Origin: a virus
IMG/VR virus record: IMGVR_UViG_3300025141_012314
Coordinates: 1-64,000 of that record
Reading direction: 5' to 3' (one strand)
Length of the DNA stretch: 64,000 nt
The notes below the pieces were generated by a model. It was not told the DNA's origin. It did no database searches and saw nothing but the letters and a program-made list of their open reading frames with translations. This document shows, piece after piece, positions 1-64,000 of the stretch (positions are counted from its first letter, which is position 1; every line of letters starts with the position of its first letter). The position numbers were made by a program, and so were the translations under genes.

Positions 1-2
1 GT

Positions 3-176
3 GCTGGGATGTTAAGTGCGTTCCCAGAGGCGGAGGGGATTATGGCGGCTATGAAATACTTTGATAAGAGACAACATTTTGAACCGAAAGACGTACATTT
101 TAAAAATGTTATGATGAGACCGAAGGACGGCCATCTAGTTATTGTAGATCTCGGATTGTTTGTGATAAAGAGGTAA
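3..176 (+). CDS. 5'-truncated protein kinase-like protein (C-terminal part)
   Basis: Not in the ORF track. Frame 3 reads ...FEPKDVHFKNVMMRPKDGHLVIVDLGLFVIKR*, a D-x-H-x-x-N catalytic loop followed by DLG (DFG equivalent), typical of the protein kinase-like fold. Confidence 0.7.
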   Translation, partial: AGMLSAFPEAEGIMAAMKYFDKRQHFEPKDVHFKNVMMRPKDGHLVIVDLGLFVIKR

Positions 177-180
177 ATGA

Positions 181-207
181 ATGAAACTCCTACTTGAAAA
201 TTGGCGA
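181..207 (+). repeat. 27-bp direct repeat copy 1 (ATGAAACTCCTACTTGAAAATTGGCGA) encoding MKLLLENWR
   Basis: Identical to 675-701. Confidence 0.95.
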
Positions 208-678
208 AAGTATTTGGCAGAAGAAGAGCCACAGACACCACAGAAATGTGTTACTGTTGGCTCTCTTATCAGCCAGATTGATAAGATGCAAAAAAAAGAA
301 ACAGCGACCAAAGTTGGAAAAACCGCTTTCAGCAATCTTGTTCAATATATACCTTTTGTTGGCGGAGCCATATCAACAGGTCAGGATATTGTAGATTATT
401 TTGAAAAAACCAAAGACTTTTTATCCAGAAAAGGAATAAACTATGACAAAATTGAAGACTTTCCAATTTTAGGACATTTAAAATTAGACCCAGAGTTGAT
501 AAAAGTTGTAGAAGATGATCTTTTAATAAAGTTAGATGAAATGTATGAAGAGGAAGTTCTAAGAAAGTTAGAGCCTACTACATGCATAGATAAGATTCCG
601 TCAATAAATGATTTTATTAGAAAAAAAATTGCTATTGAAACAAAAAATCATGTTGTTATTAAAGATGAAGCCAAATGA
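181..678 (+). CDS. Hypothetical protein with MKLLLENWRKYLAE leader (candidate head-packaged protein)
   Basis: 165-aa ORF; GAGGT Shine-Dalgarno upstream; leader shared with the next gene. Confidence 0.75.
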   Translation: MKLLLENWRKYLAEEEPQTPQKCVTVGSLISQIDKMQKKETATKVGKTAFSNLVQYIPFVGGAISTGQDIVDYFEKTKDFLSRKGINYDKIEDFPILGHLKLDPELIKVVEDDLLIKLDEMYEEEVLRKLEPTTCIDKIPSINDFIRKKIAIETKNHVVIKDEAK

Positions 679-701
679 AACTCCTACTTGAAAATTGGCG
701 A
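675..701 (+). repeat. 27-bp direct repeat copy 2 encoding MKLLLENWR
   Basis: Identical to 181-207. Confidence 0.95.
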
Positions 702-1244
702 GAGTTCTTAAATGAGTCAAAGCTCCGTGTCTTTGATTTTGACGATACAATAGCAAAATCCGATTCGAACATTCACATCACAACCGACACTGGTGACAGG
801 ATCACAATGACACCAGCCGAATACGCAACGCACGATTTTAATCCAGACTATGATTATGACTTTTCAGAGTTTGATGAAGTGATTAACCCAAGAGAAATTA
901 AACAAATTACTAATATTGTTCGCAATGCAATCAATGCCGGCACAGAGGGGCGCGAGATTGCTATCTTGACGGCGAGGGCTCCGCATGCCGAAGGTGCAAT
1001 TCGAGATTACCTTGAGAGTATCGGGCTCGATACCTCGAAAATTACATTCGGGCTTTTAGGAGACTCAGACCCTGACGCTAAGGCAGCATGGGTAGTTGAC
1101 CGAATAGAGCAGGGAGCTACAGATGTATTGTTTTTCGATGATTCGGGGAAGAACGTGGAAGCTATCAACTCTTTATCCGCCCAATACCCAGAAATTAAGA
1201 TCAGAGCAAGAAGAGTAAAGTATGCCGAAGACGTGGCACAGTAG
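675..1244 (+). CDS. HAD-superfamily phosphatase with MKLLLENWREFLNE leader
   Basis: HAD motifs: VFDFDDT (I), ILTAR (II), K (III), FFDDS..N (IV). Resembles polynucleotide 3'-phosphatase-type HADs. Confidence 0.8.
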   Translation: MKLLLENWREFLNESKLRVFDFDDTIAKSDSNIHITTDTGDRITMTPAEYATHDFNPDYDYDFSEFDEVINPREIKQITNIVRNAINAGTEGREIAILTARAPHAEGAIRDYLESIGLDTSKITFGLLGDSDPDAKAAWVVDRIEQGATDVLFFDDSGKNVEAINSLSAQYPEIKIRARRVKYAEDVAQ

Positions 1245-1369
1245 GTCTGTGGTGGCAAGGACATGTCGAAATAAACTATACATTTTTGATCTGATAATCG
1301 AGAAACCGGATAAAACCGGCGCCGGGTCACATCTGGAATAAATGACTTATAGCAAATGACTTGCTAACC

Positions 1370-1378
1370 ACTATTTAT
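1370..1378 (+). promoter_or_regulatory. Candidate late-promoter motif ACTATTTAT
   Basis: Intergenic, ~35 nt before the ATG at 1413; recurs upstream of many genes. Confidence 0.5.
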
Positions 1379-1412
1379 CATAGTATACCATGGTGCGGGA
1401 GGCTGTTTTATT

Positions 1413-1733
1413 ATGCAAGATGATAATGGGTGGGATCAATACTCAAAACTAGTTTTAAAACAACTAGAGACTCTTTCTCTTACTATCGAGGATTTGAGAT
1501 CAGAGCTTCAAGATATAAAAGAGAAATTGGCTGAACTGCGTGTGCGAGAAGAGAGAATCGAAGATATCCGTACGTGGAAAAACAAAGTAGACGAAGTTGT
1601 TTCACCCACTCAGCTGAGCATGTATATCAAAGAGATAGAAGAGCTTAAAATATTTAAAACCAAGGCAGTTGCTGTATTTGCTACTGTTCAATTTATAATG
1701 GCTATAGCAATTGCTTGGCCAAAACTATTCTAA
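1413..1733 (+). CDS. Coiled-coil protein with C-terminal transmembrane helix
   Basis: Heptad-rich body ending in hydrophobic AVAVFATVQFIMAIAIAW; GGAGG SD. Confidence 0.65.
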   Translation: MQDDNGWDQYSKLVLKQLETLSLTIEDLRSELQDIKEKLAELRVREERIEDIRTWKNKVDEVVSPTQLSMYIKEIEELKIFKTKAVAVFATVQFIMAIAIAWPKLF

Positions 1734-1734
1734 A

Positions 1735-2025
1735 ATGGCGTGGGATAATGTTGACGCCAAGAAGTTTAAAGTCTTAGTTAAACAAATCTCTGGCACTATA
1801 AAGGACGCCGACGGTGCACTGACGCCCTTTCACATAATTAAGGGAACTGGTGAGATTTGGTGTTTTCAACCATCTACGAAACAAGTTGTGAAGCTATTTC
1901 GAGGCAAAGATATCTATATTCTAGATTTTGGAACAGAAGAAGATGAACAATGTCTGACCATGTCTTCAGATGGTATTGTTTTTGTGATCGATAAAGACGA
2001 GATAGAAGAAATAGGCTTTAACTAA
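1735..2025 (+). CDS. Hypothetical protein
   Basis: ORF-track frame; start re-placed at the ATG just after the upstream stop. Confidence 0.65.
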   Translation: MAWDNVDAKKFKVLVKQISGTIKDADGALTPFHIIKGTGEIWCFQPSTKQVVKLFRGKDIYILDFGTEEDEQCLTMSSDGIVFVIDKDEIEEIGFN

Positions 2026-2168
2026 TGCTGTTTACGTTTAATAACGCACCTTGGAAATATCTACTTGTGTGTTGTGGCTCTTGGGGATTATACGCCCTTT
2101 GTGGTTTTGAATTCACAGTTATCACCCTTTTATCCCTTAGTATAGTCAATGTGAATCCAAAAAGATGA
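2025..2168 (+). CDS. Small hydrophobic (membrane) protein, 47 aa
   Basis: Not in the track. TAATG overlap with the upstream stop; MLFTFNNAPWKYLLVCCGSWGLYALCGFEFTVITLLSLSIVNVNPKR. Confidence 0.55.
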   Translation: MLFTFNNAPWKYLLVCCGSWGLYALCGFEFTVITLLSLSIVNVNPKR

Positions 2169-2204
2169 ACTTTTTTATTTCCAATAGAAAATTGTGCGCT
2201 ATTT

Positions 2205-2423
2205 ATGACACATATGAGACTTGATAAAAGAAAGACAAAAACTCTAATTCCAAATGAGCCGGCAATGCGTGGAAAGACGCTTTATATACTCTACAAATAT
2301 GATCTTGAGAGCGAAGAACTGGCTTCTGATGGTCCATTTTTAAGCAAAGACGAAGCTTATGAAAAAATGAATTCTTTTCTGCAGCAAAAGGTTTGTTCGT
2401 GGGTTGTCGTCTATAATGGATGA
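2205..2423 (+). CDS. Hypothetical protein
   Basis: 72-aa ORF filling the gap; start uncertain (2205/2214). Confidence 0.55.
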   Translation: MTHMRLDKRKTKTLIPNEPAMRGKTLYILYKYDLESEELASDGPFLSKDEAYEKMNSFLQQKVCSWVVVYNG

Positions 2424-2706
2424 GAAACCGGTTTTTGGAGAGTTATCTGCCGAAAATTTAGAAGTTGGCGATATTGTAGAATGGAAAAAATGGTGTTATA
2501 AATTGCGTGAATGGCAACCTCACTATGGAGTGATTACTGGCATCAAAAATGAGATAAAAGGTAATCGAATGGTGTCGATTTCAAATGTGATGCCACTTTC
2601 TAATAGTAATCAGGTTGAGGTGGAGTTCTTTACCCCTAGCTTAAAATTAGTGTCAAAAGTGCAGAGGTCTGATCAAATAAACCCAAAGTTTGTGGAAAAG
2701 GGGTGA
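2416..2706 (+). CDS. Small KOW/SH3-like beta-barrel hypothetical protein
   Basis: LEVGDIVEW...GVITGI pattern; ATG overlaps the upstream gene end. Confidence 0.55.
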   Translation: MDEKPVFGELSAENLEVGDIVEWKKWCYKLREWQPHYGVITGIKNEIKGNRMVSISNVMPLSNSNQVEVEFFTPSLKLVSKVQRSDQINPKFVEKG

Positions 2707-2712
2707 GTTGCA

Positions 2713-2721
2713 ACTATTTAT
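2713..2721 (+). promoter_or_regulatory. Candidate late-promoter motif ACTATTTAT
   Basis: Intergenic, upstream of the ATG at 2769. Confidence 0.5.
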
Positions 2722-2768
2722 ACTAGTAGTTTACAATACTCTATAATCTTGACTTGGTTTGTTTCTAA

Positions 2769-3560
2769 ATGATCGATATTATCAACCCTATGATTAAAAG
2801 ATTTCTTCCTTATGCACAAGAGAAGATGGGTTTTAATGAACCTCCAAAATTATTCCTTAAAGGTTCTGCGGAGAACGCAGAAGATCCTTTAGGAAAGACA
2901 GCTTTTTATGATCCCGCGGGTAAAGCAATCACAGTTTTCATAACAGGGCGCCATCCAAAAGATATCATGCGCTCTATTTCTCACGAGTTGGTACATCATG
3001 CACAAAATTGTCGTGGAGAGTTTGACAGCCCCGGTGAGATGGGTGCGGGATATGCTCAAACCAATGATCATCTGCGAAATATGGAGCGAGAAGCCTACGA
3101 AAAAGGAAACATGTGCTTCCGAGATTGGGAAGATAGCATAAAGAGTACTATTTATTTTGAACATCTACAAAAAGGAGACAGTAGAATAATGTCCACAAAA
3201 CAATGGAAGAACGGAGAACTCAAGGGTCTCCTTTCAGAAGCCTGGGGTCTAAAAATGGATCTCAACAAATTAAATGAAAACCAGGACTTTGCAGCCGCTC
3301 ACCGCGGTGCCGGAGTATCATTAGAGGAATCAGAAGAACTTGAAGAAGGTGATACTGGTGCTTCTAAGGGTGATAAGGGTAAGGATAAAAATGACCCGGG
3401 AGCCAAAGACTACACCGATGGTGGAGATCGCGAGGGCGATGAGTCTAAAACCCACGAGGGTGAGAAAGATGATACCACAAAAAACGAGGGCGTCGAAGTA
3501 CGATTGCAAGAGATTGTAAAGCGCGCCATTAAACAACTTAAGGAGAAGAAAAATGGGTAA
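2769..3560 (+). CDS. HExxH zinc metallopeptidase-like domain fused to an acidic low-complexity C-terminus
   Basis: SISHELVHHAQ plus downstream MEREAY glutamate; Glu/Asp/Gly/Lys-rich tail. Confidence 0.75.
   Translation: MIDIINPMIKRFLPYAQEKMGFNEPPKLFLKGSAENAEDPLGKTAFYDPAGKAITVFITGRHPKDIMRSISHELVHHAQNCRGEFDSPGEMGAGYAQTNDHLRNMEREAYEKGNMCFRDWEDSIKSTIYFEHLQKGDSRIMSTKQWKNGELKGLLSEAWGLKMDLNKLNENQDFAAAHRGAGVSLEESEELEEGDTGASKGDKGKDKNDPGAKDYTDGGDREGDESKTHEGEKDDTTKNEGVEVRLQEIVKRAIKQLKEKKNG
3147..3155 (+). promoter_or_regulatory. Intragenic candidate late-promoter motif ACTATTTAT
   Basis: Followed by AAGGAG (3172-3177) and an in-frame ATG at 3189. Confidence 0.45.
3189..3560 (+). CDS. Possible nested in-frame product (123 aa, acidic, scaffold/core-like)
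   Basis: Own SD and promoter-like motif inside the host ORF; starts MSTKQW. Confidence 0.45.
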   Translation: MSTKQWKNGELKGLLSEAWGLKMDLNKLNENQDFAAAHRGAGVSLEESEELEEGDTGASKGDKGKDKNDPGAKDYTDGGDREGDESKTHEGEKDDTTKNEGVEVRLQEIVKRAIKQLKEKKNG

Positions 3561-3735
3561 AAAATGGAAAAGATTGCTTATCGCAAGAAGAAATGCAGCT
3601 AAAGCAGTTGTGGAAACTGTACAAGAAGAACAGCCTGTCGCCAAACCAGAAAAGGCGGTTGTACCGGCTGCTGATGAAGCGGTGGAGAAGAAAGCACCAA
3701 AAGTAAAAAAAGCCTCTAAGCCCAAAAAGAAGTAA
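3553..3735 (+). CDS. Small Lys/Ala/Glu-rich basic protein
   Basis: AGGAG SD; 60 aa with KKAPKVKKASKPKKK tail. Confidence 0.6.
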   Translation: MGKKWKRLLIARRNAAKAVVETVQEEQPVAKPEKAVVPAADEAVEKKAPKVKKASKPKKK

Positions 3736-3742
3736 ATAAACG

Positions 3743-3997
3743 ATGTCGCTAGATAAAAATTGGAGTGACTTTATTTTAGGAGAAGGTTTAGATAGGAATA
3801 TATTTACTTATCTCCACGGGTTGCAGGAAATAATCACAGCAATTAAGCCTCGTTCTATAACAGAGGAGCACCGCTTAACTTTAGCTAAACAGCATATTAA
3901 AGAAGTTCGTCGTTCTGCTCGTAAGATGCAAAACGAAATGAAGTTGTTGGAAGAGAAGCTGAATATCTTAGAAGAAAGTTTAAACGAGGGAAAATAA
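3743..3997 (+). CDS. Coiled-coil hypothetical protein with degenerate leader MSLDKNWSDFILGE
   Basis: 84-aa ORF, tightly packed between neighbours. Confidence 0.65.
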   Translation: MSLDKNWSDFILGEGLDRNIFTYLHGLQEIITAIKPRSITEEHRLTLAKQHIKEVRRSARKMQNEMKLLEEKLNILEESLNEGK

Positions 3998-6343
3998 ATG
4001 CCCACACTTTTAAAAGAAGGCAGTGCCAACACACACCTTACTCACCTCGAAGAGTTAGTTCTCACGCAAGGTCCAGCCGGCTATAAAATGGCCCGGGCAT
4101 TTCTGTTAGAACTTCTTGAAACCCTAAAGGGGAATTCTAAATCGCATGTGCAAACATCTGTTAAATGGGATGGTGCACCGGCGATGTTTGTTGGTATCAA
4201 CCCCGAGAATGGTAAGTTTTTTGTAGGAACTAAATCAATCTTTAATAAGGTTCCTAAAATTAACTACACTGAAGAGGATATTGTCAGAAACCACGGGCAT
4301 GCGCCCGGGCTTGTTGATAAATTATCGAAAGCATTAAAATATCTCCCTTCCCTTGGGATCAAAAATATTCTGCAGGGTGATTTCATGTTCGATGATGAAA
4401 TGCTCGATGTTGTTCAAATAGATGGAGAACCACACTACCGCTTTAAGCCAAACACGATAGTTTATGCGGTACCGGTTGATTCAGACTTAGGTAGAGAGAT
4501 TGGGCAATCGAAATTTGGTATTGTGTTTCACACTACATATGATAGTCTAGATAGCGGCGCTAGCTTTGGAGCAGATGTAAGCGCGCTGAACCGACCGCCG
4601 GGGATTTGGTTCGATGATGCTTTCTTTACAGATGACACCGGTACAGTAACTCTTACTGCTGGTGAAGAGAAGAGAATTCTTTCTTTAGTTAAAGAGGCTG
4701 ACGCGGTTAATGAAAGTATAGACTATAATAATTTGCCTTCTGCGCTTCTGAATATCTATATTAACAGCGAAATTAAAGGCGGACAGTTTTTGGAGGATCC
4801 AGAACGTTCTTTTGATGGCTTTAAGAACTGGTATTTCGAGCGTTCTGAAAAGAAAATCAGTAAGCTAAAAAGCGAGAAAGGCCGCGGCAAAGCCGAAACA
4901 AAAGCTCTGCAAGATATTCAACTGCTCGATAGCAAAAAAGAAGATATTCTTAATCTCTTTCAGGTATCTCGTCTATTGTTTGAAGCCAAAAACATTTTTA
5001 TTGAGAAATACAACAATGCTGTGTATAATACAAAGCACTTTGTAGATGATGGCTCTGGAGATCTGGTTGCGACGAATCCAGAGGGATATGTAGCAGTAGA
5101 TCATGCGGGTAATGGAGTGAAATTTGTAGATCGTCTGGAATTTAGTCGCGCTAACTTTATGGTAGATAAAACTGCCAAATTTACTGGTGAATCCGTTGAT
5201 CGCCGAAACTTTACTGTTCAAATCTCAAAAAATAAACAAATAACGAAAACTATAGCCGAGTGGTTGACAGAAATTAAGGCCGCAGGGCACAAACACCAGA
5301 AACTCCCACAAATGGTTTATAAGGACGTCTTGGCAGGTACCCCTATCGTAGACATTGTTGTTCAAGAGAACGCCGAGAGAACCATCTACAACGCAGTTAT
5401 GGACTATGCCAACAGTCTAAAGGAACAGTTCGAAGAAGAGCCTCCAGAAGACGAATGGTATAGTGATGAATATGAGACGCTAGGAGATCGCAAGTTTGCA
5501 GATCGTCCGGGTCAGACCATCGCTCTTGTCCCAGGTGCATTTAAGCCACCACACAGAGGGCATGCCGATATGGTACGTCGTTATGCTACCGGTGACGGTG
5601 TGCCAAAGGCGGACAGAACAATTATTTTGATTTCCAACCCTAAAGGCGCACTGAGGAAGCTGCCGCATGACGATTCAGAAGTTAGTGCAGAACATTCCCG
5701 ACGAATTTGGGAAACAGTCTTCTCTGATGTTACAAACCTGCCGGGTGTTGAAATACAAGTTGCAGACTCAGAGATGAGATCGCCAGTAAGCATTGCTTAT
5801 GAATATATTAGTGAAACATCTCCGCTAGATATCAAGGCGGGAGACGATATTATTTTGGGCGCTAGCAGAAAAGATCGCGACTTCATGCGCTGGAAAGGCG
5901 CCTCTGAATATAAAAAGAAGAAGAGAGGGGTTAACGTCTTAGCTGGTGAGGAATACGCTGTAGTGCCTTCTGAGCGCTCTGATAACAAACCTTTTAGCGC
6001 CAGCGACTCGCGGCAGTTGGTCAGCAATTTAGTAACCAACCCAGAAGATGTGGAATCATTACGACAGCTATCTGAGTATATTCCACAAGATAAGATCGAT
6101 GAGTTATTCAATATCCTTGGACAACCATCTCCAGTTTCTACAATAGCACAAGATCCTGTGAATGAAACATCACTTGGGGGTGGCGGACCCGGTGGGGCGC
6201 CGGGGAATGTGACCGGTTACTCAGGCCCTTTGCAATCTGGGTTGGGTAAACCCAAGAAAAAACCCAGAAAGAAAAAGAATGAAAATTTAGTTATCGTGAA
6301 CGAAGTTATGAAACTAATTATGGAAAGAGGTATACAAAGATGA
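3998..6343 (+). CDS. DUF6267-like (RNA ligase-like) domain fused to an HxGH cytidylyltransferase-like domain
   Basis: N-half has KWDG, QGD, EGYV and VKFVDR; C-half has PGAFKPPHRGH and FSASDSR; Gly/Lys-rich tail. Confidence 0.75.
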   Translation: MPTLLKEGSANTHLTHLEELVLTQGPAGYKMARAFLLELLETLKGNSKSHVQTSVKWDGAPAMFVGINPENGKFFVGTKSIFNKVPKINYTEEDIVRNHGHAPGLVDKLSKALKYLPSLGIKNILQGDFMFDDEMLDVVQIDGEPHYRFKPNTIVYAVPVDSDLGREIGQSKFGIVFHTTYDSLDSGASFGADVSALNRPPGIWFDDAFFTDDTGTVTLTAGEEKRILSLVKEADAVNESIDYNNLPSALLNIYINSEIKGGQFLEDPERSFDGFKNWYFERSEKKISKLKSEKGRGKAETKALQDIQLLDSKKEDILNLFQVSRLLFEAKNIFIEKYNNAVYNTKHFVDDGSGDLVATNPEGYVAVDHAGNGVKFVDRLEFSRANFMVDKTAKFTGESVDRRNFTVQISKNKQITKTIAEWLTEIKAAGHKHQKLPQMVYKDVLAGTPIVDIVVQENAERTIYNAVMDYANSLKEQFEEEPPEDEWYSDEYETLGDRKFADRPGQTIALVPGAFKPPHRGHADMVRRYATGDGVPKADRTIILISNPKGALRKLPHDDSEVSAEHSRRIWETVFSDVTNLPGVEIQVADSEMRSPVSIAYEYISETSPLDIKAGDDIILGASRKDRDFMRWKGASEYKKKKRGVNVLAGEEYAVVPSERSDNKPFSASDSRQLVSNLVTNPEDVESLRQLSEYIPQDKIDELFNILGQPSPVSTIAQDPVNETSLGGGGPGGAPGNVTGYSGPLQSGLGKPKKKPRKKKNENLVIVNEVMKLIMERGIQR
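6313..6321 (+). promoter_or_regulatory. Candidate late-promoter variant ACTAATTAT
   Basis: Just upstream of the AGAGG SD and the ATG at 6340. Confidence 0.4.
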
Positions 6344-7164
6344 TCCCCAAGCAAGAGCAAAAACTCAGAGAAAATATTAGACAGTTGATTGAAGTTGTTA
6401 AGCAGAGAAGAGAATCAGCTGCAGCTAAGATCTTAGAAGAAGAAGCTAGATTACGTGGCATAGTAAGGGGTCTTTTAAATATAGAGCTTTCTAACCTGTC
6501 TGAAGGTGTTACACCCGATAATGATCCCACACCTAATAAATCTACCGGTATCAACGTGCTGGAGGATCTCCTCAAAAAGATTATTCCCGTTCTGCAGACT
6601 GACTTCAAACTTCTGACAACTGATGGCTCCCAAAGACAATCGTTTAGAGCCCACATTATTAATGCGGTCATTGGTGCTCTTACGCCCGCAGAAGTAAATA
6701 ACGAGGCTGGTGATGATATTGAAGCACTTGCCGAGATTGTTGACGTCGATCTCGGAGGACCCGCAGATGCAGACAAGTTTATCGATATCCGTACAGACGC
6801 AGAGAAGTCTGCGGATGAAGAAGAGCCCGAAGAGTCTGATCCTAGAGATGAATTTGGAATGGATGGCGCAGATGAGACCGGTCGAAACGTTGCTTTCAAC
6901 GCGTTCAAAAAGATTCAAACCTCAATTATTGATTCTTATGAACTGTTGTCTAACAATGAAGACCAAGAGTTATTCTACGATTATCTTATAGCCAATCTAA
7001 AATTGTATTTTGATAAGTTCGAAGATGAGCTGTCCCCAGAAGTTGAAGAGCCCACAAACCAAGCTTACCAAGACGCTGTGGCTGATGAGGGTGGTGAATT
7101 AGAAGCGCCCACTGAAGAGGGCGGTGAAGAGTCCGCAGAAGAGGAAATTGATCTTGAGTTTTAG
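6340..7164 (+). CDS. Highly acidic hypothetical protein (candidate prohead core/internal protein)
   Basis: 274 aa, Glu/Asp-rich, multiple L/I-x-E sites (LRE, ILEE, LSE). Confidence 0.7.
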   Translation: MIPKQEQKLRENIRQLIEVVKQRRESAAAKILEEEARLRGIVRGLLNIELSNLSEGVTPDNDPTPNKSTGINVLEDLLKKIIPVLQTDFKLLTTDGSQRQSFRAHIINAVIGALTPAEVNNEAGDDIEALAEIVDVDLGGPADADKFIDIRTDAEKSADEEEPEESDPRDEFGMDGADETGRNVAFNAFKKIQTSIIDSYELLSNNEDQELFYDYLIANLKLYFDKFEDELSPEVEEPTNQAYQDAVADEGGELEAPTEEGGEESAEEEIDLEF

Positions 7165-7171
7165 GTGAGAT

Positions 7172-7540
7172 GTGCGGAAAAAAGCAAAAAAGAATTTGAC
7201 AACTCAGAATAAGAGTGTTATTATAAAATTGAAAGCAAAAAACCTTATTAATGATAGTTTATTAGTTAGTATTAATAATTTAACATTAGAAGACTTAATC
7301 TCAATTAAATTAGAACTCTCAGCTAACCATATTAATAATAGACCATATGGATTTAGCTTGTGGTCGAAGGCTTCATATATAATGAAGGACTCTTTAATAA
7401 GGTTTGCACTCTCAACAACTAACTCGAAGAAAAGCGCAGCCAGGTTCCTAGGCATTACAGATAGTGAATTATATCAAGCTATCAAAAGGTATGAAGTGGC
7501 TGAACTATTAAAGGATAATGATAATGTGGAAGCTTTATAA
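7172..7540 (+). CDS. Fis-like helix-turn-helix protein
   Basis: ALSTTNSKKSAARFLGIT...LYQAIKRY matches the Fis/NtrC-type HTH pattern; start uncertain. Confidence 0.6.
   Translation: MRKKAKKNLTTQNKSVIIKLKAKNLINDSLLVSINNLTLEDLISIKLELSANHINNRPYGFSLWSKASYIMKDSLIRFALSTTNSKKSAARFLGITDSELYQAIKRYEVAELLKDNDNVEAL
7196..7224 (+). promoter_or_regulatory. Sigma70-type promoter TTGACA-17-TATTAT with extended -10 (TG)
   Basis: Perfect -35, 17-nt spacer; may drive the downstream gene and the tmRNA. Confidence 0.6.
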
Positions 7541-7745
7541 ATACAACGGGCGCTATATTATGGGAGATTTAATCAGCTCTCATAAAACTGAATCTGCTGC
7601 CATGAAAAAAGCCAAGAAAGAACTCACATTTAAACATACCGAAAAAGAAAAGAAATCAACCGGACTCTATATCTGGCTAGATGATCAAAATCATGCACCA
7701 GTTGGTGTTATATTTCAAAAGAAGAAAGATAAAAAGGGGGTGTAA
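7518..7745 (+). CDS. Small basic hypothetical protein
   Basis: AAGGA SD; its last 10 nt overlap the tmRNA 5' end. Confidence 0.6.
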   Translation: MIMWKLYKYNGRYIMGDLISSHKTESAAMKKAKKELTFKHTEKEKKSTGLYIWLDDQNHAPVGVIFQKKKDKKGV

Positions 7746-8079
7746 GGGTTTCGACAGGGTAAAAAAGAAGAATAGTGCAAGTAGTCAAACGTACCAGTAG
7801 ACTTTAAATGCAGATACAAAACAATAATTGCTAATAATAATAACAATTTCGAATCTGTCCGCCTAGCGGCTTAATCGGGAGGTTGCTTAGAGCCTTCTTT
7901 TCAATCTAAGCAAACAACAGACAAGTTGTAAAAATCAAAACCATCTAATGCAACAGGACGGTAAGCAATAGATTATAACCGTATAGCTTTTCAGTTTGTG
8001 ACTAAAACTGAATAAACTTGTGAATGACTTGAATTGTGATTTATCTTGGACGCCAGTTCGACTCTGGCCACCTCCACCA
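7736..8079 (+). ncRNA. ssrA: tmRNA (one-piece); tag ANNNNNFESVRLAA* at 7830-7874
   Basis: 5' GGGGGTG...TTCGAC pairs with 3' CACCTCC-ACCA, giving a G3.U70 alanine pair; T-arm GCCAG-TTCGACT-CTGGC; tag ends in LAA. Confidence 0.95.
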
Positions 8080-8128
8080 CTTACATAACAACAAAGCAGA
8101 TTTATAACTCTGCAAAAACGAGAAAATA

Positions 8129-10027
8129 ATGACAAAAACACTTATAATCGCAGCACTGTTAACTTTGACAGGCTGTTTTAACTCTGACAATACTGATACT
8201 GTCCTCCCTGACGACCCTATTGAAACACAACCTATAGGAAGAATTGGCGGATTTGTTGAAGACCTTTCGGGACAACCTCTATCGAATGTTTTGGTGTCCA
8301 CCGAAACTGAAGTAGCATATACCGCAGACGATGGCTCATATACGCTTGAAAACGTTTCACCAGATGATAATATCGTTATCAAATTCACCAAGTCAGGCTA
8401 CGCTTCAAACTATGAGGTTGTTGAGCTGATTGGCTGGGAAACAGCAACTTCAAATACAGCACTGATGGGTATCGGTGGCGTAGCAACCTTTAATAGTACT
8501 GAAACTTCACAGATTACTCTTGATGACGTTACTGTAGACTTTCAGGCAAACAGCTTTATCGATGGCGTTTCCGGAAATCCTTATACTGGTAATGTGATGG
8601 TAGAGATTACTCATGTCGATCCCACTACCGATGAACTTGATGCTGCGCCACGAGATCTTTCTGCGATTGGCTCTGATGGCTCCTCACAGCTTGTATCTTA
8701 TGGTATGGTTGATATAACTCTTTATGGTATTGATGGAGAAGTCCTAACAGTTAATCCAGACATGCCGGCAAACATTAAAATCCCAATTACTAATGGTAGT
8801 TTAAATGAAGATTACCAGCTTTCCGTAGGCGACACCCAATCAACGTGGTCATTCAGTCCTGAGCGAGGTATCTGGGTTGAAGAATCTGTAGGAACCATCA
8901 CTGGTGATGAAGACGGACTTTTCTTTACCTTTGAAGCGCCTCATTTTTCATGGTGGAACTGCGATCAAGGATTTGTACCTTCATGTGCATCAGGGCGCGT
9001 CATTGATTTTGTCGGTTTCCCAGTTAGAAGCGCTGAGGTTACCTGCGCAGGCGGACAAACAACGTCTACAGTCACCACTGATGAGGACGGCTATTACGTT
9101 TGTTCTGTGATGGTTGGTGATTATGTTAGCTTTACTGCCAGCACTTTTGTAGGCGGCCGCGACTGGCACAAGACGAAGGGAGCAATCTTTATGGACAGCG
9201 AGGGCTCCTCTGCTGCAGATTGTGAACCTATCCCAGATATCCAAATTGATGTTTGTCGTATTGCCGGCACCGTTAATGTGGAGAATTACGAGGCTAGCCT
9301 TAATGAAGACAGTTCAGAGACAGTAGCAGCTGATGGCTTGTCCGCAGTCTTTTGGGAACCACCCGGAGACATCTCATATTGTAATAATCCGCTTGATTCA
9401 TTGCAAGTTGGCGAATGTTGGTCAGGTACTAATGATGAAATAATCTCTAACTATCCCGAAAGCTCATGGCCTGGAATTCCGGCCTCTGCTCGCTCTGCAG
9501 GACTTTGGTTTGAAGTTTCTAATGCGCACGGATCTTATCGTATGGAAAGAACTCTTCAGGGAGTACTCCCCTTCTATGCATGGCAAACTCATAGCGATGA
9601 AAATGGAGATATTGTTACGGATAGACCCGAGTTTAACCAAGGGGACCTTCTTGCTGTCTCTGCAGCCGGTGATTCCGGGGCTTATTTTGGTCCCTGGGCT
9701 GTCGCTGACATCGCAGAGATACCTAGCCAAGTATTCTTCTCTAGCAACAGTCTGACGGCAACTGGTGGCAATCTATTAGTAGATTATACCAATGCTAGCG
9801 GAGACGATGTTTTCTTTGCCGCTGCAGCAGGTGATGAACAGGTACTTTGTAGATTTGAAGACGCCGGCGCCTTTAGTGTACCGGCTCATGCGTTGTCAAG
9901 CCTGCCCGCAGGCTTCGGAGGCGCCTCGGTCTTCAATTTGTCGCTGGAGTTAGCTCCCGGACCAGATGGGCTGCCTATCTATACGCAAATATACTCTGGA
10001 CAATCTGTGCCGCTCTCGATTGAATAA
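8129..10027 (+). CDS. Lipoprotein with carboxypeptidase-regulatory-like beta-sandwich domains
   Basis: Signal peptide with lipobox LTGC; G.V.D..GQPL..V.V and TTDEDGYY patterns; HFSWWNCD motif. Confidence 0.75.
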   Translation: MTKTLIIAALLTLTGCFNSDNTDTVLPDDPIETQPIGRIGGFVEDLSGQPLSNVLVSTETEVAYTADDGSYTLENVSPDDNIVIKFTKSGYASNYEVVELIGWETATSNTALMGIGGVATFNSTETSQITLDDVTVDFQANSFIDGVSGNPYTGNVMVEITHVDPTTDELDAAPRDLSAIGSDGSSQLVSYGMVDITLYGIDGEVLTVNPDMPANIKIPITNGSLNEDYQLSVGDTQSTWSFSPERGIWVEESVGTITGDEDGLFFTFEAPHFSWWNCDQGFVPSCASGRVIDFVGFPVRSAEVTCAGGQTTSTVTTDEDGYYVCSVMVGDYVSFTASTFVGGRDWHKTKGAIFMDSEGSSAADCEPIPDIQIDVCRIAGTVNVENYEASLNEDSSETVAADGLSAVFWEPPGDISYCNNPLDSLQVGECWSGTNDEIISNYPESSWPGIPASARSAGLWFEVSNAHGSYRMERTLQGVLPFYAWQTHSDENGDIVTDRPEFNQGDLLAVSAAGDSGAYFGPWAVADIAEIPSQVFFSSNSLTATGGNLLVDYTNASGDDVFFAAAAGDEQVLCRFEDAGAFSVPAHALSSLPAGFGGASVFNLSLELAPGPDGLPIYTQIYSGQSVPLSIE

Positions 10028-10084
10028 ATATTAAAAAACATTGCGCTTCCTTTATGAAACAGTATAACTATTATAGGGAGCAAA

Positions 10085-10753
10085 ATGAAACGACTAATAA
10101 TATCAGATATTCATATCGGAAGTAAATATTATAAAGCTGATCAAGTAAAAGCTCTATTGCAATCGACCGAGTACGATCAATTGATCCTGAACGGAGACAT
10201 TATTGATCTTATAAAAGTGCCCATCTTCACAGATCGGGCACTTTCTCTTTTTAAGGCGATCGATCCCTCGAAAGAGATAATATATGTGGTAGGTAACCAT
10301 GACATATCATTTATGGGATTCATAGGGAGTTCTATTGGTCCCGTCAAATTTGTAAATTCATATGAGTTTGAAGAAAAGGGTAGAACGTTTAGGGTACAAC
10401 ATGGTGATATTTACGACAAAGGCTGGATTAAAGATAGTTTTTGGATAAAATTATTGTCGCTTGTGCAAGGGTCAATAGAGAACTATTTTAATATTGACAT
10501 AACATCTTGGTATATCTCTCGTAAAATAAAGAAGCGCAAATTAAAAAGAATTTGGGATCTGTTGGATGCGAATAGTGACGTTGATGTGATAATACTGGGA
10601 CATACCCATATCCCAGAGGCGGTTATATGGGTTAATGAAAGAGAAGAAATAAAAACCTATATTAATTGCGGAGATTGGATATCACACACTTCATATGTGA
10701 TGATCGACAATGGTATCGCCCGGTTAAAAGAATGGAATCCACCAAAAGACTAG
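10085..10753 (+). CDS. Calcineurin-like metallophosphoesterase, LpxH-like (UDP-2,3-diacylglucosamine hydrolase) family
   Basis: SDIHIG, NGDIID, GNHD, HGD, GHTH, NCGDW motifs. Confidence 0.8.
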   Translation: MKRLIISDIHIGSKYYKADQVKALLQSTEYDQLILNGDIIDLIKVPIFTDRALSLFKAIDPSKEIIYVVGNHDISFMGFIGSSIGPVKFVNSYEFEEKGRTFRVQHGDIYDKGWIKDSFWIKLLSLVQGSIENYFNIDITSWYISRKIKKRKLKRIWDLLDANSDVDVIILGHTHIPEAVIWVNEREEIKTYINCGDWISHTSYVMIDNGIARLKEWNPPKD

Positions 10754-10977
10754 TTAAAGATATTTTAGTTGGTGATTTGGTGGGTTTACGTACTCGAAAG
10801 AAATCTACCAAGAGAGTCTGGGCAATTGTATTAGAGCTTATAGATCCTGATGATTTTCGTCGCAGAGAAGAAAATACAATTTGGTTAAATTACGCATATA
10901 AGGTCCACAGCGCAGGGAAGATTTTGTATATTTCAGCCGGTCAAATCGAGTGTGTCTTAAGCAGGAGCAAGAGTTGA
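10732..10977 (+). CDS. Small KOW/SH3-like hypothetical protein
   Basis: LVGDLVG...AIVLE pattern; start re-placed at the ATG at 10732. Confidence 0.5.
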   Translation: MESTKRLVKDILVGDLVGLRTRKKSTKRVWAIVLELIDPDDFRRREENTIWLNYAYKVHSAGKILYISAGQIECVLSRSKS

Positions 10978-11180
10978 AAGTTTATAACTTTAAAATGGAT
11001 GACTGGGCGATTTACAGACCAATGGGTAATACTTATGAACACATGCTTGAACACAGGTGTGTTATTTTAGAGGTCTTATACGATGATCCATTTTATGATT
11101 ACAAAATTTTTATCGACGTACGTGGGATTATTAGAAATGTCCGCGAAAGCGACTTGTTTCCTTACGAACAAACTAAATAA
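10974..11180 (+). CDS. Small hypothetical protein
   Basis: ORF-track frame; likely TTG start overlapping the upstream stop. Confidence 0.5.
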   Translation: MKVYNFKMDDWAIYRPMGNTYEHMLEHRCVILEVLYDDPFYDYKIFIDVRGIIRNVRESDLFPYEQTK

Positions 11181-11247
11181 TATAGAAGAACCCCCTTTTA
11201 GATGCCCTTGCTGTGGGTATGCTCCATGCGACTGCGATGATCACTAA
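11137..11247 (+). CDS. Possible Cys-rich micropeptide (...RCPCCGYAPCDCDDH)
   Basis: 36-aa ORF spanning the intergenic gap, absent from the track. Confidence 0.35.
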   Translation: MSAKATCFLTNKLNNIEEPPFRCPCCGYAPCDCDDH

Positions 11248-12151
11248 AGAAAATAAAATACTAAAAACATTGACAACATTTTTGATGATGTGCGTGGCTT
11301 TTCTTTCATGCAGTCCTGATTATGGGGTAAAATATGATATTATAGAAGAAATTCGCCCAACGACAGTGGTGATAGACTCTTTTTACCAGCAATCTCCTCC
11401 GGAGCATTTAGATGTTTTAATAATACTCGACACATCGGGCTCGATGAATGATAACTACGATAGTGTTAGCGCCGGCGTCGAGCTTTTAAGAATAGATATT
11501 GAACAGCTCACTTCTGACTATCGAATCGGATATATTAATACTAGTCTTCGCGAAACTTATTTTAATGGGCCTTATGATCAGAATAGTTCTATCCTTGACA
11601 TGCTTATGGCACCGTATACTTTAGGGGAAGATAGAACAGAAGAAGCATTCGCCGCCATGTATGAATTCACAACACAAACCCCTGAAGGCGCCGATTTCTT
11701 CCGTGATGGTGCCGATAAATTACTCATTTTTGTCTCTGATGAAGACGAACAAAGTTCAATACCGACAAACATATTTTATGATTGGCTGAGGTCAGAGTTC
11801 TCTGAAGTACAACAAGACGTTGTTACTATCGTTCTCACCGAAGAGTCTACATGTGATAGCTCTTACACCAATATGATAGGTACGAAATATATAGAACTTT
11901 CAACTCGGTTTTACAAAGAAGCGGTTGACCTATGCAGCGATTGGAGCCTATGGCTAGCCGACAGCACTTTTCTTGTTGGAATAGTGGATGAAATACCACT
12001 AACGAGAATACCGGTTATAGAAAGTCTTGTAGTTTATTTAAATGGCACAGAGATTACAGAGTGGAACTATGATGCCGCAGCAAATATGATTCTACTAGAC
12101 TTTGAGCCATCCCCCGGCGATTTAATCGAAGTGGGTTATGTTATTCTATAA
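11237..12151 (+). CDS. von Willebrand factor A (vWA) domain lipoprotein
   Basis: Lipobox-like FLSC after a hydrophobic stretch; MIDAS DTSGS; IFVSDEDEQS. Confidence 0.75.
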   Translation: MITKENKILKTLTTFLMMCVAFLSCSPDYGVKYDIIEEIRPTTVVIDSFYQQSPPEHLDVLIILDTSGSMNDNYDSVSAGVELLRIDIEQLTSDYRIGYINTSLRETYFNGPYDQNSSILDMLMAPYTLGEDRTEEAFAAMYEFTTQTPEGADFFRDGADKLLIFVSDEDEQSSIPTNIFYDWLRSEFSEVQQDVVTIVLTEESTCDSSYTNMIGTKYIELSTRFYKEAVDLCSDWSLWLADSTFLVGIVDEIPLTRIPVIESLVVYLNGTEITEWNYDAAANMILLDFEPSPGDLIEVGYVIL

Positions 12152-12181
12152 AGCGCTCGCTTTGAAACAATTTAAATTACT

Positions 12182-12190
12182 ACTAATTAT
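12182..12190 (+). promoter_or_regulatory. Candidate late-promoter variant ACTAATTAT
   Basis: Intergenic, before AAGGAG and the ATG at 12208. Confidence 0.4.
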
Positions 12191-12207
12191 ATTTTAAGGA
12201 GTATAAA

Positions 12208-12702
12208 ATGGCAATCTATAGGGATATGGTTGACAAGAAAAAAGAAGAAAAACCTACTGTAATGGTTTCTGGTGGTTTTGATCCGGTACATGCCGGACAC
12301 ATAAAACTGATTCGTGCCGCAGCACGACATGGAGACGTAATTGTGATCGCCAATTCTGACGAATGGTTATTTCGCAAAAAGGGTTTTGTGTTTATGGACT
12401 TTGAGGCCCGGGCGTTGATATTGAACGCTATCAAAGGTGTTATACTGGTTGATTCTGTAAATGATAGCGATGGCACTGTTTGCGAAGCAATCCGTCGACA
12501 TAAACCAACATTTTTCGCTAATGGTGGAAACCGCGGCCGCGACAACACGCCCGAGCAGCATGTATGCGAGGAACTCGGAGTTAAACTTTTGTGGAGCATC
12601 GGCGGTGACAAAAAATTAGCAAGTTCGTCAGACTTGGTAGAAAATGTCCGACAATTTGAAACACCACCCCACAGATATACCTCCAAGGTGTCAGAAAAAT
12701 AA
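12208..12702 (+). CDS. Cytidylyltransferase-like (HxGH) nucleotidyltransferase, TagD/FAD-synthase-like
   Basis: SGGFDPVHAGH, NSDEWL.RKKG, SSSDL. Confidence 0.85.
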   Translation: MAIYRDMVDKKKEEKPTVMVSGGFDPVHAGHIKLIRAAARHGDVIVIANSDEWLFRKKGFVFMDFEARALILNAIKGVILVDSVNDSDGTVCEAIRRHKPTFFANGGNRGRDNTPEQHVCEELGVKLLWSIGGDKKLASSSDLVENVRQFETPPHRYTSKVSEK

Positions 12703-12734
12703 AAGAAAACGATAGCTGCAGCCCTAACTATAAT

Positions 12735-13253
12735 ATGGGACATTCTACTTTGACTCTAAAACTTGACGCTTCTTATCGACCCGTAGGGGTGATTGATGCG
12801 ATCGAGGCTTTTGTCTTATGCCTTGTTGGCAAAGCTACTTCCGTCGAAAACTATGGGAAAAAGATAAATACCGTAGATAAGAGTTTCGTTCTACCGGCGG
12901 TTATAGTTCTACACAGGGTTATAAAGTTTAGATTATATAACCTAACGCCAAATCGAAGAAATATTTTATTGAGAGATAATAATGAGTGCCAATATTGTCA
13001 ACATAAATTTCCTCCCCTTGAATTGACAATAGACCATGTAATACCAAAATCTCGCGGCGGCTCCAATACATGGCTAAATTTGGTGGCAGCATGCAAGTCG
13101 TGTAATCAAAAGAAAGGAGACAAGCTTTTAAGAGATAGTGCAATGAGCCTATCGCGAAAACCATATGCACCAAAGTATAGTATTCTCAGCTCTTTATTAA
13201 GTGATACACGCGCATCAGATTTGTGGGCTGATTATTTGTGGGAAAAAAGTTGA
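12735..13253 (+). CDS. HNH endonuclease (McrA/HNH_5-like)
   Basis: RD...CQYC, TIDHVIPKSRGG...W.NLVAACKSCNQKKG. Confidence 0.9.
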   Translation: MGHSTLTLKLDASYRPVGVIDAIEAFVLCLVGKATSVENYGKKINTVDKSFVLPAVIVLHRVIKFRLYNLTPNRRNILLRDNNECQYCQHKFPPLELTIDHVIPKSRGGSNTWLNLVAACKSCNQKKGDKLLRDSAMSLSRKPYAPKYSILSSLLSDTRASDLWADYLWEKS

Positions 13254-13278
13254 CACAATAACCTTCTCATGTTAAAAT
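13250..13278 (+). promoter_or_regulatory. Sigma70-type promoter TTGACA-17-TAAAAT with extended -10
   Basis: Consensus -35, 17-nt spacer, upstream of the AAGGGAG SD and the ATG at 13306. Confidence 0.7.
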
Positions 13279-13305
13279 AATATTATACTTTATAAGGGAG
13301 AACAA

Positions 13306-13794
13306 ATGAGTATTATCAACAAAATCAAAAACCTAAACCTTTCAAACGACACCAAAGTTACGATGACTTACGAGGGCGCAACCGATGTGTTTGTGCATAA
13401 CGAGACAGCGATTGATACAGCGATCGAAGATACCGACGTTATTTCTACACTCGCGGAACTAATCACAGAGCACCCAAAACTGAATGCGTCCACCAAATAC
13501 GGCGACACCTCCGATGGAATCTTAAACCATCTCCGTTCCGAAGGGTATCTCGAGGACTATGACCGCGGTGAATTCTACTTTACGGATTTCGTTGCCGAGG
13601 TTATCACCGAGAATTTCTATGATCAAGACTTTATCGACTCGTCTGTGCGCGCCTACGATCACAAGAGAGGCGAATGTACCTTATCAACAGAAGTAACCAC
13701 CACCGTCGGTAATTTACTAGCAGAAGAGAGCGTTTCGTTGTCTGCATGGACGGTGAGTGTGCCAACGGAAAACGGCACCCTGACGTTTGATTAA
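13306..13794 (+). CDS. Acidic hypothetical protein
   Basis: 162-aa ORF with strong SD and its own promoter. Confidence 0.75.
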   Translation: MSIINKIKNLNLSNDTKVTMTYEGATDVFVHNETAIDTAIEDTDVISTLAELITEHPKLNASTKYGDTSDGILNHLRSEGYLEDYDRGEFYFTDFVAEVITENFYDQDFIDSSVRAYDHKRGECTLSTEVTTTVGNLLAEESVSLSAWTVSVPTENGTLTFD

Positions 13795-13898
13795 TCCTCG
13801 CGTCCGCTGCACCGTCGGGTAAATAATAACGGTGCGTGGCTGCCGAACGTCACGCAGGCAGGGGTTTGTGGTTTCCTGAGACGTCGAAAACCACTTTA

Positions 13899-13973
13899 GC
13901 CCCTATAGTTTATCTGGTAAAACAGCGGATTTGTAACCCGCAGTGCTTTGTTCGAGTCGAGGTGGGGGCACCA
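13899..13973 (+). tRNA. tRNA-Thr (anticodon TGT)
   Basis: Acceptor GCCCCTA/TGGGGGC plus ACCA; anticodon arm GCGGA-TTTGTAA-CCCGC (one A.C mismatch); T-loop TTCGAGT. Confidence 0.9.
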
Positions 13974-14012
13974 TTTTGGCGTAATATAAAATAAGATTTG
14001 TTTAAGCAAGAG

Positions 14013-14021
14013 ACTATTTAT
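14013..14021 (+). promoter_or_regulatory. Candidate late-promoter motif ACTATTTAT
   Basis: Intergenic, upstream of PIN-PhoH. Confidence 0.45.
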
Positions 14022-14048
14022 CGATAGTACCATTAAATGCAGGATTAC

Positions 14049-15404
14049 ATGAGCAAAAAGAAGAATTATGTATTAGACACTAGCGTCTATTTAACTGACG
14101 CAGAAGCAATATACAAGTTTAGCAATCATGATATTTTTATACCCCTTAAGGTATTAGAAGAAATTGATAAGCATAAAAAGCGCCAAGATTCTGTCGGAGT
14201 CAATGCGCGCCGCATAATCCGTATCCTCGACGAAATCCGTCGCCGCGGCAATCTTAATACAGGGGTGAGAATTGAAAAAGGAAAAGGATTGGTAACAGTG
14301 ATGTCTTATTCCTGTGTAACTTCTTCTATCTCTTTTCCTCCGGATTTGGATCTCCGAGTGCCCGATCACGTTATAATCGCCACTGCCCAAGCGATCATAA
14401 CTAAAGAACATCTCAAAGAATCAAAAAGAGCACCCAGAGAGACAATTTTAGTCTCCCGGGACATCAACATGAGGGTTATTTGTGATTCGATTGGAATAAA
14501 GTCAGAAGAATACAATACAGATAAAGCGCTTGAAAGCTCTGCAGAGTTGTATCAGGGCTTCGCAGAACATCTTGTCGATGACGCTGTAATCGATCGGTTC
14601 TACAATGATGAAGATGTGTTTATTTCTGATAGTGAAATGGAAACCGAGTGGTATCCAAACCAATATGTTATGATGGTTTCTAATGCTAATCCCAAAAAGA
14701 CTGCTTTGGCACGTTTTAGAGATATTCACCGCCCGCTTCGGAAAGTGATCCACGGGGCTATACCAGACTGGAAAATCAAGTCTCGCAACAAAGAACAAGC
14801 TTTCGCCATCGATCTTTTATTAAATCCGGACGTAAAGGTCGTCTCTCTTGTCGGAATGGCCGGGAGTGGTAAGACCCTTCTTGCCATAGCAGCCGGACTA
14901 CAACAGACCATAGGTCTCCGGGAAAACCCATATACACGTATGATTGTCTCCCGCCCTGTCCAACCGCTGGGGAAGGACATAGGATTCCTTCCGGGCACAG
15001 TGGATGAGAAAATGCTTCCATGGCTTATGCCGATTCAAGATAATCTTAAGTTCTTGATGGGAGATAAAGCGTCGGTTGAGATGTATATGGAGAAAGGCAA
15101 GATTGAAATCGAAGCTCTTACATATATTCGTGGCCGGTCGATTGCAAATGCGTTCATGATTATTGACGAAGCTCAAAACCTTACCATGCACGAGATTAAA
15201 ACAATTATCACACGCGTCGGAGACGGGACCAAGGTGATACTTACAGGCGATATTGAACAGATTGACAATATTTATGTCAATGAAACATCAAATGGGCTCG
15301 CTCATGCAGTGGAAAAGTTTAAAGAGTTTCCAATTGCAGGGCATGTTACATTTAAAAAGGGCGAAAGAAGTGAAGTTGCAACGATGGCAGCTAAGGTTTT
15401 ATAG
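14049..15404 (+). CDS. phoH: PIN-domain + PhoH ATPase (PhoH2/YlaK-like)
   Basis: YVLDTSV and LVSRDINMR (PIN); GMAGSGKT Walker A; YIRGRS; IDEAQN; GDIEQID. Confidence 0.9.
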   Translation: MSKKKNYVLDTSVYLTDAEAIYKFSNHDIFIPLKVLEEIDKHKKRQDSVGVNARRIIRILDEIRRRGNLNTGVRIEKGKGLVTVMSYSCVTSSISFPPDLDLRVPDHVIIATAQAIITKEHLKESKRAPRETILVSRDINMRVICDSIGIKSEEYNTDKALESSAELYQGFAEHLVDDAVIDRFYNDEDVFISDSEMETEWYPNQYVMMVSNANPKKTALARFRDIHRPLRKVIHGAIPDWKIKSRNKEQAFAIDLLLNPDVKVVSLVGMAGSGKTLLAIAAGLQQTIGLRENPYTRMIVSRPVQPLGKDIGFLPGTVDEKMLPWLMPIQDNLKFLMGDKASVEMYMEKGKIEIEALTYIRGRSIANAFMIIDEAQNLTMHEIKTIITRVGDGTKVILTGDIEQIDNIYVNETSNGLAHAVEKFKEFPIAGHVTFKKGERSEVATMAAKVL

Positions 15405-15442
15405 ATAATTCACCCGCCGATTAATATATTTAATAAATATAC

Positions 15443-15470
15443 TTGCAAATAAGATTTAATGTGTTATACT
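15443..15470 (+). promoter_or_regulatory. Sigma70-type promoter TTGCAA-16-TATACT with extended -10
   Basis: AT-rich intergenic region before AGGAG and the ATG at 15490. Confidence 0.55.
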
Positions 15471-15489
15471 ATTAATAGGAGTAAATAAC

Positions 15490-15792
15490 ATGACAACTAA
15501 AGAAACAAACGTGATTACTGAAGAAGAGGTACACACCAACCCTATGCTGGCGACAACGCCGGACAATAATTCGGAACTAAAACAATATCTCATTAATTAT
15601 ACCGGTGCAAAATTACAACCGGACAATGAGAAGGTAACAGCCCATATGATTATTGAAACTGTGGCCGCTGACTTTCCGGAATTAGTTTATGTTATCGCAG
15701 AGGAAAACTTTCTAAGAGGATATCAATTAGGACTAAATGATGCAGGAACACTTAAGACAGAAACAGATGAAACTGAACCAGCCGGGACATGA
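15490..15792 (+). CDS. Hypothetical protein
   Basis: 100-aa ORF with SD. Confidence 0.7.
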   Translation: MTTKETNVITEEEVHTNPMLATTPDNNSELKQYLINYTGAKLQPDNEKVTAHMIIETVAADFPELVYVIAEENFLRGYQLGLNDAGTLKTETDETEPAGT

Positions 15793-16438
15793 TTTTTATA
15801 CCAGCCGCGGCACCCATGTTTACTTTAAAAATCAGATAGAAAACCCAGATATCAGCCCCGAAGCAGTTGTTGCTTCAGTTGAAGAAAAGATCCCTGATCA
15901 CCTATTATCAGAAATGGAGATGATCATAATCGGGCATTTCAAAGAATTTGAAGAAAGGTACATTAGTGCCTTTTACAAAGACGGGATCTTACATATATCA
16001 AACGTTCAAGAAAGCGAAGAAGATCTGATAGACGATATAGTGCATGAGATCGCACATTCGATCGAAACACCGTATGGTTACGAGATATATGCAGACCAAA
16101 GAATAAAATCTGAGTTCCTACAAAAAAGAGGCTCACTCTACAATAAGTTAAACGCTCTTGGCTACAAAGCTCCCAAAAACTGGTTTACCAATACAGAGTA
16201 TGACGAAGATTTCGATAACTTCTTGTTTCAAACAGTGGGAAGAGATAAGCTGAGGATGATATGCACTGGATTATTTATAAACGCTTATGCAGCCACGTCG
16301 CTAAGAGAATACTTTGCAACAGGGTTCACTGATTTTTATCTTTATGCGAATAAAACACTGCTTAAAACGATTTCCCCAGTGTTAGCACAAAAACTTTTTT
16401 TTCTTCACGACATAAAAAACCTTGACGAAAGCATTTGA
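15737..16438 (+). CDS. HExxH zinc metallopeptidase-like protein (lethal-factor/MtfA-like)
   Basis: VHEIAHS and downstream YA.TSLREYFA. Confidence 0.65.
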   Translation: MMQEHLRQKQMKLNQPGHDFYTSRGTHVYFKNQIENPDISPEAVVASVEEKIPDHLLSEMEMIIIGHFKEFEERYISAFYKDGILHISNVQESEEDLIDDIVHEIAHSIETPYGYEIYADQRIKSEFLQKRGSLYNKLNALGYKAPKNWFTNTEYDEDFDNFLFQTVGRDKLRMICTGLFINAYAATSLREYFATGFTDFYLYANKTLLKTISPVLAQKLFFLHDIKNLDESI

Positions 16439-16450
16439 TGTGGTTATAAT
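16422..16450 (+). promoter_or_regulatory. Sigma70-type promoter TTGACG-17-TATAAT
   Basis: Near-consensus; sits at the head of the tightly coupled 16.5-39.8 kb gene run. Confidence 0.7.
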
Positions 16451-16471
16451 AATAAGAAACATGGAGTTTGT

Positions 16472-17245
16472 GTGCCGCACATAAGTTATAGTGAGTTAAA
16501 AGATTGGGCGTTTTGCGCCTTTTACCATAAATTAACAAGAGTAGATAAGATAGATGGTTTCAAGGGAAATGCCTACACTGCTTTTGGTTCCGCTATTCAT
16601 GATGTATGTGAGAAGAAGCTTCTAAAAGAGAGTTTTAACGAAGAAGAGCACTTTGTTAAAGCGTTTGAGGAAAATATCGCCAAACTACCAGATGATGTTG
16701 AGGTGGACCCTAAGATGACCTCCGACATGCACCATCAAGGCAAAGCAATTTTGCCTGAGATTGAAGATGCTCTGAGTGATTATTTCGGCGAATACGAAGT
16801 GTTGGCAACGGAGCTTGCGCTTTATGAGTCTATAAAAGACGAAGAAAAATACAATTTTAAGGGATACATCGATGCTATCGTCGCGACACCTGATGGAAAA
16901 GTGCACATCTTTGATTGGAAGACCTGTTCTTGGGGTTGGAACTCTCGCCGTAAAAGCGAAAAAATGACAACTTATCAACTAACCCTTTATAAGCACTTCT
17001 TCGCACAAAAGACAGACACAGATCCAAAACATATTGAAACACACTTTGCTCTACTCAAAAGAACAGCTAAAAACAATAGAGTTGAATTCTTTCGAGTAAC
17101 AAGTGGTCCAAAGAAAACTGAAAACGCTTTAAAGGTTTTAAGAACCGCGCTTTGGAACATCAAGAAAGGACGAACTATCAAGAATAAGGCGTCCTGTACA
17201 TCCGGCTTCGGATGCAAATTTTATAACACAGAACACTGTAAGTGA
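16472..17245 (+). CDS. PD-(D/E)XK exonuclease, Cas4/RecB-like with Fe-S-type cysteines
   Basis: ISYS, one N-terminal Cys, GSAIH, GYID...DWKT, QLTLY, three C-terminal Cys. Confidence 0.85.
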   Translation: MPHISYSELKDWAFCAFYHKLTRVDKIDGFKGNAYTAFGSAIHDVCEKKLLKESFNEEEHFVKAFEENIAKLPDDVEVDPKMTSDMHHQGKAILPEIEDALSDYFGEYEVLATELALYESIKDEEKYNFKGYIDAIVATPDGKVHIFDWKTCSWGWNSRRKSEKMTTYQLTLYKHFFAQKTDTDPKHIETHFALLKRTAKNNRVEFFRVTSGPKKTENALKVLRTALWNIKKGRTIKNKASCTSGFGCKFYNTEHCK

Positions 17246-17255
17246 GGATAATTTA

Positions 17256-18539
17256 ATGAAGAAAAAGAAAGTTTTGGTGCTCTCCGATCACCCGCTTTCG
17301 CCATCTGGGGTTGGAACCCAAACCCGGTATATGATCGAGGCGCTCCTTAAAACAGGGCGCTATCAATTTGTTTGTTTAGGCGGAGCAGTAAAACACAGAG
17401 AATACCAGATGCAAAAGGTTGATCCCTATGGGGAAGACTGGCGAATATTCCCTGTCGATGGATATGGAAACCCCGAAATCATACGCTCGATACTCCAGAA
17501 AGAAAGACCGGATGTATTGTGGTTTATGACAGATCCTCGTTTTTATACGTGGCTGTGGGAAATCGAGAACGAAGTGAGAATCAACGTCCCAATGGTTTAT
17601 TATCATGTATGGGATAACAACCCGGCACCGTTCTATAATGCAAACTACTACAAATCTAATGATAAGGTAGTTTGTATATCAAAGGTTACAAAGGGTATTC
17701 TGGATACAGTTGCTCCAGACGTAGACAGCGAGTATCTTCCACATGCGGTAGACTCGGAGTCTTTCTATAAGTTCAAAACAGATGAAGATCTTGCAAGAAC
17801 CGCTGTTATTCGTGAACGCGTCGTTGGAGCCTCAACAGAGTTCGCCAACCCGGAGAAGAAAATCTTTTTCTGGAATAATAGAAATGCACGTAGAAAACAG
17901 TCTGGAACACTTATTTGGTGGTTTAAAGAGTTCTTAGATGAAGTGGGTCATGACAAAGCTACTCTGCTTATGCATACTGATGCGCGAGATCCTCACGGAC
18001 AAGACTTGCCTCATATCTTGAACCACCTTAATATAACAGACGGACAGGTTTTGCTTTCAACTGATAAGGTTTCTCCACAAGATCTCGCAGCAATGTACAA
18101 CGCTGCGCATTTTACCATTAATATCTCAGATGCAGAAGGATTTGGACTAGGAACGTTAGAGTCTTTAGCATGCGGAACTCCTATTATTGTTAATATGACA
18201 GGAGGCTTGCAAGAGCAGGTTACCGATGGAAAGAACTGGTTTGGCTACGGTTTAGAACCTTCCTCGAAGGCGATTATTGGTTCCCTACAAGTGCCATATA
18301 TCTACGAGGATCGTATCACCCAGAAAGCTTTCACCAACACCCTCAAAAAGGCTCTGAACATCGCACCAAAGACTTACAAGAAGATGTCGATACAAGGTAG
18401 AGAACATGTTCGTGCAAACTATAACTTTGACGATTATGAGAAAAACTGGGTTAAGATTATGGATGATGTTGTTGAAACATACGGATCATGGGAAGAGAGA
18501 AAACAATATAAACGCTGGCATTTATTGGAGGTAGCGTAA
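17256..18539 (+). CDS. GT-B (GT4-like) glycosyltransferase
   Basis: NRNARRK, EGFGLGTLESLACGTPII. Confidence 0.9.
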   Translation: MKKKKVLVLSDHPLSPSGVGTQTRYMIEALLKTGRYQFVCLGGAVKHREYQMQKVDPYGEDWRIFPVDGYGNPEIIRSILQKERPDVLWFMTDPRFYTWLWEIENEVRINVPMVYYHVWDNNPAPFYNANYYKSNDKVVCISKVTKGILDTVAPDVDSEYLPHAVDSESFYKFKTDEDLARTAVIRERVVGASTEFANPEKKIFFWNNRNARRKQSGTLIWWFKEFLDEVGHDKATLLMHTDARDPHGQDLPHILNHLNITDGQVLLSTDKVSPQDLAAMYNAAHFTINISDAEGFGLGTLESLACGTPIIVNMTGGLQEQVTDGKNWFGYGLEPSSKAIIGSLQVPYIYEDRITQKAFTNTLKKALNIAPKTYKKMSIQGREHVRANYNFDDYEKNWVKIMDDVVETYGSWEERKQYKRWHLLEVA

Positions 18540-19801
18540 TGAAAAAGAAAGTATTCTTTAGAGGACCCCTTCTAACAAGATCGGGATACGGAGAACAGGC
18601 TAGATTCGCAATGCGGGCATTAGCTTCCCGACCAGATCTTTTCGATATTTATATTCAGCCTTTAGAATGGGGGAAAACCTCGTGGACCAATGAGGATACC
18701 CCTGAGAGGGCTTGGATTGATAGAACCATAGAAAAGACCCTGCAATACATCCAGCAAAACGGACAGTTTGATATATCGTTCCAAGTTACAATTCCAAATG
18801 AATGGGACAAGCCAGCACCGATTAATATTGGATACACAGCCGGGATTGAGACTACGAAAACATCACATCAATGGATCCAAAAGGGCAATGAGATGACTGG
18901 TATTATTGTAGTTTCCAACCATGCGAAAAATACTTTTTTAGCTACGGACTACCAACTGTCCAATCAACAAACAAACCAAACAATGATTCTCAAGTTAGAA
19001 ACTCCAATTGAGACAGTTAACTACCCAGCAAAGAAGTTCCAGGAACTTCCAGATGTTGATTTAGACTTAGAATACGAACACAATTTCCTAGTAGCAGCCC
19101 AATTGGGCCCTCGCAAAAACGTGCCAAACACTATTAAATGGTTTGTTGAAGAGTTTCGAGACGAAGAAATAGGGCTTGTTGTAAAGTGTTACGCTGCAAA
19201 GAACTGTCTGCTCGACCGCGAGATGACAATGCAAAATCTTAGACAGCTAGTCTCCCAATTGGGAGAAAAGAAGTGTAAAGTATATCTTCTGCACGGTGAC
19301 ATGTCCGACGAAGAAATGCATTCCCTCCAAACACATCCTAAGATTTCCGCATTCTTATCCCTAGCTCATGGCGAGGGCTTTGGTTTACCGATTTTTGAAG
19401 CAGCCTATTCTGGTACCCCTGTCATTGCAACCGGTTGGTCTGGTCAGCTGGACTTTCTTGTTGACGAAGAGGGCAAATCAAACTTTTACAACGTAAATTT
19501 CGATCTCAACCAAGTACAGCCAGCAGTTGTTTGGGATGGTGTCTTAATCGCCGACTCAATGTGGGCTTATCCTCGCGAACAGTCTGCAAAGAAGTGTATG
19601 CGCGACTGTTATAATGATATTATAAATCAAACAGAAGGAAGTGTTGCAACATCTGCCGACACCTTTGCTGAGTCCGTGCAGGAGAGATTTTCGCAGGAAA
19701 AACAATATAAAGCCATGGTGGACGCCGTTCTCAAGTTCTCTGGGAGCCCAGAAGAAGAACAATGGAGAGATGTGTTGGACCAAGTGGTAGAGTATGATTA
19801 G
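18539..19801 (+). CDS. GT-B (GT4-like) glycosyltransferase
   Basis: SGYG, RKN, HGEGFGLPIFEAAYSGTPVI. Confidence 0.9.
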   Translation: MKKKVFFRGPLLTRSGYGEQARFAMRALASRPDLFDIYIQPLEWGKTSWTNEDTPERAWIDRTIEKTLQYIQQNGQFDISFQVTIPNEWDKPAPINIGYTAGIETTKTSHQWIQKGNEMTGIIVVSNHAKNTFLATDYQLSNQQTNQTMILKLETPIETVNYPAKKFQELPDVDLDLEYEHNFLVAAQLGPRKNVPNTIKWFVEEFRDEEIGLVVKCYAAKNCLLDREMTMQNLRQLVSQLGEKKCKVYLLHGDMSDEEMHSLQTHPKISAFLSLAHGEGFGLPIFEAAYSGTPVIATGWSGQLDFLVDEEGKSNFYNVNFDLNQVQPAVVWDGVLIADSMWAYPREQSAKKCMRDCYNDIINQTEGSVATSADTFAESVQERFSQEKQYKAMVDAVLKFSGSPEEEQWRDVLDQVVEYD

Positions 19802-21461
19802 CAAAGAAGTAATCTTTATATCCGACTTCTTTATCAATGAGGTAATGGGTGGCGCTGAGTTTTGTAATGATGCTCTGATGAAACTTTTAAGTCCGGATGT
19901 AAAGATTGATAGTTTAAAGTCTGACCGTGCAACTGTTCAACTTGTTGAGAATAATCTTGATAAGTTCTTCATTGTCGCGAACTTCTTTCAACTTGCTGAG
20001 AATGTAAAAGTAGCTTTAGCAAAAACAACATATGTTATTTTAGAGCACGATCACAAATATGTCCGCTCAAATAATCCTTCCTTATACAAAGATTTTCTTG
20101 CGCCAGAAAGACAAATACAAAATAAGGCATTTTATAAGAATGCGTTAGCGGTACTGTGCCAGTCTAGGAAGCATGCCGGAGTCGTCCAACGCAACCTCCT
20201 AATAAACAATATTGTAAATTTAGGCGGCAACATATGGAATGAGGAACAACTCGCCACTTTAGAGAATAATATGGGCGCGAAGAAAATAATTAAGTATGGA
20301 GTTCTCCAGTCCAATAACCGCAACAAAGGCATGCCCGCAGCGATCGCATATTGTCAGAGAAAAGGATTAGACTTTAAGCTAATTCAAGGCAAGCCATTTC
20401 CTGAGTTTATTAGAGATATCTCCCAAGTGGAAACATTAGTATTCTTTCCGCAATGGTTAGAGACATATAATCGTTTTTCTATTGAATCAAGGATCCTGGG
20501 CTGTAAACTTATAACAAACAGCCTGATAGGCGCCACCAGCGAAGACTACTTTAAGCTGAAGGGCAACGAACTTTTAGATTTTATAAGACAAAACAATCAG
20601 AATCTTCGTCAGCGCTGGATTAAACTAATCAACAATAGTGAAATAAAATACTTCCCGCCCTTAGACCTGCCAAAGATTACGGTATTCTGTCCCCTATATG
20701 CCGGCGAACAATATATTGAAGGCTTTCTGAAGTCTATGCAAGAACAGACAATCTTTGATCAGTGCGAACTGATCATTATTGATGCCAACTCTCCCGAAAA
20801 CGAGAGTCAATACATCGAAGAGTTTATGAAAGAGCATGAAAATGTAATTTACAAGCGATTAGATCATAGGGCGTCAGTAATGGAAACTGAAAATATGGCA
20901 ATCCACATGGCAACGGGTGAGTTCTTTGCTCAAGCATGCGTTGATGACAGACATCATAGAGAATATCTTGAGATTATGGCAAAACATCTCCACTATCACG
21001 AGGATATAGATCTTGTTTATACAGACTGTCTACAGACTACAAAGCCAAATGAGACCGTAGAGACAAACTCTTCGTCTGGAGCCTATTACGAGCATTCGCG
21101 TAATGAGTTTTCTCCGGAGAACATGATCAAGTGTTTGCCGGGACCAATGCCTATGTGGAAGCTGAGTGTGCACGAAAAATGTGGATATTTTGATGAAGGT
21201 TTATCGTATGCTGGAGATTGGGACATTTTTCTAAGAATGGTAGCGTCAGGTTCTAAATTTAAGAAAATTGATATTCCGTTAGGGTTATATTACTTTAATT
21301 CTGAGGGATTATCAACCTCAACAGAAAATCAAATCCCTAGGGGAAAAGAAGAGGCGGAAGTCTTCTTTAAGCATAAAAACGTATTCGGTGAAGCGAACTA
21401 CAATAAATATAAAAATTACTTCTCACAATTTATAAGGAATGAAAATGAGTCAACAACGTAA
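19794..21461 (+). CDS. Bifunctional glycosyltransferase: GT-B-like N-half + GT2 C-half
   Basis: GGAE...ETYNR..IES..LGC (GT-B); ELIIIDANS, VDD, GYFDE.L.YAGDWD (GT2). Confidence 0.8.
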   Translation: MISKEVIFISDFFINEVMGGAEFCNDALMKLLSPDVKIDSLKSDRATVQLVENNLDKFFIVANFFQLAENVKVALAKTTYVILEHDHKYVRSNNPSLYKDFLAPERQIQNKAFYKNALAVLCQSRKHAGVVQRNLLINNIVNLGGNIWNEEQLATLENNMGAKKIIKYGVLQSNNRNKGMPAAIAYCQRKGLDFKLIQGKPFPEFIRDISQVETLVFFPQWLETYNRFSIESRILGCKLITNSLIGATSEDYFKLKGNELLDFIRQNNQNLRQRWIKLINNSEIKYFPPLDLPKITVFCPLYAGEQYIEGFLKSMQEQTIFDQCELIIIDANSPENESQYIEEFMKEHENVIYKRLDHRASVMETENMAIHMATGEFFAQACVDDRHHREYLEIMAKHLHYHEDIDLVYTDCLQTTKPNETVETNSSSGAYYEHSRNEFSPENMIKCLPGPMPMWKLSVHEKCGYFDEGLSYAGDWDIFLRMVASGSKFKKIDIPLGLYYFNSEGLSTSTENQIPRGKEEAEVFFKHKNVFGEANYNKYKNYFSQFIRNENESTT

Positions 21462-21858
21462 ATACCTTCCTACACTCTCCGAATTGATCGATCGCCTGTC
21501 GATTGCACAACTCAAAGAAGTGTTTATCCCCGAACACAAAGCTGAATATGCCCAGGAAATCTCAGATATCTGCCATGATATCCAGTTGATTCTCGATTCT
21601 AGTTCCGGCAAAATGAACGCGGAAACTGTAAGAGCGATAATTGTCCTCTCTCAGATGAACTTGCACATTTGGCACAATGAGTCTCAAGTTAGAGCCGGCT
21701 CAGGTTCTGGCAATCTAGCGCTAACTCACGGACTCAACGGTCTTCGGAATGTGGCAAAAAACAGGATTCAAGAGATTAACGGCGGCAGAAAAGATTATAA
21801 GATTGATTGTTTAGCAGCCGACTTTAAAGATTGGGAAATCAGCTGGGATAATGACTGA
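21445..21858 (+). CDS. Helical hypothetical protein (DUF4254-like)
   Basis: SELIDRLSI.QLK, N..IWH.E..VR, LN..RN..K..I pattern. Confidence 0.6.
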   Translation: MSQQRKYLPTLSELIDRLSIAQLKEVFIPEHKAEYAQEISDICHDIQLILDSSSGKMNAETVRAIIVLSQMNLHIWHNESQVRAGSGSGNLALTHGLNGLRNVAKNRIQEINGGRKDYKIDCLAADFKDWEISWDND

Positions 21859-22942
21859 GGTTTATGACTTTGATGTTGTCATTATTGGAGCCGGACTTGT
21901 AGGATTAGCTGTAGCTAGAGAATTATCCTCGGTATATGATAATATCATATTAGTTGAAAAAGAGTCAAGTTTCGGACAGCACGTTTCGAGTCATAATAGC
22001 GAAGTTATCCACTCCGGCATATATTATCCCAAGGGCGCCCTTAAAACTAAACTATGTGTTGAGGGCAATAAACTGCTTTATAAATTTGCACAAAAATATG
22101 ATATACCGCATAAGAAATGTGGAAAATTGATTGTGGCTACCTGCCCAGAAGAAGAACCTATTCTTGATCAACTTTATGAGCAGGGGAAGAAAAACGCGGT
22201 AGTAGGTATGTCAATGATTGGCAAATCAGAGATCGCCAAAATAGAGCCAGCCGTTAAAGCAACAAAGGCACTCCACGTAGAATCTACAGGAATAATAGAC
22301 AGCCATTCAGTTATGCAGCAGCTTGAGGCGTCAGCCTTAAATGCGGGGGTGGTCACTCTGTATAATACTGAAATAACATCGATTGATAAAAAAAATAACA
22401 TTTATAAGTTGACAACTGATACAAATAATGATATTATACAAACAAGAATAGTAATTAACGCTGCAGGGCTCTGGAGCGACACTATTGCGGCAATGGTGGG
22501 AATAAATGATTATAAGATCCATTGGTGTAAAGGCGAGTATTATAAAACCAATAAACACAGGAATATGAAAAAGCTGATTTATCCGGTACCGGATCCTCAA
22601 GGCAAGTATTTGGGAATTCATACGGTACTAGATTTAAATGGCGGACTTCTTTTCGGACCAAATGCATATTATGTAGACAATCTCTCTTATGATATGAAAG
22701 AGAATAACAAGCCCCAGTTTTATGAGGCGATTAATCGATATTTAGATATCGGTTGGTGCGAGATAGAACCAGCGTTAACTGGCATAAGACCAAAACTTCA
22801 AGCTCCCGGCGAGAAATTTAGAGATTTTGTAATAGAAAATAACCAAAAACATGAGAATTTTATCAACATAGTAGGAATAGAATCACCGGGCTTGACAGCC
22901 TGTCTTGCTATTGCTAAACATACAAGGGGAATTATTAGATGA
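21851..22942 (+). CDS. FAD-dependent oxidoreductase, L-2-hydroxyglutarate oxidase-like
   Basis: GAGLVG, S.HNSEVIHSGIYY, KGEY, GIRPKL, SPGLTACLAIA. Confidence 0.85.
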   Translation: MTEVYDFDVVIIGAGLVGLAVARELSSVYDNIILVEKESSFGQHVSSHNSEVIHSGIYYPKGALKTKLCVEGNKLLYKFAQKYDIPHKKCGKLIVATCPEEEPILDQLYEQGKKNAVVGMSMIGKSEIAKIEPAVKATKALHVESTGIIDSHSVMQQLEASALNAGVVTLYNTEITSIDKKNNIYKLTTDTNNDIIQTRIVINAAGLWSDTIAAMVGINDYKIHWCKGEYYKTNKHRNMKKLIYPVPDPQGKYLGIHTVLDLNGGLLFGPNAYYVDNLSYDMKENNKPQFYEAINRYLDIGWCEIEPALTGIRPKLQAPGEKFRDFVIENNQKHENFINIVGIESPGLTACLAIAKHTRGIIR

Positions 22943-23877
22943 AAAAAGAACACGTATTAGTCACAGGAGGCGCCGGCTATATAGGCTCTGAACTGATCGA
23001 TTACTTACTCCACGCAGGATATACTGTAACAGCGCTCGATAACTTAATGTATGATCCGACGTCGTTGCTGCGCTATACCAACAATCCAGATTTTAGCTTC
23101 ATCAAGGGGGACGTTAGAAACGTTCTATTGATGGAACGCCTTATGGCAGAAGCAGACATTATTATACCTTTGGCGGCATTGGTTGGCTTTCCTTTGTGCG
23201 ATGAGGACCCCCGTGCTGCCCAAGAGATTAACCATGACGTTAATACTTGGATAGCAAAAAACAAAAAGCCAAATCAAAAGGTTATCTACCCCTGCACTAA
23301 CTCTGGCTACGGCGTTAGTGTCGATGGTTCTGTCTGTACAGAAGAATCACCCCTTAATCCTATTTCGCTTTACGGGCGAACTAAAGTGGCTGCAGAGAAG
23401 GAATATCAGGATGTTGATAACTGCGTAACATTTAGACTGGCTACTGTTTTTGGCCCGGGCTCACGCATGCGCTCTGACCTCCTTGTAAACAACTTTGTTC
23501 TTAAGACATTGCGCGAGAGAGTTTTGGTGTTGTATGAATGTGAGTTCATGCGCAACTATGTGCATCTTCATGATGTATGTCGCGGCTTTATGTTTGTGCT
23601 CCGTAACTGGGAAGATTGTAAAAATGAAACATATAATCTTGGAAATGACGAACTGAATATGAACAAGCTCCAGCTAGCCGAAAAGATTCAAGAGCATCTT
23701 CCTCTAGAGATAATCCGCGCAGAGATTAACAGCGATCCTGATACCCGCGACTACATTGTTAGTAGCGATAAGATTTATAATAAAGGCTACAAGTGCGCAT
23801 ATGATCTCGATGATGGAATCAGACAACTCATAACTGCATATGCTATTATAGAAAGCCCTTGGTACGCAAACTATTAA
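22939..23877 (+). CDS. NAD-dependent sugar epimerase/dehydratase (extended SDR)
   Basis: TGGAGYIG, YGRTK, RLATVFG. Confidence 0.9.
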   Translation: MKKEHVLVTGGAGYIGSELIDYLLHAGYTVTALDNLMYDPTSLLRYTNNPDFSFIKGDVRNVLLMERLMAEADIIIPLAALVGFPLCDEDPRAAQEINHDVNTWIAKNKKPNQKVIYPCTNSGYGVSVDGSVCTEESPLNPISLYGRTKVAAEKEYQDVDNCVTFRLATVFGPGSRMRSDLLVNNFVLKTLRERVLVLYECEFMRNYVHLHDVCRGFMFVLRNWEDCKNETYNLGNDELNMNKLQLAEKIQEHLPLEIIRAEINSDPDTRDYIVSSDKIYNKGYKCAYDLDDGIRQLITAYAIIESPWYANY

Positions 23878-23878
23878 T

Positions 23879-25387
23879 ATGAAACAGATAGATGTATTAT
23901 TCGTCCATCCCAATGGCGCCCAGATAATTTATCAAGAGCTGAGTAAAAACTATTCAGCGATTGAACCGCCTATATGGGCAGCCCTGCTGGCAAAAAATGC
24001 CCTCACAAAAGGATTTACTACAAACATTCTTGATTGTGAAGCAGAAAGAATAGACGCATCAGAATCAGCAACCCGGGTAAAAGAGCAGAATCCTCGTTTG
24101 GTGGCGATAGTGGTATATGGTCAACAGCCTTCAGCATCAACTCAGAATATGATTGGCGCACGAATGTTGATAGAACAACTGAACGCAATCGCTCCAGAAC
24201 TTAAGACGATCCTCATCGGATTACACCCCTCAGCCGTCGCTCGACACACGCTGGAAACCGAAGGCTCTGATTTTGTTTGCCAAGGTGAAGGTCCTTACAC
24301 TGTTCAAAAGCTCTTAGAAATCGATATGGACGATGCTGGCGCTCTAAGCACCGTCCCTGGGCTTTGGTACCGAGTTGATGGTAAGGCCCTTTGCACACGC
24401 CCTGCGCCGATTATACCGCAAGAGAAGCTCTCTACGGAGCTACCCGGGATGGCATGGGACTTGCTTCCGATGGATAAGTACCGCACATCTAACTGGCATG
24501 CAATGACAAATGGAGACGACCGTCAGCCGTTCGCTTCTTTGTATACAAGCTTAGGTTGTCCGTTCCGCTGTAGTTTTTGTTGTATTAACGCGCCATTCGG
24601 CAACAATAACTTGGAAAATTGGGACTACGGACGTAATAAGTTTAGATATTGGGAACCAGAATTTATGATTGAAGAGTTTGAAACTCTCCATAAAATGGGA
24701 ATCCGGAATATTAAACTAGCTGATGAAATGTTTGTCTTAAATCAAGACCATTTCATGAAGCTATGCAACTTGATTATTGAGAGAGGTTATGACTTTAACT
24801 TTTGGGCGTACGCTCGTGTAGATACAGTTAAAGAAGAATATCTTGAAACATTAAAGAAAGCCGGCGTTAACTGGCTAGCCTTGGGAATCGAATCGGGAAA
24901 CACTGAAGTTCGAAAGGATGTAACAAAGGGTAAGTTCACAGATGTAAAGATTCAGGATTTAGTAAAGAAGATCCAAGACGCTGGCATCGACGTCATCGGT
25001 AACTATATCTTTGGGCTCCCCGAGGATACTATCGAGACCATGCAAGATACACTGGACATGGCAATGGAACTCAACTGTGAGTTTGCAAACTTCTATTCAA
25101 CCATGGCTTACCCCGGCTCGAAGTTATATCTCGATGCATTGAGAGAAGGCTGGGAGCTTCCAGAAACATATGTGGGATTCTCACAACATTCATACGAGAC
25201 GCACCCGCTGTCAACTAAACATATATCAGCAGCCGAAGTGTTAGGCTTCAGAGACGAAGCGTTTACAAAATACTACACCAGCGATAGATATTTGGACATG
25301 ATTGAGGAAAAGCGAGGAAAAGCCACGCGCCAGTCTATTGAAGATATGACAAAAATAAAACTTAAAAGAAAACTATTGGGAGATTGA
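23879..25387 (+). CDS. Cobalamin-binding radical SAM enzyme (class B methyltransferase-like)
   Basis: N-terminal B12-binding-like domain; CPFRCSFC; LGIESG; FGLPED. Confidence 0.85.
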   Translation: MKQIDVLFVHPNGAQIIYQELSKNYSAIEPPIWAALLAKNALTKGFTTNILDCEAERIDASESATRVKEQNPRLVAIVVYGQQPSASTQNMIGARMLIEQLNAIAPELKTILIGLHPSAVARHTLETEGSDFVCQGEGPYTVQKLLEIDMDDAGALSTVPGLWYRVDGKALCTRPAPIIPQEKLSTELPGMAWDLLPMDKYRTSNWHAMTNGDDRQPFASLYTSLGCPFRCSFCCINAPFGNNNLENWDYGRNKFRYWEPEFMIEEFETLHKMGIRNIKLADEMFVLNQDHFMKLCNLIIERGYDFNFWAYARVDTVKEEYLETLKKAGVNWLALGIESGNTEVRKDVTKGKFTDVKIQDLVKKIQDAGIDVIGNYIFGLPEDTIETMQDTLDMAMELNCEFANFYSTMAYPGSKLYLDALREGWELPETYVGFSQHSYETHPLSTKHISAAEVLGFRDEAFTKYYTSDRYLDMIEEKRGKATRQSIEDMTKIKLKRKLLGD

Positions 25388-25388
25388 T

Positions 25389-26000
25389 ATGTTAACGAAA
25401 GAAGATTTGATTGATTTTGAGAACGACATTGCAGCCTGTTTTGATGACGCACAAATCCGCGCACCCGTTCACTTATATAACGGTAATGAAGAGCAAATGT
25501 TGGAGATATTTCGAAAGCATGATATTGGCGATGATGATTGGGTCTTCGGATCTTGGCGAAGCCATTATCAGTGTCTTCTCAAAGGTGTTCCTCCCGAAAA
25601 GCTCAAAGCAGCTATTCTTAAGGGGCGCTCTATTTCATTGTGCTTTGCTGAGCAAAAGGTTCTATGCTCGGGGATCGTAACTGGTGTTCTTCCGATTGCA
25701 GTAGGGGCAGCGCTAGACATTAAAAGGAGAAACCTCCCGGGAAAAGTATATTGTTTTATGGGAGATATGACATCCGAGACTGCGATCGCGCATGTAAGTA
25801 TAAAATATGCCAGAAATCACAAACTCCCTATTCACTTTATCGTTGAAGATAATGGCAAATCAGTTTGTACTGATACTAAATCCACGTGGGGAACTGAGAA
25901 GTTAACCTATGAAGATGTCAACGACGAGTACATAACATATTATAGCTACGACGCAAGTAAGTGGCCACACGCTGGAGCCGGCAAGAGAGTGCAGTTTTGA
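25389..26000 (+). CDS. TPP-dependent dehydrogenase E1 alpha-like subunit (short)
   Basis: PVHL..G.E, WRSH, GDM...EDN TPP-binding motif. Confidence 0.85.
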   Translation: MLTKEDLIDFENDIAACFDDAQIRAPVHLYNGNEEQMLEIFRKHDIGDDDWVFGSWRSHYQCLLKGVPPEKLKAAILKGRSISLCFAEQKVLCSGIVTGVLPIAVGAALDIKRRNLPGKVYCFMGDMTSETAIAHVSIKYARNHKLPIHFIVEDNGKSVCTDTKSTWGTEKLTYEDVNDEYITYYSYDASKWPHAGAGKRVQF

Positions 26001-26605
26001 TCAAAGATGACGTAATCATTTATTCACACCCTAGGAGTGGGTTACATCTACTTTCATTAGGGTTGTATATAATGGGTGAACATTTTAATGATAAGCATAC
26101 ATATGCGGAAATATGGGGTAGCGATAAGCTACCTTCATATAGGCACTGGTTTGAACTTCTTGATCCCGGAAAAGCCGATTTACAGTTTAAGAAGCATATT
26201 TTATTACTAAGAGATTATAAGGTACTTTTTGGAACTACCAACGCAAAAGGAGATACCAGTCCAACAACGGGACTCAACCTTGACGGCTATGCGCAACAAA
26301 TACATAAGTTTGAGCAACTAAAGTCTCCAAAAATGGTTGTATACTACGAAGATTTAATATCTGACAACAATACTTTTATAAAAGTAGCAGATTTTTTAGA
26401 TATTAAATATGATTTAAAGAAAATCGATTTTGAGCATTTAAAGAAATATGCTCATGATTTATATTTGGACTCGGGACACAAGCCATCGGTCAAACAAGAA
26501 GTTCCAGCACCCCGAAAATTGTATCACGTAATGCAATTTTTGCTAAAAAACCAACAAGAACACGATTTGTTTGACAAATATCTAAGGAGATATAACAATG
26601 GGTAA
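25997..26605 (+). CDS. Sulfotransferase-like protein
   Basis: IYSHPRSG (5'-PSB-like), LLLRD, VVYYEDL; TTG start overlaps the upstream TGA. Confidence 0.55.
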   Translation: MIKDDVIIYSHPRSGLHLLSLGLYIMGEHFNDKHTYAEIWGSDKLPSYRHWFELLDPGKADLQFKKHILLLRDYKVLFGTTNAKGDTSPTTGLNLDGYAQQIHKFEQLKSPKMVVYYEDLISDNNTFIKVADFLDIKYDLKKIDFEHLKKYAHDLYLDSGHKPSVKQEVPAPRKLYHVMQFLLKNQQEHDLFDKYLRRYNNG

Positions 26606-27137
26606 ATATTTTGATGAACTGCAACGAGCAATGACTTATCTCGGAGAGCAAGAAGATACGGTATTTCTAGGACAAGCAGTAGCTTATGCCGGCACTGCAA
26701 TGACAAATACTCTTAAGGGTGTAGACAGAGATAAACTAATTGAAATGCCAGTCGATGAAGAAATGCAGATGGGAATCACCAATGGACTCGCAGTCAACGG
26801 TTCAGTCCCAGTTAGCATCTATCCGCGCTGGAACTTTCTTCTCTGCGCCATGAATCAACTGGTTAATCACTTGGATCGCATGCCAGCTTTTTCACACGGC
26901 GAATATACGCCCAAGGCGATTATAAGGGTGGGCATCGGATCAGAAAGGCCGCTAAACCCTCAAGTACAACATACAGGTGACTTTACACAGTCGATTCGAG
27001 GTATGTTAAGAAACATTGAAGTTATCCGCTGCGAAGAACCAGAAGATGTGTTCCCAGCGTATTATAAGGCATATCACAGAACTGATGGCAAATGCACGAT
27101 TGTGGTAGAATATGGTGATTATTATGGCGAAAAGTGA
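26598..27137 (+). CDS. TPP-dependent E1 beta/transketolase pyrimidine-binding subunit (no C-terminal domain)
   Basis: FLGQ.V, EMPV.EE.Q.G...GLA, NQLVNH, PQVQH. Confidence 0.85.
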   Translation: MGKYFDELQRAMTYLGEQEDTVFLGQAVAYAGTAMTNTLKGVDRDKLIEMPVDEEMQMGITNGLAVNGSVPVSIYPRWNFLLCAMNQLVNHLDRMPAFSHGEYTPKAIIRVGIGSERPLNPQVQHTGDFTQSIRGMLRNIEVIRCEEPEDVFPAYYKAYHRTDGKCTIVVEYGDYYGEK

Positions 27138-28095
27138 TAAAAACGTACTTTTTATTACCGAGAAGTGGTGTGATGCAGATCCCAAAAAAGGTCTAACCAA
27201 CAATTACCATAATCTCTTTAAGACATTTAAAGCAGTATACCCAGATACAAAGTTTAATATTGTGCACTTAGATGAATATTCAATGCTGAAAAAGAAGCAT
27301 ATTGATACGTTCATACCAAAACTTATAGATAATTTGTCCCCGGATATTGTAGTTTTCTCTCTTTTGGGGAAATCTCACCTCAACCCAACAGATGACAGCT
27401 ATAAATGTATTAAATCTTCAGGCGCTAAAACAGTCTTTATGTGGCCCGACGTATTCGATGAGTGGGGATTACCAGAGATTCAAGAGTTAAATGATAAAGA
27501 GTTCGCGGATTTACATGTTTGTTGGGGTTCTGAGAGGAACGCCAAAGTCCAACATGATAATTTAGTCTGGCTATGGGCTCCCCAAGACGAGACTCTGTAT
27601 CACCCACTACATGAAAAGATAGAACAAAGAATCCCGGTTAGCTTCTTAGGCAGCGTCAGATACCCTGAAAGACAAAAATATCTACAACACTTGATAGATA
27701 ACAAGTCGCCTATCTATATTGACGGTGGACAAAGAGAAAAGGGACTCTCTGCTGCACGATATGCAGAGTTAATGAGAAATAGTAAAATAAGCTTGAACTT
27801 CCCGCAAGGTCCACAAGGATACGACCAGTGTAAAGGTCGCGTTTGGGAGATTCTAGCTAGTAAATCGTTGCTTTTTGAGCGCAAAAACGAAGCAACCCAG
27901 AACTTTTTAAAGCCCGGTGTACACTATGTTGAGTTTAATGATGAACAAGATTTAGTAGATAAAATACAATACTATCTTGACAACGAGAACGAAAGGGATT
28001 ATATTATAAATAAAGGTTATAAGATTTTTAAGAAGAAGTTTAATGCGACAGTATTCTGGGAATCGATAATGAAGGAGATTGATTGTGAGCTATAA
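27124..28095 (+). CDS. CgeB-like GT-B glycosyltransferase (Glyco_trans_1_2)
   Basis: VSFLGS...R, SKISLNF, KGRVWE, F..GVHYV.F. Confidence 0.8.
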   Translation: MAKSDKNVLFITEKWCDADPKKGLTNNYHNLFKTFKAVYPDTKFNIVHLDEYSMLKKKHIDTFIPKLIDNLSPDIVVFSLLGKSHLNPTDDSYKCIKSSGAKTVFMWPDVFDEWGLPEIQELNDKEFADLHVCWGSERNAKVQHDNLVWLWAPQDETLYHPLHEKIEQRIPVSFLGSVRYPERQKYLQHLIDNKSPIYIDGGQREKGLSAARYAELMRNSKISLNFPQGPQGYDQCKGRVWEILASKSLLFERKNEATQNFLKPGVHYVEFNDEQDLVDKIQYYLDNENERDYIINKGYKIFKKKFNATVFWESIMKEIDCEL

Positions 28096-28915
28096 ATACG
28101 ATGTCTCAATAATGATGCCGGCGATTAGAACAAGTCAGTGGCTAATGATGTATGGAAGCATTCTGAACTCATGCAAGAAATATAGTTGGGAGTTGGTGCT
28201 TGTTAGCCCCTTTGATTTGCCCGACAACATGAAGCATCTTGAAAACATTAAAATGATTAAAGATTACAGCGCCCCAAGCCGTTGTGCACAAGTCGGTGCA
28301 ATCGCTTGCGAAGGCGAATTCTTGTATCACTGTGTTGACGATGCTATCTTTCTTCCCGATGCAATTGACAATGCTGTGGAATTCCACAGAAATAACTGCA
28401 CAAATAAAGATGTCGTCAATATGCGATACCGAGAAGGTGCTTTGTTTGGTGGTCCAACTTGGCCTCAACAATTCTGGCTCGCATGGTATCATGACGAACT
28501 ACGTTTGCCGGGTATTCCGCAACATTATAAGATTTCCTGCCATCATTTTATGAAGCTTGATTACTTTAGAGAACTCGGTGGATGGGACTGTCGCTATGAA
28601 TACGTAAATCACTCACTGCATGACCTGATGTTTAGGGTGCAGGCTGATGGTGGCAGACTCTATGACTCCCAGACGGATGCAACGACATGCAATCACTATG
28701 TTGATAAAACAGGGGACCATGCGCCCATCTACGACGCGCAAACATTCTTTGATAAACCACAGTTTGATGAGATTTACTCTGTCCCAAACGCAGCTAATAA
28801 AAGAATCAAGATTCCGCTCGACAACTGGAAGCAACAACCCGATGTATGGGAAAGAAGATTTAAGAAAAATGAAGAAGGCGAACTGCCTGAAAGTTATGAG
28901 GAGCTAGGATACTAA
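28085..28915 (+). CDS. GT2-family glycosyltransferase (paralog A)
   Basis: SIMMPAIR, VDD, LGGWDC.YE; AAGGAG SD before GTG. Confidence 0.8.
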   Translation: MSYKYDVSIMMPAIRTSQWLMMYGSILNSCKKYSWELVLVSPFDLPDNMKHLENIKMIKDYSAPSRCAQVGAIACEGEFLYHCVDDAIFLPDAIDNAVEFHRNNCTNKDVVNMRYREGALFGGPTWPQQFWLAWYHDELRLPGIPQHYKISCHHFMKLDYFRELGGWDCRYEYVNHSLHDLMFRVQADGGRLYDSQTDATTCNHYVDKTGDHAPIYDAQTFFDKPQFDEIYSVPNAANKRIKIPLDNWKQQPDVWERRFKKNEEGELPESYEELGY

Positions 28916-29700
28916 TGGATGTAGGAGTAATTGGCGTTGGTGTCGTTGGAGGCGCCTGTAAATTTGGATTTGAGTTAGCTGGACATAATGTGTTGGTGCA
29001 CGACATCGCGCTTGAAACCACGATCGATGATGTATTACCATCAGAGGTCGTCTATATCTGTGTGCCAACCCCACGTGATGACGACGGTTCATGTGATATA
29101 TCAATCGTCCGGCAGGTAATATTTGATCTCAAGGATCGAGGATATGAGGGAGTCATCGCGATCAAATCAACTGTTGTCCCGGGCACAACAGAGATACTGA
29201 GAATGCAAACAGGCATGAATATCATTTTTGTTCCAGAGTTCCTTCGCGAACGATGCGCGATTACAGACTTTACCGAAAATCACGATGTGTGTATTATTGG
29301 CTGTTCAGATGATGAAACTTTCGAAATAGTGAAAGACTGCCACGGACCATTCCCAGAAAAGTTTGTTAGACTATCCCATGCCGAAGCGGAGTTCTGTAAA
29401 TATTTTAACAATGTGTATAATGCAATGTTGATTATCTTTGCAAATAGTTTTTATGAAGCATGTAAGGATCAGGGAGTTAATTATACCAAGGTAAAGAATG
29501 CGGTAGTGAATCGCCGGCATATTCATGGCAACTACCTCGAATGTAATGATAACTTCAGAGGTTTTGGAGGCATGTGTCTGCCAAAGGACGTATCTGCCAT
29601 GGCAAAGTTAATGGAAAATACCAATGTAAACTTTTTCCAAAATCTTTTAGACGAGAATAGCAATTATGAAGTTACGGTTTTCGAAGGCATGCGAAAGTGA
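28915..29700 (+). CDS. UDP-glucose/GDP-mannose dehydrogenase family, lacking the C-terminal domain
   Basis: GVGVVG, CVPTP, KSTVVPG, PEFLRE, GFGGMCLPKD. Confidence 0.85.
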   Translation: MDVGVIGVGVVGGACKFGFELAGHNVLVHDIALETTIDDVLPSEVVYICVPTPRDDDGSCDISIVRQVIFDLKDRGYEGVIAIKSTVVPGTTEILRMQTGMNIIFVPEFLRERCAITDFTENHDVCIIGCSDDETFEIVKDCHGPFPEKFVRLSHAEAEFCKYFNNVYNAMLIIFANSFYEACKDQGVNYTKVKNAVVNRRHIHGNYLECNDNFRGFGGMCLPKDVSAMAKLMENTNVNFFQNLLDENSNYEVTVFEGMRK

Positions 29701-30599
29701 TTTCAAATAAATATGGATTTATATTTGTTCACACTCCCAAAACGGGAGGAACTAGTATTGTTGACACTTTAAATAAAGACACAGATCAAGAGTGTAAAAT
29801 ATTATATGATGCGGAAGGTGGCATATCCGCCATTTACCCCTCCCCAGAGGATTTCCCTTGGTGGGGCTCTTGGATCCAACACGCAGTGCAACGCCACACC
29901 GCGATGCTAAAAGGGCTCCAACAACAACGTATCGAAACGAACACACCAGATCTGGCATTTGATATTCCCCAAACCGGCGCCGATGCTATTTTCTCCACCT
30001 GTTCGTTAAACTCCGTTGGTAACGGCAACCTTAAGCACGTGCCATTGCGAATTTGGAGCGCGCTCATAAGGGACTCCCGCATACAATTTTATAATTCTTT
30101 TGCAAAGAAATATTCTTCAATTGGGACATGCAGAAACCCCTATAAAAGAGAGTTTTCATATTTTTTGTATCAAATAAAGTCCGGACTGCAAAAAGAGATA
30201 GAAAAAGCTCATTTTAAGGATCACAACGAAGTTAGCGAATATATTAGAAATGCATGGCAAAGGTGGTTTCTCGGAGAAAGCCTTCCAACTATTTTAGGGG
30301 AGTCTTCATTTTTACATTGGGATTCTCAAATATCTTATTTATATGATCCCTTTACTAACCAAAGGGTTACACATTTAATTAGGTCAGAACATTTAGAGCA
30401 AGATTACAACAAAATCTGTCGTGAACTTTCAATACCTCGAAAAAATGAAATTCCCTGGCTTAATACATCACCCTTTAAACAAGAATATACACCCAAAAAC
30501 ATATTAGAATGGTATACTGATGAAATGATGGACTTAATACACTCTCATCGGAAGGGCGATTTTGATTTCTTGGGATATAAAAAAGGTAGCTTACGATGA
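29697..30599 (+). CDS. Sulfotransferase family 2 protein
   Basis: FVHTPKTGGTSI, RNPY.RE.S, E.LE.D, D...LGY. Confidence 0.75.
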   Translation: MISNKYGFIFVHTPKTGGTSIVDTLNKDTDQECKILYDAEGGISAIYPSPEDFPWWGSWIQHAVQRHTAMLKGLQQQRIETNTPDLAFDIPQTGADAIFSTCSLNSVGNGNLKHVPLRIWSALIRDSRIQFYNSFAKKYSSIGTCRNPYKREFSYFLYQIKSGLQKEIEKAHFKDHNEVSEYIRNAWQRWFLGESLPTILGESSFLHWDSQISYLYDPFTNQRVTHLIRSEHLEQDYNKICRELSIPRKNEIPWLNTSPFKQEYTPKNILEWYTDEMMDLIHSHRKGDFDFLGYKKGSLR

Positions 30600-31606
30600 A
30601 AAAGATCCTCATTACCGGCAGCCAAGGTTTTATCGGCTCATACCTCTGCGCAGAGTTCCTATCAAGAGGATACAGTGTCATCGGCATCGACAACTTCTCA
30701 AAGTATGGGCCAATAACTCGCCCCCACGATAATCATCCCAATTTCAAGCTTATTGAAATGGATGTAATAGATCTCCCAAATGATAAGATCCTTCCCGAAC
30801 TAGAGGAAGTAGAATATATTATTTCTGGCGCTGCAATGATCGGGGGCATTACTTATTTCCACAAATATGCGTATGATCTGTTGGCGACAAATGAAAGAAT
30901 TATGGCATCGACATTCGATTTAGCTATTAAGCTTCACGAGAAAGGTATTCTTAAAAGAATTGTTGCTATCTCAAGCAGCATGGTTTTTGAAAATACAACC
31001 ATATATCCGACACCTGAGACAAATGTTAAGACATGCGCCCCGCCACTAAGCACCTACGGCTTTCAAAAGCTGGCAGTCGAATACTTCTGCAAAGGTGCTA
31101 GTGAGCAATATGGCGTACCGTATACGATTATCCGACCGTTTAACTGCGTAGGAGTCGGAGAAGAGGATGCGATTGGAGAGCATGAAGTAAAATCAGGAAA
31201 CATTAAGCTCATGATGAGTCATGTACTTCCGGATATTATTAATAAGATTTTGAAAGGGCAAGACCCCTTGCATATCCTCGGCACTGGCGAACAAGTCAGA
31301 TGCTATACCAATGGCAAAGATATCGCCCGCGGCATCCGAATGGCTCTCGAAAGCGACTGCGCCCTGAACGAGGACTTTAATATATCAACCCCAGTAGCTA
31401 CGTCAGTAAAAGAGTTATCAAAGGTAGTATGGAATATTCTCAATCCCGGAAAAGAGTTTAGCACAGTATCTGACGAAGCCTACGAATACGATGTTCAAAA
31501 ACGCATACCTAATACATCTAAAGCACTAGCTTTGTTAGGGTTTCAAGCAGAGATCGGTCTCGAAGAATCGGTTAGAGAAGTTATAGAATATATGAGGAAC
31601 AAATGA
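30596..31606 (+). CDS. NAD-dependent sugar epimerase/dehydratase/decarboxylase (extended SDR)
   Basis: TGSQGFIG, SSSMV, YGFQK, RPFN. Confidence 0.9.
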   Translation: MKKILITGSQGFIGSYLCAEFLSRGYSVIGIDNFSKYGPITRPHDNHPNFKLIEMDVIDLPNDKILPELEEVEYIISGAAMIGGITYFHKYAYDLLATNERIMASTFDLAIKLHEKGILKRIVAISSSMVFENTTIYPTPETNVKTCAPPLSTYGFQKLAVEYFCKGASEQYGVPYTIIRPFNCVGVGEEDAIGEHEVKSGNIKLMMSHVLPDIINKILKGQDPLHILGTGEQVRCYTNGKDIARGIRMALESDCALNEDFNISTPVATSVKELSKVVWNILNPGKEFSTVSDEAYEYDVQKRIPNTSKALALLGFQAEIGLEESVREVIEYMRNK

Positions 31607-32388
31607 GACCAGAGTTATCAATAATACTCCCCAGCATCCGCCCGGATCGCTTAGAGAAACTGTACGATTCAATACTCACATCGACAGAACGCACATTCGA
31701 GCTAATCATAGTTGGTCCATATCCACTACCAGAGAAACTCTCCGAACTTAAGAATGTAAAATACGTTAAGGATTTTGGATCTCCCGTCCGAGCCTCGAAC
31801 ATTGCAGCTTCTTTGTGCGAGGGAGAAGTCTATACATGGTTTGCTGACGACTGCATTCTATTTGAAAACAGCTTAGACAAGTGCCTAGACGAATATCGCG
31901 CCATGGGAACTGACAACAAAAATGTCCTTGTGGCGAAGTATTATGAAGGACAAGAAGGTTCTACAGAGCGAGAGACGCTCCAGCCCGATAGCTACTTTAG
32001 AGTTAACGGCACACCTGCAGGTTCGCCACATCTTCCAGACGATTGGTGGCTTTTTAATATCGCCTTTCTTTCAGCCGAGTTCTTCCATACTCTAGGAGGC
32101 TGGGACTGCTCTTACGAGGGAACATGGGCATCACATGCAGATATGGCTATCCGAGCCCAATACCTTGGTGCCAATGTAAAAATGGCACAGATTCCCCTCT
32201 TTACTTGCGATCATATGCCCGGAGGAACCGGGGATCACAAGCCGATATTCGAGTGCCAGCATCAACATGATGAACCACTACTACAACGTAAGTTCAGAGA
32301 TCCAAATTGGACTACAAACGTAAACCCAAGACTAAAAATAGATAATTGGAAAACAGCCCCAGCAGTCTGGGGAAGGAGATTTAAATGA
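31603..32388 (+). CDS. GT2-family glycosyltransferase (paralog B)
   Basis: LSIILPSIR, ADD, LGGWDC.YE. Confidence 0.8.
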   Translation: MRPELSIILPSIRPDRLEKLYDSILTSTERTFELIIVGPYPLPEKLSELKNVKYVKDFGSPVRASNIAASLCEGEVYTWFADDCILFENSLDKCLDEYRAMGTDNKNVLVAKYYEGQEGSTERETLQPDSYFRVNGTPAGSPHLPDDWWLFNIAFLSAEFFHTLGGWDCSYEGTWASHADMAIRAQYLGANVKMAQIPLFTCDHMPGGTGDHKPIFECQHQHDEPLLQRKFRDPNWTTNVNPRLKIDNWKTAPAVWGRRFK

Positions 32389-32987
32389 GCGATAAGAAAA
32401 TAGGAACGAACACTAATATGGCTGATCCCATAAAACAGACACAAGGGGTCAAACTTAATTTAGGTTGTTCTAGCCGTAAATTTCACGGCTGGATTAATAT
32501 TGACGCAAGACAAGAAGTTTTTCCAGATGTTATAGATAATGTTTTTACTCTGGAAAGTATCGAAGATTCGTCTGTAGACTTAATTTATGCTTCTCATTTA
32601 CTTGAGCATATCAAAAGGAAGGAAGTCAAAAGTGTTTTATCACGATGGAAAGCGCTTCTTCGGACAAATGGTGTTTTAAGATTATCTGTACCTGACTTTG
32701 AAAAAGTAATAAAATATTATTTACTCACTGCAGACTTAGAAAAATTACACGGACTTTTGCATGGAGGACAAAGAAATGAATATGATATTCATTACATTAC
32801 TTTTGATTTTAAGTTATTAAAAAGACTTCTGGTAGAAGTAGGATTTGCAGAAGAAGACATTCGAATCTATTCTTATAAGGAAACAGAACATTTCTTTATT
32901 GATGATGGTAGTCAAGCTCACTTGCCACATATGGATAAGGTCAATGGGATGCTAATGAGTTTAAATGTGGAGGCGATCAAAAGATGA
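32385..32987 (+). CDS. Class I SAM-dependent methyltransferase
   Basis: LNLGC, GWINID, SVD.IYASH.LEH, L...GVLRLSVPD. Confidence 0.85.
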   Translation: MSDKKIGTNTNMADPIKQTQGVKLNLGCSSRKFHGWINIDARQEVFPDVIDNVFTLESIEDSSVDLIYASHLLEHIKRKEVKSVLSRWKALLRTNGVLRLSVPDFEKVIKYYLLTADLEKLHGLLHGGQRNEYDIHYITFDFKLLKRLLVEVGFAEEDIRIYSYKETEHFFIDDGSQAHLPHMDKVNGMLMSLNVEAIKR

Positions 32988-33826
32988 TCAATCAAAGTAC
33001 ATGTGACTTATCAATTATTGTCCCGGGAATTCAACCGGAAAATTGGGAATCTCTTTATGAGAGAACCAAATTAGCAGTTAAAAACCATACATTTGAAATT
33101 ATTTTCTGTGGGCCCCGCGGCTTGCCTTCTTATTTTGATGATATTATAAATGTAAAATTTATAAGAGATTATGGAACCCCATCTAGGTGTTTTCAATTAG
33201 CGGGGTATATTGCTGAGGGGACCTATTTAACATGGCTAACTGATGATGGGGAAATTGAAGAAGACTCAATTGATTTAGCGCTCGATCTCATAAAAGAAAA
33301 AGAATCTATTGATATTGTTACTATGAGATATACAGAAAGCGACACTGAAGAAGGCCGCCAAACAGAATTTCCTCTAGAATATTATAATGTTTCATATCAT
33401 CCCGATACAAACCACCCGGGTGTCGAGTCACACTGGAAGATTCCGTGTGTTATGTTGCTTAATACAAACTATTATAGGCAACTTGGTGGTTTAGATTGTA
33501 GATACGAACACATGAATATGAATGTTCATGATCTTGGTTTCCGTGCACAACGCAACGGTTCTGTGGTCTATTATTCACCAACAGTTATAATGAGATGTGT
33601 GTGGGATCCTCATAGAAACGCACAAAATAGCCCTATTATTGCTGCTTTCGTCTACAACGATAAACCGCTTTTTCAATATGATTATGCGGCACCACAGGTC
33701 GCGAAGTTAAAACCAATATGTATCGATTATGACAATTGGAGAAACAACCATTCAGTTTGGCCAAGACGTTTTGGAACTATAGATAAAGGACAATATTTAC
33801 TTAATAAAGATAAGGTGAAAAAATGA
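32984..33826 (+). CDS. GT2-family glycosyltransferase (paralog C)
   Basis: LSIIVPGI, TDD, LGGLDC.YE. Confidence 0.8.
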   Translation: MINQSTCDLSIIVPGIQPENWESLYERTKLAVKNHTFEIIFCGPRGLPSYFDDIINVKFIRDYGTPSRCFQLAGYIAEGTYLTWLTDDGEIEEDSIDLALDLIKEKESIDIVTMRYTESDTEEGRQTEFPLEYYNVSYHPDTNHPGVESHWKIPCVMLLNTNYYRQLGGLDCRYEHMNMNVHDLGFRAQRNGSVVYYSPTVIMRCVWDPHRNAQNSPIIAAFVYNDKPLFQYDYAAPQVAKLKPICIDYDNWRNNHSVWPRRFGTIDKGQYLLNKDKVKK

Positions 33827-34758
33827 AAATTTTAGTTACGGGAGCAAATGGTTTAATTGGCTATGCTATTCGCGAAATAGCTGTCAAATACTCCCAACAC
33901 GAATTTTTCTTTAGTACTAGAGAAGATACTAATTTGATAAAGCCCGATGAGGTCGCGCGATTATTCGACCGTGTTAACCCAGATTGGGTTATACACGCTG
34001 CCGGACAGGTAGGGGGTATCGGCGGTAATCTATCCCATCAAGAGGATTATTTCTATAATAATATTTTAATGAACTCTAATGTTATTCACTATGCGTGCCT
34101 CTCAGATGTAAAGAAATTGATAGCGTTTTCTTCTACTTGTGTTTTTTCACGAGAACAAGAGACATTTGTAGAAGACGATATACAAAAAGGAGAGCCTTTT
34201 CATATTCACTTTGCTTATGCTTACGCTAAAAGAATGGTGGACATTCATATTAAGGCAGCTAAAAGACAACACGACGTCGATTTTTGCTCAGTAATACCGG
34301 GAAATATATTTGGTAAACATGATAATTTTAATTTAGAGGAAGGTCACGTGACTCCTTCATTAATTTATAAGTGCCAATTGGCAAAAAAAGACGATGACCC
34401 GTTTAAAATATGGGGAAATGGTAATGCAAAAAGAGAGTTGATATATTCTTTAGATATAGCTGAGATTTTAATACGCATATTAGAGATGGAACAGTTGCTG
34501 CCAAATAGATTATTAGTGGGGAGTGACGATGAACTTTCTATTAAAGAATTAGCAGAAAAAATAGCGGACCTTTCTGGGTTTGATGGCGAGATAATGTTCG
34601 ATAAAAACAAGCCCGATGGACAATTGAGAAAGAAATCTAACATATCTAGACTTAGAACACTCCTTCCAGATTTCAAATTTACAAACTTAGATGTTTCTTT
34701 AAAAGAAACAATTGAATGGTTTACTCAAAATTATCCCAATATTCGTGGTATAAAATAA
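33823..34758 (+). CDS. GDP-L-fucose synthase / GDP-colitose synthase (Fcl/ColC-like)
   Basis: HAAGQVGGIGGN, SSTCVF, YAYAKR, DNF....HV, WG.G...RE, KPDG. Confidence 0.85.
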   Translation: MKILVTGANGLIGYAIREIAVKYSQHEFFFSTREDTNLIKPDEVARLFDRVNPDWVIHAAGQVGGIGGNLSHQEDYFYNNILMNSNVIHYACLSDVKKLIAFSSTCVFSREQETFVEDDIQKGEPFHIHFAYAYAKRMVDIHIKAAKRQHDVDFCSVIPGNIFGKHDNFNLEEGHVTPSLIYKCQLAKKDDDPFKIWGNGNAKRELIYSLDIAEILIRILEMEQLLPNRLLVGSDDELSIKELAEKIADLSGFDGEIMFDKNKPDGQLRKKSNISRLRTLLPDFKFTNLDVSLKETIEWFTQNYPNIRGIK

Positions 34759-35288
34759 TGTATTATGTTGATAATATAAAATATAGCTCAGAGATTGAAG
34801 GAGCGGTGATAATTTCTCTGGACACATTTGATGATGTAAGGGGAAAGATTTGGACGCTATATGGCGAAAACAGCTTTCTTCCGGAATTTGTAGAAGATAA
34901 AATAACTATTTCTTATAAAAATGTTTTAAGGGGGCTCCACGGAGACGCGCGCACCGGGAAGCTTATTACATGTATTGGGGGAAGCTTTCAATTAGCGATC
35001 GCAGACATGAGGCCCGAATCGCCTACCTACACAAATACTTATATGATTACATTAAGCGATGAAAATCCCACATCCGTTTATATACCCCCGGGCTGCATAA
35101 ACGGACATCTATGTTTAAGCGATAGATGTACGTTTCATTATAAATGGACACGACCTTATGAAGGTCCCCAAGACCAAGTAACCATATTGTGGAACGATCC
35201 GGATTTAGCTTTCGAGTGGTCAATCCATAATCCCATTTTATCTGAAAGAGATCAAAATGGAACATCATTTAAAAGGAGTTGTATATGA
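34758..35288 (+). CDS. rmlC: dTDP-4-dehydrorhamnose 3,5-epimerase family
   Basis: F.D.RG, NVLRGLH, D.RPESPTY, IPPG..NG, WNDP, PILSERD. Confidence 0.85.
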   Translation: MYYVDNIKYSSEIEGAVIISLDTFDDVRGKIWTLYGENSFLPEFVEDKITISYKNVLRGLHGDARTGKLITCIGGSFQLAIADMRPESPTYTNTYMITLSDENPTSVYIPPGCINGHLCLSDRCTFHYKWTRPYEGPQDQVTILWNDPDLAFEWSIHNPILSERDQNGTSFKRSCI

Positions 35289-36487
35289 AATATCAAAACT
35301 ATAAAAAATCCAGACAAGAGACAATTAAATATCCCTTAGCAAAAGAAACTATTAACGACGAAGATGTCAATGCATTATGCGACTGGCTCAAGAGCTATCC
35401 GCGCCTGACAAAGGGTGCGTTGACTTGGCAAGTCGAAGAAGACTGGGCAAAGTACATCGGAACCAGATACTCAGTTTTTAATAACTCAGGATCCTCAGCA
35501 AACCTCTTAATGGTCGCTGCTGCAGTCCAAGCCGGACGCATCCCAAACAAGAAGATCGCAGTACCATCCGTAGGTTGGGTTACCACTATCTCTCCAGCAA
35601 TGCAGCTTGGACTAGAACCAATCATGGTCGGCTCTGACCCAGAAACATACGGCATGGATTTAGACCAGCTGGAGGCAGTTTGCGAACGCGACCGACCTGA
35701 CGCTGTTATCTTTGTCCAAGTATTGGGCGTACCGCACTACAAAGAGCGTCTGCTGGCGTTAAAGGAGAAATACGGGTTCATACTCCTTGAAGATGCTTGC
35801 GCGGCTCTAGGAGCCTCCTACGCCGACGGAAGCATGGTTGGGACAGTCGGAGACATGTCTTCATTCTCGTTCTACTTTGGGCACCAGTTGTCAACTATCG
35901 AGGGCGGAATGGTTAACGTAAACGACCCAGAACTATATGAAATGCTACTAATGCTTCGCTCTCACGGCTGGGCTAAGGATTTGCCGAAAGATTCATATGA
36001 CGAACTGATGTCTGAGCACGGCGTTGATGATTTTCATAGCCCGTTTACATTTTTTATCCCGGGATACAACCTAAGATCGACAGACCTGCAGGCATTCTTG
36101 GGCATTCGCCAGATTAAAAAGGCTGACTGGGCTGCAAAAAGGCGATATGAGAACCACTGTTTATATGCTGAAAAGCTCGAAGGATATGTAGAGTTTCAGA
36201 AGTGGGGAGACAATACTCCTGTGTCGATTTCATTTGGAGCCTTGGCTAGCAGCACCGAACATCGCCGAGAAATAGTCGAAAGACTTGTCGCAAACGGCGT
36301 CGAAACTAGGATATATAGCGCTGGTAATCTTGGCCGGCATCCTTTCTGGACAGCCAAATACGAAGAGTTTGTTGATGAGCACAGCGATAAGATTCACTCT
36401 CAAGGCTTTTTCATCCCAAACTATCCCGAGTTGACAGCAGACGAGATTGACTTTATCTGCAACGTAGTCAAAGGCGAAGTCGAATGA
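35285..36487 (+). CDS. DegT/DnrJ PLP enzyme, ColD/E1-type 3-dehydratase-like (His in place of catalytic Lys)
   Basis: NSGSSANL, EDAC, SFYFGHQLSTIEGG, RSHGW, GYNLR. Confidence 0.8.
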   Translation: MKYQNYKKSRQETIKYPLAKETINDEDVNALCDWLKSYPRLTKGALTWQVEEDWAKYIGTRYSVFNNSGSSANLLMVAAAVQAGRIPNKKIAVPSVGWVTTISPAMQLGLEPIMVGSDPETYGMDLDQLEAVCERDRPDAVIFVQVLGVPHYKERLLALKEKYGFILLEDACAALGASYADGSMVGTVGDMSSFSFYFGHQLSTIEGGMVNVNDPELYEMLLMLRSHGWAKDLPKDSYDELMSEHGVDDFHSPFTFFIPGYNLRSTDLQAFLGIRQIKKADWAAKRRYENHCLYAEKLEGYVEFQKWGDNTPVSISFGALASSTEHRREIVERLVANGVETRIYSAGNLGRHPFWTAKYEEFVDEHSDKIHSQGFFIPNYPELTADEIDFICNVVKGEVE

Positions 36488-37221
36488 GGATTCTCGTAAT
36501 AGGAGAAAGTTGCAAAGATGTTTATCAGTACGGCGATTGTGTCAGGCTCTGTCCTGAAGCGCCCGTGCCGGTCTTCCAAAGTAATCGACACCAAACGATT
36601 AATGGTGGAATGGCGATGAACGTTTACAACAATGTGTCCTCTTTATGCGAGTACCCTGTTGATCTGATTACGAACGAGAATTGGACAGAGATCTTAAAAA
36701 CAAGACTAGTCGATTTCCGTACAAATTATATAGTTTTGCGTGTAGATCAAAATGACGCCGATTATGAAAAGAGTGATATAACAAAGATCGAGTTTGAAAA
36801 ATATGACGCAGTTATAATCTCGGACTATAATAAAGGATATTTGTCCGAGGATGACATTGAATATATTGCAACGCAGCATCCAATAACATTTCTTGATACA
36901 AAAAAGATTTTAGGAAACTGGTGTCGCAATATTATGTTTATTAAGATAAATGAATTTGAATATGAGCGCACTCGACATCGTTTGGAAGAGGATATGATTG
37001 ATAAGATGATTATTACTCTTGGTCCAAACGGCGCCAAATATAAAGACGAGCTTTATAAGGTGCCCAAAGTAGAGATAAAAGATACTTCTGGTGCCGGCGA
37101 TACATTTATTTCCGGGCTTGTTGTAAAATATGTAGAAACTGGTGAGATTGACACCGCGATTAAATATGCGAATGAGTGTGCTACTGCTGTTGTGCAAAAA
37201 AAGGGCGTAACCATAGTATAA
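36484..37221 (+). CDS. PfkB-family sugar kinase, HldE/RfaE domain I-like
   Basis: RLCPEAPVP, GMA.NV..N, SDYNKG, DTSGAGDTF. Confidence 0.85.
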   Translation: MRILVIGESCKDVYQYGDCVRLCPEAPVPVFQSNRHQTINGGMAMNVYNNVSSLCEYPVDLITNENWTEILKTRLVDFRTNYIVLRVDQNDADYEKSDITKIEFEKYDAVIISDYNKGYLSEDDIEYIATQHPITFLDTKKILGNWCRNIMFIKINEFEYERTRHRLEEDMIDKMIITLGPNGAKYKDELYKVPKVEIKDTSGAGDTFISGLVVKYVETGEIDTAIKYANECATAVVQKKGVTIV

Positions 37222-37619
37222 TGCAAAACAAAACCACCATATGGACGAACGGCTGTTTTGACGTGCTCCACCGCGGACACTTTGAGATGCTTAAGTATGC
37301 GAAGTCTTTAGGAGACTATTTAATTGTGGGCATAGACACTGATGAGAAAGTTAAGAAGGATAAGGGACAGAACAGACCTTACAACCATCAGAATGATCGA
37401 AAGTTTGCGCTTGAATCAATAAGATATGTTGACGAGGTAATACTTTTTAATTCATCAAATGAATTAAAAAACTTGATAAAAGTGTTGAAACCGGATATAA
37501 TGGTTATAGGTTCTGATTGGAAAGGAAAAACAGTTGTGGGACAAGAGTTTTCAACTGTAAAGTTTTTTGATAGGATTGGTGATTATTCAACCACAAACAT
37601 TTTGGAGAACAAGGGATGA
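37221..37619 (+). CDS. Nucleotidyltransferase, HldE/RfaE domain II-like
   Basis: TNGCFDVLHRGH, KG..RP, GSDW, YSTT. Confidence 0.85.
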   Translation: MQNKTTIWTNGCFDVLHRGHFEMLKYAKSLGDYLIVGIDTDEKVKKDKGQNRPYNHQNDRKFALESIRYVDEVILFNSSNELKNLIKVLKPDIMVIGSDWKGKTVVGQEFSTVKFFDRIGDYSTTNILENKG

Positions 37620-37957
37620 CATATGTATTTGATATCGATGGAACAATTTGTACGAAAGCAGCTGACTATGACTACGAGAGTTCAGAACCAATACAAGAAA
37701 GGATAGATTATATTAATAGATTATTCGACTCTGGGCACGTTATAATTTTTCAAACAGCCAGAGGTATGGGAAGAAGTAGAAACTCTGCTGCGTACGCCAA
37801 CGCAGCATTTTATATTATGACCCAAGAACAGCTTAAGAGTTGGGGTGTGAGATATCACGATTTATTTTTAGGCAAACCCGCCGGCGATATTTATATCGAC
37901 GATAAAGGTGTTAGAGATACGGATTTTTTTGATAATTTAGGAGCAGAGGCTAAATGA
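37616..37957 (+). CDS. Small HAD phosphatase (capsule-biosynthesis type)
   Basis: FDIDGT, TARG, GKP..D.YIDDK. Confidence 0.85.
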   Translation: MTYVFDIDGTICTKAADYDYESSEPIQERIDYINRLFDSGHVIIFQTARGMGRSRNSAAYANAAFYIMTQEQLKSWGVRYHDLFLGKPAGDIYIDDKGVRDTDFFDNLGAEAK

Positions 37958-38322
37958 GTAAACCCACACATGAATTATCAATGTTCCACGTCGATAAAGG
38001 CTGGGGCTGGGAACGTTGGATCGTAAACACCGAAGAATATTGCGGCAAACTATTGTTTTTCAACAAGTCCAAGCGCTGTTCATGGCACTACCACAAGCTA
38101 AAAGATGAGGTTTTTTATCTACAGTCCGGAAAAATGATGATTTATTTTTCTGACAGCGATGAACTTGAAAACGCCAGCCAACTCATCTTAAACCCCGGCG
38201 ATAACTTTCATGTTTATCGAGGGCTGCGCCACCAAATGGTAGCGCTGGAGGACTCGGAGCTATTCGAGTTTTCAACACAACATTTTGACTCTGATTCCTA
38301 CAGAGTAATCAAAGGAGATTAA
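37954..38322 (+). CDS. Cupin-fold sugar isomerase-like protein
   Basis: KGWG.E, S.HYH..KDE.FY, H.M.A, EFST. Confidence 0.8.
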   Translation: MSKPTHELSMFHVDKGWGWERWIVNTEEYCGKLLFFNKSKRCSWHYHKLKDEVFYLQSGKMMIYFSDSDELENASQLILNPGDNFHVYRGLRHQMVALEDSELFEFSTQHFDSDSYRVIKGD

Positions 38323-38327
38323 TTATT

Positions 38328-38546
38328 ATGGAAACCAAAAAACTGCAGCTATCTAACCAAGCCCTAGGGGCTATCATGATGGCATTACAAGAATCGCTTC
38401 TCAATGAGTTAGATATTGTGCCTATCCTCCGCGGATTTGAATTAACAGATACCAATGAAGGACTTGTTGTTGAAAATCCACCAACCGTTCGCGTAACGAA
38501 CAATGAGGCGATCACTAACGAAACTCTTGAAGGGCTTGTTAAATAA
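38328..38546 (+). CDS. Hypothetical protein
   Basis: AAGGAG SD; 72 aa. Confidence 0.7.
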   Translation: METKKLQLSNQALGAIMMALQESLLNELDIVPILRGFELTDTNEGLVVENPPTVRVTNNEAITNETLEGLVK

Positions 38547-38815
38547 TGCCTCGCTACCGATATAAATGTCGGGAATGTGAACAAGAGCAAATTATCTTTC
38601 ATAAGATAGAAGAAGCCCCCACTGAGTGTACTAAGTGTGCTAAAGTGGGTGCTCTAGATAAAATGCTTACCACACCATTTGTTAAGTCGCGATGTTTGGG
38701 AGAAGAGCAGGATCCCAATGTTGGTACCCTGACTCACGAATATATCGAAGCAAACCGAGATATATTAAAGAAACAACAAGAAGAACTAAAGAAGAAATCA
38801 CATGAGCCGTCTTGA
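38546..38815 (+). CDS. FmdB-family zinc-ribbon protein
   Basis: MPRY.YKCREC...CTKC. Confidence 0.8.
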   Translation: MPRYRYKCRECEQEQIIFHKIEEAPTECTKCAKVGALDKMLTTPFVKSRCLGEEQDPNVGTLTHEYIEANRDILKKQQEELKKKSHEPS

Positions 38816-39152
38816 AATAACACTATCAGTAATACTGACTTTATCTGTATTAATTAATATAGGCATTGGGCTCTATACACGTCTTTTAATCATCAATCTT
38901 CTGTCTGTATCAGAAGAGTTGGATGATCTGCAGATTATGGCTAAGGGTTTCTCATCTCATCTTAAATCCGTATATGAGTTAGAGACCTTTTATGGCGACG
39001 ATACTCTTAAGAGATTATTAGATCACGCAATTTCCTTCGACGAACAGATGAAAACATTTGAATTTATTATAAACCTTACGGAAGAAGACCAAGAAACAGA
39101 TGACGACTACACCGACGAATCAGAAGACCAGACGTACGCGGAAACCGAGTAA
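38802..39152 (+). CDS. Membrane protein (N-terminal TM + coiled coil)
   Basis: Hydrophobic N-terminal ~30 aa, acidic tail. Confidence 0.65.
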   Translation: MSRLEITLSVILTLSVLINIGIGLYTRLLIINLLSVSEELDDLQIMAKGFSSHLKSVYELETFYGDDTLKRLLDHAISFDEQMKTFEFIINLTEEDQETDDDYTDESEDQTYAETE

Positions 39153-39834
39153 GAGCAAAAAGTCCCGTAAAAACTACTATTTTACATCTGTGCACGAAGA
39201 CGCGATTATCGAATATGTCCAAACAGATTCAGCGCGCCGTAAAACAGAACTGTACATAAACTTTATACAACCAGCTTTTGACGAGATGGTTGATAAAATA
39301 GTCTTTACTTATAAGTTTACTAACTTGCCCAATATCGACAGTTTAAGAGAAGAGTGCAAGATTTGGCTTATAACAATATTAGATAAATATGACTCTTCGA
39401 AAGGCACAAAAGCTTTTTCATATTTTTCTGTGATTACAAAAAATTGGTTTATCCACAAAGTAAAACAACAGCAAAAAAGACAAAGAAGAGAAATAAATTA
39501 TAGTTCTATCCCAAAACACTATGAAGAGCAATTCTTATCAACCAATGAATCATATCTTTCAAAGCGCGTAGAGAGAGAATTTTGGACATCGTTCCATTGT
39601 GAAATGCAATCATGGGATGTAAATCTTATGAAAGAAAACGATCTTAAAGTTTATAAAGCTATCAACATCCTTTTTGAGTCGAAAGAGGACATCGATATCT
39701 TTAATAAAAAGGCTATTTATTTATATTTGCGAGAGATAACCGGGCTGAATACAAAACAAATTGTCAATTCGCTTAAGAAATTCAGGAAACGATATCATAA
39801 TTTTAAAGATGATTGGAACCACGGTAACCTGTAA
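39100..39834 (+). CDS. Phage sigma factor, T4 gp55 (late sigma)-like
   Basis: KNYYF, KYD..KG.KAFSYFS.I.KN.FI region-2-like pattern; precedes the structural genes. Confidence 0.65.
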   Translation: MTTTPTNQKTRRTRKPSKSKKSRKNYYFTSVHEDAIIEYVQTDSARRKTELYINFIQPAFDEMVDKIVFTYKFTNLPNIDSLREECKIWLITILDKYDSSKGTKAFSYFSVITKNWFIHKVKQQQKRQRREINYSSIPKHYEEQFLSTNESYLSKRVEREFWTSFHCEMQSWDVNLMKENDLKVYKAINILFESKEDIDIFNKKAIYLYLREITGLNTKQIVNSLKKFRKRYHNFKDDWNHGNL

Positions 39835-39848
39835 AATTGGTTATATTT

Positions 39849-39855
39849 CTATTTA
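39849..39855 (+). promoter_or_regulatory. Candidate late-promoter core CTATTTA
   Basis: Intergenic, before GGAGG and the ATG at 39880, at the start of the structural block. Confidence 0.4.
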
Positions 39856-39879
39856 AAGTATTGGAGGGAAAATATAATT

Positions 39880-40182
39880 ATGAGTAAGAAAGATTTAGAT
39901 ACGCTGATTGATGAAGCACTTGATAACATACGCTCCGATCGCCAAAGCGCCAAAGAGTTTCTTAACGAGATAGCGAACCACATTGCGAAGGACCCAGAAC
40001 AGAACAAGTATCTAAGCCCTGTCGCCGCGAAACATGTAGAAACAATGCAGCGTTCAAACGAGCAGTTGGTAAAGATTATAGGTATCCGACAGAAAGGACA
40101 GGCTAGTAAAATGTCCTTAAGCGATGAGGACAAAGATAGTATATTCGATTTGATTCAGGATAGCCCCACAGATGTCAACTAA
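39880..40182 (+). CDS. Hypothetical helical protein
   Basis: 100 aa, GGAGG SD. Confidence 0.7.
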   Translation: MSKKDLDTLIDEALDNIRSDRQSAKEFLNEIANHIAKDPEQNKYLSPVAAKHVETMQRSNEQLVKIIGIRQKGQASKMSLSDEDKDSIFDLIQDSPTDVN

Positions 40183-41524
40183 TGTATATGACTGGACTAC
40201 TGTAACTTCGCCATCTGAGGCTTTAGACTGGTTTAATAACTCAATCCGCAAGGCTGCAGAATACAACGTATTTGGAAACAAGACAGTTTTTGAAGCGATT
40301 GTTCTGGCAGACGCATACCCTTTGTCTGTGAGTGCTGCCGGTACCCCCGGGTACCCCCCACCCGCAGACGGTGATACGGGACCAACATGGGGAGTTAACA
40401 CGCGCTTTGCGTTTAAAGCTAGAATAGTTGGTAACCCATCACCACATGCGTTCCTTCCCGATCCTTGTGATCCACAGTATGAGACACAATCTTCATTTCT
40501 CAATACAAGCATTATTGATTCACATACAACGTTTATATCACAAGTGGGGTATTCTACTGATGCTGCCAAGCGTCCCAAAACAGGAGATATCGTGGAAGTT
40601 CGGCTAAGACCGGGCCAGAACGGATATGATCTGCAATATGGTAATTTTATAAAAGTACTAGACTCTTACCGCCATGGCGCAGAAGAAAACGTACGCCCAC
40701 AGTGCATGAGTATGGAGACTCTTTTTCGAAACTCTCCCGGCGGCGCCCCACCAGCAACCCCACCCGCAACTTCTACCCCGCGCTTCATAACTTGGGAGTC
40801 ACTCACGTGGCAAGTCGCGCCTTTACGCAATTTGCTGGCTTTTATCGCTTCCGGCGAAGGGGGATATACCTCTGTCAACCGCGGACAAGCCGGCGACTCC
40901 CCCGGGGTTTGGAGCGATTATACCGACGCCGCAGCAGTCCAAACTTTTAACGAAATCGTCGTTGACAGCCCCACCCACAACCCGGGTGGCGCCCGCTATT
41001 CTACTCTTCGCCAGTCCATGGCTCTCACCGCACTCCCGCTCCTATTTATCCAGGGGATCCAAAGAAACGGCGCATTCGCCTCGCTTGTTTCCAACGCGAA
41101 TGTGCCGGGATCCCCAAATACCGTTCAAAACAAACAAGGCTTTCTAGCAGTCGGACAATACCAGATAATACCAGACACACTGTCTATGATTCTTGGGTGG
41201 GTTGACATTCCCATGTATGAATTATACAGCACTACCAATCAAGATAAACTTGCCGCTGCTCTGCTTCTAAAAAATCACCCCTCATTGGGAAGTTATTTGA
41301 TGGGGACTTACGAGCATGTTGAACATGCTGCACAAGATTTAGCAAAAATCTGGGCTTCAGTACCTCTTCAGTGGGCCGAATCATATAACGGCGCTCGGTG
41401 CGAGCGCGGACAAAGTAAGTATTGTTCAGTGGGAGGAAATAGATCATTTCATACTCCGGAACAAACAATTGCAAAACTAGAAGAGGCAAGACGCCTCATG
41501 GCTGCAGCAATTCAGAATACCTAG
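40172..41524 (+). CDS. Baseplate hub (gp5 N-terminal-like) protein with C-terminal lysozyme-like (GH104/lambda R-type) domain
   Basis: P..GDIVEV motif, Pro-rich linker, then LL.FIA.GE, AVGQYQI, QDKLA, LA..WAS.P. Confidence 0.65.
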   Translation: MSTNVYDWTTVTSPSEALDWFNNSIRKAAEYNVFGNKTVFEAIVLADAYPLSVSAAGTPGYPPPADGDTGPTWGVNTRFAFKARIVGNPSPHAFLPDPCDPQYETQSSFLNTSIIDSHTTFISQVGYSTDAAKRPKTGDIVEVRLRPGQNGYDLQYGNFIKVLDSYRHGAEENVRPQCMSMETLFRNSPGGAPPATPPATSTPRFITWESLTWQVAPLRNLLAFIASGEGGYTSVNRGQAGDSPGVWSDYTDAAAVQTFNEIVVDSPTHNPGGARYSTLRQSMALTALPLLFIQGIQRNGAFASLVSNANVPGSPNTVQNKQGFLAVGQYQIIPDTLSMILGWVDIPMYELYSTTNQDKLAAALLLKNHPSLGSYLMGTYEHVEHAAQDLAKIWASVPLQWAESYNGARCERGQSKYCSVGGNRSFHTPEQTIAKLEEARRLMAAAIQNT

Positions 41525-41536
41525 GAGAATTAAAAT

Positions 41537-42472
41537 ATGTCAATTGACGCCGAAGCATGGCTTAGAAAACTCGAAAACAATAAACCAACAAGCACCCCTT
41601 CTAACAGCCCCTTCTTTCATTCAGATGTTAATCCCGCAGGTCCAATTTTCATTCCTTCGAAAGCGGAGAAAATTGTTGGACAAGGAAACTCACAAATTGT
41701 ATTTGGTAGAGATCGTTCGGGAAATCTTGCGTCCGGACAGGGGGCATTCTTAGAATCACCCACGATTGACATTGTGGTTGGTAGAGGTGCCTCATCTCCG
41801 GATGGCGCCACCGGAACATTAGTGCACAATAACTTCTTCGCAGACGCAGCGAGAATATATGTTAGCGAGAACACCCGCGCAGATAGGAATTTTGATTTAG
41901 CTCTAGGGAGCATCGGGCATATGTCCCCCACAGGCTGCTCTGCTATAGTCTTGAAAGCTGATAACACGCGCATTATTGGACGCGGCGGAGTAAAAATAAT
42001 CACAGGTAAAGCCCCTCGCGTTGCTGGCTTTGGTAACACTGGCGAGACCTTATCAACAGGAGAATCAATACTCCCAGCCCCTCCGATTGATTTAATCGCT
42101 GGCAACTATACCGGCATCCAAACAGTTAAAGGTCCACTAGGGATCGGAACACAAGAGATTCCAGCACTACAACCCGTTATAAGAGGAAAGAATCTAGAAC
42201 ATGGATTGAAGGAGTTGATTGGGATCGTGGGAGAACTCTGGAGCGCCGTGTTTAACTTGAGTCTGATTCAGACAGGGTTCAACGGAGTTATTGGAGTCGA
42301 CCCTTGGCGTCCATGGGTCGCCGCAGCAGCAGCCCCTGTGACAACACAGCAATTAACAAGTGTTATAAACAGTTTATATCATACTAAGGCTAATGCAATA
42401 GTTTGGGAAACAAACTATTTATCTCGCGCAGGGTACAAATATATTTGCAGTCCCAACGTTAACGCGACATAG
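41537..42472 (+). CDS. Putative baseplate spike / gp5 C-terminal-like protein
   Basis: Beta-rich, IVFGRDR, IDIVVGR, ARIY; lies between the hub and wedge genes; AGGAG SD. Confidence 0.5.
   Translation: MSIDAEAWLRKLENNKPTSTPSNSPFFHSDVNPAGPIFIPSKAEKIVGQGNSQIVFGRDRSGNLASGQGAFLESPTIDIVVGRGASSPDGATGTLVHNNFFADAARIYVSENTRADRNFDLALGSIGHMSPTGCSAIVLKADNTRIIGRGGVKIITGKAPRVAGFGNTGETLSTGESILPAPPIDLIAGNYTGIQTVKGPLGIGTQEIPALQPVIRGKNLEHGLKELIGIVGELWSAVFNLSLIQTGFNGVIGVDPWRPWVAAAAAPVTTQQLTSVINSLYHTKANAIVWETNYLSRAGYKYICSPNVNAT
42414..42422 (+). promoter_or_regulatory. Candidate late-promoter motif ACTATTTAT
   Basis: ~58 nt before the ATG of the 2131-aa gene, inside the 3' end of the upstream ORF. Confidence 0.4.
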
Positions 42473-42479
42473 GAGAGTC

Positions 42480-45400
42480 ATGTCTGAATCAAAGTTTATT
42501 AAATGGCAAGATAGAGACAACGATGGGTTAATTGACGTTTGCGAAGATGTTATAGTAGATGTCCAAGAGTCCTGTTCGGTTTGCAAGCCAGATCCATCAG
42601 CAAGCATCCCTAATTGGAAAGATCTCACAATAGATGAACCTTTCTTAAACGGACAAAACTGCACATACCAGATTACGGTAAAGACTTCCCTTACAACTAC
42701 GGGTGCCCCAGAAGGATCTTCTGATCAAGAGCATACTGACGCCCTCACTGCAACTTATGAGCTATACGCAACAGATGCGATTAAATCATTACTGGCAGTT
42801 TACGAGAAAGAGAACTCTGCGGAAACACGAGATTTTGCTAGCAAAGGATTATATGCATCTAACTTTGATCTAGCCCCTTATCCCGGCTCAAGACTCAAAC
42901 TACAATATTCAATTCCAACGATCGTTTTAGATTCGATTGCCGCGAGAACAGATACATCTGATGACGAGGAAGAGGAAGAAACAGAAAACACCGGTGGTGG
43001 CTCAGTAACATATAATACCACAGAAATATATAATAAAGTAATGACCGTCAGAAAGTCCCTATGGTTATATAACAATTATCTTAAGATTTATAGGTTTGTT
43101 GAAAACGGAAACCTATTCTTTGTCGATTCAAATAGATTATTTGAATTGGGCAGCTATGGAGATTCGGGCTTCGGCGATTCTCTTATGGCAGATATCCTGC
43201 CTCAATTAGAGTCCTTCCTTAATACGAAAGATTTTAAGATACCGGGCATCGGCTGGCCTGGCTTTCAAAATGTGGTTGAGAAGTTATCATTCGTATTTGA
43301 TGGTGAAAACAAGTTGACTAAACTTGAGGTTTTCACAGCCGGCTGCGGTGACAATGCTAGAGTTTTTGAAGGCACTCGATTGCGTTCCCTAAATAGCAAA
43401 TCATCTTTTAAAGATCCGACTGCTATGGGTTATTTCATGAATATGGATAAAATGGAACAAGATCTTAAAGCAAGAGTTCCAAAGTACTGGTTAGACTTCA
43501 TCTTAGAATACACATACCCAGTAGTATATTCCCCAATAGAATCAACAAGCACTCTCCCGGGACAAGTAGAGTCTAGATATGAAACATCACAAACCATCAC
43601 AAGCTGTGTCAAAGACGCATTAATATCCGAAGGAAAAGAACTAGGACAAGATCTTCTTGACGAGACTTTCGGAATTGCTGATGCAATAATGTATAAGTTT
43701 CATCGAAACCTATGTTACAAAGACTCGGAGAAATTAGACGAAGAGCTACAAAAACTTGGATTATTTGAGTATGCTGATCCAAACAACCCAGATACTGAAG
43801 AGTTTAGAGAAAATCTATTCGCAGTCGCTCAAGCACGTGCCTATGGGTCTCTAGAGAAAAACGGCGATGGCAGCATATGCGCCATTTTCTCCTCCCGAGA
43901 CAGTAACAAACCAGAGGGTACATCTGCCGACACGCTTGACGATATGTACAACAAGCTCGACAGGATAAAAGCATGCGGTCTATCTTCGATGCTGATGTCT
44001 GCAATTCAATGCCTCTTTAAGGGGATGACGTTAGAGCAGGCACTGTCAAAAGTCACACTAGCCGCCTTAGAAGCAATGGACCCCACAGACCTATCGTCGT
44101 TGTTCATTCTGCTGCCCCCGGACAAACAAGCTCAAATTGAACAGCTTGTAAGAAAAAGACTAGCATCAGGCGATCTATTTTCTGATAATGGTGCCTCTCA
44201 ACAGTTTAGCGATGTCATGGCCGGCAAAGAAGACGCATATATTACTGATTCAAGCCAGCCTGAAGAGTTTGGAGAAGAGGATACTTTTCAAACCCCCGTC
44301 CTTGCCACTGATGATGTAAGCCTCGCTGTAGCTACCGAAAATCTATCAGCTGAAGCCTCTGGAAGAGGGCAAAGCCAGCGACAAGTTCGAACATTAGCAC
44401 AAAAGTTCTCTCTATCCGGACAACTCTCCGGAGGCTTTGGTAATAAATCGGTTGTAGGAGCATATGTACACGCCATAATAGAAGTATATCAGGATAATTA
44501 TCTGGCACTAATCGACTACCTAAACAAGTTCCCGGGCGCCGATATTATCGCGAAAGTTATAGCAACACTAGATTGCCCCGTTCCGCCTTTCTTGGGCGCA
44601 GAAGGCGGACTTGAAATAATCAAAGAAGAAGACCTTCCCTCGTGTTTAAGCATCGACGGGATAACCCTACCAAAACTAAAGAATCCATTTGGATGGTTGC
44701 CAAAACGCCACGATCTACTCGCTGCATTGCAAGCTGCAGCCATTGAGGCGATTAACGAAGCAATTCTGAGAATGATTCAGAACGTTCTCCTTAGAGCTTG
44801 CAAGACTTTGAGCAGCGCTGCATGTAAAACTGTTGAGATAGCAACAGACGTTGCGCAAGCTGCATTCACCGAAGCTACTTTTGGAGACCTTCTTCAAGAA
44901 ACAATTTGCGGTGGTGATGGGGGTGCCCATAGTGATGAAGTTTCAAGTTCGGATCAGGCAGTGATTGACGTTCTCGGCGCCTTGGGTCCCGGCGCAGTAG
45001 CATTAGCGGATGAGCAGCAAGCCTTGAACTTTAGCCACGACCTGTCGATGTCGACCACCCGCACAGAGTTGAGCGAGGCTACGTTGGGCAACCCGTCGGA
45101 CACCCTTTTAGAAATTGTGTTAAACTTAGTCAAATATGAATATCCCGAGTATGACCCGGCCTTTAACAACAAGCAATCGATAGCTGCTTTCTTTAAAAAT
45201 GTTGGAAGTTTGATGCCCATGTCTGCGCGCAAACAGCTAAGAGATCATCTGAACACATTACCAGAGGATGATCAGGTTCCCGCAAACCCTTGCGCATGCG
45301 CAACTCCTGAGCAATTTGAAGATTTTTGTAATCGTCGAACCGCGATTCTCAACGGCAGAGCCAGTCAAGTTCAGATCTCACACATGTGTGAAGTAGAGGA

Positions 45401-48400
45401 CGAACTAGGTCCTCTTGCACAAGCTCTACAATCGGGACCTTTTTCAGATATACCACTTATGGGTTCTCCCGGTTGCGAAGATGGGTTGCTCCCATTCGAG
45501 CCTAAAGAAGCAGTAGCGGTGTCTACTGCGGTCCTCGATACTCATCTTAAACAGATAAAGACAGACTTCACACAAGATATGTTGGGTTCGGGTCCCTTCT
45601 TTGAATCAGATTGGGGATTGCTAAATATGGTTCTCTCTGATACTCTGGGGAACCCTTTAAGTACCCACAATAGGAAGAAGAAGTGGGACATCGGAAGAAA
45701 ACAATACGTTGATTATTATGTAGAATCCCCGGGTTGGTTTTGGAATACCTATGATGACGCTAGCGATCAAAAAGGCGGATACCCAGTTAAGGTAGCCGAA
45801 CGTCTTCAAGAACAGATGGCTGGTTCTGCGGTTGTCTACAACTCTAATAACGAAATCGCACCGGAAACAACTTTTACGAGATCATTTGATTCGCTGAATA
45901 TTGGACAAGGCCGCAACTGGTTCGACACAGACATAAATCTCACAGAACTGCCAGACTTTGGTTATGACATCGACATAGAGGTTGATTGGTCGAATGAAGA
46001 TATTAAGTTAATAAAGAGTGCAAGAAAGAAGAGCCCGGACGTGGTTCTGAAATATTATAATCACTTGGAAGGATACGGCTCCCTTATGGACCAAGATTCC
46101 TCTGTTGATTGGGCAGCTTCCCCAGAAAATCGATGGAACTTCGCATTTGACTTAGAGGTATATACAGCCGAAATGACTGATTCAGATGTTCAAGTATCTG
46201 CCCGAGCCCGTCTTGGTCCGTTTGGTCGAGTTTTTGAATCGGGGTTGTCCGGGCCAAGAAACAGACCCGGAGATATCACAAGAATTAAACTAGTAGAATA
46301 TAACAAAGTTACCGATGAGTCCGCTGCAGCAAACGCTCAGTATAGTGAATCTGGAGGTAGCGAAACAGAAGCTGGTGATACACTCCCTCCAAACATGATC
46401 ACGGATGAAAGCGCCGTTAGTGAAACAGTCGCGTTTGAGTTTGCTGCATCCGACGACTCTTTTAAGGGCGTTAGCTTGCTTAAATACCCCAAACTAGTAG
46501 GAGCTTTCACACACGAAAGTGCTTACGCACCACAGGTAGTTTTGCTGCATGAAATGATGGAGAAAAATGGGCAAGAGATTTCAATCGATGACGTAAAATC
46601 ATTTTATGATAAGAGCACTTCAGAGATGTATAACTCGTTATTGCAAACGGTTTCTGATGACAAAAACAGCGCATGGAAATATGGTGCTGAGTGGGATAAT
46701 ATAACTTCCGCTGATTTGGAATATGTTCTCGATGAGTCGACTGGCTCACCTAAATCTTATTACGATTCTGACTATAAGGAAGAAGACGGAGTATTGGGAA
46801 TAAGTGGGTATCAGTGGCAAATGAAATACAACGGAAGACCGGGACCAAACCGGGTTTATTACCTTCCTCCTGCTAAATTTGGTGGCTCTTATATGAGCCC
46901 TCCCATCTATATCGCGCCGGTACAAAATAAAGGCTGGCTTGGGTTCCTCGATGTATTATTTCCGGAACCTAGTTCATGTAAACCATCCAAGCAGGAGTTG
47001 GTGGACTTTGTTGATATCCAAGAAAACATGTCGAAGACATACCCCTACATCCCAGAAGATGAGAGGCTGAGAGGAAACACAGATTGTGCGCTTGAGCTTC
47101 CATATAATCGAATAATGGAACGCCCAGCAATTTCTGGTATGGAAGCACTTATAACTGCGACAATCAGGATCTATGCGACTACTCACTTTATAAAGACCCT
47201 AGCAACGTTTGCAACTATTAAGCCAGACTTTGATCAGAACTATAGCAATATTTTCGCTGCTTATGTTGTTGAAGATATGGAATATTCATTAAAAGATGCA
47301 CAGACTGCTTTTTGGGAGTTCTTTACTTTATTTAAAGATGAAGAATTCTGGTTTGCCTTCTTGGAACAAAGTGTGCAAGCATATTCCAGAAGGATCGATA
47401 GCGACGAAACTACAGAACCTGCGCCGGCGGTACTAGCTGCCTTTGAGAGGATTAACGATTACCAAGCGAATTACAAATACCCCACACAAAAAGATTTAGA
47501 CAACGCCCCTGATGGCGAAACAGGTTGGACAACTACCCTAAGCAGCTATCGCGAAGAGAAAAACTTTGAGGCTATCCGCGACACAGAAGAGGATGCCAAG
47601 ATTATTCTTGCCGAGATGGTAAAAGAGCAGTTAAATATAATTGGCGAGAGCTTGGTGAATAACTTTGATATCATTGGGGTTGAGCCAGAGATAAACGACT
47701 TGGCACTCTATATGATTGAGCAGTTTGCTGATGGCGGCATAGATCTTAATGTAGATCAAAAAGAAATTGTGGAACAAATGCCCTCCTTCCCAACAGAGGG
47801 TGATGGGCACTACACTAATGGTGGCGAGTTTGTAACAGAAAATGCAGAAGATTATCAAGGTTATTATCACGTTGAAACTGATGCTGACAATAAAATAATT
47901 TATGTGGAAGGAGAATATCCCTCCTCGGAAACAAACAAAGTCTTAAAGCCTATGGCTGACAGAATGGTTGTAGAGATAGGGGATATACAAGATTATGATT
48001 TCACTGCCACCGGCACCAAACCGTTTGTAATAGAAAAGTATACCAGCATTAACGGAGAAAAGTATTCGACGCGCGCCGCCATGGAAATTATAAAGACAAA
48101 CGTTAGTACGTTAAACGTCTCTGATGTTTATCCTGGCACGCTAGATTTGGTAACTGATGATAGCGGAGAAGTTGTGGGACTGCAGGGGGAACTTGGTGTT
48201 CGCCACGGACTCCAGTTTTCAGTATTTATGTCGGGCAAGAAATATCCGGTAGCTGCCACCGAAGTTGATATGTTAGACACCACAATTGAGAACGCGCAAT
48301 CTTTAGACGGCGATACTAAGCTTCTTCTGTGCCTTCTCCGACAGCTGAAATCTGAGGAAGAGTTCAAGCTCCTATATCAATATATCTACGGAGTGCCGAA

Positions 48401-48875
48401 GATGGCATCCACTATCGCCGTATATAACGATGTGGCATTTTTAAATGCCATAGGCGAGAAAATGGTGACATTAGGTGATGCCACTGCTGGAAACAGCAAT
48501 ATGGAACTCAAACCCGGCCATTATGTAGACATAGATGAAAATGGTAATCCAATTCTTAAAGAAGGACAAGAAGGTTGGGACCCCCGAAGCCTCAAGGCTG
48601 GCGAATGGCTCTCGGTTGAATGGCGCAAGTGGGATAAAATCTTGCTCCGGAATTCCAAAGCTAGAATTAAAAGAACGTTTAAAACATACTATTATTCTTC
48701 CCGAAAATTCGATTTCAGCTTTGACCTTGGGTTTGATTTTGGTTGGTCTTGGACGAAGAACCTTCGTTCTAAGTTATCCTTTCCTATGGGTGCTCAAATG
48801 CTTCCTTGGTGGAAAAAGGTGAAACTTCGTTCCAATCCGTTTGATGCTAATGGGAAAATGTGTGAAAAGAAATAA
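42480..48875 (+). CDS. Giant acidic putative virion protein (2131 aa)
   Basis: Uninterrupted ORF in the baseplate block; N-terminal DxDxDG (DRDNDG) Ca-binding-like motif; function unassigned. Confidence 0.7.
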   Translation: MSESKFIKWQDRDNDGLIDVCEDVIVDVQESCSVCKPDPSASIPNWKDLTIDEPFLNGQNCTYQITVKTSLTTTGAPEGSSDQEHTDALTATYELYATDAIKSLLAVYEKENSAETRDFASKGLYASNFDLAPYPGSRLKLQYSIPTIVLDSIAARTDTSDDEEEEETENTGGGSVTYNTTEIYNKVMTVRKSLWLYNNYLKIYRFVENGNLFFVDSNRLFELGSYGDSGFGDSLMADILPQLESFLNTKDFKIPGIGWPGFQNVVEKLSFVFDGENKLTKLEVFTAGCGDNARVFEGTRLRSLNSKSSFKDPTAMGYFMNMDKMEQDLKARVPKYWLDFILEYTYPVVYSPIESTSTLPGQVESRYETSQTITSCVKDALISEGKELGQDLLDETFGIADAIMYKFHRNLCYKDSEKLDEELQKLGLFEYADPNNPDTEEFRENLFAVAQARAYGSLEKNGDGSICAIFSSRDSNKPEGTSADTLDDMYNKLDRIKACGLSSMLMSAIQCLFKGMTLEQALSKVTLAALEAMDPTDLSSLFILLPPDKQAQIEQLVRKRLASGDLFSDNGASQQFSDVMAGKEDAYITDSSQPEEFGEEDTFQTPVLATDDVSLAVATENLSAEASGRGQSQRQVRTLAQKFSLSGQLSGGFGNKSVVGAYVHAIIEVYQDNYLALIDYLNKFPGADIIAKVIATLDCPVPPFLGAEGGLEIIKEEDLPSCLSIDGITLPKLKNPFGWLPKRHDLLAALQAAAIEAINEAILRMIQNVLLRACKTLSSAACKTVEIATDVAQAAFTEATFGDLLQETICGGDGGAHSDEVSSSDQAVIDVLGALGPGAVALADEQQALNFSHDLSMSTTRTELSEATLGNPSDTLLEIVLNLVKYEYPEYDPAFNNKQSIAAFFKNVGSLMPMSARKQLRDHLNTLPEDDQVPANPCACATPEQFEDFCNRRTAILNGRASQVQISHMCEVEDELGPLAQALQSGPFSDIPLMGSPGCEDGLLPFEPKEAVAVSTAVLDTHLKQIKTDFTQDMLGSGPFFESDWGLLNMVLSDTLGNPLSTHNRKKKWDIGRKQYVDYYVESPGWFWNTYDDASDQKGGYPVKVAERLQEQMAGSAVVYNSNNEIAPETTFTRSFDSLNIGQGRNWFDTDINLTELPDFGYDIDIEVDWSNEDIKLIKSARKKSPDVVLKYYNHLEGYGSLMDQDSSVDWAASPENRWNFAFDLEVYTAEMTDSDVQVSARARLGPFGRVFESGLSGPRNRPGDITRIKLVEYNKVTDESAAANAQYSESGGSETEAGDTLPPNMITDESAVSETVAFEFAASDDSFKGVSLLKYPKLVGAFTHESAYAPQVVLLHEMMEKNGQEISIDDVKSFYDKSTSEMYNSLLQTVSDDKNSAWKYGAEWDNITSADLEYVLDESTGSPKSYYDSDYKEEDGVLGISGYQWQMKYNGRPGPNRVYYLPPAKFGGSYMSPPIYIAPVQNKGWLGFLDVLFPEPSSCKPSKQELVDFVDIQENMSKTYPYIPEDERLRGNTDCALELPYNRIMERPAISGMEALITATIRIYATTHFIKTLATFATIKPDFDQNYSNIFAAYVVEDMEYSLKDAQTAFWEFFTLFKDEEFWFAFLEQSVQAYSRRIDSDETTEPAPAVLAAFERINDYQANYKYPTQKDLDNAPDGETGWTTTLSSYREEKNFEAIRDTEEDAKIILAEMVKEQLNIIGESLVNNFDIIGVEPEINDLALYMIEQFADGGIDLNVDQKEIVEQMPSFPTEGDGHYTNGGEFVTENAEDYQGYYHVETDADNKIIYVEGEYPSSETNKVLKPMADRMVVEIGDIQDYDFTATGTKPFVIEKYTSINGEKYSTRAAMEIIKTNVSTLNVSDVYPGTLDLVTDDSGEVVGLQGELGVRHGLQFSVFMSGKKYPVAATEVDMLDTTIENAQSLDGDTKLLLCLLRQLKSEEEFKLLYQYIYGVPKMASTIAVYNDVAFLNAIGEKMVTLGDATAGNSNMELKPGHYVDIDENGNPILKEGQEGWDPRSLKAGEWLSVEWRKWDKILLRNSKARIKRTFKTYYYSSRKFDFSFDLGFDFGWSWTKNLRSKLSFPMGAQMLPWWKKVKLRSNPFDANGKMCEKK

Positions 48876-48883
48876 TTATAATT

Positions 48884-48891
48884 CTATTTAT
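48884..48891 (+). promoter_or_regulatory. Candidate late-promoter core CTATTTAT
   Basis: In the 30-nt gap before the gp25-like gene. Confidence 0.45.
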
Positions 48892-48905
48892 AAAAAGAGC
48901 AAGTT

Positions 48906-49274
48906 ATGTCATCAATAGCAGTAAAATTACCATTAATGTATGATTCGGACGGGGGATATCAAATGTTGAGAACCCTTGCGTCAACAGCGCACCAAAATCT
49001 TAAAATGCTAATTCTGACAGAACCGGGCGAAAGAATCATGATTCCAGAGTATGGAGTAGGACTAAAGAGATACCTATTTGAAAATTCACACAGCGGAATT
49101 GAATCCGACATTTCCTCAAAAATACACCAACAAGTACGCAGGTATATGCCGTATATAAAAATTAGACATATAGCCTTTGATCAGCAGGAAATTGACAGAG
49201 GAATACTACAGATGAGAATACACTATAGTGTCCCTAAACTGAACCACAATTCTCAGCTTGATATATCAACATAA
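48906..49274 (+). CDS. Baseplate wedge subunit, gp25/GPW-like
   Basis: QNLKMLILT.PGER.M.P.YG.GL..YLFE. Confidence 0.9.
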   Translation: MSSIAVKLPLMYDSDGGYQMLRTLASTAHQNLKMLILTEPGERIMIPEYGVGLKRYLFENSHSGIESDISSKIHQQVRRYMPYIKIRHIAFDQQEIDRGILQMRIHYSVPKLNHNSQLDIST

Positions 49275-49290
49275 GGAGTTACCCAAATAA

Positions 49291-51087
49291 ATGGCGGACG
49301 AACAGAAAAAGATTTTACCAATAGATTACACTCACCGTGAATATGAAAGTATTCGTAATGATTTGATGGGAATTGTAGAAAGGTTCTACCCTGATACTCT
49401 TCAAGATTTCTCTGAGGGTTCGTTTGGTTCAATGATGCTTGATGCGGTGGCATATGTCGGAGATCAGCTATCATTTTATTTAGATTACAATGTAAATGAG
49501 TGTTTCCTCGACACGGCATATCAATATGATAATGTTGTTCGTCATGGCCGCATCTTAGGATACAAGGCACAAGGTCGTCCATCAACCTATGGAGAGGTGT
49601 CGCTATTCGTAATGGTCCCAGCATCTAGCACAGGTATTGGACCAGATACTGCTTATGTTCCAATTCTCTCAAAAGGAACGACGTTTACGTCAGGAAACGG
49701 ACTGGCATACATATTGACAGAAAATGTTGACTTTTCGCTCCCCACAAACACGACGATCGTTGCACAAGTGAACAAAGATACTGGTGCTCCAACTTGGTAT
49801 GCGATAAAAGCACCGGGCACAGTCGTATCGGGAAGGCTCGGAAAACAGTCGATAAAAGTAAACAACTACCAAAGATTTTTAAAACTACAACTGTCTGCAG
49901 GAAATATCTCTGAGATCATCTCGGTAACTGACACTGAGGGCAATGAATACTATGAGGTTGATTATTTGGCTCAAGACATGGTGTTCAAAGAGATCGCAAA
50001 CAAGAACTTTAAGAATGATAATGTTCCTTCAATCTTAAAACCCTATTTGGTCTCGCGCAAGTTCACTGTAGAGAGAAACAGATACGGAGTATACCTGCAG
50101 TTCGGCAGTGGTAAGTCAGGAGAAACTGACGTTATCGCCGACCCAAGCTCAGTTGCGATGGATATTTTCGGCAAGGATTATGTAAGCAGTACAACGTTTG
50201 ATCCTACACGCTTATCAAAAAACTATAGCCTAGGCTACGTTCCTTCCAACACAATATTAACAATCACATACCGAACAACTAATCCATCGAATTCTAACAT
50301 CGGCGCCTCACAACTCAACAAAGTATCGAGTGCCAGACTTAAGTTTGCTGACGAACTTTCTCTTAACTCCGGAGTTATGACAACAATCATGAACTCTGTA
50401 GAAGTGACCAACGACAAACCTATCATTGGCGCAGTGTCATACCCCACCTCAACAGAGGTAAAGCGCCGAATCTACGACACTTTTCCCACACAAAACCGCG
50501 CTGTTACCCAGGCTGATTACGAGAATCTAGCTTACAGGATGCCGGCTAAATATGGCTCTATCGCCAGATGCAGTACACAGAAAGATCCCGACTCTCTGAA
50601 AAGAAACTTGAATATGTATATTATTTCATCGGACAACAGAGGATATTTGACCGAGACTAACTCAACAATCAAGAACAATCTTAAGATGTGGCTCAACCAC
50701 TACAGGATGATAAATGATACCGTCGACATCTTAGATCCTTACATTGTTAATATCGGAATCAACTTTATAATCAAACCACAGCTTGGTGCTGACAAGTTTG
50801 TCGTATTAAATGCTGCAACCCAAGCACTCAAAAAGAAGTACAAAACCAAATTTTATATTGGCGAACCGCTATACATCAGCGACATTTACCAAACCCTCAA
50901 GGGTGCAAAAGGTGTCCTCGATGTTACTAAAGTTACGATCACAAACCCGCAAGGAACTAATTACTCTGGAACACAGATTAATATCAACAATAACCTTTCC
51001 CCTGATGGAAGTTATTTAGTCACCCCGAAAAATGCGATATTAGAATTGAAATATCCAGAAGTTGATGTCAAAGGGAAGGTACAATAA
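49291..51087 (+). CDS. Baseplate wedge subunit, T4 gp6-like
   Basis: DF.EGS.G.M.LD.VAY.GD.LSFYLD, LQFG.G, TQNRAVT..DY. Confidence 0.85.
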   Translation: MADEQKKILPIDYTHREYESIRNDLMGIVERFYPDTLQDFSEGSFGSMMLDAVAYVGDQLSFYLDYNVNECFLDTAYQYDNVVRHGRILGYKAQGRPSTYGEVSLFVMVPASSTGIGPDTAYVPILSKGTTFTSGNGLAYILTENVDFSLPTNTTIVAQVNKDTGAPTWYAIKAPGTVVSGRLGKQSIKVNNYQRFLKLQLSAGNISEIISVTDTEGNEYYEVDYLAQDMVFKEIANKNFKNDNVPSILKPYLVSRKFTVERNRYGVYLQFGSGKSGETDVIADPSSVAMDIFGKDYVSSTTFDPTRLSKNYSLGYVPSNTILTITYRTTNPSNSNIGASQLNKVSSARLKFADELSLNSGVMTTIMNSVEVTNDKPIIGAVSYPTSTEVKRRIYDTFPTQNRAVTQADYENLAYRMPAKYGSIARCSTQKDPDSLKRNLNMYIISSDNRGYLTETNSTIKNNLKMWLNHYRMINDTVDILDPYIVNIGINFIIKPQLGADKFVVLNAATQALKKKYKTKFYIGEPLYISDIYQTLKGAKGVLDVTKVTITNPQGTNYSGTQININNNLSPDGSYLVTPKNAILELKYPEVDVKGKVQ

Positions 51088-52712
51088 TGGCTATAAAAAA
51101 ATACGTAGCTAATGCTGATACAACAATCGTTAACGCATATAAGACTGATATGGAAACCCGCGGCACAGGCTCTAATATGGGAGCAGCCGATATAGTCGAA
51201 ATCTTTTCAGTCTACGGTAGGCAATCAACTAGTTCTGCTGAACTTTCTCGCGCTCTGGTAAAATTCCCTATTCCTACAATCTCGTCGGATAGAACCGCCG
51301 GCACAATCCCGGCCTCGGGCAGTGTTAGCTTTTATTTGAAAATGCACTCGGCTCCCACCTCACGCACGGCACCCTCTGGCGCATACTCAATGGTTATCGA
51401 GCCTCTTTCTCGCGATTGGCAAGAAGGCTTTGGGCTTGACATGGCTGGATATACCGACGTTACCAAGGGCAATGTCGGCGCCAACTGGATGAGTGCTAGC
51501 AATACCACAGCGTGGACCAAGATCGGTGGTGATTATATTACTGATTCCAACGCAGCCTACCCCTTTGAGTGGTATTCCGCAGACATGACGACCGGATTAG
51601 AAGATATTGAAGTAGATATCACAGGCTTGGTTGAACTGTGGATGGCTGGCACTTTAAACAACTACGGCGTTGGCGTCCACCTTTCGGGCGCATATGAAGC
51701 CAATACTTCAATGGATTATGTCATCAACAGTTCTGGAACACCGTCCGGATACACAGCCCTGTTCAATCCCACTGGCTCGACTACCTCTTATTACACGCGC
51801 CGTTTCTTTGCGCGAGGATCACAATATTGGTTTAAGAGACCAACTATTGAAGCGCGCTGGAATTCATCGCGAAAAGATAACAGAGGAGAAGTATTTTACA
51901 GTAGCTCTTTAGCGGGGGTTAATGATAATCAGAACACCCTCTTTCTTTACAACTATGTCAGAGGAAGGCTGAAGAATATACCATCGGTAGGAGTTAACGC
52001 GATTTACGTTAGTCTTTACTCAGGCTCTGCGACCAATACTGCACCCAGTGGTTCGGCAATCAGCCTCCCTAGAACACTGCCATACACTCATGTGAGCGCA
52101 ATCAACCCATATGTAATAACAGGCGCTTGGGTTGCAACCGGAATCTACTCTGCGCAATTTGCACTGACGAGTGGGCAAGAACCCGGTAACCGGGCTCCCC
52201 TTACCCGTGTGTTTGATGTCTGGCACGATGGAACCGGCTATAACACCCCCGGCGCCGGGGTAGAGTTTGTAACGTCCTCGTTCGAACCACAACACTTTAG
52301 CGCATCAAGTTATGTACCAAATCCGAAATACTATATGAATATTACGAATCTAAAAGACAGCTACAGGACTGATGAGACTGCACGCCTGAACTTGTTTGTT
52401 AGACATAAGAACTGGAGCCCAACTATTTATACTGTAGCAAACGCTGAAGTAGAGAATACGACCATTCAGAGCGCCTCCTATAGGGTGTATAGAGTATTAG
52501 ACGACTACGAGGCTCTTCCATACCGAACTGGCAGTCAGAAGGCTTCTGAGCTTTCTTATGACATATCTGGCAATTACTTTGATTTAGATATGAATCTTCT
52601 TGAGGGAGGTTATGCATATGGAATCAAGTTTGCTTTCTATGACGATGATATTAAATCATGGTCCGAACAGCCATACGTATTTAAATTCCGAGTAGAAGAC
52701 TATGAGTATTAA
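51087..52712 (+). CDS. Putative virion structural protein (DNRLRE-like N-terminal region)
   Basis: A.ADTTI, SRALVKF, DITGLVE.W..G...NYG, RP.IEARW. Confidence 0.6.
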   Translation: MAIKKYVANADTTIVNAYKTDMETRGTGSNMGAADIVEIFSVYGRQSTSSAELSRALVKFPIPTISSDRTAGTIPASGSVSFYLKMHSAPTSRTAPSGAYSMVIEPLSRDWQEGFGLDMAGYTDVTKGNVGANWMSASNTTAWTKIGGDYITDSNAAYPFEWYSADMTTGLEDIEVDITGLVELWMAGTLNNYGVGVHLSGAYEANTSMDYVINSSGTPSGYTALFNPTGSTTSYYTRRFFARGSQYWFKRPTIEARWNSSRKDNRGEVFYSSSLAGVNDNQNTLFLYNYVRGRLKNIPSVGVNAIYVSLYSGSATNTAPSGSAISLPRTLPYTHVSAINPYVITGAWVATGIYSAQFALTSGQEPGNRAPLTRVFDVWHDGTGYNTPGAGVEFVTSSFEPQHFSASSYVPNPKYYMNITNLKDSYRTDETARLNLFVRHKNWSPTIYTVANAEVENTTIQSASYRVYRVLDDYEALPYRTGSQKASELSYDISGNYFDLDMNLLEGGYAYGIKFAFYDDDIKSWSEQPYVFKFRVEDYEY

Positions 52713-55700
52713 GAAGTTATTTCACGCCACAGACGAGTCTAGAAATTATCTTTCAGAAGCCGAACAAAAAGATATATACAAAGCTGTTGAATCTGAAAAA
52801 AACTTAGAAGAACTTAACGAGCTTAAAGAAGCTTTTGTTCCCCAAGTAGACTATTCTAACCCTGCGCAGTTCGCTAGGTTTGGTTCTGCATATCTATACT
52901 ATAAATCAGCTATTAGCAATATACTGGATTTCTATCCTTATGATGGTTCTGACGCAGAAAAGAACCGATTCCACAATAAAACATACCCGATAGACAAATA
53001 CATCTTAGACAATAACTATCCTAAATCTACAGGGTATGGTATTATTTCCGCGGATGGCTGGGGAACTCAGTCTTCTATCTCTGGCGGTTATGGTGTGCCG
53101 GCCACTCAAGAACACATAACCTTCTTTGCTGGTCCCGGTACCGGCTCGTTTCTATCAGGCACAGCTGCCACAAGCATGATGCCGGAGCCCCACAATAGCA
53201 AGTTCCAATATTCTAATGTTTATGAAGAAAACCCCTATCTTAATGCCGGACTTACTTCTGATTATGGATCTGGCTCCCGGGACTCAAACTTAAAAGCTGA
53301 CTTTGATCGCGGCGTAACAGTGGAGTTTTGGCTCCAGACGGGATCTCTGGGCGGAACAGCCGACACCCAAAAACTAGTCGTTTTTGACATGTGGAATAAC
53401 GAGCACTCATCAAGTGCTGACTACGGACGCATCACTATTGAGTTAACAGGTGGTTTGCGCGGAACAAGCACTCTTGGATGGACTGATTCTCCATTCCTGT
53501 TAACAGTCCAATCAGGAAACCTCTTCTATAATCCAGACTCCCCCGGAACATTTCAGCAAAAGATTGGTTTAGGGATCACTACAGCATCTTTGGGAGAATG
53601 GCACCATTATGCAATTGCTATTTATAATTCCGGATCGGATCTAAGAACCGACTTTTATGTCGATGGAAGGATGAATGATGCAGGAACCCCGACATACGCC
53701 ACCGCAGTAGATGCAATCGATACCGCCGGCGTAAAAGCTGCGAACGTCGATAGTGCGTTTTCATTTACTATTCCAACTTCCGCTGGTGGCGAAGGTCCCG
53801 CAACAACGATTCGTCTGTCTGCTGCACAATCCACTGCCCCACCAGTGGCCGGCGCAGGTAGTTCGATTGGCATTGGTTTTTCCGACAAGACTGATGCTGA
53901 GATCGCAGCGCTTATTATTAATGCTATTAATGCAGTTGCTACAACAAATATCGTTTTTGCAGTATCCAATAATGGACAGGCCGGCTATGATGCTGGTATT
54001 ACAGCCACACAGGGTTCAAGCGATACTCAAATTACACTTACAATGGACAACCCCGGCATCGCTGGTAATCTTAATATCGCCCTTGTAGACACCCTCGGTA
54101 CGTCCCTGGTTGATACTGCAGACTTTACTGGCGCGACCGGATTCCAAGCCTCATCTCTTGGAGAATTAACTTCCAAGAATATGATGGGGCGCCTAGGAGC
54201 CTTACAATATGCTCCATCTGGTACCATGGCAAAATCGACGTGCACCGACTTAGACGGAGCCGGCAAGCTTTCTGGCTCCATTGACGAATTCCGTTATTGG
54301 AAAACCAAACGAACCGGTCATGATATTGGCAGAAACTGGATTAACCAAGTAGGTGGCGGCGTCAACACTGACATAGCGAACACCGAGCTTGGAGTTTACT
54401 ACAAGTTTAACGAGGGAATCACAGGAAATTCAACCGTTGACGGCACAGTGCTAGATTACGGCGGAAGAATTTGTAATGGTCGCTGGCAAGGTTATGCTGC
54501 TAACTCTAGAAATACTGGCTCCGCTATCGTATCGGCATCGGCTGCTCCATATGAGCGCCTAGATCCGGTTATTCGCCCTGAGCATCCCGACATTATTTCG
54601 CTTCGAAGTAATCTGCTTTCAACTGGCTCAACTCATGATCGCCAGAACAACAATCTATTCATTAATTACATGCCAAGTTGGATACAAGATGAATACGAAC
54701 CTGACGACGCATATAACGGCGATCTAAGCCTGATGTCACATGTTATCGGATCGTATTTCGATACCATGTATCAACAAGTAAGGGCTCTCCCTAGCTTTGT
54801 GAAGGCATCATACACCAGTGGTTCTCACAAGCCTGTGCCATTTGCACAGCACTTACCGCAATCATTGGGGCTCGATACGCCTGAACTGTTTGTAGACTCT
54901 AGTATTATTGAGCAGTTCCTTAACCGCGACGACAAGACTCTGTTTGAGGGAGACCTCACCGAGACCAAAAACTTAATATATCTCAATCTTTACAACAACT
55001 TGGCTCACATCTTTAAGAGCAAAGGTACTGAAAGAGCGATCAGAAACACTCTAAGATGCTTCAATATAAATGATAATGTATTTAAACTTAACGTTTACAA
55101 TAGAAATCATACATTTGAGCTAAAAAACAACCTTCGACAGACCCTCTCAAAAGAAACAAGAGTAAATTTCGGTCACCCCGACAACCTGGAAGCAGTTGTT
55201 TACCAAGCAATGAGTTCTTCGAACCCTAACAGCTTGGGCTATATTTCGGGAAGTGGCTGGAAAGCCGCCGGGCAAAGAGTGGGTTATGAGCAACAATATG
55301 GGTTTACACTGGAATCTGATGTAATCTTTCCGCATTATGTGGCAGAAGTAGATCCTATTCAGAGGAACTACACGACTTCCTCTCTTTTCGGTATGTACAC
55401 CGTACCTACCGGCTCAATTATTGATAACAGCAATCCGGAAGGAGTACCGTCGGGACTTGATCCTAGAGTGGACTTTTTGGATGGCACTAATACTGCCTTT
55501 GCAACTAGCTCTACCGACACCATTAGCGATCCAGCCAACTTGCAGGTCTACGCAATTCGAACTGCTGCTGATTCTAAAGATGTTTATTTCCAGCTGGGAT
55601 CTCGTAACGATCCAAGGCCACTATTATTTCACACAGCTTCGTCCCTCACGAGTAGTGTTTTCTATAACGTTTATGACAATGAGCGCTGGAACCTCTCAGT

Positions 55701-58700
55701 TAGAATGAAGCCAAGCAAGCCGTTTGCCAACATCGTGACCGGCGCCTTGAGTGATACAGGGCAGCAGTTCACCTACGATGTGGTATTCCGCGGCATAAAC
55801 ACCTTTCTAGGCGATGTAAAAAACAGTTTCGAACTAACGGGCACGTTGAATTATGTCTCGGGCTCAAACCTTTTGGCTGCCTCCAAGCGCGTATATTGCG
55901 GCGCCGAAAGAACAAACATTACAGGAACCCTCTTAAATAAATCCGATGCCCAAATCAATAGTGTAAAATATTGGACCAAACATATTGATAATCATAGTCT
56001 TGACCAACATTTATATGATATGACAAATCAAGGTATCTCCGGCTCTTATCAAAATGTAGCCTTTTGGGATCCCAATAATGGTCCATTAGATGTACTTAAT
56101 CTTAACACTTTAGCACTGAGCTGGAACTTTAATAATATAACCGGCGGCTCTGATGTTAACGGAAACTTTTATGTAGAAGATGCGAGTTCTGGCTCCACGG
56201 AGCTTCGAACAGAGAACTACGGCTGGCTCGGTAATAAGACAGGTTGGCAGCATACTGGATATGGTTATGGATTTGCAACATCTTCGACAGCTGTATATGT
56301 TAAAGACCCAATCAACTCCTTTAAGTTTGTAAATCCTGAAAGAGCAGTTTCTAATGATATGATTCAGATTCTATCGGACGATGATGAAGTATTGGGCATC
56401 GTAGAAACAGTGCCATCTTATTATTATACACTAGAAAAAAGTTTATATGGTGCTCTCTCGGAAGAGATGTTGGACTTCCTTGCAGGTGTCGTAGATTTCA
56501 ATAACGTCATCGGTGCACCAGTTAACCGATATCGCAGCCGATACAAGAATTTAGAGAAGCTTAGAGAAAGCTTCTTCCGACGCGTTAATAAAGTTTCAAG
56601 CGTCGAGAAATACATTAACTATTATAAATGGTTTGATGGCAGCATCTCAACAATTATAGAGCAAATGCTACCAGCATCTGCAGACTTTGAAGCAGAAGTC
56701 TTCAACACGATTGAAAGTCATGTGCTTGAGAGGAATAAATACCAAACCCCTTTCCCGACATACGAGTTTATTGAACCCGATCTTGATTCAACAATGGAAG
56801 GGCTACAATCTAATACATGGGACTGGCAATCAGGACACTCCATGGAGCCGTCCTCTCCGCGCCGGACTGATGTTAATAAGCCCTTTGTTAAACAAAGGAT
56901 GCTTAGAACTTCTATAGAATTAACATCCGGTGATCCAGAAATCGATGGACAGAGAGAGAATATTCGAAAGATCGCATTTTCTCAACCAACACTAAGCTCA
57001 AGCGCAAATGTCAGATACACCCCAGCCGGCGTAGGATATTCAGCACAGCAATTCCGCCGCAGAGCCCTATCGGCTCCGTACGAGATGACAATAGAACTCT
57101 CAGACAATAAGAGTAATATTCACGGTGGAGTAAACTTCCCTCCGAACAAAAACATTCAGTTTACATACGATGCTTTATATCCATTTGGACCTCTTGGTAC
57201 TGATCCTGTTGTTCCGCTTAATGTTCTGTTCACTCAAGAAAGCGATATTGTAGAACTCGCGGAACTATATCTAGCAGACTTTAATCCGAAAGGAAAAATA
57301 ATAGAGAGGTCATTCAAGGTTCATTTCGGTCGTGAATGGGAAGACGGACTGGGTGGAAAAAACCTTAAGTCCTCCATGGCATATCCTTTTAGTATTGTCA
57401 GTTCGTCTGTTACAACAGGATATAATAAAGATGTTGTCAATGGCTTAACCGGCGGAATCCAGATTACAAACCTGCACAACGATGTGTACGGCTCTGACAT
57501 GGAAAAACCCATGCAGGGTCCTTTCACCGAATATGCTGTTGGTGGACACCAGCATCGACACACACGTATTAATAAGGGAGCAGACAATTATAAGACCCGC
57601 GCAGAGGCTTGGAAGCTTCTCGTTGGGGAATGTGGTGGCGCCCCATCGGGCTCAATGGGGCTTGTCGCACCAGACTATCCATGGCCCGACATAGGACAAG
57701 ATCCTGCAGCAGCCGAAGGAACTGTATCGCTTGCAGTCGGGAATGTAACTACTGGTGATTCGGTAACGATTGGTGATGGAGACACCACCAAAACATTTGA
57801 GGTACCGTTCGAAAATGAGAAATCGGTGTTATTCACTAACTCTGCCAACTCATGGATTGCTGTCTCTGGAGATAAGAGTTCAAGTTATGGACTCCCCTCT
57901 GATCATCCTTTGGACTTTTACTACTTAGAAAAGGCTACAATTAGTGCGTGGGTATCCGCTAGCGCCACAGACAAAAACGCGTATATTTTCCAAGCCGGCG
58001 CACCAAATGGAGCAATAGACGTCGCAATACGCACGGACAACACTGTGCGCCTCACACAAGCATGGTACAGACCAGCTGGAGGTCCATATAATGTCAATGC
58101 ACACTGGGAAACAGATGCTGCGGTAATTACTACCGGGAAATGGCATCATATTGCCGTAACATATGATGCCACGCTATCAGCCAGTCAAGACCCGAAATTC
58201 TTCATTGATGGTGTGCTGGTTGACTCCTCAGCAGGCATGGCCGTGCCGGCGGATGCGGACACAAAACTACAACTAAAAAGAATCGTCGATCGCGAAAGCA
58301 CGACGAAGGTTATAACAACAATCGGTGGATATAACGTTAACGTCCCTTTCAGCGGCGCAATCGACGAAATGTCAATTTGGCAGCTTAGTATGAGCGCCGA
58401 ACAGATAACAGAGGTTTATGCTACCGGTTCGGTGCAAAATCTATTTAAAGTTTCTGCTTACGTCTCTGATAATACCAACCTATATTCATGGTGGCGCATG
58501 GGAGACGACGCTAACGATGCTGTAGATGGCGGCGGATCATACTCACTAGGAGTTAACTCGATAGTTGATCAAACTGGCCGAGCAAATGGTAACCCGGGTT
58601 CAGAGCAGTCAATATCTACCAATGTTGTAACAGCCTCAACGGCAGGACCCAACGTCTCTTGGACAAAGGGATCTAACTACTTTAACTCCATACAAAATCT

Positions 58701-61700
58701 TAAAGATGCGATAAACGAGCAGTATGTTTCGGGCAATCTATCGATCACAGCATCTGCTGGCTCCGGATCCACAGTTGTAAATCTGAATAACTCTCTTTAC
58801 GGAGACGCAGATTCTACAAAGATTTATATTAATGGTGCATTTGGTAATGTATCGAGTAGCAAATCTGGTGCTAGCATCTCTGTTTCTGGCATGGCCGGCG
58901 GACGAAACCCGACAATTCTCAATTACAACGCACCTCGCGCAACGTATTATAGAGATCAGGTCGCAAAACGTCCAGTTAACATCAGAAATATTGAGCTAAA
59001 AACAGGCTCAACGATTATTGGAAACTATCGACATAGGTATGAATTCGTACAAACTGTCGGTGCTTGGGAGAATCCACGCGCGTTTGTTGATCACCAGCCA
59101 ACATTGCCTTCGATTATTAACGACAACAATAACCTAACCGGCTCAGGAATCGCAGGAAACTTCTTGCTGATTAATAGGACATCGGCTAGCCACTTTGACT
59201 ATGGGCTTACTTACGCTCCAACGCAGCTCACTGGCTCGAAGAACAAAACAGTGATGACTTCACGCTTTAGCGCCCCAGGCTCAAGAGAGACCTTCCAGCG
59301 CGGACTAAAGGATGTTAGGTCAGCCGAGTTCTCGCCATACAATACGATCCCTTATAAAAATCAAACGGTGATTAAGAACTCCCAGGGCGCTAGCGGTACG
59401 ATATCACAAACTTCCGGATACAGGGTATCAGATATCCACGGAAAGGACTTCGGACTTCGGGCCCTTCTCTCACGACCGTCTGCTCGCTTCGGACGCGACT
59501 CGCTATTTTGTGATGATCCGGGAGCCTCATATGAACAAGCTCCAAGCTTCCAGAAGAACAATAGAAATACGAAGATTAGTGTTAAGGCTGCAGAACAAGG
59601 TTTTGCTGAAGATAAACAATACGATAACTTCTTTGTGACTCACCAGATTCCTCGAATGGATCGCCAGTATGCTTGGGTAACTAACTCTTTGTCAGTACAC
59701 ACCCCTCTTCTACACGGTGGCGCCAGATATTATGGAATGGCTCCCGTACATGGTGATCATGCTGGCTATTATGTTGATAAGACCAATTCTTCATATACAT
59801 ACGAACCTTATTTCTCATATGTTTCTGAAAGTGATGTTCGACCGCTGACAACTAGACATCCCGCTCGTACATTTGCAGAAGGTGGATTGGTACAGGTGCA
59901 TTCAAATCTGAATATCTATACTTTAGATGCAGTCACTGCTTCTCAAAACTATTTAGGATTCCCGCTAGATCAGCCATCTCTAAGTGCCGCCAGAGTCGGA
60001 GCCTATGGATTCCAGCGAAATGGCAATTATTTCAATAGAAAAGGTAATAAAGCGGCATATCTCCTAAAGACCGAAGATCTCGATGCCGCGACTGTCACTG
60101 CCTCAGCAAACTACCTTAACTTGGTTCTCACAAGAAGAGGCGCCAACTATGGATGGAACTGGACAGCAACACACCAGCAAGACCACCCGATTCTTCGCGC
60201 CGAGAAAAACACAAACAAGATCTCGGTGATAACCGGATCAGATAACGGCATCAATCGATACCGCTTATCCCCTGTTTCTATGAGAGGGCGCCCTGTATAT
60301 ATCAACTATAGCAATGGTGATGAAGACATTACCCTTAAGGCAACTCATAATAATGAGGAGATCTTCTTTAACGATGCAGAATTCAATAACCTTCTTGGTG
60401 TTTCGCCTGAGAATATTACAACACCATACGAGCAAATCGTCCGCGCAATACAACCTAGTTTAAATTGGGTACAATATAGTGAAAACATTTTCCCATCTCT
60501 TCGAAATGAGTTCGCGACAAAGAGTTTAGACAAGCCAACTTACGATAATAAGTATTGGCGCAACAGTCGTACTGAAAGAACCACTGTCGGAACATCATTT
60601 AATAACTCCTGGAATGTGCCCCGTAGAGGAGACATTGCTGGCAACGCTACTACTCTTAAAGAGGGAGTTATCATTAATCAAAGTTCTTGGCCATTAGACG
60701 CTCAAGAAAGCTTTCTAACTCGCTCAACACTGCCCTATTACTCGTCATCTGCCAACGATGACCAAACATTTAGACAACAACGTGTTGGCGAACTACAAAA
60801 TAACTACGGACCCTACAAGCCCGGGAACGATTTCGATGCCGATCATGAACGACGCATGCTGGTCTCTCCAAGTGCCAAATATAGTCGTAAACACTTGCTT
60901 CAGGGCGCCAAAACCGTAACTGGTCCCAACGGAACACATATTAATGAGACCGGTTCGGCTGTGGGAATGAGCTTTGCAAACTTCCAAGTCGGCGCCGGCG
61001 AAGCGCTTTGGGAAACTGGTGATCAAGCGGGAATCCTCGTGAAGAACGACGAAGGAGGCTTCACGTTCGAGGCTTCGGCATCACAGCCATGGTATAACTC
61101 ATATGAAGACTATAGACAAGATCTTAAAGTATTAGCAAAAGACTTTTCGGTAATCCCTGAGTTTAGAATTAGTGAACACATTGAGGACTATGTTAAATAC
61201 GGAATATTCACACCAAACAAGACCGACACTTTCGAACTCCCAGAAACAGGGATCAATAGTTCCACTTCATCTTTCTATAAAGATTACTCAAACTCAGATT
61301 TCATGTCGGGCTTCCTTAAGGTATCAAAAGACACGCTTCTCGACGCAAAAGAAATAAGTCTGGTCTGCAGCGCCGCAATTAAGTTTAATCCCTACAAAGG
61401 ATTCTACCCAGTGCAGAGAACGATGGATCTATCATCTCAATTCTCAAGCTCATACGCCGATGGTTTTACTGGATTTTTGACTGCCTCACAAACGCCAATA
61501 CCTTTTTTAAACACGAAGCCATGGAAAAAACTACTGACAGGCTCCACAGCTGTTAATGGTATCACTCCATTCATTGCTCCCGGCATTTTATTCAACTCGA
61601 TTAAAGCCGGCATGGCTGTTGACTATCCAATAGTAACAGATGGTTCCAAACTGCGATCGGTAGACATCGGCGGAGTAATTGATACAGAGAATCCAGCATT

Positions 61701-63978
61701 CGATGTGGCTGCCGGTGATTGGCACACCTACGTTTTATATGGATCTGCCAGTGATGATAGTTCCCCCTCAGTAGAATACCAATCCCGCGGGTGGAACGGT
61801 TCTGGTTCGATCTGGGATAAGCGACTGCCCTTCGAGGCAATTATAGAGCCGGAAGTATATCTGCAAGGCGCCTCATTTGTTAGCCAAGAGGCCCACCCAT
61901 CAGCCTCCAACTCAATAGTAACTAGCTGGGGCGGTAAACTCGGTGGCGAAACGACTTATACCCGAATGGCACGCAACTTTTTTGGCGAAGTCGGATCGTT
62001 TTTCCTCAAAGATAAGGGCTTTACGAGATTAGAGTCGCAAACAATTTCTGATGACCTTAGATTCCCCTCTGGCAGTGTTTACGGCGCCAGAATTAAGCTT
62101 CATCGTTCGACTCGTGGACCAAGAACATACAACGCAGAGGATTACCCACAAATAGCATCCGGCTCTTGGCCAGATGCCAGCAGCAGCATTCACAGCCCGT
62201 GGGCAGCATACGGCGGCAGAAAGTGGGATCCGTCAAGCTCATTGGGCTTGTCCTCTGGTGCCCCAACATATGGACTCTGGGCGTCGGGTTCCTTCCCGGT
62301 ACCACAAGACCCGATACATAATCCAAACTTCGAAGAGTCTTTCACCTTGTATAGTAGACCCAGCGCTTTCTTCCCTCCGTGCGGAGGAAGACCCCCTATG
62401 TATTTGCAGAATGATAATCCCCCAACCCCGGGGCCAATGATACCAGAAGACTCACTAGTATTCCATCAGGGTGCCATGGGCTCAACAATAGGTATGAATC
62501 CTGCCGGCACACCACCATATTATGATGGCGAGGCGTGGGTTGATCTTATCTTTAGACCATCGCACACTAAGAGTTATGATTTGGAACAGATTTTAGCGGA
62601 AACGGAGATGGTATATTGGAGATTTGATGCGGGATATGCCGGCACGAATTTAAATTGGGATAACAGTTGTACAGAGAGATTGTCTGGATACCTTAATCAA
62701 GGTCCAACCACTTTAATACCGACGTATAACAACAATTTCTTCTGTGCGAAAGGCGCGGCCGCCGCCGCGGGAAATTATGCCGGAATCCCAATTTACGATG
62801 GCATGCACATTAACGCCAACTCAATGCAAGCTAGCGCAAGCTTAAACTTGTTAGGAGTGGAGAAGGTGAAGTTCGAAGAAATCGACAAGTTCGGAAATCT
62901 AGGAAGTACCAGAAACATCACCGAAGGTAAAAAGTGGGTTATCCAACCTAAGTTTGAGACCCCGCACATGAACTTTAACTATAAGGGTGATCGCGGCATT
63001 AACAGCGGTTCATCAACGATTACAGTTCCGCAGAACTTCTCAGCGTCAGTACCACGCGGCATGTGGCATCAGTTCGGAACAATCCCGACAGACCCATCAA
63101 CTGGTATCTTTATGGAGATCGGAGACATCCCAGAAGAGTGGCTCAAGAATCACTATATGGTTATTAATCAACCTAGTCCATATAATGATCACAACATCTC
63201 AAAAGGAATTTTCTTAAGCCATAACATGAAATCGCTTGCAACTTTAGCCGGCTTCGATCAAACTAAGTCCCGTGCACGTTTGGGTGAGCTAGCGGAAAGC
63301 AGGACAATACGAGAAGCTGTAGTTGCTGTTCCGTATATTGTAGACTATCAAAAGGATGCAACCGGAGAAACCGGAAAACAAAGAAAGCGTTTTATATCGA
63401 TTCCTCCGGAAAGATATTCGGCTGCGACTAATGAGCAAGTTGGTTCTAAATCCGGCGATTCTTTAGATGCATCTGGCGAATCCATCCGGAAGCTAGTTCA
63501 AAAAATGCCTCGATACGTAATGCCACCACAGTTCGACTTTATTAGTAATGATAATATCGACCCTCTCGTAATGTATATCTTTGAGTTTGAATACAGCTTC
63601 GACAAAGATGACCTTTCATATATGTGGCAGAACATTGCACCGCGCGATTATCGAAAAGTAGACATGCAATTCCAATCGGTCGCACACGAACTAATGGATA
63701 CTGAACTGCTATCAGAAAGAAACTTGACAGAGAGTGAAAATCTGCGCTGGATGGTATTTAAGGTGAAACAGAAAGCTCAAACTGGTTATTACGATCAAGT
63801 TGTTAGACAGGCTGGGCAAGCATCTGATCAGTTCGAAAACAAAAAGCTCACTGACAAAGACGACGTGGGCTATCAGCTAAATTACAACTGGCCTTATGAT
63901 TACTTATCTTTCGTAGAGCTAGTTAAGATAGATGCAGAAGTCTTATATAAAAAGCCCGACAAGAAGGATGAGAGCTAA
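52702..63978 (+). CDS. Giant baseplate/tail protein (3758 aa) with LamG/concanavalin-like domains
   Basis: TVEFW..WHHYAI..FYVDG..GSIDEFRYW and ISAWV..WHHIAVTYD..FIDG..GAIDEMSIW; KSKGTERAI wedge-like motif. Confidence 0.8.
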   Translation: MSIKKLFHATDESRNYLSEAEQKDIYKAVESEKNLEELNELKEAFVPQVDYSNPAQFARFGSAYLYYKSAISNILDFYPYDGSDAEKNRFHNKTYPIDKYILDNNYPKSTGYGIISADGWGTQSSISGGYGVPATQEHITFFAGPGTGSFLSGTAATSMMPEPHNSKFQYSNVYEENPYLNAGLTSDYGSGSRDSNLKADFDRGVTVEFWLQTGSLGGTADTQKLVVFDMWNNEHSSSADYGRITIELTGGLRGTSTLGWTDSPFLLTVQSGNLFYNPDSPGTFQQKIGLGITTASLGEWHHYAIAIYNSGSDLRTDFYVDGRMNDAGTPTYATAVDAIDTAGVKAANVDSAFSFTIPTSAGGEGPATTIRLSAAQSTAPPVAGAGSSIGIGFSDKTDAEIAALIINAINAVATTNIVFAVSNNGQAGYDAGITATQGSSDTQITLTMDNPGIAGNLNIALVDTLGTSLVDTADFTGATGFQASSLGELTSKNMMGRLGALQYAPSGTMAKSTCTDLDGAGKLSGSIDEFRYWKTKRTGHDIGRNWINQVGGGVNTDIANTELGVYYKFNEGITGNSTVDGTVLDYGGRICNGRWQGYAANSRNTGSAIVSASAAPYERLDPVIRPEHPDIISLRSNLLSTGSTHDRQNNNLFINYMPSWIQDEYEPDDAYNGDLSLMSHVIGSYFDTMYQQVRALPSFVKASYTSGSHKPVPFAQHLPQSLGLDTPELFVDSSIIEQFLNRDDKTLFEGDLTETKNLIYLNLYNNLAHIFKSKGTERAIRNTLRCFNINDNVFKLNVYNRNHTFELKNNLRQTLSKETRVNFGHPDNLEAVVYQAMSSSNPNSLGYISGSGWKAAGQRVGYEQQYGFTLESDVIFPHYVAEVDPIQRNYTTSSLFGMYTVPTGSIIDNSNPEGVPSGLDPRVDFLDGTNTAFATSSTDTISDPANLQVYAIRTAADSKDVYFQLGSRNDPRPLLFHTASSLTSSVFYNVYDNERWNLSVRMKPSKPFANIVTGALSDTGQQFTYDVVFRGINTFLGDVKNSFELTGTLNYVSGSNLLAASKRVYCGAERTNITGTLLNKSDAQINSVKYWTKHIDNHSLDQHLYDMTNQGISGSYQNVAFWDPNNGPLDVLNLNTLALSWNFNNITGGSDVNGNFYVEDASSGSTELRTENYGWLGNKTGWQHTGYGYGFATSSTAVYVKDPINSFKFVNPERAVSNDMIQILSDDDEVLGIVETVPSYYYTLEKSLYGALSEEMLDFLAGVVDFNNVIGAPVNRYRSRYKNLEKLRESFFRRVNKVSSVEKYINYYKWFDGSISTIIEQMLPASADFEAEVFNTIESHVLERNKYQTPFPTYEFIEPDLDSTMEGLQSNTWDWQSGHSMEPSSPRRTDVNKPFVKQRMLRTSIELTSGDPEIDGQRENIRKIAFSQPTLSSSANVRYTPAGVGYSAQQFRRRALSAPYEMTIELSDNKSNIHGGVNFPPNKNIQFTYDALYPFGPLGTDPVVPLNVLFTQESDIVELAELYLADFNPKGKIIERSFKVHFGREWEDGLGGKNLKSSMAYPFSIVSSSVTTGYNKDVVNGLTGGIQITNLHNDVYGSDMEKPMQGPFTEYAVGGHQHRHTRINKGADNYKTRAEAWKLLVGECGGAPSGSMGLVAPDYPWPDIGQDPAAAEGTVSLAVGNVTTGDSVTIGDGDTTKTFEVPFENEKSVLFTNSANSWIAVSGDKSSSYGLPSDHPLDFYYLEKATISAWVSASATDKNAYIFQAGAPNGAIDVAIRTDNTVRLTQAWYRPAGGPYNVNAHWETDAAVITTGKWHHIAVTYDATLSASQDPKFFIDGVLVDSSAGMAVPADADTKLQLKRIVDRESTTKVITTIGGYNVNVPFSGAIDEMSIWQLSMSAEQITEVYATGSVQNLFKVSAYVSDNTNLYSWWRMGDDANDAVDGGGSYSLGVNSIVDQTGRANGNPGSEQSISTNVVTASTAGPNVSWTKGSNYFNSIQNLKDAINEQYVSGNLSITASAGSGSTVVNLNNSLYGDADSTKIYINGAFGNVSSSKSGASISVSGMAGGRNPTILNYNAPRATYYRDQVAKRPVNIRNIELKTGSTIIGNYRHRYEFVQTVGAWENPRAFVDHQPTLPSIINDNNNLTGSGIAGNFLLINRTSASHFDYGLTYAPTQLTGSKNKTVMTSRFSAPGSRETFQRGLKDVRSAEFSPYNTIPYKNQTVIKNSQGASGTISQTSGYRVSDIHGKDFGLRALLSRPSARFGRDSLFCDDPGASYEQAPSFQKNNRNTKISVKAAEQGFAEDKQYDNFFVTHQIPRMDRQYAWVTNSLSVHTPLLHGGARYYGMAPVHGDHAGYYVDKTNSSYTYEPYFSYVSESDVRPLTTRHPARTFAEGGLVQVHSNLNIYTLDAVTASQNYLGFPLDQPSLSAARVGAYGFQRNGNYFNRKGNKAAYLLKTEDLDAATVTASANYLNLVLTRRGANYGWNWTATHQQDHPILRAEKNTNKISVITGSDNGINRYRLSPVSMRGRPVYINYSNGDEDITLKATHNNEEIFFNDAEFNNLLGVSPENITTPYEQIVRAIQPSLNWVQYSENIFPSLRNEFATKSLDKPTYDNKYWRNSRTERTTVGTSFNNSWNVPRRGDIAGNATTLKEGVIINQSSWPLDAQESFLTRSTLPYYSSSANDDQTFRQQRVGELQNNYGPYKPGNDFDADHERRMLVSPSAKYSRKHLLQGAKTVTGPNGTHINETGSAVGMSFANFQVGAGEALWETGDQAGILVKNDEGGFTFEASASQPWYNSYEDYRQDLKVLAKDFSVIPEFRISEHIEDYVKYGIFTPNKTDTFELPETGINSSTSSFYKDYSNSDFMSGFLKVSKDTLLDAKEISLVCSAAIKFNPYKGFYPVQRTMDLSSQFSSSYADGFTGFLTASQTPIPFLNTKPWKKLLTGSTAVNGITPFIAPGILFNSIKAGMAVDYPIVTDGSKLRSVDIGGVIDTENPAFDVAAGDWHTYVLYGSASDDSSPSVEYQSRGWNGSGSIWDKRLPFEAIIEPEVYLQGASFVSQEAHPSASNSIVTSWGGKLGGETTYTRMARNFFGEVGSFFLKDKGFTRLESQTISDDLRFPSGSVYGARIKLHRSTRGPRTYNAEDYPQIASGSWPDASSSIHSPWAAYGGRKWDPSSSLGLSSGAPTYGLWASGSFPVPQDPIHNPNFEESFTLYSRPSAFFPPCGGRPPMYLQNDNPPTPGPMIPEDSLVFHQGAMGSTIGMNPAGTPPYYDGEAWVDLIFRPSHTKSYDLEQILAETEMVYWRFDAGYAGTNLNWDNSCTERLSGYLNQGPTTLIPTYNNNFFCAKGAAAAAGNYAGIPIYDGMHINANSMQASASLNLLGVEKVKFEEIDKFGNLGSTRNITEGKKWVIQPKFETPHMNFNYKGDRGINSGSSTITVPQNFSASVPRGMWHQFGTIPTDPSTGIFMEIGDIPEEWLKNHYMVINQPSPYNDHNISKGIFLSHNMKSLATLAGFDQTKSRARLGELAESRTIREAVVAVPYIVDYQKDATGETGKQRKRFISIPPERYSAATNEQVGSKSGDSLDASGESIRKLVQKMPRYVMPPQFDFISNDNIDPLVMYIFEFEYSFDKDDLSYMWQNIAPRDYRKVDMQFQSVAHELMDTELLSERNLTESENLRWMVFKVKQKAQTGYYDQVVRQAGQASDQFENKKLTDKDDVGYQLNYNWPYDYLSFVELVKIDAEVLYKKPDKKDES

Positions 63979-63983
63979 CAAAA

Positions 63984-64000
63984 ATGCCTAAATTTCTAGA
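63984..64000 (+). CDS. 5' start of the next gene (MPKFL...), truncated by the window end
   Basis: ATG 5 nt after the previous stop; open to the window edge. Confidence 0.4.

Follow-up and report, generated by a model that had tools for sequence, protein, structure and literature searches.

Many genes of a group of uncultured marine viruses begin with the same 14-residue peptide, placed in front of otherwise unrelated proteins. We propose, with a probability of roughly 0.6 and by analogy with phage T4, that in deep-branching, uncultured marine T4-like myoviruses this leader acts as a propeptide which targets proteins to the capsid (prohead core). The starting point was a stretch of 64,000 nucleotides (positions 1 to 64,000 of IMG/VR record IMGVR_UViG_3300025141_012314, hereafter the window), in which two adjacent, otherwise unrelated genes share their first 27 nucleotides (ATGAAACTCCTACTTGAAAATTGGCGA, 27/27 identical at positions 181-207 and 675-701), as the initial annotation had reported. 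These nucleotides encode MKLLLENWR, and an identical start in two neighbouring genes is far beyond chance. The ATG of the second copy overlaps the stop codon of the first gene (ATGA), and the copies belong to a direct repeat composed of the end of the preceding gene, the Shine-Dalgarno region and the leader, which extends approximately 24 nt upstream of the latter (Table 1).

Table 1. Features of the window that bear on the leader (all on the + strand).
Feature	Position	Strand	Remarks
Kinase gene, C-terminal end, truncated by the contig end	3..176	+	kinase PHROG matches
Direct repeat, upstream arm	157..211	+	pairs with 651-705; 80% identity over 55 nt
Leader copy 1, MKLLLENWRKYLAE	181..222	+	14 codons, start of gene 181-678
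Putative cargo gene 1, 165-aa protein, exchangeable cassette	181..678	+	leader; slot varies in relatives
Direct repeat, downstream arm	651..705	+	pairs with 157-211
Leader copy 2, MKLLLENWREFLNE	675..716	+	start of gene 675-1244
Putative cargo gene 2, 189-aa HAD-superfamily phosphatase	675..1244	+	phrog_415 match at 1.3e-9
84-aa coiled-coil-like protein, variant leader MSLDKNWSDFILGE	3743..3997	+	homologues start MSLxxxW[RK]xFL[NT]E

Beyond the window, a third and diverged copy, MKLLMENWNKFLSE, written with different codons, opens the gene of a 550-aa P-loop protein at genome position 78291, 2.2 kb before the far contig end. The pattern [FYW]..[FY][LI].E, which resembles the T4 capsid-targeting sequence (CTS), occurs within the first 25 residues of three of the 79 genes of this genome against 0.35 expected, and all three are the leader genes. 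A second leader class, MKITKxQLKQIIKEEL, is present on three genes of the same genome (positions 77866, 79956 and 80218). As for the 84-aa protein, in which a degenerate leader had been suspected, the variant is real: in over 20 related contigs, homologues have a leader that resembles the canonical core more closely than the copy in the window does. The gene is conserved and syntenic with the DUF6267 gene, and it is not a cassette. The residues MPTLLKE of the 781-aa protein had also been taken for a leader, but they lack the W..[FY]L.E core. They precede the conserved DUF6267 start ANTHLTHLEEL, and the residues upstream of that start vary among homologues. A cargo role of this protein is not supported. 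Nor did the supposed wealth of L/I-x-E sites in the neighbouring acidic proteins exceed that of composition-matched shuffles (ORF 2769, 6 sites versus 3.3 expected, P=0.09; ORF 6340, 6 versus 7.0 expected, P=0.74).

The leader extends far beyond this genome. Scanning IMG/VR with a degenerate DNA pattern matched at least 120 viral stretches that contain at least 282 leader ORFs, at least 249 of them non-redundant, with up to eight per locus among the matches listed; arrays of up to eight leader genes lie within approximately 6 kb of a 14.8-kb locus, again among the matches listed. The bodies behind the leader in the non-redundant ORFs form at least 118 BLAST clusters, which bears out the idea of a portable tag. 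One might have thought of a local tandem duplication, or of a chance match confined to two genes, given that the genes are adjacent and the repeat exact. This reading, to which we give practically no weight, is refuted by the hundreds of copies on unrelated bodies in those viral stretches and by the diverged third copy towards the other contig end. In 596 Gb of cellular genomes the same pattern was found in six short MAG contigs only, from scattered taxa, and it had no match in 50,697 GenBank phage records, the nearest ones included, so that no cultured member was found. Our literature search did not reveal any paper describing the leader.

The consensus, M-K-L-L-[LFM]-E-N-W-R-x-[YF]-[LI]-x-E, covers residues 1-14, and conservation stops there: the information content is high up to residue 14, 0.9 bit at residue 15 and approximately 0.3 bit from residue 17 on. 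With such a sharp limit and unrelated bodies behind it, the leader is a tag, not a domain. Among the matches listed, Trp8 is present in 100% of copies, Tyr or Phe at position 11 in 95%, Leu, Ile or Val at position 12 in 98% and Glu14 in 92%. In copies outside the selection by the search pattern (n=100), the values are 100% for Trp8, 85% for Arg9 and 81% for Glu14. The leader also contains a second L-x-E, which ends at residue 6.

Part of this conservation reflects DNA copying, since the canonical 27-mer is identical in 55 of the 249 (22%) non-redundant copies among the matches listed, in many genomes. It could then be asked whether the conserved element matters only as DNA or RNA, serving cassette exchange as a recombination site or providing an optimised translation start, while the peptide itself has no function. 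The exact identity of the window copies, the recurrence of the same 27-mer with its uncommon-looking codons (CTC, CGA) and the position of cassette junctions at the repeat go in this direction. However, the conserved stretch runs from the ATG to codon 14 and no further, the residues are fixed while the codons vary, the copy at 78291 uses other codons, and the variant leaders that are not in cassettes preserve the W-[RK]-x-[FY]-L-x-E core in unrelated DNA. Arg9 is written with five codons and Leu12 with at least six; among the matches listed, 245 of the 249 non-redundant copies have distinct 42-nt leaders, and nothing is conserved upstream of the leader ORFs except a Shine-Dalgarno-like GGAG. 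We thus consider a pure nucleic acid element very improbable; the fixed residues and varying codons indicate that the leader peptide is under selection.

The tag had also been proposed to be copied as DNA onto cargo genes, and close relatives of the window agree with this: the slot behind the kinase gene, which the leader repeat delimits, occurs in four states. In the window it harbours the 165-aa gene; L088/L116 have another gene there, of 125 aa, L079 has a 242-aa and a 119-aa gene, and in L075/L099 the slot is empty. The break coincides exactly with the repeat ATAAAGAGGTAAATGA and the leader. Cassette exchange at the leader is therefore observed among these relatives, whose kinase end regions are 93-97% identical in nucleotides to that of the window. 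The whole kinase gene is present in L079 and L088/L116. We count the kinase as putative cargo because its full-length form in relatives, of 369 aa, starts with a leader variant, MKLLFESWRRFYSD. The gene neighbourhood of the window is common to two complete genomes (L029, which is G001, and L051, which is G004).

The phages that carry the leader are T4-like, with large genomes and a gp21-type protease. In the five complete leader-bearing genomes (186-204 kb), PF03420, the T4 gp21-type prohead protease, is above cut-off and a T4-like portal is present in every case, and a gp23-like capsid protein was found in all four that were checked for it. A further 49 carrier contigs were checked; all are fragments, with a completeness of 5-83%, and the genomes they come from have an estimated size of approximately 170 kb or more. 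No head genes were found on the window's own contig, which is 44% complete, so that its link to a gp21-type protease rests on the relatives. In five genomes (G001, G004, G038, G047 and G050), leader-like N-termini are found directly beside the protease gene, with the starts MKLLLEHWNRYLQE, ..ATWRTFLNE, ..DSWKNYLVE, ..NGWRGYLLQE, ..ILENWNSFV and MKVIMENWDRFILQE, and leaders of the second class flank the protease gene in G050, G013 and G007. The marine proteases start M-x-K-x-LLREYYEL, and the marine capsid proteins have ELLRE at the place that, judged by eye against the T4-type sequence, corresponds to the gp21 cut. The head module is remote from the main clusters of leader genes. The T4 late-promoter motif TATAAATA is not enriched here and is absent upstream of the capsid gene in relatives.

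The recognisable folds behind the leader are HAD, NT5C, NUDIX and HD proteins, Zeta-toxin and AAA_33 kinases, a protein kinase, nucleotidyltransferase, GNAT and Tox-PLDMTX. Among the matches listed, the putative cargo proteins have 18 to 837 aa and a median pI of 5.0, with 83% below 7; as a set, they are not small, basic, DNA-associated mature proteins. Much of the recognisable cargo consists of nucleotide-metabolism enzymes, which would also fit ordinary intracellular proteins gathered on another hub. The leader might then be a docking helix for a non-virion assembly, either a nucleotide-metabolism/replication complex or a host target. The abundance of nucleotide/RNA-end enzymes and kinases (NT5C, NUDIX, HD, AAA_33, PNK-like HAD), the acidity of the cargo, unlike T4 internal proteins, the distance between the main leader clusters and the head genes, and the prediction of the leader as a free amphipathic helix are all consistent with docking. 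Yet a docking helix accounts neither for the conserved Glu14 with Leu or Ile at -2, nor for the T4-CTS spacing of functional residues, nor for the recurrence of leader-like genes adjoining the prohead protease, and no candidate hub was found. We regard docking as unlikely, if still worth weighing.

The HAD phosphatase of the window illustrates how the leader is attached to its body. That this leader-bearing gene encodes such an enzyme, as initially annotated, is supported by the concordance of the phrog_415 match, the catalytic DxD motif (D21/D23, within an F-D-F-D-D-T sequence invariant at residues 20-25 of the alignment) and the AF2 model (pLDDT 83.5), which has a Rossmann-like HAD fold. A match to Pfam DUF2608 falls just under the cut-off. 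The protein has 465 metagenome homologues, 120 of which were listed and span 95-100% of the query, and the leader is kept in all 24 homologues aligned from those 120. The model predicts the leader as a separate helix (residues 2-13) of low confidence (pLDDT under 50 for residues 1-12); the HAD core is modelled confidently from residue 16 onwards. The best Foldseek folds are MDP-1, the phosphatase domain of T4 Pnkp and the Legionella HAD phosphatases Lem4/Ceg4, with probabilities of about 1.0 and TM of about 0.5. As for the 165-aa protein, it has no match in Pfam, PHROG or the GenBank phages, and all its Atlas leads are below 0.85.

This model also bears on whether the leader could be a removable or regulatory propeptide apart from packaging, such as a tag for degradation or timing, or a pro-sequence that inhibits toxic enzymes (Zeta-toxin-like kinases, a papain-like toxin domain) until it has been processed. 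Toxin-type families (Zeta_toxin, Tox-PLDMTX) are represented among the cargo, and the tag ends in a protease-like site. However, most cargo has no toxin similarity, inhibition of over 100 unrelated folds by one and the same 14-mer is unlikely, and no confident contact between leader and active site is predicted in the HAD model. The site points to no protease other than the prohead protease, an enzyme active inside proheads. Such a regulatory role is in our opinion improbable.

The targeting reading draws mainly on T4, whose CTSs have 10-19 residues, with residues 4 and 7 (Tyr, Phe) needed for targeting and residues 8 and 10 (Ile, Glu) for processing (PMC9026906). They have been described on IPII/IPIII, IPI and the Alt propeptide (Mullaney & Black 1996, as reviewed in PMC9026906 and PMC3012670). 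Like the putative marine propeptide, the T4 CTS is a short N-terminal sequence on otherwise unrelated proteins, with the same spacing, namely an aromatic residue followed by an aromatic at +3, an aliphatic at +4 and Glu at +6 (W8, [YF]11, [LI]12 and E14 of the leader), and both end in a gp21 L/I-x-E site. The adjacent T4 genes ipII and ipIII share 30 identical nucleotides that encode MKTYQEFIAE, compared with 27 nt in the marine phage. M-K and [YW]xx[FY][IL]xE are common to that peptide and the leader; it is too short for a homology test, and the likeness we see is one of pattern and spacing. A gp21-family protease is encoded in the genomes of both systems, and close relatives exchange cargo at the leader. 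T4-type gp23 is cut after FLTE65, gp24 after MAKINELLRE and gp21 at its own site LIE-9; as far as such short strings can be compared, F-L-T-E of gp23 resembles the leader end [YF]-L-x-E, and the T4-type gp21 N-terminus QLLIETW resembles the first half of the leader, LLLENW.

The two systems also differ. The T4 CTS has 10 residues whereas the marine leader has 14, with an additional LLLEN segment, and marine phages have a second leader class beside the first. T4 has a handful of cargo proteins compared with at least 118 clusters for the marine leader. T-even internal proteins are described as basic, with Alt as an enzyme cargo (PMC9026906); the T4 internal proteins are small and basic, whereas marine cargo is mostly acidic and includes many enzymes. 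Hypervariable internal-protein loci are known in T-even phages (Repoila et al. 1994, as cited in PMC9026906). As far as that citation describes them, close relatives have different genes there and the leader bounds the exchange, as in the marine slot, but the marine shared patch also covers the stop codon of the preceding gene and the Shine-Dalgarno region.

Short peptides direct cargo into HK97-fold shells elsewhere too, as with the ejection or internal proteins of giant phages (SPN3US, phiKZ group) and the cargo-loading peptides of encapsulins. The signals differ from the marine leader, and those of encapsulins are usually C-terminal. We know of no sequence relation between any of these signals and the leader.

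By analogy with the T4 internal proteins, the amphipathic leader helix would bind the scaffolding core during prohead assembly, so that any protein fused behind it would be enclosed in the prohead. The gp21-family protease would then cut after the L/I-x-E at residue 14 and free the mature enzyme inside the head, which it would leave with the DNA at the next infection. We infer packaging, core binding, cleavage and injection alike from this analogy. The window cargo would comprise the 165-aa protein and the HAD phosphatase, joined elsewhere on the contig by the 550-aa P-loop protein and the kinase. The leader and the Shine-Dalgarno region may also serve as a homology patch, at which cargo genes would be inserted, lost or swapped between phages. 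It is tempting to speculate that the first leader combines features of the protease propeptide (LL-x-E-x-W) with those of an internal-protein CTS, and would thereby copy how head-core proteins are recruited. More tentatively, and with somewhat less than even odds, abundant ocean T4-like phages may carry in their heads a large, fast-changing enzyme kit, addressed by MKLLLENWRxYLxE and MKITKxQLKQIIKEEL...LxE as two leader classes that can be exchanged. The kit would include kinases, phosphatases, nucleotidyltransferases, acetyltransferases, toxin-type domains and approximately 100 families of unknown function.

If the tag does load the head, the proteins that these uncultured marine phages inject along with their DNA could be recognised by a simple sequence pattern. 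Most leader-bearing proteins have no known function, and many resemble host-modifying or nucleic-acid-end-processing enzymes, which makes them prime candidates for factors of early takeover and counter-defence. The cassette behaviour indicates how the cargo kit turns over between close relatives. If our proposal is true, the leader would be a second natural targeting peptide that could be used in engineered protein delivery by phage heads, and the principle of the T4 internal proteins would extend from a few small, basic coliphage proteins to more than 100 families in an ocean lineage.

Two adjacent genes near the start of the window both open with ATGAAACTCCTACTTGAAAATTGGCGA and have bodies unrelated to each other, as the initial annotation had observed. 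The corresponding direct repeat (157-211 versus 651-705) extends beyond the shared peptide and takes in the preceding stop and the Shine-Dalgarno region. We call this 14-residue N-terminal peptide, M-K-L-L-[LFM]-E-N-W-R-x-[YF]-[LI]-x-E, the ENWR leader and the protein body behind it the cargo. Searched as a degenerate DNA pattern, the leader matched at least 120 stretches in IMG/VR, which, together with a third copy at genome position 78291 whose codons differ from those of both window copies, excludes that the motif is confined to one pair. The same pattern in 596 Gb of cellular genomes was found only in six short MAG contigs of scattered taxa, most likely mis-binned virus.

The matches listed in IMG/VR comprise at least 282 leader ORFs (at least 249 after removal of redundancy), and a single locus can have as many as eight. 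In these matches, residue 15 carries less than 1 bit of conservation and background level is reached at residue 17; in 100 copies outside the selection imposed by the search pattern, W8 is kept in 100%, N7 in 90%, R9 in 85% and E14 in 81%. The 223 full-length leader proteins among the matches listed fall into at least 118 BLAST clusters of bodies (89 singletons). A Pfam family was found for only about one-eighth of the cluster representatives, namely Zeta-toxin and AAA_33 kinases, protein kinases, NUDIX, HD, NT5C, nucleotidyltransferase, GNAT, transglutaminase-like, Tox-PLDMTX and DUF192. Compared with PHROGs, the large cargo proteins gave one NUDIX and otherwise families of unknown function only, and two cluster representatives match phrog_16619, 'minor head protein'. 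The leader is a portable tag, neither a shared domain nor a local duplication; scanning the genome and its relatives and cataloguing the attached domains, as the initial annotation had proposed, thus bears out its idea of one tag on varied cargo. No GenBank phage matched in tblastn with both window proteins and a 21-aa leader query, so the tag has no cultured member, and a pattern search of the nearest GenBank records (LR756508, Microcystis phage Mel-JY01, Flavobacterium phage immuto) did not find it. We found no publication describing the leader and no relevant use of the string ENWRK in the literature; the motif is also absent from the pelagimyophage paper.

Features of the leader-bearing genome and its relatives (L001, locus of this contig, genome position = L001 + 64,000; L088, L126 and L127, loci of related viruses; G numbers, carrier virus records)
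Feature	Position	Strand	Start, motif or content
ENWR-leader gene, 165 aa	181-678	+	ATGAAACTCCTACTTGAAAATTGGCGA
ENWR-leader gene, 189-aa HAD phosphatase	675-1244	+	ATGAAACTCCTACTTGAAAATTGGCGA
ENWR-leader gene, 550 aa	78291-79943 (L001:14291-15943)	+	P-loop GGPGTGKGG
Second-leader small gene	L001:13866-14294 (genome 77866)	+	MKITK[TAS][QK]LKQIIKEEL
Second-leader small gene	L001:15956-16216 (genome 79956)	+	MKITK[TAS][QK]LKQIIKEEL
Second-leader small gene	L001:16218-16341 (genome 80218)	+	MKITK[TAS][QK]LKQIIKEEL
263-aa protein	2769-3560		HELVHH zincin-like motif; very acidic Gly/Asp/Lys-rich tail
781-aa fusion	3998-6343		DUF6267 and KWDG ligase/capping-type motif at residues 11-391; C-terminal PHRGH (HxGH-type) nucleotidyltransferase motif, Gly-rich and Lys-rich tail
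632-aa predicted lipoprotein	8129-10027		signal peptide ending in Cys; CarboxypepD_reg-like domains
Sugar-gene block, about 22 kb	16472-38322		glycosyltransferase, epimerase/dehydratase and other sugar-nucleotide genes (N-terminal motifs only)
Giant ORF, 2131 aa	42480-48875		
Giant ORF, 3758 aa	52702-63978		
898-aa protein	L088:3921-6617		C-terminus ...IVNTWKEFLRT
S21-like small basic gene	L126:9472-9711, L127:8486-8722 and equivalents		sequence motifs only
Leader variants beside protease, G001			MKLLLEHWNRYLQE and ..ATWRTFLNE
Leader variant beside protease, G004			..DSWKNYLVE
Leader variant beside protease, G038			..NGWRGYLLQE
Leader variant beside protease, G047			..ILENWNSFV
Leader variant beside protease, G050			MKVIMENWDRFILQE

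Selection acts on the peptide, since its residues stay fixed while their codons vary: Arg9 is encoded by CGA, CGG, CGT, CGC or AGA and Leu12 by six or more codons. Of the 249 leaders of 42 nt, 245 are distinct. Upstream, the sole conserved element is a Shine-Dalgarno-like GGAG. Copying at the DNA level, suggested initially from the window, also occurs, given that one 27-mer is identical in 55 of the 249 non-redundant copies, across genomes. The slot after the kinase gene (end ...FVIKR) illustrates how tagged cassettes are exchanged between close relatives. In the window, the slot is occupied by the 165-aa gene; L088 and L116 have another gene there, of 125 aa (flanks 95% identical), L075 and L099 none (flanks 88-97% identical), and L079 two, of 242 and 119 aa. 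Homology between these relatives breaks at ATAAAGAGGTAAATGA plus the leader.

As for the cargo of this genome, the 165-aa protein could not be assigned to a family or function from Pfam, PHROGs or the protein Atlas, and the 550-aa P-loop protein has no PHROG match. In aligned homologues of the HAD phosphatase, the leader is retained, and a variable linker separates it from the first strand, which bears the invariant DxD. In its AF2 model, the leader is a helix (residues 2-13, pLDDT <50 over residues 1-12) and a confident HAD core begins at residue 16. The best structural matches are MDP-1, the phosphatase domain of T4 Pnkp and the Legionella HAD effectors Lem4 and Ceg4, which would fit either a protein or a nucleic-acid end as the substrate. 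The 84-aa product of gene 3743, read initially as carrying a degenerate leader, does have a genuine variant of the core motif: it belongs to a conserved family whose members begin MSLxxxW[RK]xFL[NT]E, and the gene is not a cassette. No leader-like strings were found at C-termini in this genome; the 898-aa protein of L088, encoded 5' of a leader array, ends in one. T4 Alt is processed at both ends.

Two further readings of the neighbourhood did not hold. The 781-aa DUF6267 fusion has no leader, its MPTLLKE having been taken for one, and the L/I-x-E sites thought to abound in the acidic neighbours occur in numbers that match composition, with no enrichment. The 781-aa gene is conserved beside the 84-aa gene in many related contigs. 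Many relatives also keep the 263-aa zincin-like gene, at 65-82% nucleotide identity; its DUF6647 match is weak and below the cut-off.

The source is a large myovirus. All genes of the 80,341-bp contig, whose first 64 kb are the window, lie on the + strand and include gp25-like and gp6-like baseplate wedge genes, PhoH, a long sugar/glycosyltransferase block and two giant ORFs. The contig's last and first bases can be joined in frame; circularity was rejected because CheckV completeness is 44% and the first ORF represents only the C-terminus of a kinase, intact at 369 aa in relatives, so this junction is spurious. Two complete genomes (L029 = G001 and L051 = G004) have gene neighbourhoods in common with the window, at 68-75% nucleotide identity. 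Its sugar block, ahead of the tail/baseplate genes, is reminiscent of the 'host recognition cluster' of pelagimyophages (PMC7029224). The giant ORFs, either side of the baseplate genes, are presumably structural, VrlC-like or fibre proteins. The lipoprotein gene lies in a stretch of higher local GC. Exported proteins are unusual for a phage early or auxiliary region.

Carriage of the leader is confined to T4-like viruses with large genomes and a gp21-type protease. Each of the five complete carrier genomes (186-204 kb) has a prohead protease of the T4 gp21 family (PF03420, E 1e-25 to 1e-35); another 49 carrier contigs were examined, and all are fragments (5-83% complete) whose parent genomes are estimated at about 170 kb or larger. 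The PF03420 search found the protease in 9 of 50 records. The head modules of carriers encode a portal of T4-like type together with a gp23-like capsid protein, the latter sharing only about 30% identity with its counterparts in cultured T4-like phages. In 14 head modules, the order is portal, a 273-278-aa protein, a 179-190-aa protein, a small membrane protein, protease, a conserved ~140-aa protein and a ribosomal-protein-S21-like one, the last being small, basic and two genes past the protease. Extra genes are inserted directly beside the protease, and many start with leader variants; in T4, the prohead-core genes 67 and 68 occupy this region. For the ~140-aa gene, homology to T4 gp68 was rejected (hhalign probability 0.1%). 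The T4 late-promoter motif TATAAATA, looked for as a marker of expression timing, occurs five times forward and ten times in reverse, and four relatives lack it 5' of the capsid gene.

A second leader, MK[IL]TKxQLKQIIKEEL, was found in 41 copies in 18 related loci, many running on to [VL]-L-x-E about 22 residues in. Its three genes here are interleaved with ENWR-leader genes, and it flanks the protease in G050, G013 and G007. It resembles the N-terminus of the ~140-aa head-module protein (MKKSELKKxLKPLIKE).

T4 offers a parallel. Its adjacent ipII and ipIII genes, annotated as internal virion proteins, share their first 30 nt, encoding the capsid targeting sequence (CTS) MKTYQEFIAE. Propeptides of internal proteins have 10-19 residues, and in IPIII the first 10 are enough for packaging; residues 4 and 7 are the main determinants of targeting, residues 8 and 10 those of processing, and fusion to the CTS leads to packaging and delivery of foreign proteins (PMC9026906). 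When the C-terminal Glu residues are aligned, T4 Y4-Q-E-F7-I8-A-E10 corresponds to marine W8-R-K-[YF]11-[LI]12-x-E14, all four functional positions having conserved counterparts at equal spacing. T4-type gp23 is cut after F-L-T-E65 and gp24 after MAKINELLRE; the marine capsid proteins have ELLRE at a place that, judged by eye, apparently corresponds. More loosely, the first half of the leader, LLLENW, resembles the N-terminus of T4-type gp21, QLLIETW, whose LIE-9 fits the cleavage logo. The capsid N-terminal propeptide keeps LL[NST]KW...LLEG, similar to LLENW, from T4-type gp23 to the four marine capsid genes L130-L133 of G001-G004. One speculative possibility is that the leader imitates the helix by which the capsid protein itself contacts the scaffold.

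The cargo is acidic (median pI 5.0) and, where recognisable, consists largely of nucleotide-metabolism enzymes, both of which argue against loading into the head. The main alternative, a docking tag for a non-virion complex, appears rather unlikely to us. Loading into the head is favoured by a selected peptide with a sharp limit at Glu14, key residues arranged as in the T4 CTS and leader genes within the head module. On this analysis, the best available reading, with a probability of roughly 0.6, is still that proposed initially: the leader would be a T4-like head-loading tag. It may bind the core and be cleaved, and the cargo would be packaged and injected.

What the first reader, a model, noticed from the sequence alone, without database searches (positions are those of the whole stretch)
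17256..38322. ~21-kb phage glycan-building operon with no export or polymerase genes, next to the virion genes
Seen: 23 tightly coupled genes. They include 7 glycosyltransferase genes (8 GT domains), NDP-sugar enzymes, 2 sulfotransferase-like genes, 2 methyltransferase-type genes and a TPP enzyme. No flippase, Wzy, ABC exporter or initiating phosphoglycosyltransferase is present, and I saw no obvious TM segments. The late sigma and baseplate genes follow within ~2 kb. Known: giant eukaryotic viruses and some actinophages glycosylate their virions. Inference: a cytoplasmic pathway builds a complex, sulfated/methylated, branched glycan on virion proteins (alternatively on DNA or host LPS), at a scale unusual for a bacteriophage.
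Basis: partly seen in the sequence, partly recalled or inferred. Interest (0 to 1): 0.8.

Follow-up and report, generated by a model that had tools for sequence, protein, structure and literature searches.

The report
Membrane-free glycan operon in marine phage
An uncultured but abundant ocean phage carries a real 21-kb operon of 25 soluble enzymes that make rare sugars and join them into a sulfated, methylated glycan. Similar gene clusters are already known in large marine phages, and it remains unproven what the sugars are attached to.

Summary
They comprise 7 glycosyltransferase genes with 8 GT domains, a ColD-type 3-dehydratase, an Fcl-like reductase, an RmlC-like epimerase, SDRs, a short UDP-sugar dehydrogenase and an HldE-like kinase/nucleotidyltransferase/phosphatase/cupin module. 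There is also a B12 radical-SAM enzyme, a split E1-like ThDP enzyme, two sulfotransferase-like genes and a methyltransferase.

No initiating transferase, Wzx or Wzy/ligase was found in five related contigs. ABC exporters were not searched by family.

The operon is syntenic in at least 14 related viral contigs and under strong purifying selection. Small decoration cassettes are swapped between near-identical phages. A conserved sigma-70 promoter drives it.

The claim of unusual scale fails. Phage Bellamy has a ~24-kb cluster. P-SSM2 shares the four-gene kinase module, and S-SCSM2R and pelagimyophages have comparable sets.

The acceptor is unresolved. I favour the phage's own proteins (0.4) over the host envelope (0.3). 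This scan has flagged such exporter-free phage glycan loci at least 14 times on other DNA, with the same outcome.

The parts
16422..16450 (+). Sigma-70-type promoter TTGACG-17-TATAAT, 22 nt before the exonuclease gene that heads the operon
   Evidence: Scored 11/12. An 11-12/12 site with a 17-nt spacer sits 18-32 nt upstream of the orthologous gene in all six genomes; the hexamers are conserved and the spacers are not.
16472..17245 (+). Exonuclease, first gene after the promoter. It is not a glycan gene.
   Evidence: phrog_69 exonuclease, E 5.5e-22. The order phoH-x-x-exonuclease is also seen in P-SSM2.
17256..18539 (+). g1, GT4 (GT-B) glycosyltransferase
   Evidence: Glycos_transf_1 E 4e-11. 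phrog_2170 glycosyltransferase E 5e-28.
18539..19801 (+). g2, GT4 glycosyltransferase
   Evidence: Glycos_transf_1 E 3e-8.
19794..21461 (+). g3, two-domain glycosyltransferase: a GT-B-like N-terminal half plus a GT2 (GT-A) C-terminal half. Possible polymerising enzyme.
   Evidence: Glycos_transf_2 at residues 297-411, E 4e-12. Best PDB sequence hit is K4CP chondroitin polymerase. The AF2 model has pLDDT 68.6 and hits both GT-A and GT-B chains. A GGAE motif sits at residues 19-22.
21439..21858 (+). g4, 139-aa protein of a virus-only family. Function unknown.
   Evidence: DUF7783 below cut-off. Atlas neighbours are 100% viral. It is 71% identical in the phage-like contig of a Prochlorococcus single-cell genome.
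21851..22942 (+). g5, FAD-dependent oxidoreductase (DAO family). Accessory.
   Evidence: PF01266 E 9e-62. Resembles L-2-hydroxyglutarate and glycerol-3-P oxidases, below cut-offs. Present only in close relatives and G005.
22939..23877 (+). g6, SDR NDP-sugar epimerase/dehydratase/reductase
   Evidence: PF01370 E 4.5e-31. 44-47% identical to the SDR of the bacterial radical-SAM/E1 cassette.
23879..25387 (+). g7, cobalamin-binding radical SAM enzyme (class B)
   Evidence: PF02310 plus PF04055. More than 120 close clusters in ocean metagenomes. Bacterial homologues at 50-59% identity.
25389..26000 (+). g8, minimal E1-alpha-like ThDP subunit (203 aa)
   Evidence: E1_dh E 1e-10. 61-68% identical to bacterial cassette genes. 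The GDM...EDN variant of the ThDP motif is conserved.
25961..26605 (+). g9, sulfotransferase-like protein (weak call). Accessory.
   Evidence: Sulfotransfer_1 E 0.0038, below cut-off. PRSG loop. Absent from the 97-99% identical relative L001.
26598..27137 (+). g10, minimal E1-beta-like subunit (179 aa, no transketolase C-terminal domain)
   Evidence: Transket_pyr E 1.4e-8. 62-68% identical to bacterial cassette genes.
27112..28095 (+). g11, GT-B glycosyltransferase of the CgeB-like Glyco_trans_1_2 family
   Evidence: PF13524 E 2.8e-18.
28079..28915 (+). g12, GT-A glycosyltransferase (paralogue of g16 and g18)
   Evidence: Alignment A1 shows an invariant DD motif. AF2 pLDDT 90.7. Foldseek GT-A hits. 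dN/dS 0.010.
28915..29700 (+). g13, short (261 aa) NDP-sugar 6-dehydrogenase lacking the C-terminal nucleotide-binding domain
   Evidence: UDPG_MGDP_dh_N plus the central domain only. GxGxxG and GGMCLPKD motifs are present. It is 261 aa in all relatives, with dN/dS 0.020.
29697..30599 (+). g14, sulfotransferase (Sulfotransfer_2). Accessory and variable.
   Evidence: PF03567 at 26 bits, above the cut-off of 22. PKTGGTS loop. Absent in L001 and only 37-40% identical elsewhere.
30596..31606 (+). g15, SDR NDP-sugar epimerase/dehydratase
   Evidence: PF01370 E 3.6e-38 and GDP_Man_Dehyd E 7e-29.
31603..32388 (+). g16, GT-A glycosyltransferase
   Evidence: Weak PF00535 hit. Paralogue of g12.
32385..32987 (+). 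g17, SAM methyltransferase. First gene of swappable cassette A.
   Evidence: Methyltransf_11/12/23 hits. 92% identical to G001 but 45% to L001.
32984..33826 (+). g18, GT-A glycosyltransferase (cassette A)
   Evidence: Paralogue of g12. 85% identical to G001 and 37% to L001.
33823..34758 (+). g19, GDP-fucose-synthase/ColC-like reductase (cassette A)
   Evidence: NF047922 E 7e-61, below cut-off.
34716..35288 (+). g20, RmlC-like 3,5-epimerase (cassette A)
   Evidence: PF00908 E 2e-39. Absent from cassette-B phages.
35279..36487 (+). g21, ColD-type PMP-dependent NDP-4-keto-6-deoxyhexose 3-dehydratase
   Evidence: PDB 2gms (ColD/WbdK) E 8e-56. Its His aligns with ColD His188 in place of the PLP lysine.
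36484..37221 (+). g22, short PfkB sugar-phosphate kinase (HldE domain I-like)
   Evidence: rfaE_dom_I E 1e-29, below cut-off. 41% identical to the P-SSM2 'carbohydrate kinase'.
37176..37619 (+). g23, cytidylyltransferase-fold nucleotidyltransferase (HldE domain II / TagD-like)
   Evidence: rfaE_dom_II E 1e-35, below cut-off. 47% identical to the P-SSM2 gene.
37616..37957 (+). g24, small HAD phosphatase
   Evidence: TIGR01689 capsule phosphatase E 9e-10, below cut-off. DIDGT motif. 44% identical to the P-SSM2 gene annotated 'phosphoheptose isomerase'.
37954..38322 (+). g25, cupin, the most widely shared gene of the operon
   Evidence: Cupin_2. phrog_7851 E 1e-57. 60-78% identical in 33 of 35 matching cyanophage or marine-virus records.
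39100..39834 (+). Possible gp55-like late sigma factor (weak). Context only.
   Evidence: phrog_234 'late sigma transcription factor' E 0.0013 over 145 of 181 profile positions. Homologues lie at the same position upstream of the baseplate genes in immuto and Mel-JY01. No Pfam or PDB hit.

Best explanation
The locus is a phage-borne, membrane-independent glycan assembly line.

**Transcription (inferred).** Host RNA polymerase with sigma-70 starts at the conserved promoter at 16422-16450. It reads through the exonuclease gene and 25 translationally coupled genes.

**Activated sugars (inferred from family membership).**
- ColD-type dehydratase g21, ColC/Fcl-like g19, RmlC-like g20 and SDRs g6 and g15 give 3,6-dideoxy or 6-deoxy hexoses. 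Relatives with the other cassette add Gmd, which completes a GDP-colitose route.
- Kinase g22, phosphatase g24, nucleotidyltransferase g23 and cupin g25 activate a heptose-like sugar phosphate by ADP-heptose logic.
- The short dehydrogenase g13 makes a uronic acid.
- B12 radical SAM g7, split ThDP enzyme g8/g10 and SDR g6 (plus FAD oxidase g5 in some phages) make a C-branched or C-methylated sugar.

**Assembly and decoration (inferred).** Eight soluble GT domains (g1, g2, g3 with two domains, g11, g12, g16, g18) assemble these sugars in the cytoplasm. Sulfotransferases g9 and g14 and methyltransferase g17 decorate the product.

**Acceptor (favoured, not shown).** I favour the phage's own proteins, probably virion proteins. 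The glycan would then leave the cell on the particle and need no exporter.
For: **The enzymes are real and functional.**
- dN/dS is 0.01-0.06 for 13 of the 14 operon genes scored against the near-identical relative L001 (g5 0.20). PhoH and the exonuclease score the same range.

**Nothing for initiation or export was found.**
- There are no TM segments in the operon.
- No Bac_transf, Glycos_transf_4, Wzx or Wzy_C was found in five contigs, while controls matched.

**The backbone behaves like a core phage module.**
- It has the same position and order in 14 of 15 related IMG/VR contigs and in full in G001-G005.
- Its proteins are 62-87% identical across G001-G005. The neighbouring 450-aa, 311-aa and 2131-aa proteins (function unassigned) are 30-49% identical or unmatched.
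- Seven GTs therefore keep one acceptor while those neighbouring proteins turn over.

**Position.** The operon lies directly upstream of the genes that precede the baseplate module.

**Precedent.** Where soluble multi-GT sets of lytic viruses have been tested, they glycosylate the virion. Examples are mycobacteriophages (Freeman 2023, cited in PMC12619734 and PMC12801897) and, from my own knowledge, chloroviruses and mimiviruses.
Against: - No acceptor was identified.
- The conserved promoter is of the host sigma-70 (early) type. The CTATTTAT motif that precedes the 2131-aa and gp25-like genes does not occur inside the operon.
- The enzyme families and their nearest cellular relatives belong to bacterial surface-polysaccharide loci.
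- Soluble GTs are also the norm for Und-PP-linked assembly, and the host could supply initiation and export.
- The putative [S/T][G/A]S sequon is not specific to cluster-bearing phages.
- The contigs are only 44-61% complete, so a membrane partner or a DNA-modification gene could lie elsewhere.
Confidence: 0.4

Rival explanations
1. Host-envelope remodelling. The phage GTs work on a host lipid carrier (Und-PP-sugar or lipid A-core). Host Wzx/Wzy or ABC machinery exports the product. The infected cell's surface changes, which blocks superinfection or stops progeny from re-adsorbing. This is the standard reading of cyanophage and pelagiphage 'LPS' genes.
For: - Colitose, heptose, uronic acid and sulfation are typical O-antigen and capsule chemistry.
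- The radical-SAM/E1/DegT/epimerase/SDR cassette sits in bacterial genomes such as Pelagibacteraceae, Betaproteobacteria and Herbaspirillum.
- The early-type sigma-70 promoter is conserved in six genomes.
- Decoration cassettes are swapped between near-identical phages, like serotype switching.
- The two-domain GT g3 and terminal methyl or sulfate groups fit ABC-transporter-type assembly (own knowledge).
- The literature proposes this reading (PMC7029224, PMC12801897).
Against: - No initiating transferase, flippase, polymerase or ligase was found.
- The host exporter would have to accept a foreign glycan.
- The backbone is conserved like a core module while neighbouring unassigned proteins diverge beyond recognition. 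This is unexpected if the acceptor were a strain-variable host glycan.
- To my knowledge, no lytic phage has been shown experimentally to do this with soluble GTs.
Confidence: 0.3
2. DNA hypermodification. The GTs glycosylate hydroxymethylated bases of phage DNA to evade restriction.
For: - Phage GTs are known to hypermodify DNA (Pyle 2024, cited in PMC12619734).
- Early expression would fit.
- g11 has a faint hit to a PHROG named beta-glucosyltransferase (E 2e-4).
Against: - No thymidylate-synthase-like hydroxymethylase was found in five contigs. They are incomplete.
- Eight GT domains, sulfation and 3,6-dideoxy or branched sugars far exceed known DNA glycans.
- No match to a T4-type DNA glucosyltransferase family appeared in the Pfam results.
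Confidence: 0.05
3. Another product. The operon makes a free or lipid-linked oligosaccharide or glycoside, for example a glycolipid, a decoy or signal molecule, or a glycan on a host cytoplasmic protein. The product acts inside or around the infected cell.
For: - No acceptor is evident.
- PDH-E1-like pairs and B12 radical SAM enzymes are best known from glycosylated natural products (PMC4425429).
- g4 and several small neighbours have no known function.
Against: - No aglycone-building genes (PKS, NRPS, terpene) and no transporter are present.
- I know of no precedent in phages.
Confidence: 0.15

Closest known systems
'LPS / cell-wall synthesis and modification' clusters of large T4-like cyanomyoviruses (P-SSM2, Bellamy, S-SM2, S-CAM1/3, S-SSM7, S-SCSM2R)
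   Same: - Both are marine myoviruses with many soluble GTs plus NDP-sugar enzymes, no Wzx/Wzy-type assembly or export genes, and a position near tail or baseplate genes.
- The kinase/nucleotidyltransferase/HAD/cupin module is homologous: cupin 60-78%, the others 41-47% identical and in a row in P-SSM2.
- Bellamy's cluster is ~24 kb with ~29 genes.
- The function of those clusters is untested too.
   Different: - Only 4 of the 25 genes have BLAST-detectable counterparts in P-SSM2. In Bellamy only g24 and g25 match above 30% identity; g6, g13 and g19 match at 20-25%.
- The seven GTs, the sulfotransferases, ColD and the radical-SAM/ThDP module were not matched in the Bellamy and P-SSM2 stretches fetched.
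- Here the backbone is a syntenic, conserved core of the lineage rather than a hypervariable island.
Host recognition cluster of pelagimyophages (Zaragoza-Solas et al. 2020, PMC7029224)
   Same: GTs, rfaE-type and UDP-glucose-dehydrogenase genes sit beside tail-fibre genes in abundant uncultured marine myophages. The host-surface hypothesis was proposed there.
   Different: That region is described as non-syntenic and dominated by GT8. This phage is not a pelagimyophage: its nearest isolates by gp6-like protein are Mel-JY01 and Flavobacterium immuto phages at ~30% identity.
Virion glycosylation of mycobacteriophages (Freeman et al. 2023) and autonomous glycosylation in chloroviruses and mimiviruses
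   Same: Virus-encoded soluble GTs and, in the giant viruses, virus-encoded NDP-sugar pathways act in the cytoplasm without lipid carrier or export genes. This is the mechanism favoured here.
   Different: There the glycans were demonstrated on capsid, tail or fibril proteins. Here nothing is demonstrated. Mycobacteriophages use 1-4 GTs and no sugar pathways. There is no detectable sequence relationship.
Uncharacterised bacterial cassette of B12 radical SAM, E1-alpha/beta-like pair, DegT, RmlC-like epimerase and SDR. Chemical precedents are AviB1/AviB2 and Pau11/Pau12.
   Same: g6, g7, g8 and g10 are 44-68% identical to this cassette in Pelagibacteraceae, betaproteobacterial and Herbaspirillum genomes. 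PDH-E1-like pairs add a two-carbon branch to keto-sugars (PMC4425429).
   Different: The phage and bacterial subunits are half-size (203 and 179 aa, against 325 and 345 aa for Pau11/12). The cassette's product is unknown. In bacteria it sits near membrane proteins.

Membership tests
Marine-myovirus 'LPS/cell-wall' glycan gene cluster (P-SSM2 / Bellamy type) | Lies in a T4-like or related myovirus genome | tested here: met
   gp25- and gp6-like baseplate wedge genes. PhoH and the phoH-x-x-exonuclease order match P-SSM2. The contig is an IMG/VR virus record.
Marine-myovirus 'LPS/cell-wall' glycan gene cluster (P-SSM2 / Bellamy type) | Several GTs plus NDP-sugar enzymes, without export genes | tested here: met
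Marine-myovirus 'LPS/cell-wall' glycan gene cluster (P-SSM2 / Bellamy type) | Shares homologous genes with the described clusters | tested here: met
   g22-g25 are 41-63% identical to P-SSM2 genes, in a row. The cupin reaches 78% in Bellamy. The other 21 genes have no match there above 30% identity.
Marine-myovirus 'LPS/cell-wall' glycan gene cluster (P-SSM2 / Bellamy type) | Hypervariable, non-syntenic island | tested here: not met
   The backbone is syntenic in 14 of 15 related contigs. Only g5, g9, g14 and the g17-g20 cassette vary.
Virion glycosylation system | Glycan covalently bound to virion proteins | not testable with these tools
   This needs glycoproteomics of particles or of co-expressed proteins.
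Virion glycosylation system | Acceptor motif specific to cluster-bearing phages | tested here: not met
   [ST][GA]S is enriched in the 541-aa and 3758-aa proteins and their orthologues (z 2.8-11.9). It is also enriched in Mel-JY01 (z 7.2 and 7.0) and immuto (z 3.5), where the fetched flanks show no such cluster.
Virion glycosylation system | Co-regulation with late or structural genes | tested here: inconclusive
   A conserved sigma-70 promoter lies before the operon. The candidate late motif lies only upstream of phoH at 14013, not inside the operon. No expression data exist.
Bacterial O-antigen / capsule locus (Wzx/Wzy or ABC type) | Initiating polyprenyl-phosphate transferase | tested here: not met
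   PF02397 and PF00953 are absent from five contigs, while controls matched.
Bacterial O-antigen / capsule locus (Wzx/Wzy or ABC type) | Flippase or ABC exporter, and polymerase or ligase | tested here: not met
   PF01943 and PF04932 are absent. The operon has no multi-TM protein. ABC-exporter families were not searched separately.
GDP-colitose pathway (Gmd, ColD, ColC) | ColD with His in place of the PLP lysine | tested here: met
   E 8e-56 to ColD. The His aligns with His188.
GDP-colitose pathway (Gmd, ColD, ColC) | Gmd and ColC present | tested here: inconclusive
   The window has no Gmd. g19 is Fcl-like below cut-off. Relatives with cassette B carry a clear Gmd (PF16363, 378 bits).
ADP-heptose pathway (GmhA, HldE, GmhB, HldD) | Kinase, phosphatase and nucleotidyltransferase of the right folds | tested here: inconclusive
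   rfaE domain I scores 103 bits (cut-off 345). Domain II scores 123 bits (cut-off 181.5). The HAD phosphatase scores 39 bits. All are below the equivalog cut-offs.
ADP-heptose pathway (GmhA, HldE, GmhB, HldD) | SIS-type sedoheptulose-7-P isomerase GmhA | tested here: not met
   No SIS domain appears in the operon. A cupin occupies the fourth position instead.
Phage DNA glycosylation | Base hydroxymethylase (thymidylate-synthase fold) | tested here: not met
   PF00303 is absent from five contigs, while controls matched. The contigs are 44-61% complete.

The most novel reading that the evidence does not exclude
An abundant, uncultured lineage of ocean myoviruses coats its own particle proteins with a large, sulfated, methylated hetero-glycan. 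The glycan contains 3,6-dideoxy, heptose-like and C-branched sugars and is made entirely in the cytoplasm. Near-identical phages exchange small decoration cassettes (sulfotransferases; methyltransferase/GT/reductase sets), which gives 'serotypes' of virions. This would be a bacteriophage counterpart of giant-virus glycan coats, with consequences for phage stability, stickiness and recognition in seawater.
Probability: 0.35. Interest if true: 0.75.

Novelty: new variant of a known kind. Interest (0 to 1): 0.45.

Why it matters
Large marine phages have been known since P-SSM2 to carry sugar-building gene clusters, and no one has shown what these do.

This lineage is abundant in ocean metagenomes. 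Its radical-SAM gene alone has more than 120 clusters at 90% identity in Tara, JGI and ENA data.

It also offers an unusually clean case for bench work:
- a fixed, strongly conserved backbone of seven GTs;
- all proteins soluble;
- defined swappable decoration cassettes;
- a single conserved promoter.

That makes the acceptor question testable by expressing the operon with candidate phage proteins. It also points to an uncharacterised bacterial sugar pathway (B12 radical SAM plus a half-size ThDP enzyme) that phages have borrowed.

Tried and rejected
- **DNA search against isolated phages.** Megablast of the 21 kb found nothing.
- **T4 late promoter.** TATAAATA is over-represented in the window (12 against 4.6 expected) but is mostly on the wrong strand and not placed before genes. 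I rejected it as this phage's late promoter.
- **Generic promoter and terminator scans.** Counts were near chance. Only the site before the exonuclease gene is conserved. The stem-loop at 17199-17214 lies in coding sequence for a Cys-rich tail and is not conserved as a terminator.
- **Late sigma.** Pfam at E 5 and a PDB profile search gave nothing. Only a weak PHROG hit remains.
- **[S/T][G/A]S sequon.** The enrichment is real. I rejected it as evidence for virion glycosylation because Mel-JY01 and immuto homologues show it too.
- **Nearest isolates.** Immuto and Mel-JY01 show no comparable cluster in the 20 kb upstream of the gp55-like gene.
- **g12 and g4 against phage records.** No match.
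- **Cluster look-up for names.** It gave no organism names.
- **Host.** It was not identified. The sigma-70 consensus argues only against a Bacteroidota-type promoter.

Full report
**What is there.** Between 17256 and 38322 the + strand carries 25 ORFs. Every junction overlaps or leaves at most 1 nt. GC content is 0.38-0.44, like the rest of the window. No protein has a TM-like 19-residue window apart from Rossmann N-termini.

Pfam, NCBIfam, PDB and structure searches give these assignments:
- g1 and g2 are GT4.
- g3 is a 555-aa protein with a C-terminal GT2 domain. Its N-terminal half has a GGAE motif, and its model matches GT-B enzymes.
- g11 is a Glyco_trans_1_2 GT-B.
- g12, g16 and g18 are paralogous GT-A enzymes with an invariant DD motif. 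Their model (pLDDT 90.7) matches WrtF, K4CP, ppGalNAc-T and TarS.

The sugar enzymes are:
- three SDRs (g6, g15, g19; g19 is Fcl-like) and an RmlC-like epimerase, g20;
- a ColD-type 3-dehydratase, g21, whose His aligns with ColD His188;
- a 261-aa UDP-sugar dehydrogenase, g13, which keeps the GxGxxG and catalytic-Cys motifs but lacks the C-terminal domain;
- a PfkB kinase, a cytidylyltransferase-fold nucleotidyltransferase, a small HAD phosphatase and a cupin, g22-g25;
- a B12-binding radical SAM enzyme, g7, flanked by half-size E1-alpha-like and E1-beta-like ThDP subunits, g8 and g10;
- a DAO-family flavoenzyme, g5.

The decorating enzymes are a Sulfotransfer_2 protein with a PKTGGTS loop (g14), a weak sulfotransferase-like protein (g9) and a SAM methyltransferase (g17). 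g4 belongs to a virus-only family of unknown function.

**Whose genome.** The window is the first 64 kb of an 80-kb IMG/VR virus contig judged 44% complete. It has gp25- and gp6-like baseplate wedge genes, PhoH and an exonuclease, plus a tmRNA and a tRNA-Thr.
- The nearest isolates by gp6-like protein share only ~30% identity. They are Microcystis phage Mel-JY01 and the Flavobacterium immuto phages.
- The lineage is abundant. The radical SAM protein has more than 120 clusters at 90% identity, at 66-96% identity to the query, in Tara, JGI and ENA data, on contigs up to 212 kb.

**Conservation.** Fourteen of 15 related viral contigs have the operon in the same place after phoH and the exonuclease gene.
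- In five contigs read from phoH to gp25, the backbone genes are 62-87% identical, like PhoH (68-86%) and the gp6-like protein (60-68%).
- The 450-aa, 311-aa and 2131-aa proteins just downstream are 30-49% identical or unmatched.
- Against the 97-99% identical relative L001, dN/dS is 0.01-0.06 for all scored operon genes except g5 (0.20). This includes the short dehydrogenase and the GT-A genes.

The variable parts are few: g5, g9, g14 and the block g17-g20.
- L001 lacks g9, g14 and g20, and its g17-g19 counterparts are only 37-48% identical.
- The window's g17-g20 are 85-92% identical to G001, whose backbone is 62-82% identical.
- The alternative cassette (L001 and G002-G005) holds another GT-A, another Fcl-like SDR, a clear GDP-mannose 4,6-dehydratase (378 bits) and another methyltransferase. 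With ColD it completes a GDP-colitose route.

The locus is therefore a fixed backbone with recombining decoration cassettes.

**Where the modules come from.**
- The radical SAM family is large, with more than 1000 clusters at 50% identity.
- Bacterial genomes from many phyla hold homologues at 50-59% identity.
- In a Pelagibacteraceae single-cell genome, a betaproteobacterial MAG and Herbaspirillum, the gene sits in a cassette with the same half-size E1 pair (61-68% identical), a DegT aminotransferase, an RmlC-like epimerase and an SDR.
- The variant ThDP motif (G[DE]M...EDN) is conserved across phage and bacterial copies.
- PDH-E1-like pairs are known to add two-carbon branches to keto-sugars: AviB1/B2 and Pau11/12 (PMC4425429).
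- The g22-g25 module comes from the cyanophage world. The cupin is 60-78% identical in 33 cyanophage or marine-virus records. P-SSM2 has nucleotidyltransferase, kinase, HAD ('phosphoheptose isomerase' in its annotation) and cupin in a row next to tail-fibre genes.
- A 130-kb contig in a Prochlorococcus single-cell assembly carries g4 (71%), g25 (66%), g22, g6, g20, g7 and a gp6-like gene. It is probably a phage.

**Regulation.** A sigma-70 consensus promoter (TTGAC[A/G], 17 nt, TATAAT-like; 11-12 of 12 positions) lies 18-32 nt before the exonuclease gene in all six genomes. The spacers are unconserved.
- The motif (A)CTATTTAT occurs 11 times on the + strand. It lies just before phoH, the 2131-aa gene and the gp25-like gene, but never between 14022 and 39712.
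- The operon is thus probably read by unmodified host polymerase from early in infection. This is inference. No expression data exist.

**Export, initiation and DNA.** Bac_transf, Glycos_transf_4, Polysacc_synt and Wzy_C are absent from five contigs of 80-113 kb, while positive controls matched. No thymidylate-synthase-fold hydroxymethylase is present either. All of these contigs are incomplete.

**The acceptor.** The [S/T][G/A]S tripeptide is indeed enriched in the 3758-aa protein (43 observed against 9.7 expected) and the 541-aa protein (9 against 1.9), and in their orthologues. The same enrichment appears in the positional homologues of Mel-JY01 and immuto, where the fetched flanks show no such operon. 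It is therefore a property of that protein family, not evidence of a sequon. Nothing else computable points to an acceptor.

I weigh three things:
- the absence of any lipid-carrier machinery;
- the core-like conservation of seven GTs beside rapidly diverging neighbours of unassigned function;
- the fact that tested multi-GT sets of lytic viruses glycosylate virions.

This gives the phage's own proteins 0.4, the host envelope 0.3, another product 0.15 and DNA 0.05. The remainder is unassigned.

**Comparison with the known.** Such clusters are a known kind.
- Bellamy has ~24 kb and ~29 genes.
- S-SCSM2R is reported with 22 genes including 13 GTs, and P-SSM2 and S-SCSM1 carry homologous genes (PMC12801897).
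- Pelagimyophages carry GTs, rfaE and UDP-glucose dehydrogenase in a host recognition cluster (PMC7029224).

The scale is therefore not unusual.

What differs here:
- the lineage;
- 21 of the 25 genes;
- the sulfotransferases, ColD and the radical-SAM/ThDP module;
- the architecture of a conserved backbone with swappable cassettes.

This scan has flagged exporter-free phage glycan loci at least 14 times on other DNA, and homologues of this very module in several genomes. Those follow-ups reached the same 'target unproven' verdict.

**Verdict.** This is a new variant of a known kind, of moderate interest.

Noticed in passing
window 7736-8079 (+): The phage encodes a full-length one-piece tmRNA (Rfam RF00023, 115 bits) with tag peptide ANNNNNFESVRLAA. 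A tRNA-Thr(TGT) lies at 13899-13973. The tag might help to identify the host.
   Followed up: partly
window 16422-16450 and orthologous sites in L004, L006, L007, L010, L011: A near-consensus sigma-70 promoter is conserved before the exonuclease gene in six diverged phages, while the spacer sequence drifts. This argues for a host with a standard sigma-70 consensus rather than a Bacteroidota-type promoter.
   Followed up: yes
window 1370, 2713, 3147, 14013, 42414, 48884, 52422 (+): The motif (A)CTATTTAT occurs 11 times on the + strand, often 14-65 nt before start codons (phoH, the 2131-aa protein, the gp25-like gene). It is a candidate late promoter for the weak gp55-like protein at 39100-39834. 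It is only loosely conserved in relatives.
   Followed up: partly
window 51087-52712 and 52702-63978; L106-L109; L022, L023: [S/T][G/A]S tripeptides are 3- to 5-fold enriched in the two proteins after the gp6-like gene in every relative. They are also enriched in Mel-JY01 and immuto homologues. The sites are scattered, not in repeats, and the reason is unknown.
   Followed up: yes
window 28915-29700: A UDP-sugar 6-dehydrogenase lacks its whole C-terminal nucleotide-sugar-binding domain. It is nonetheless 261 aa in all relatives and under strong purifying selection (dN/dS 0.02).
   Followed up: partly
L067 (Prochlorococcus sp. AG-409-P03, contig QCKN01000003.1): A 130-kb contig of a Prochlorococcus single-cell genome carries homologues of g4, g6, g7, g20, g22 and g25 and a gp6-like gene. 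It looks like a phage caught in an infected cell.
   Followed up: partly
L105 19652-19996 (P-SSM2 PSSM2_311): The P-SSM2 gene annotated 'phosphoheptose isomerase' is 44% identical to the small HAD-type phosphatase g24 (DIDGT motif). The cupin beside it is annotated 'nucleotidyltransferase' or 'cysteine dioxygenase' in different records. These annotations look unreliable.
   Followed up: no
L010 8005-10008 (G003): One relative has two extra ~330-aa genes, 36-40% identical to GT-A g16, inserted between the SDR and the radical SAM gene. This is another point where the backbone accepts insertions.
   Followed up: no
window 38802-39152: The only membrane-anchored protein near the operon is a 116-aa protein with one N-terminal TM helix and an acidic tail. 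It is conserved at 48-60% in relatives and its function is unknown.
   Followed up: no
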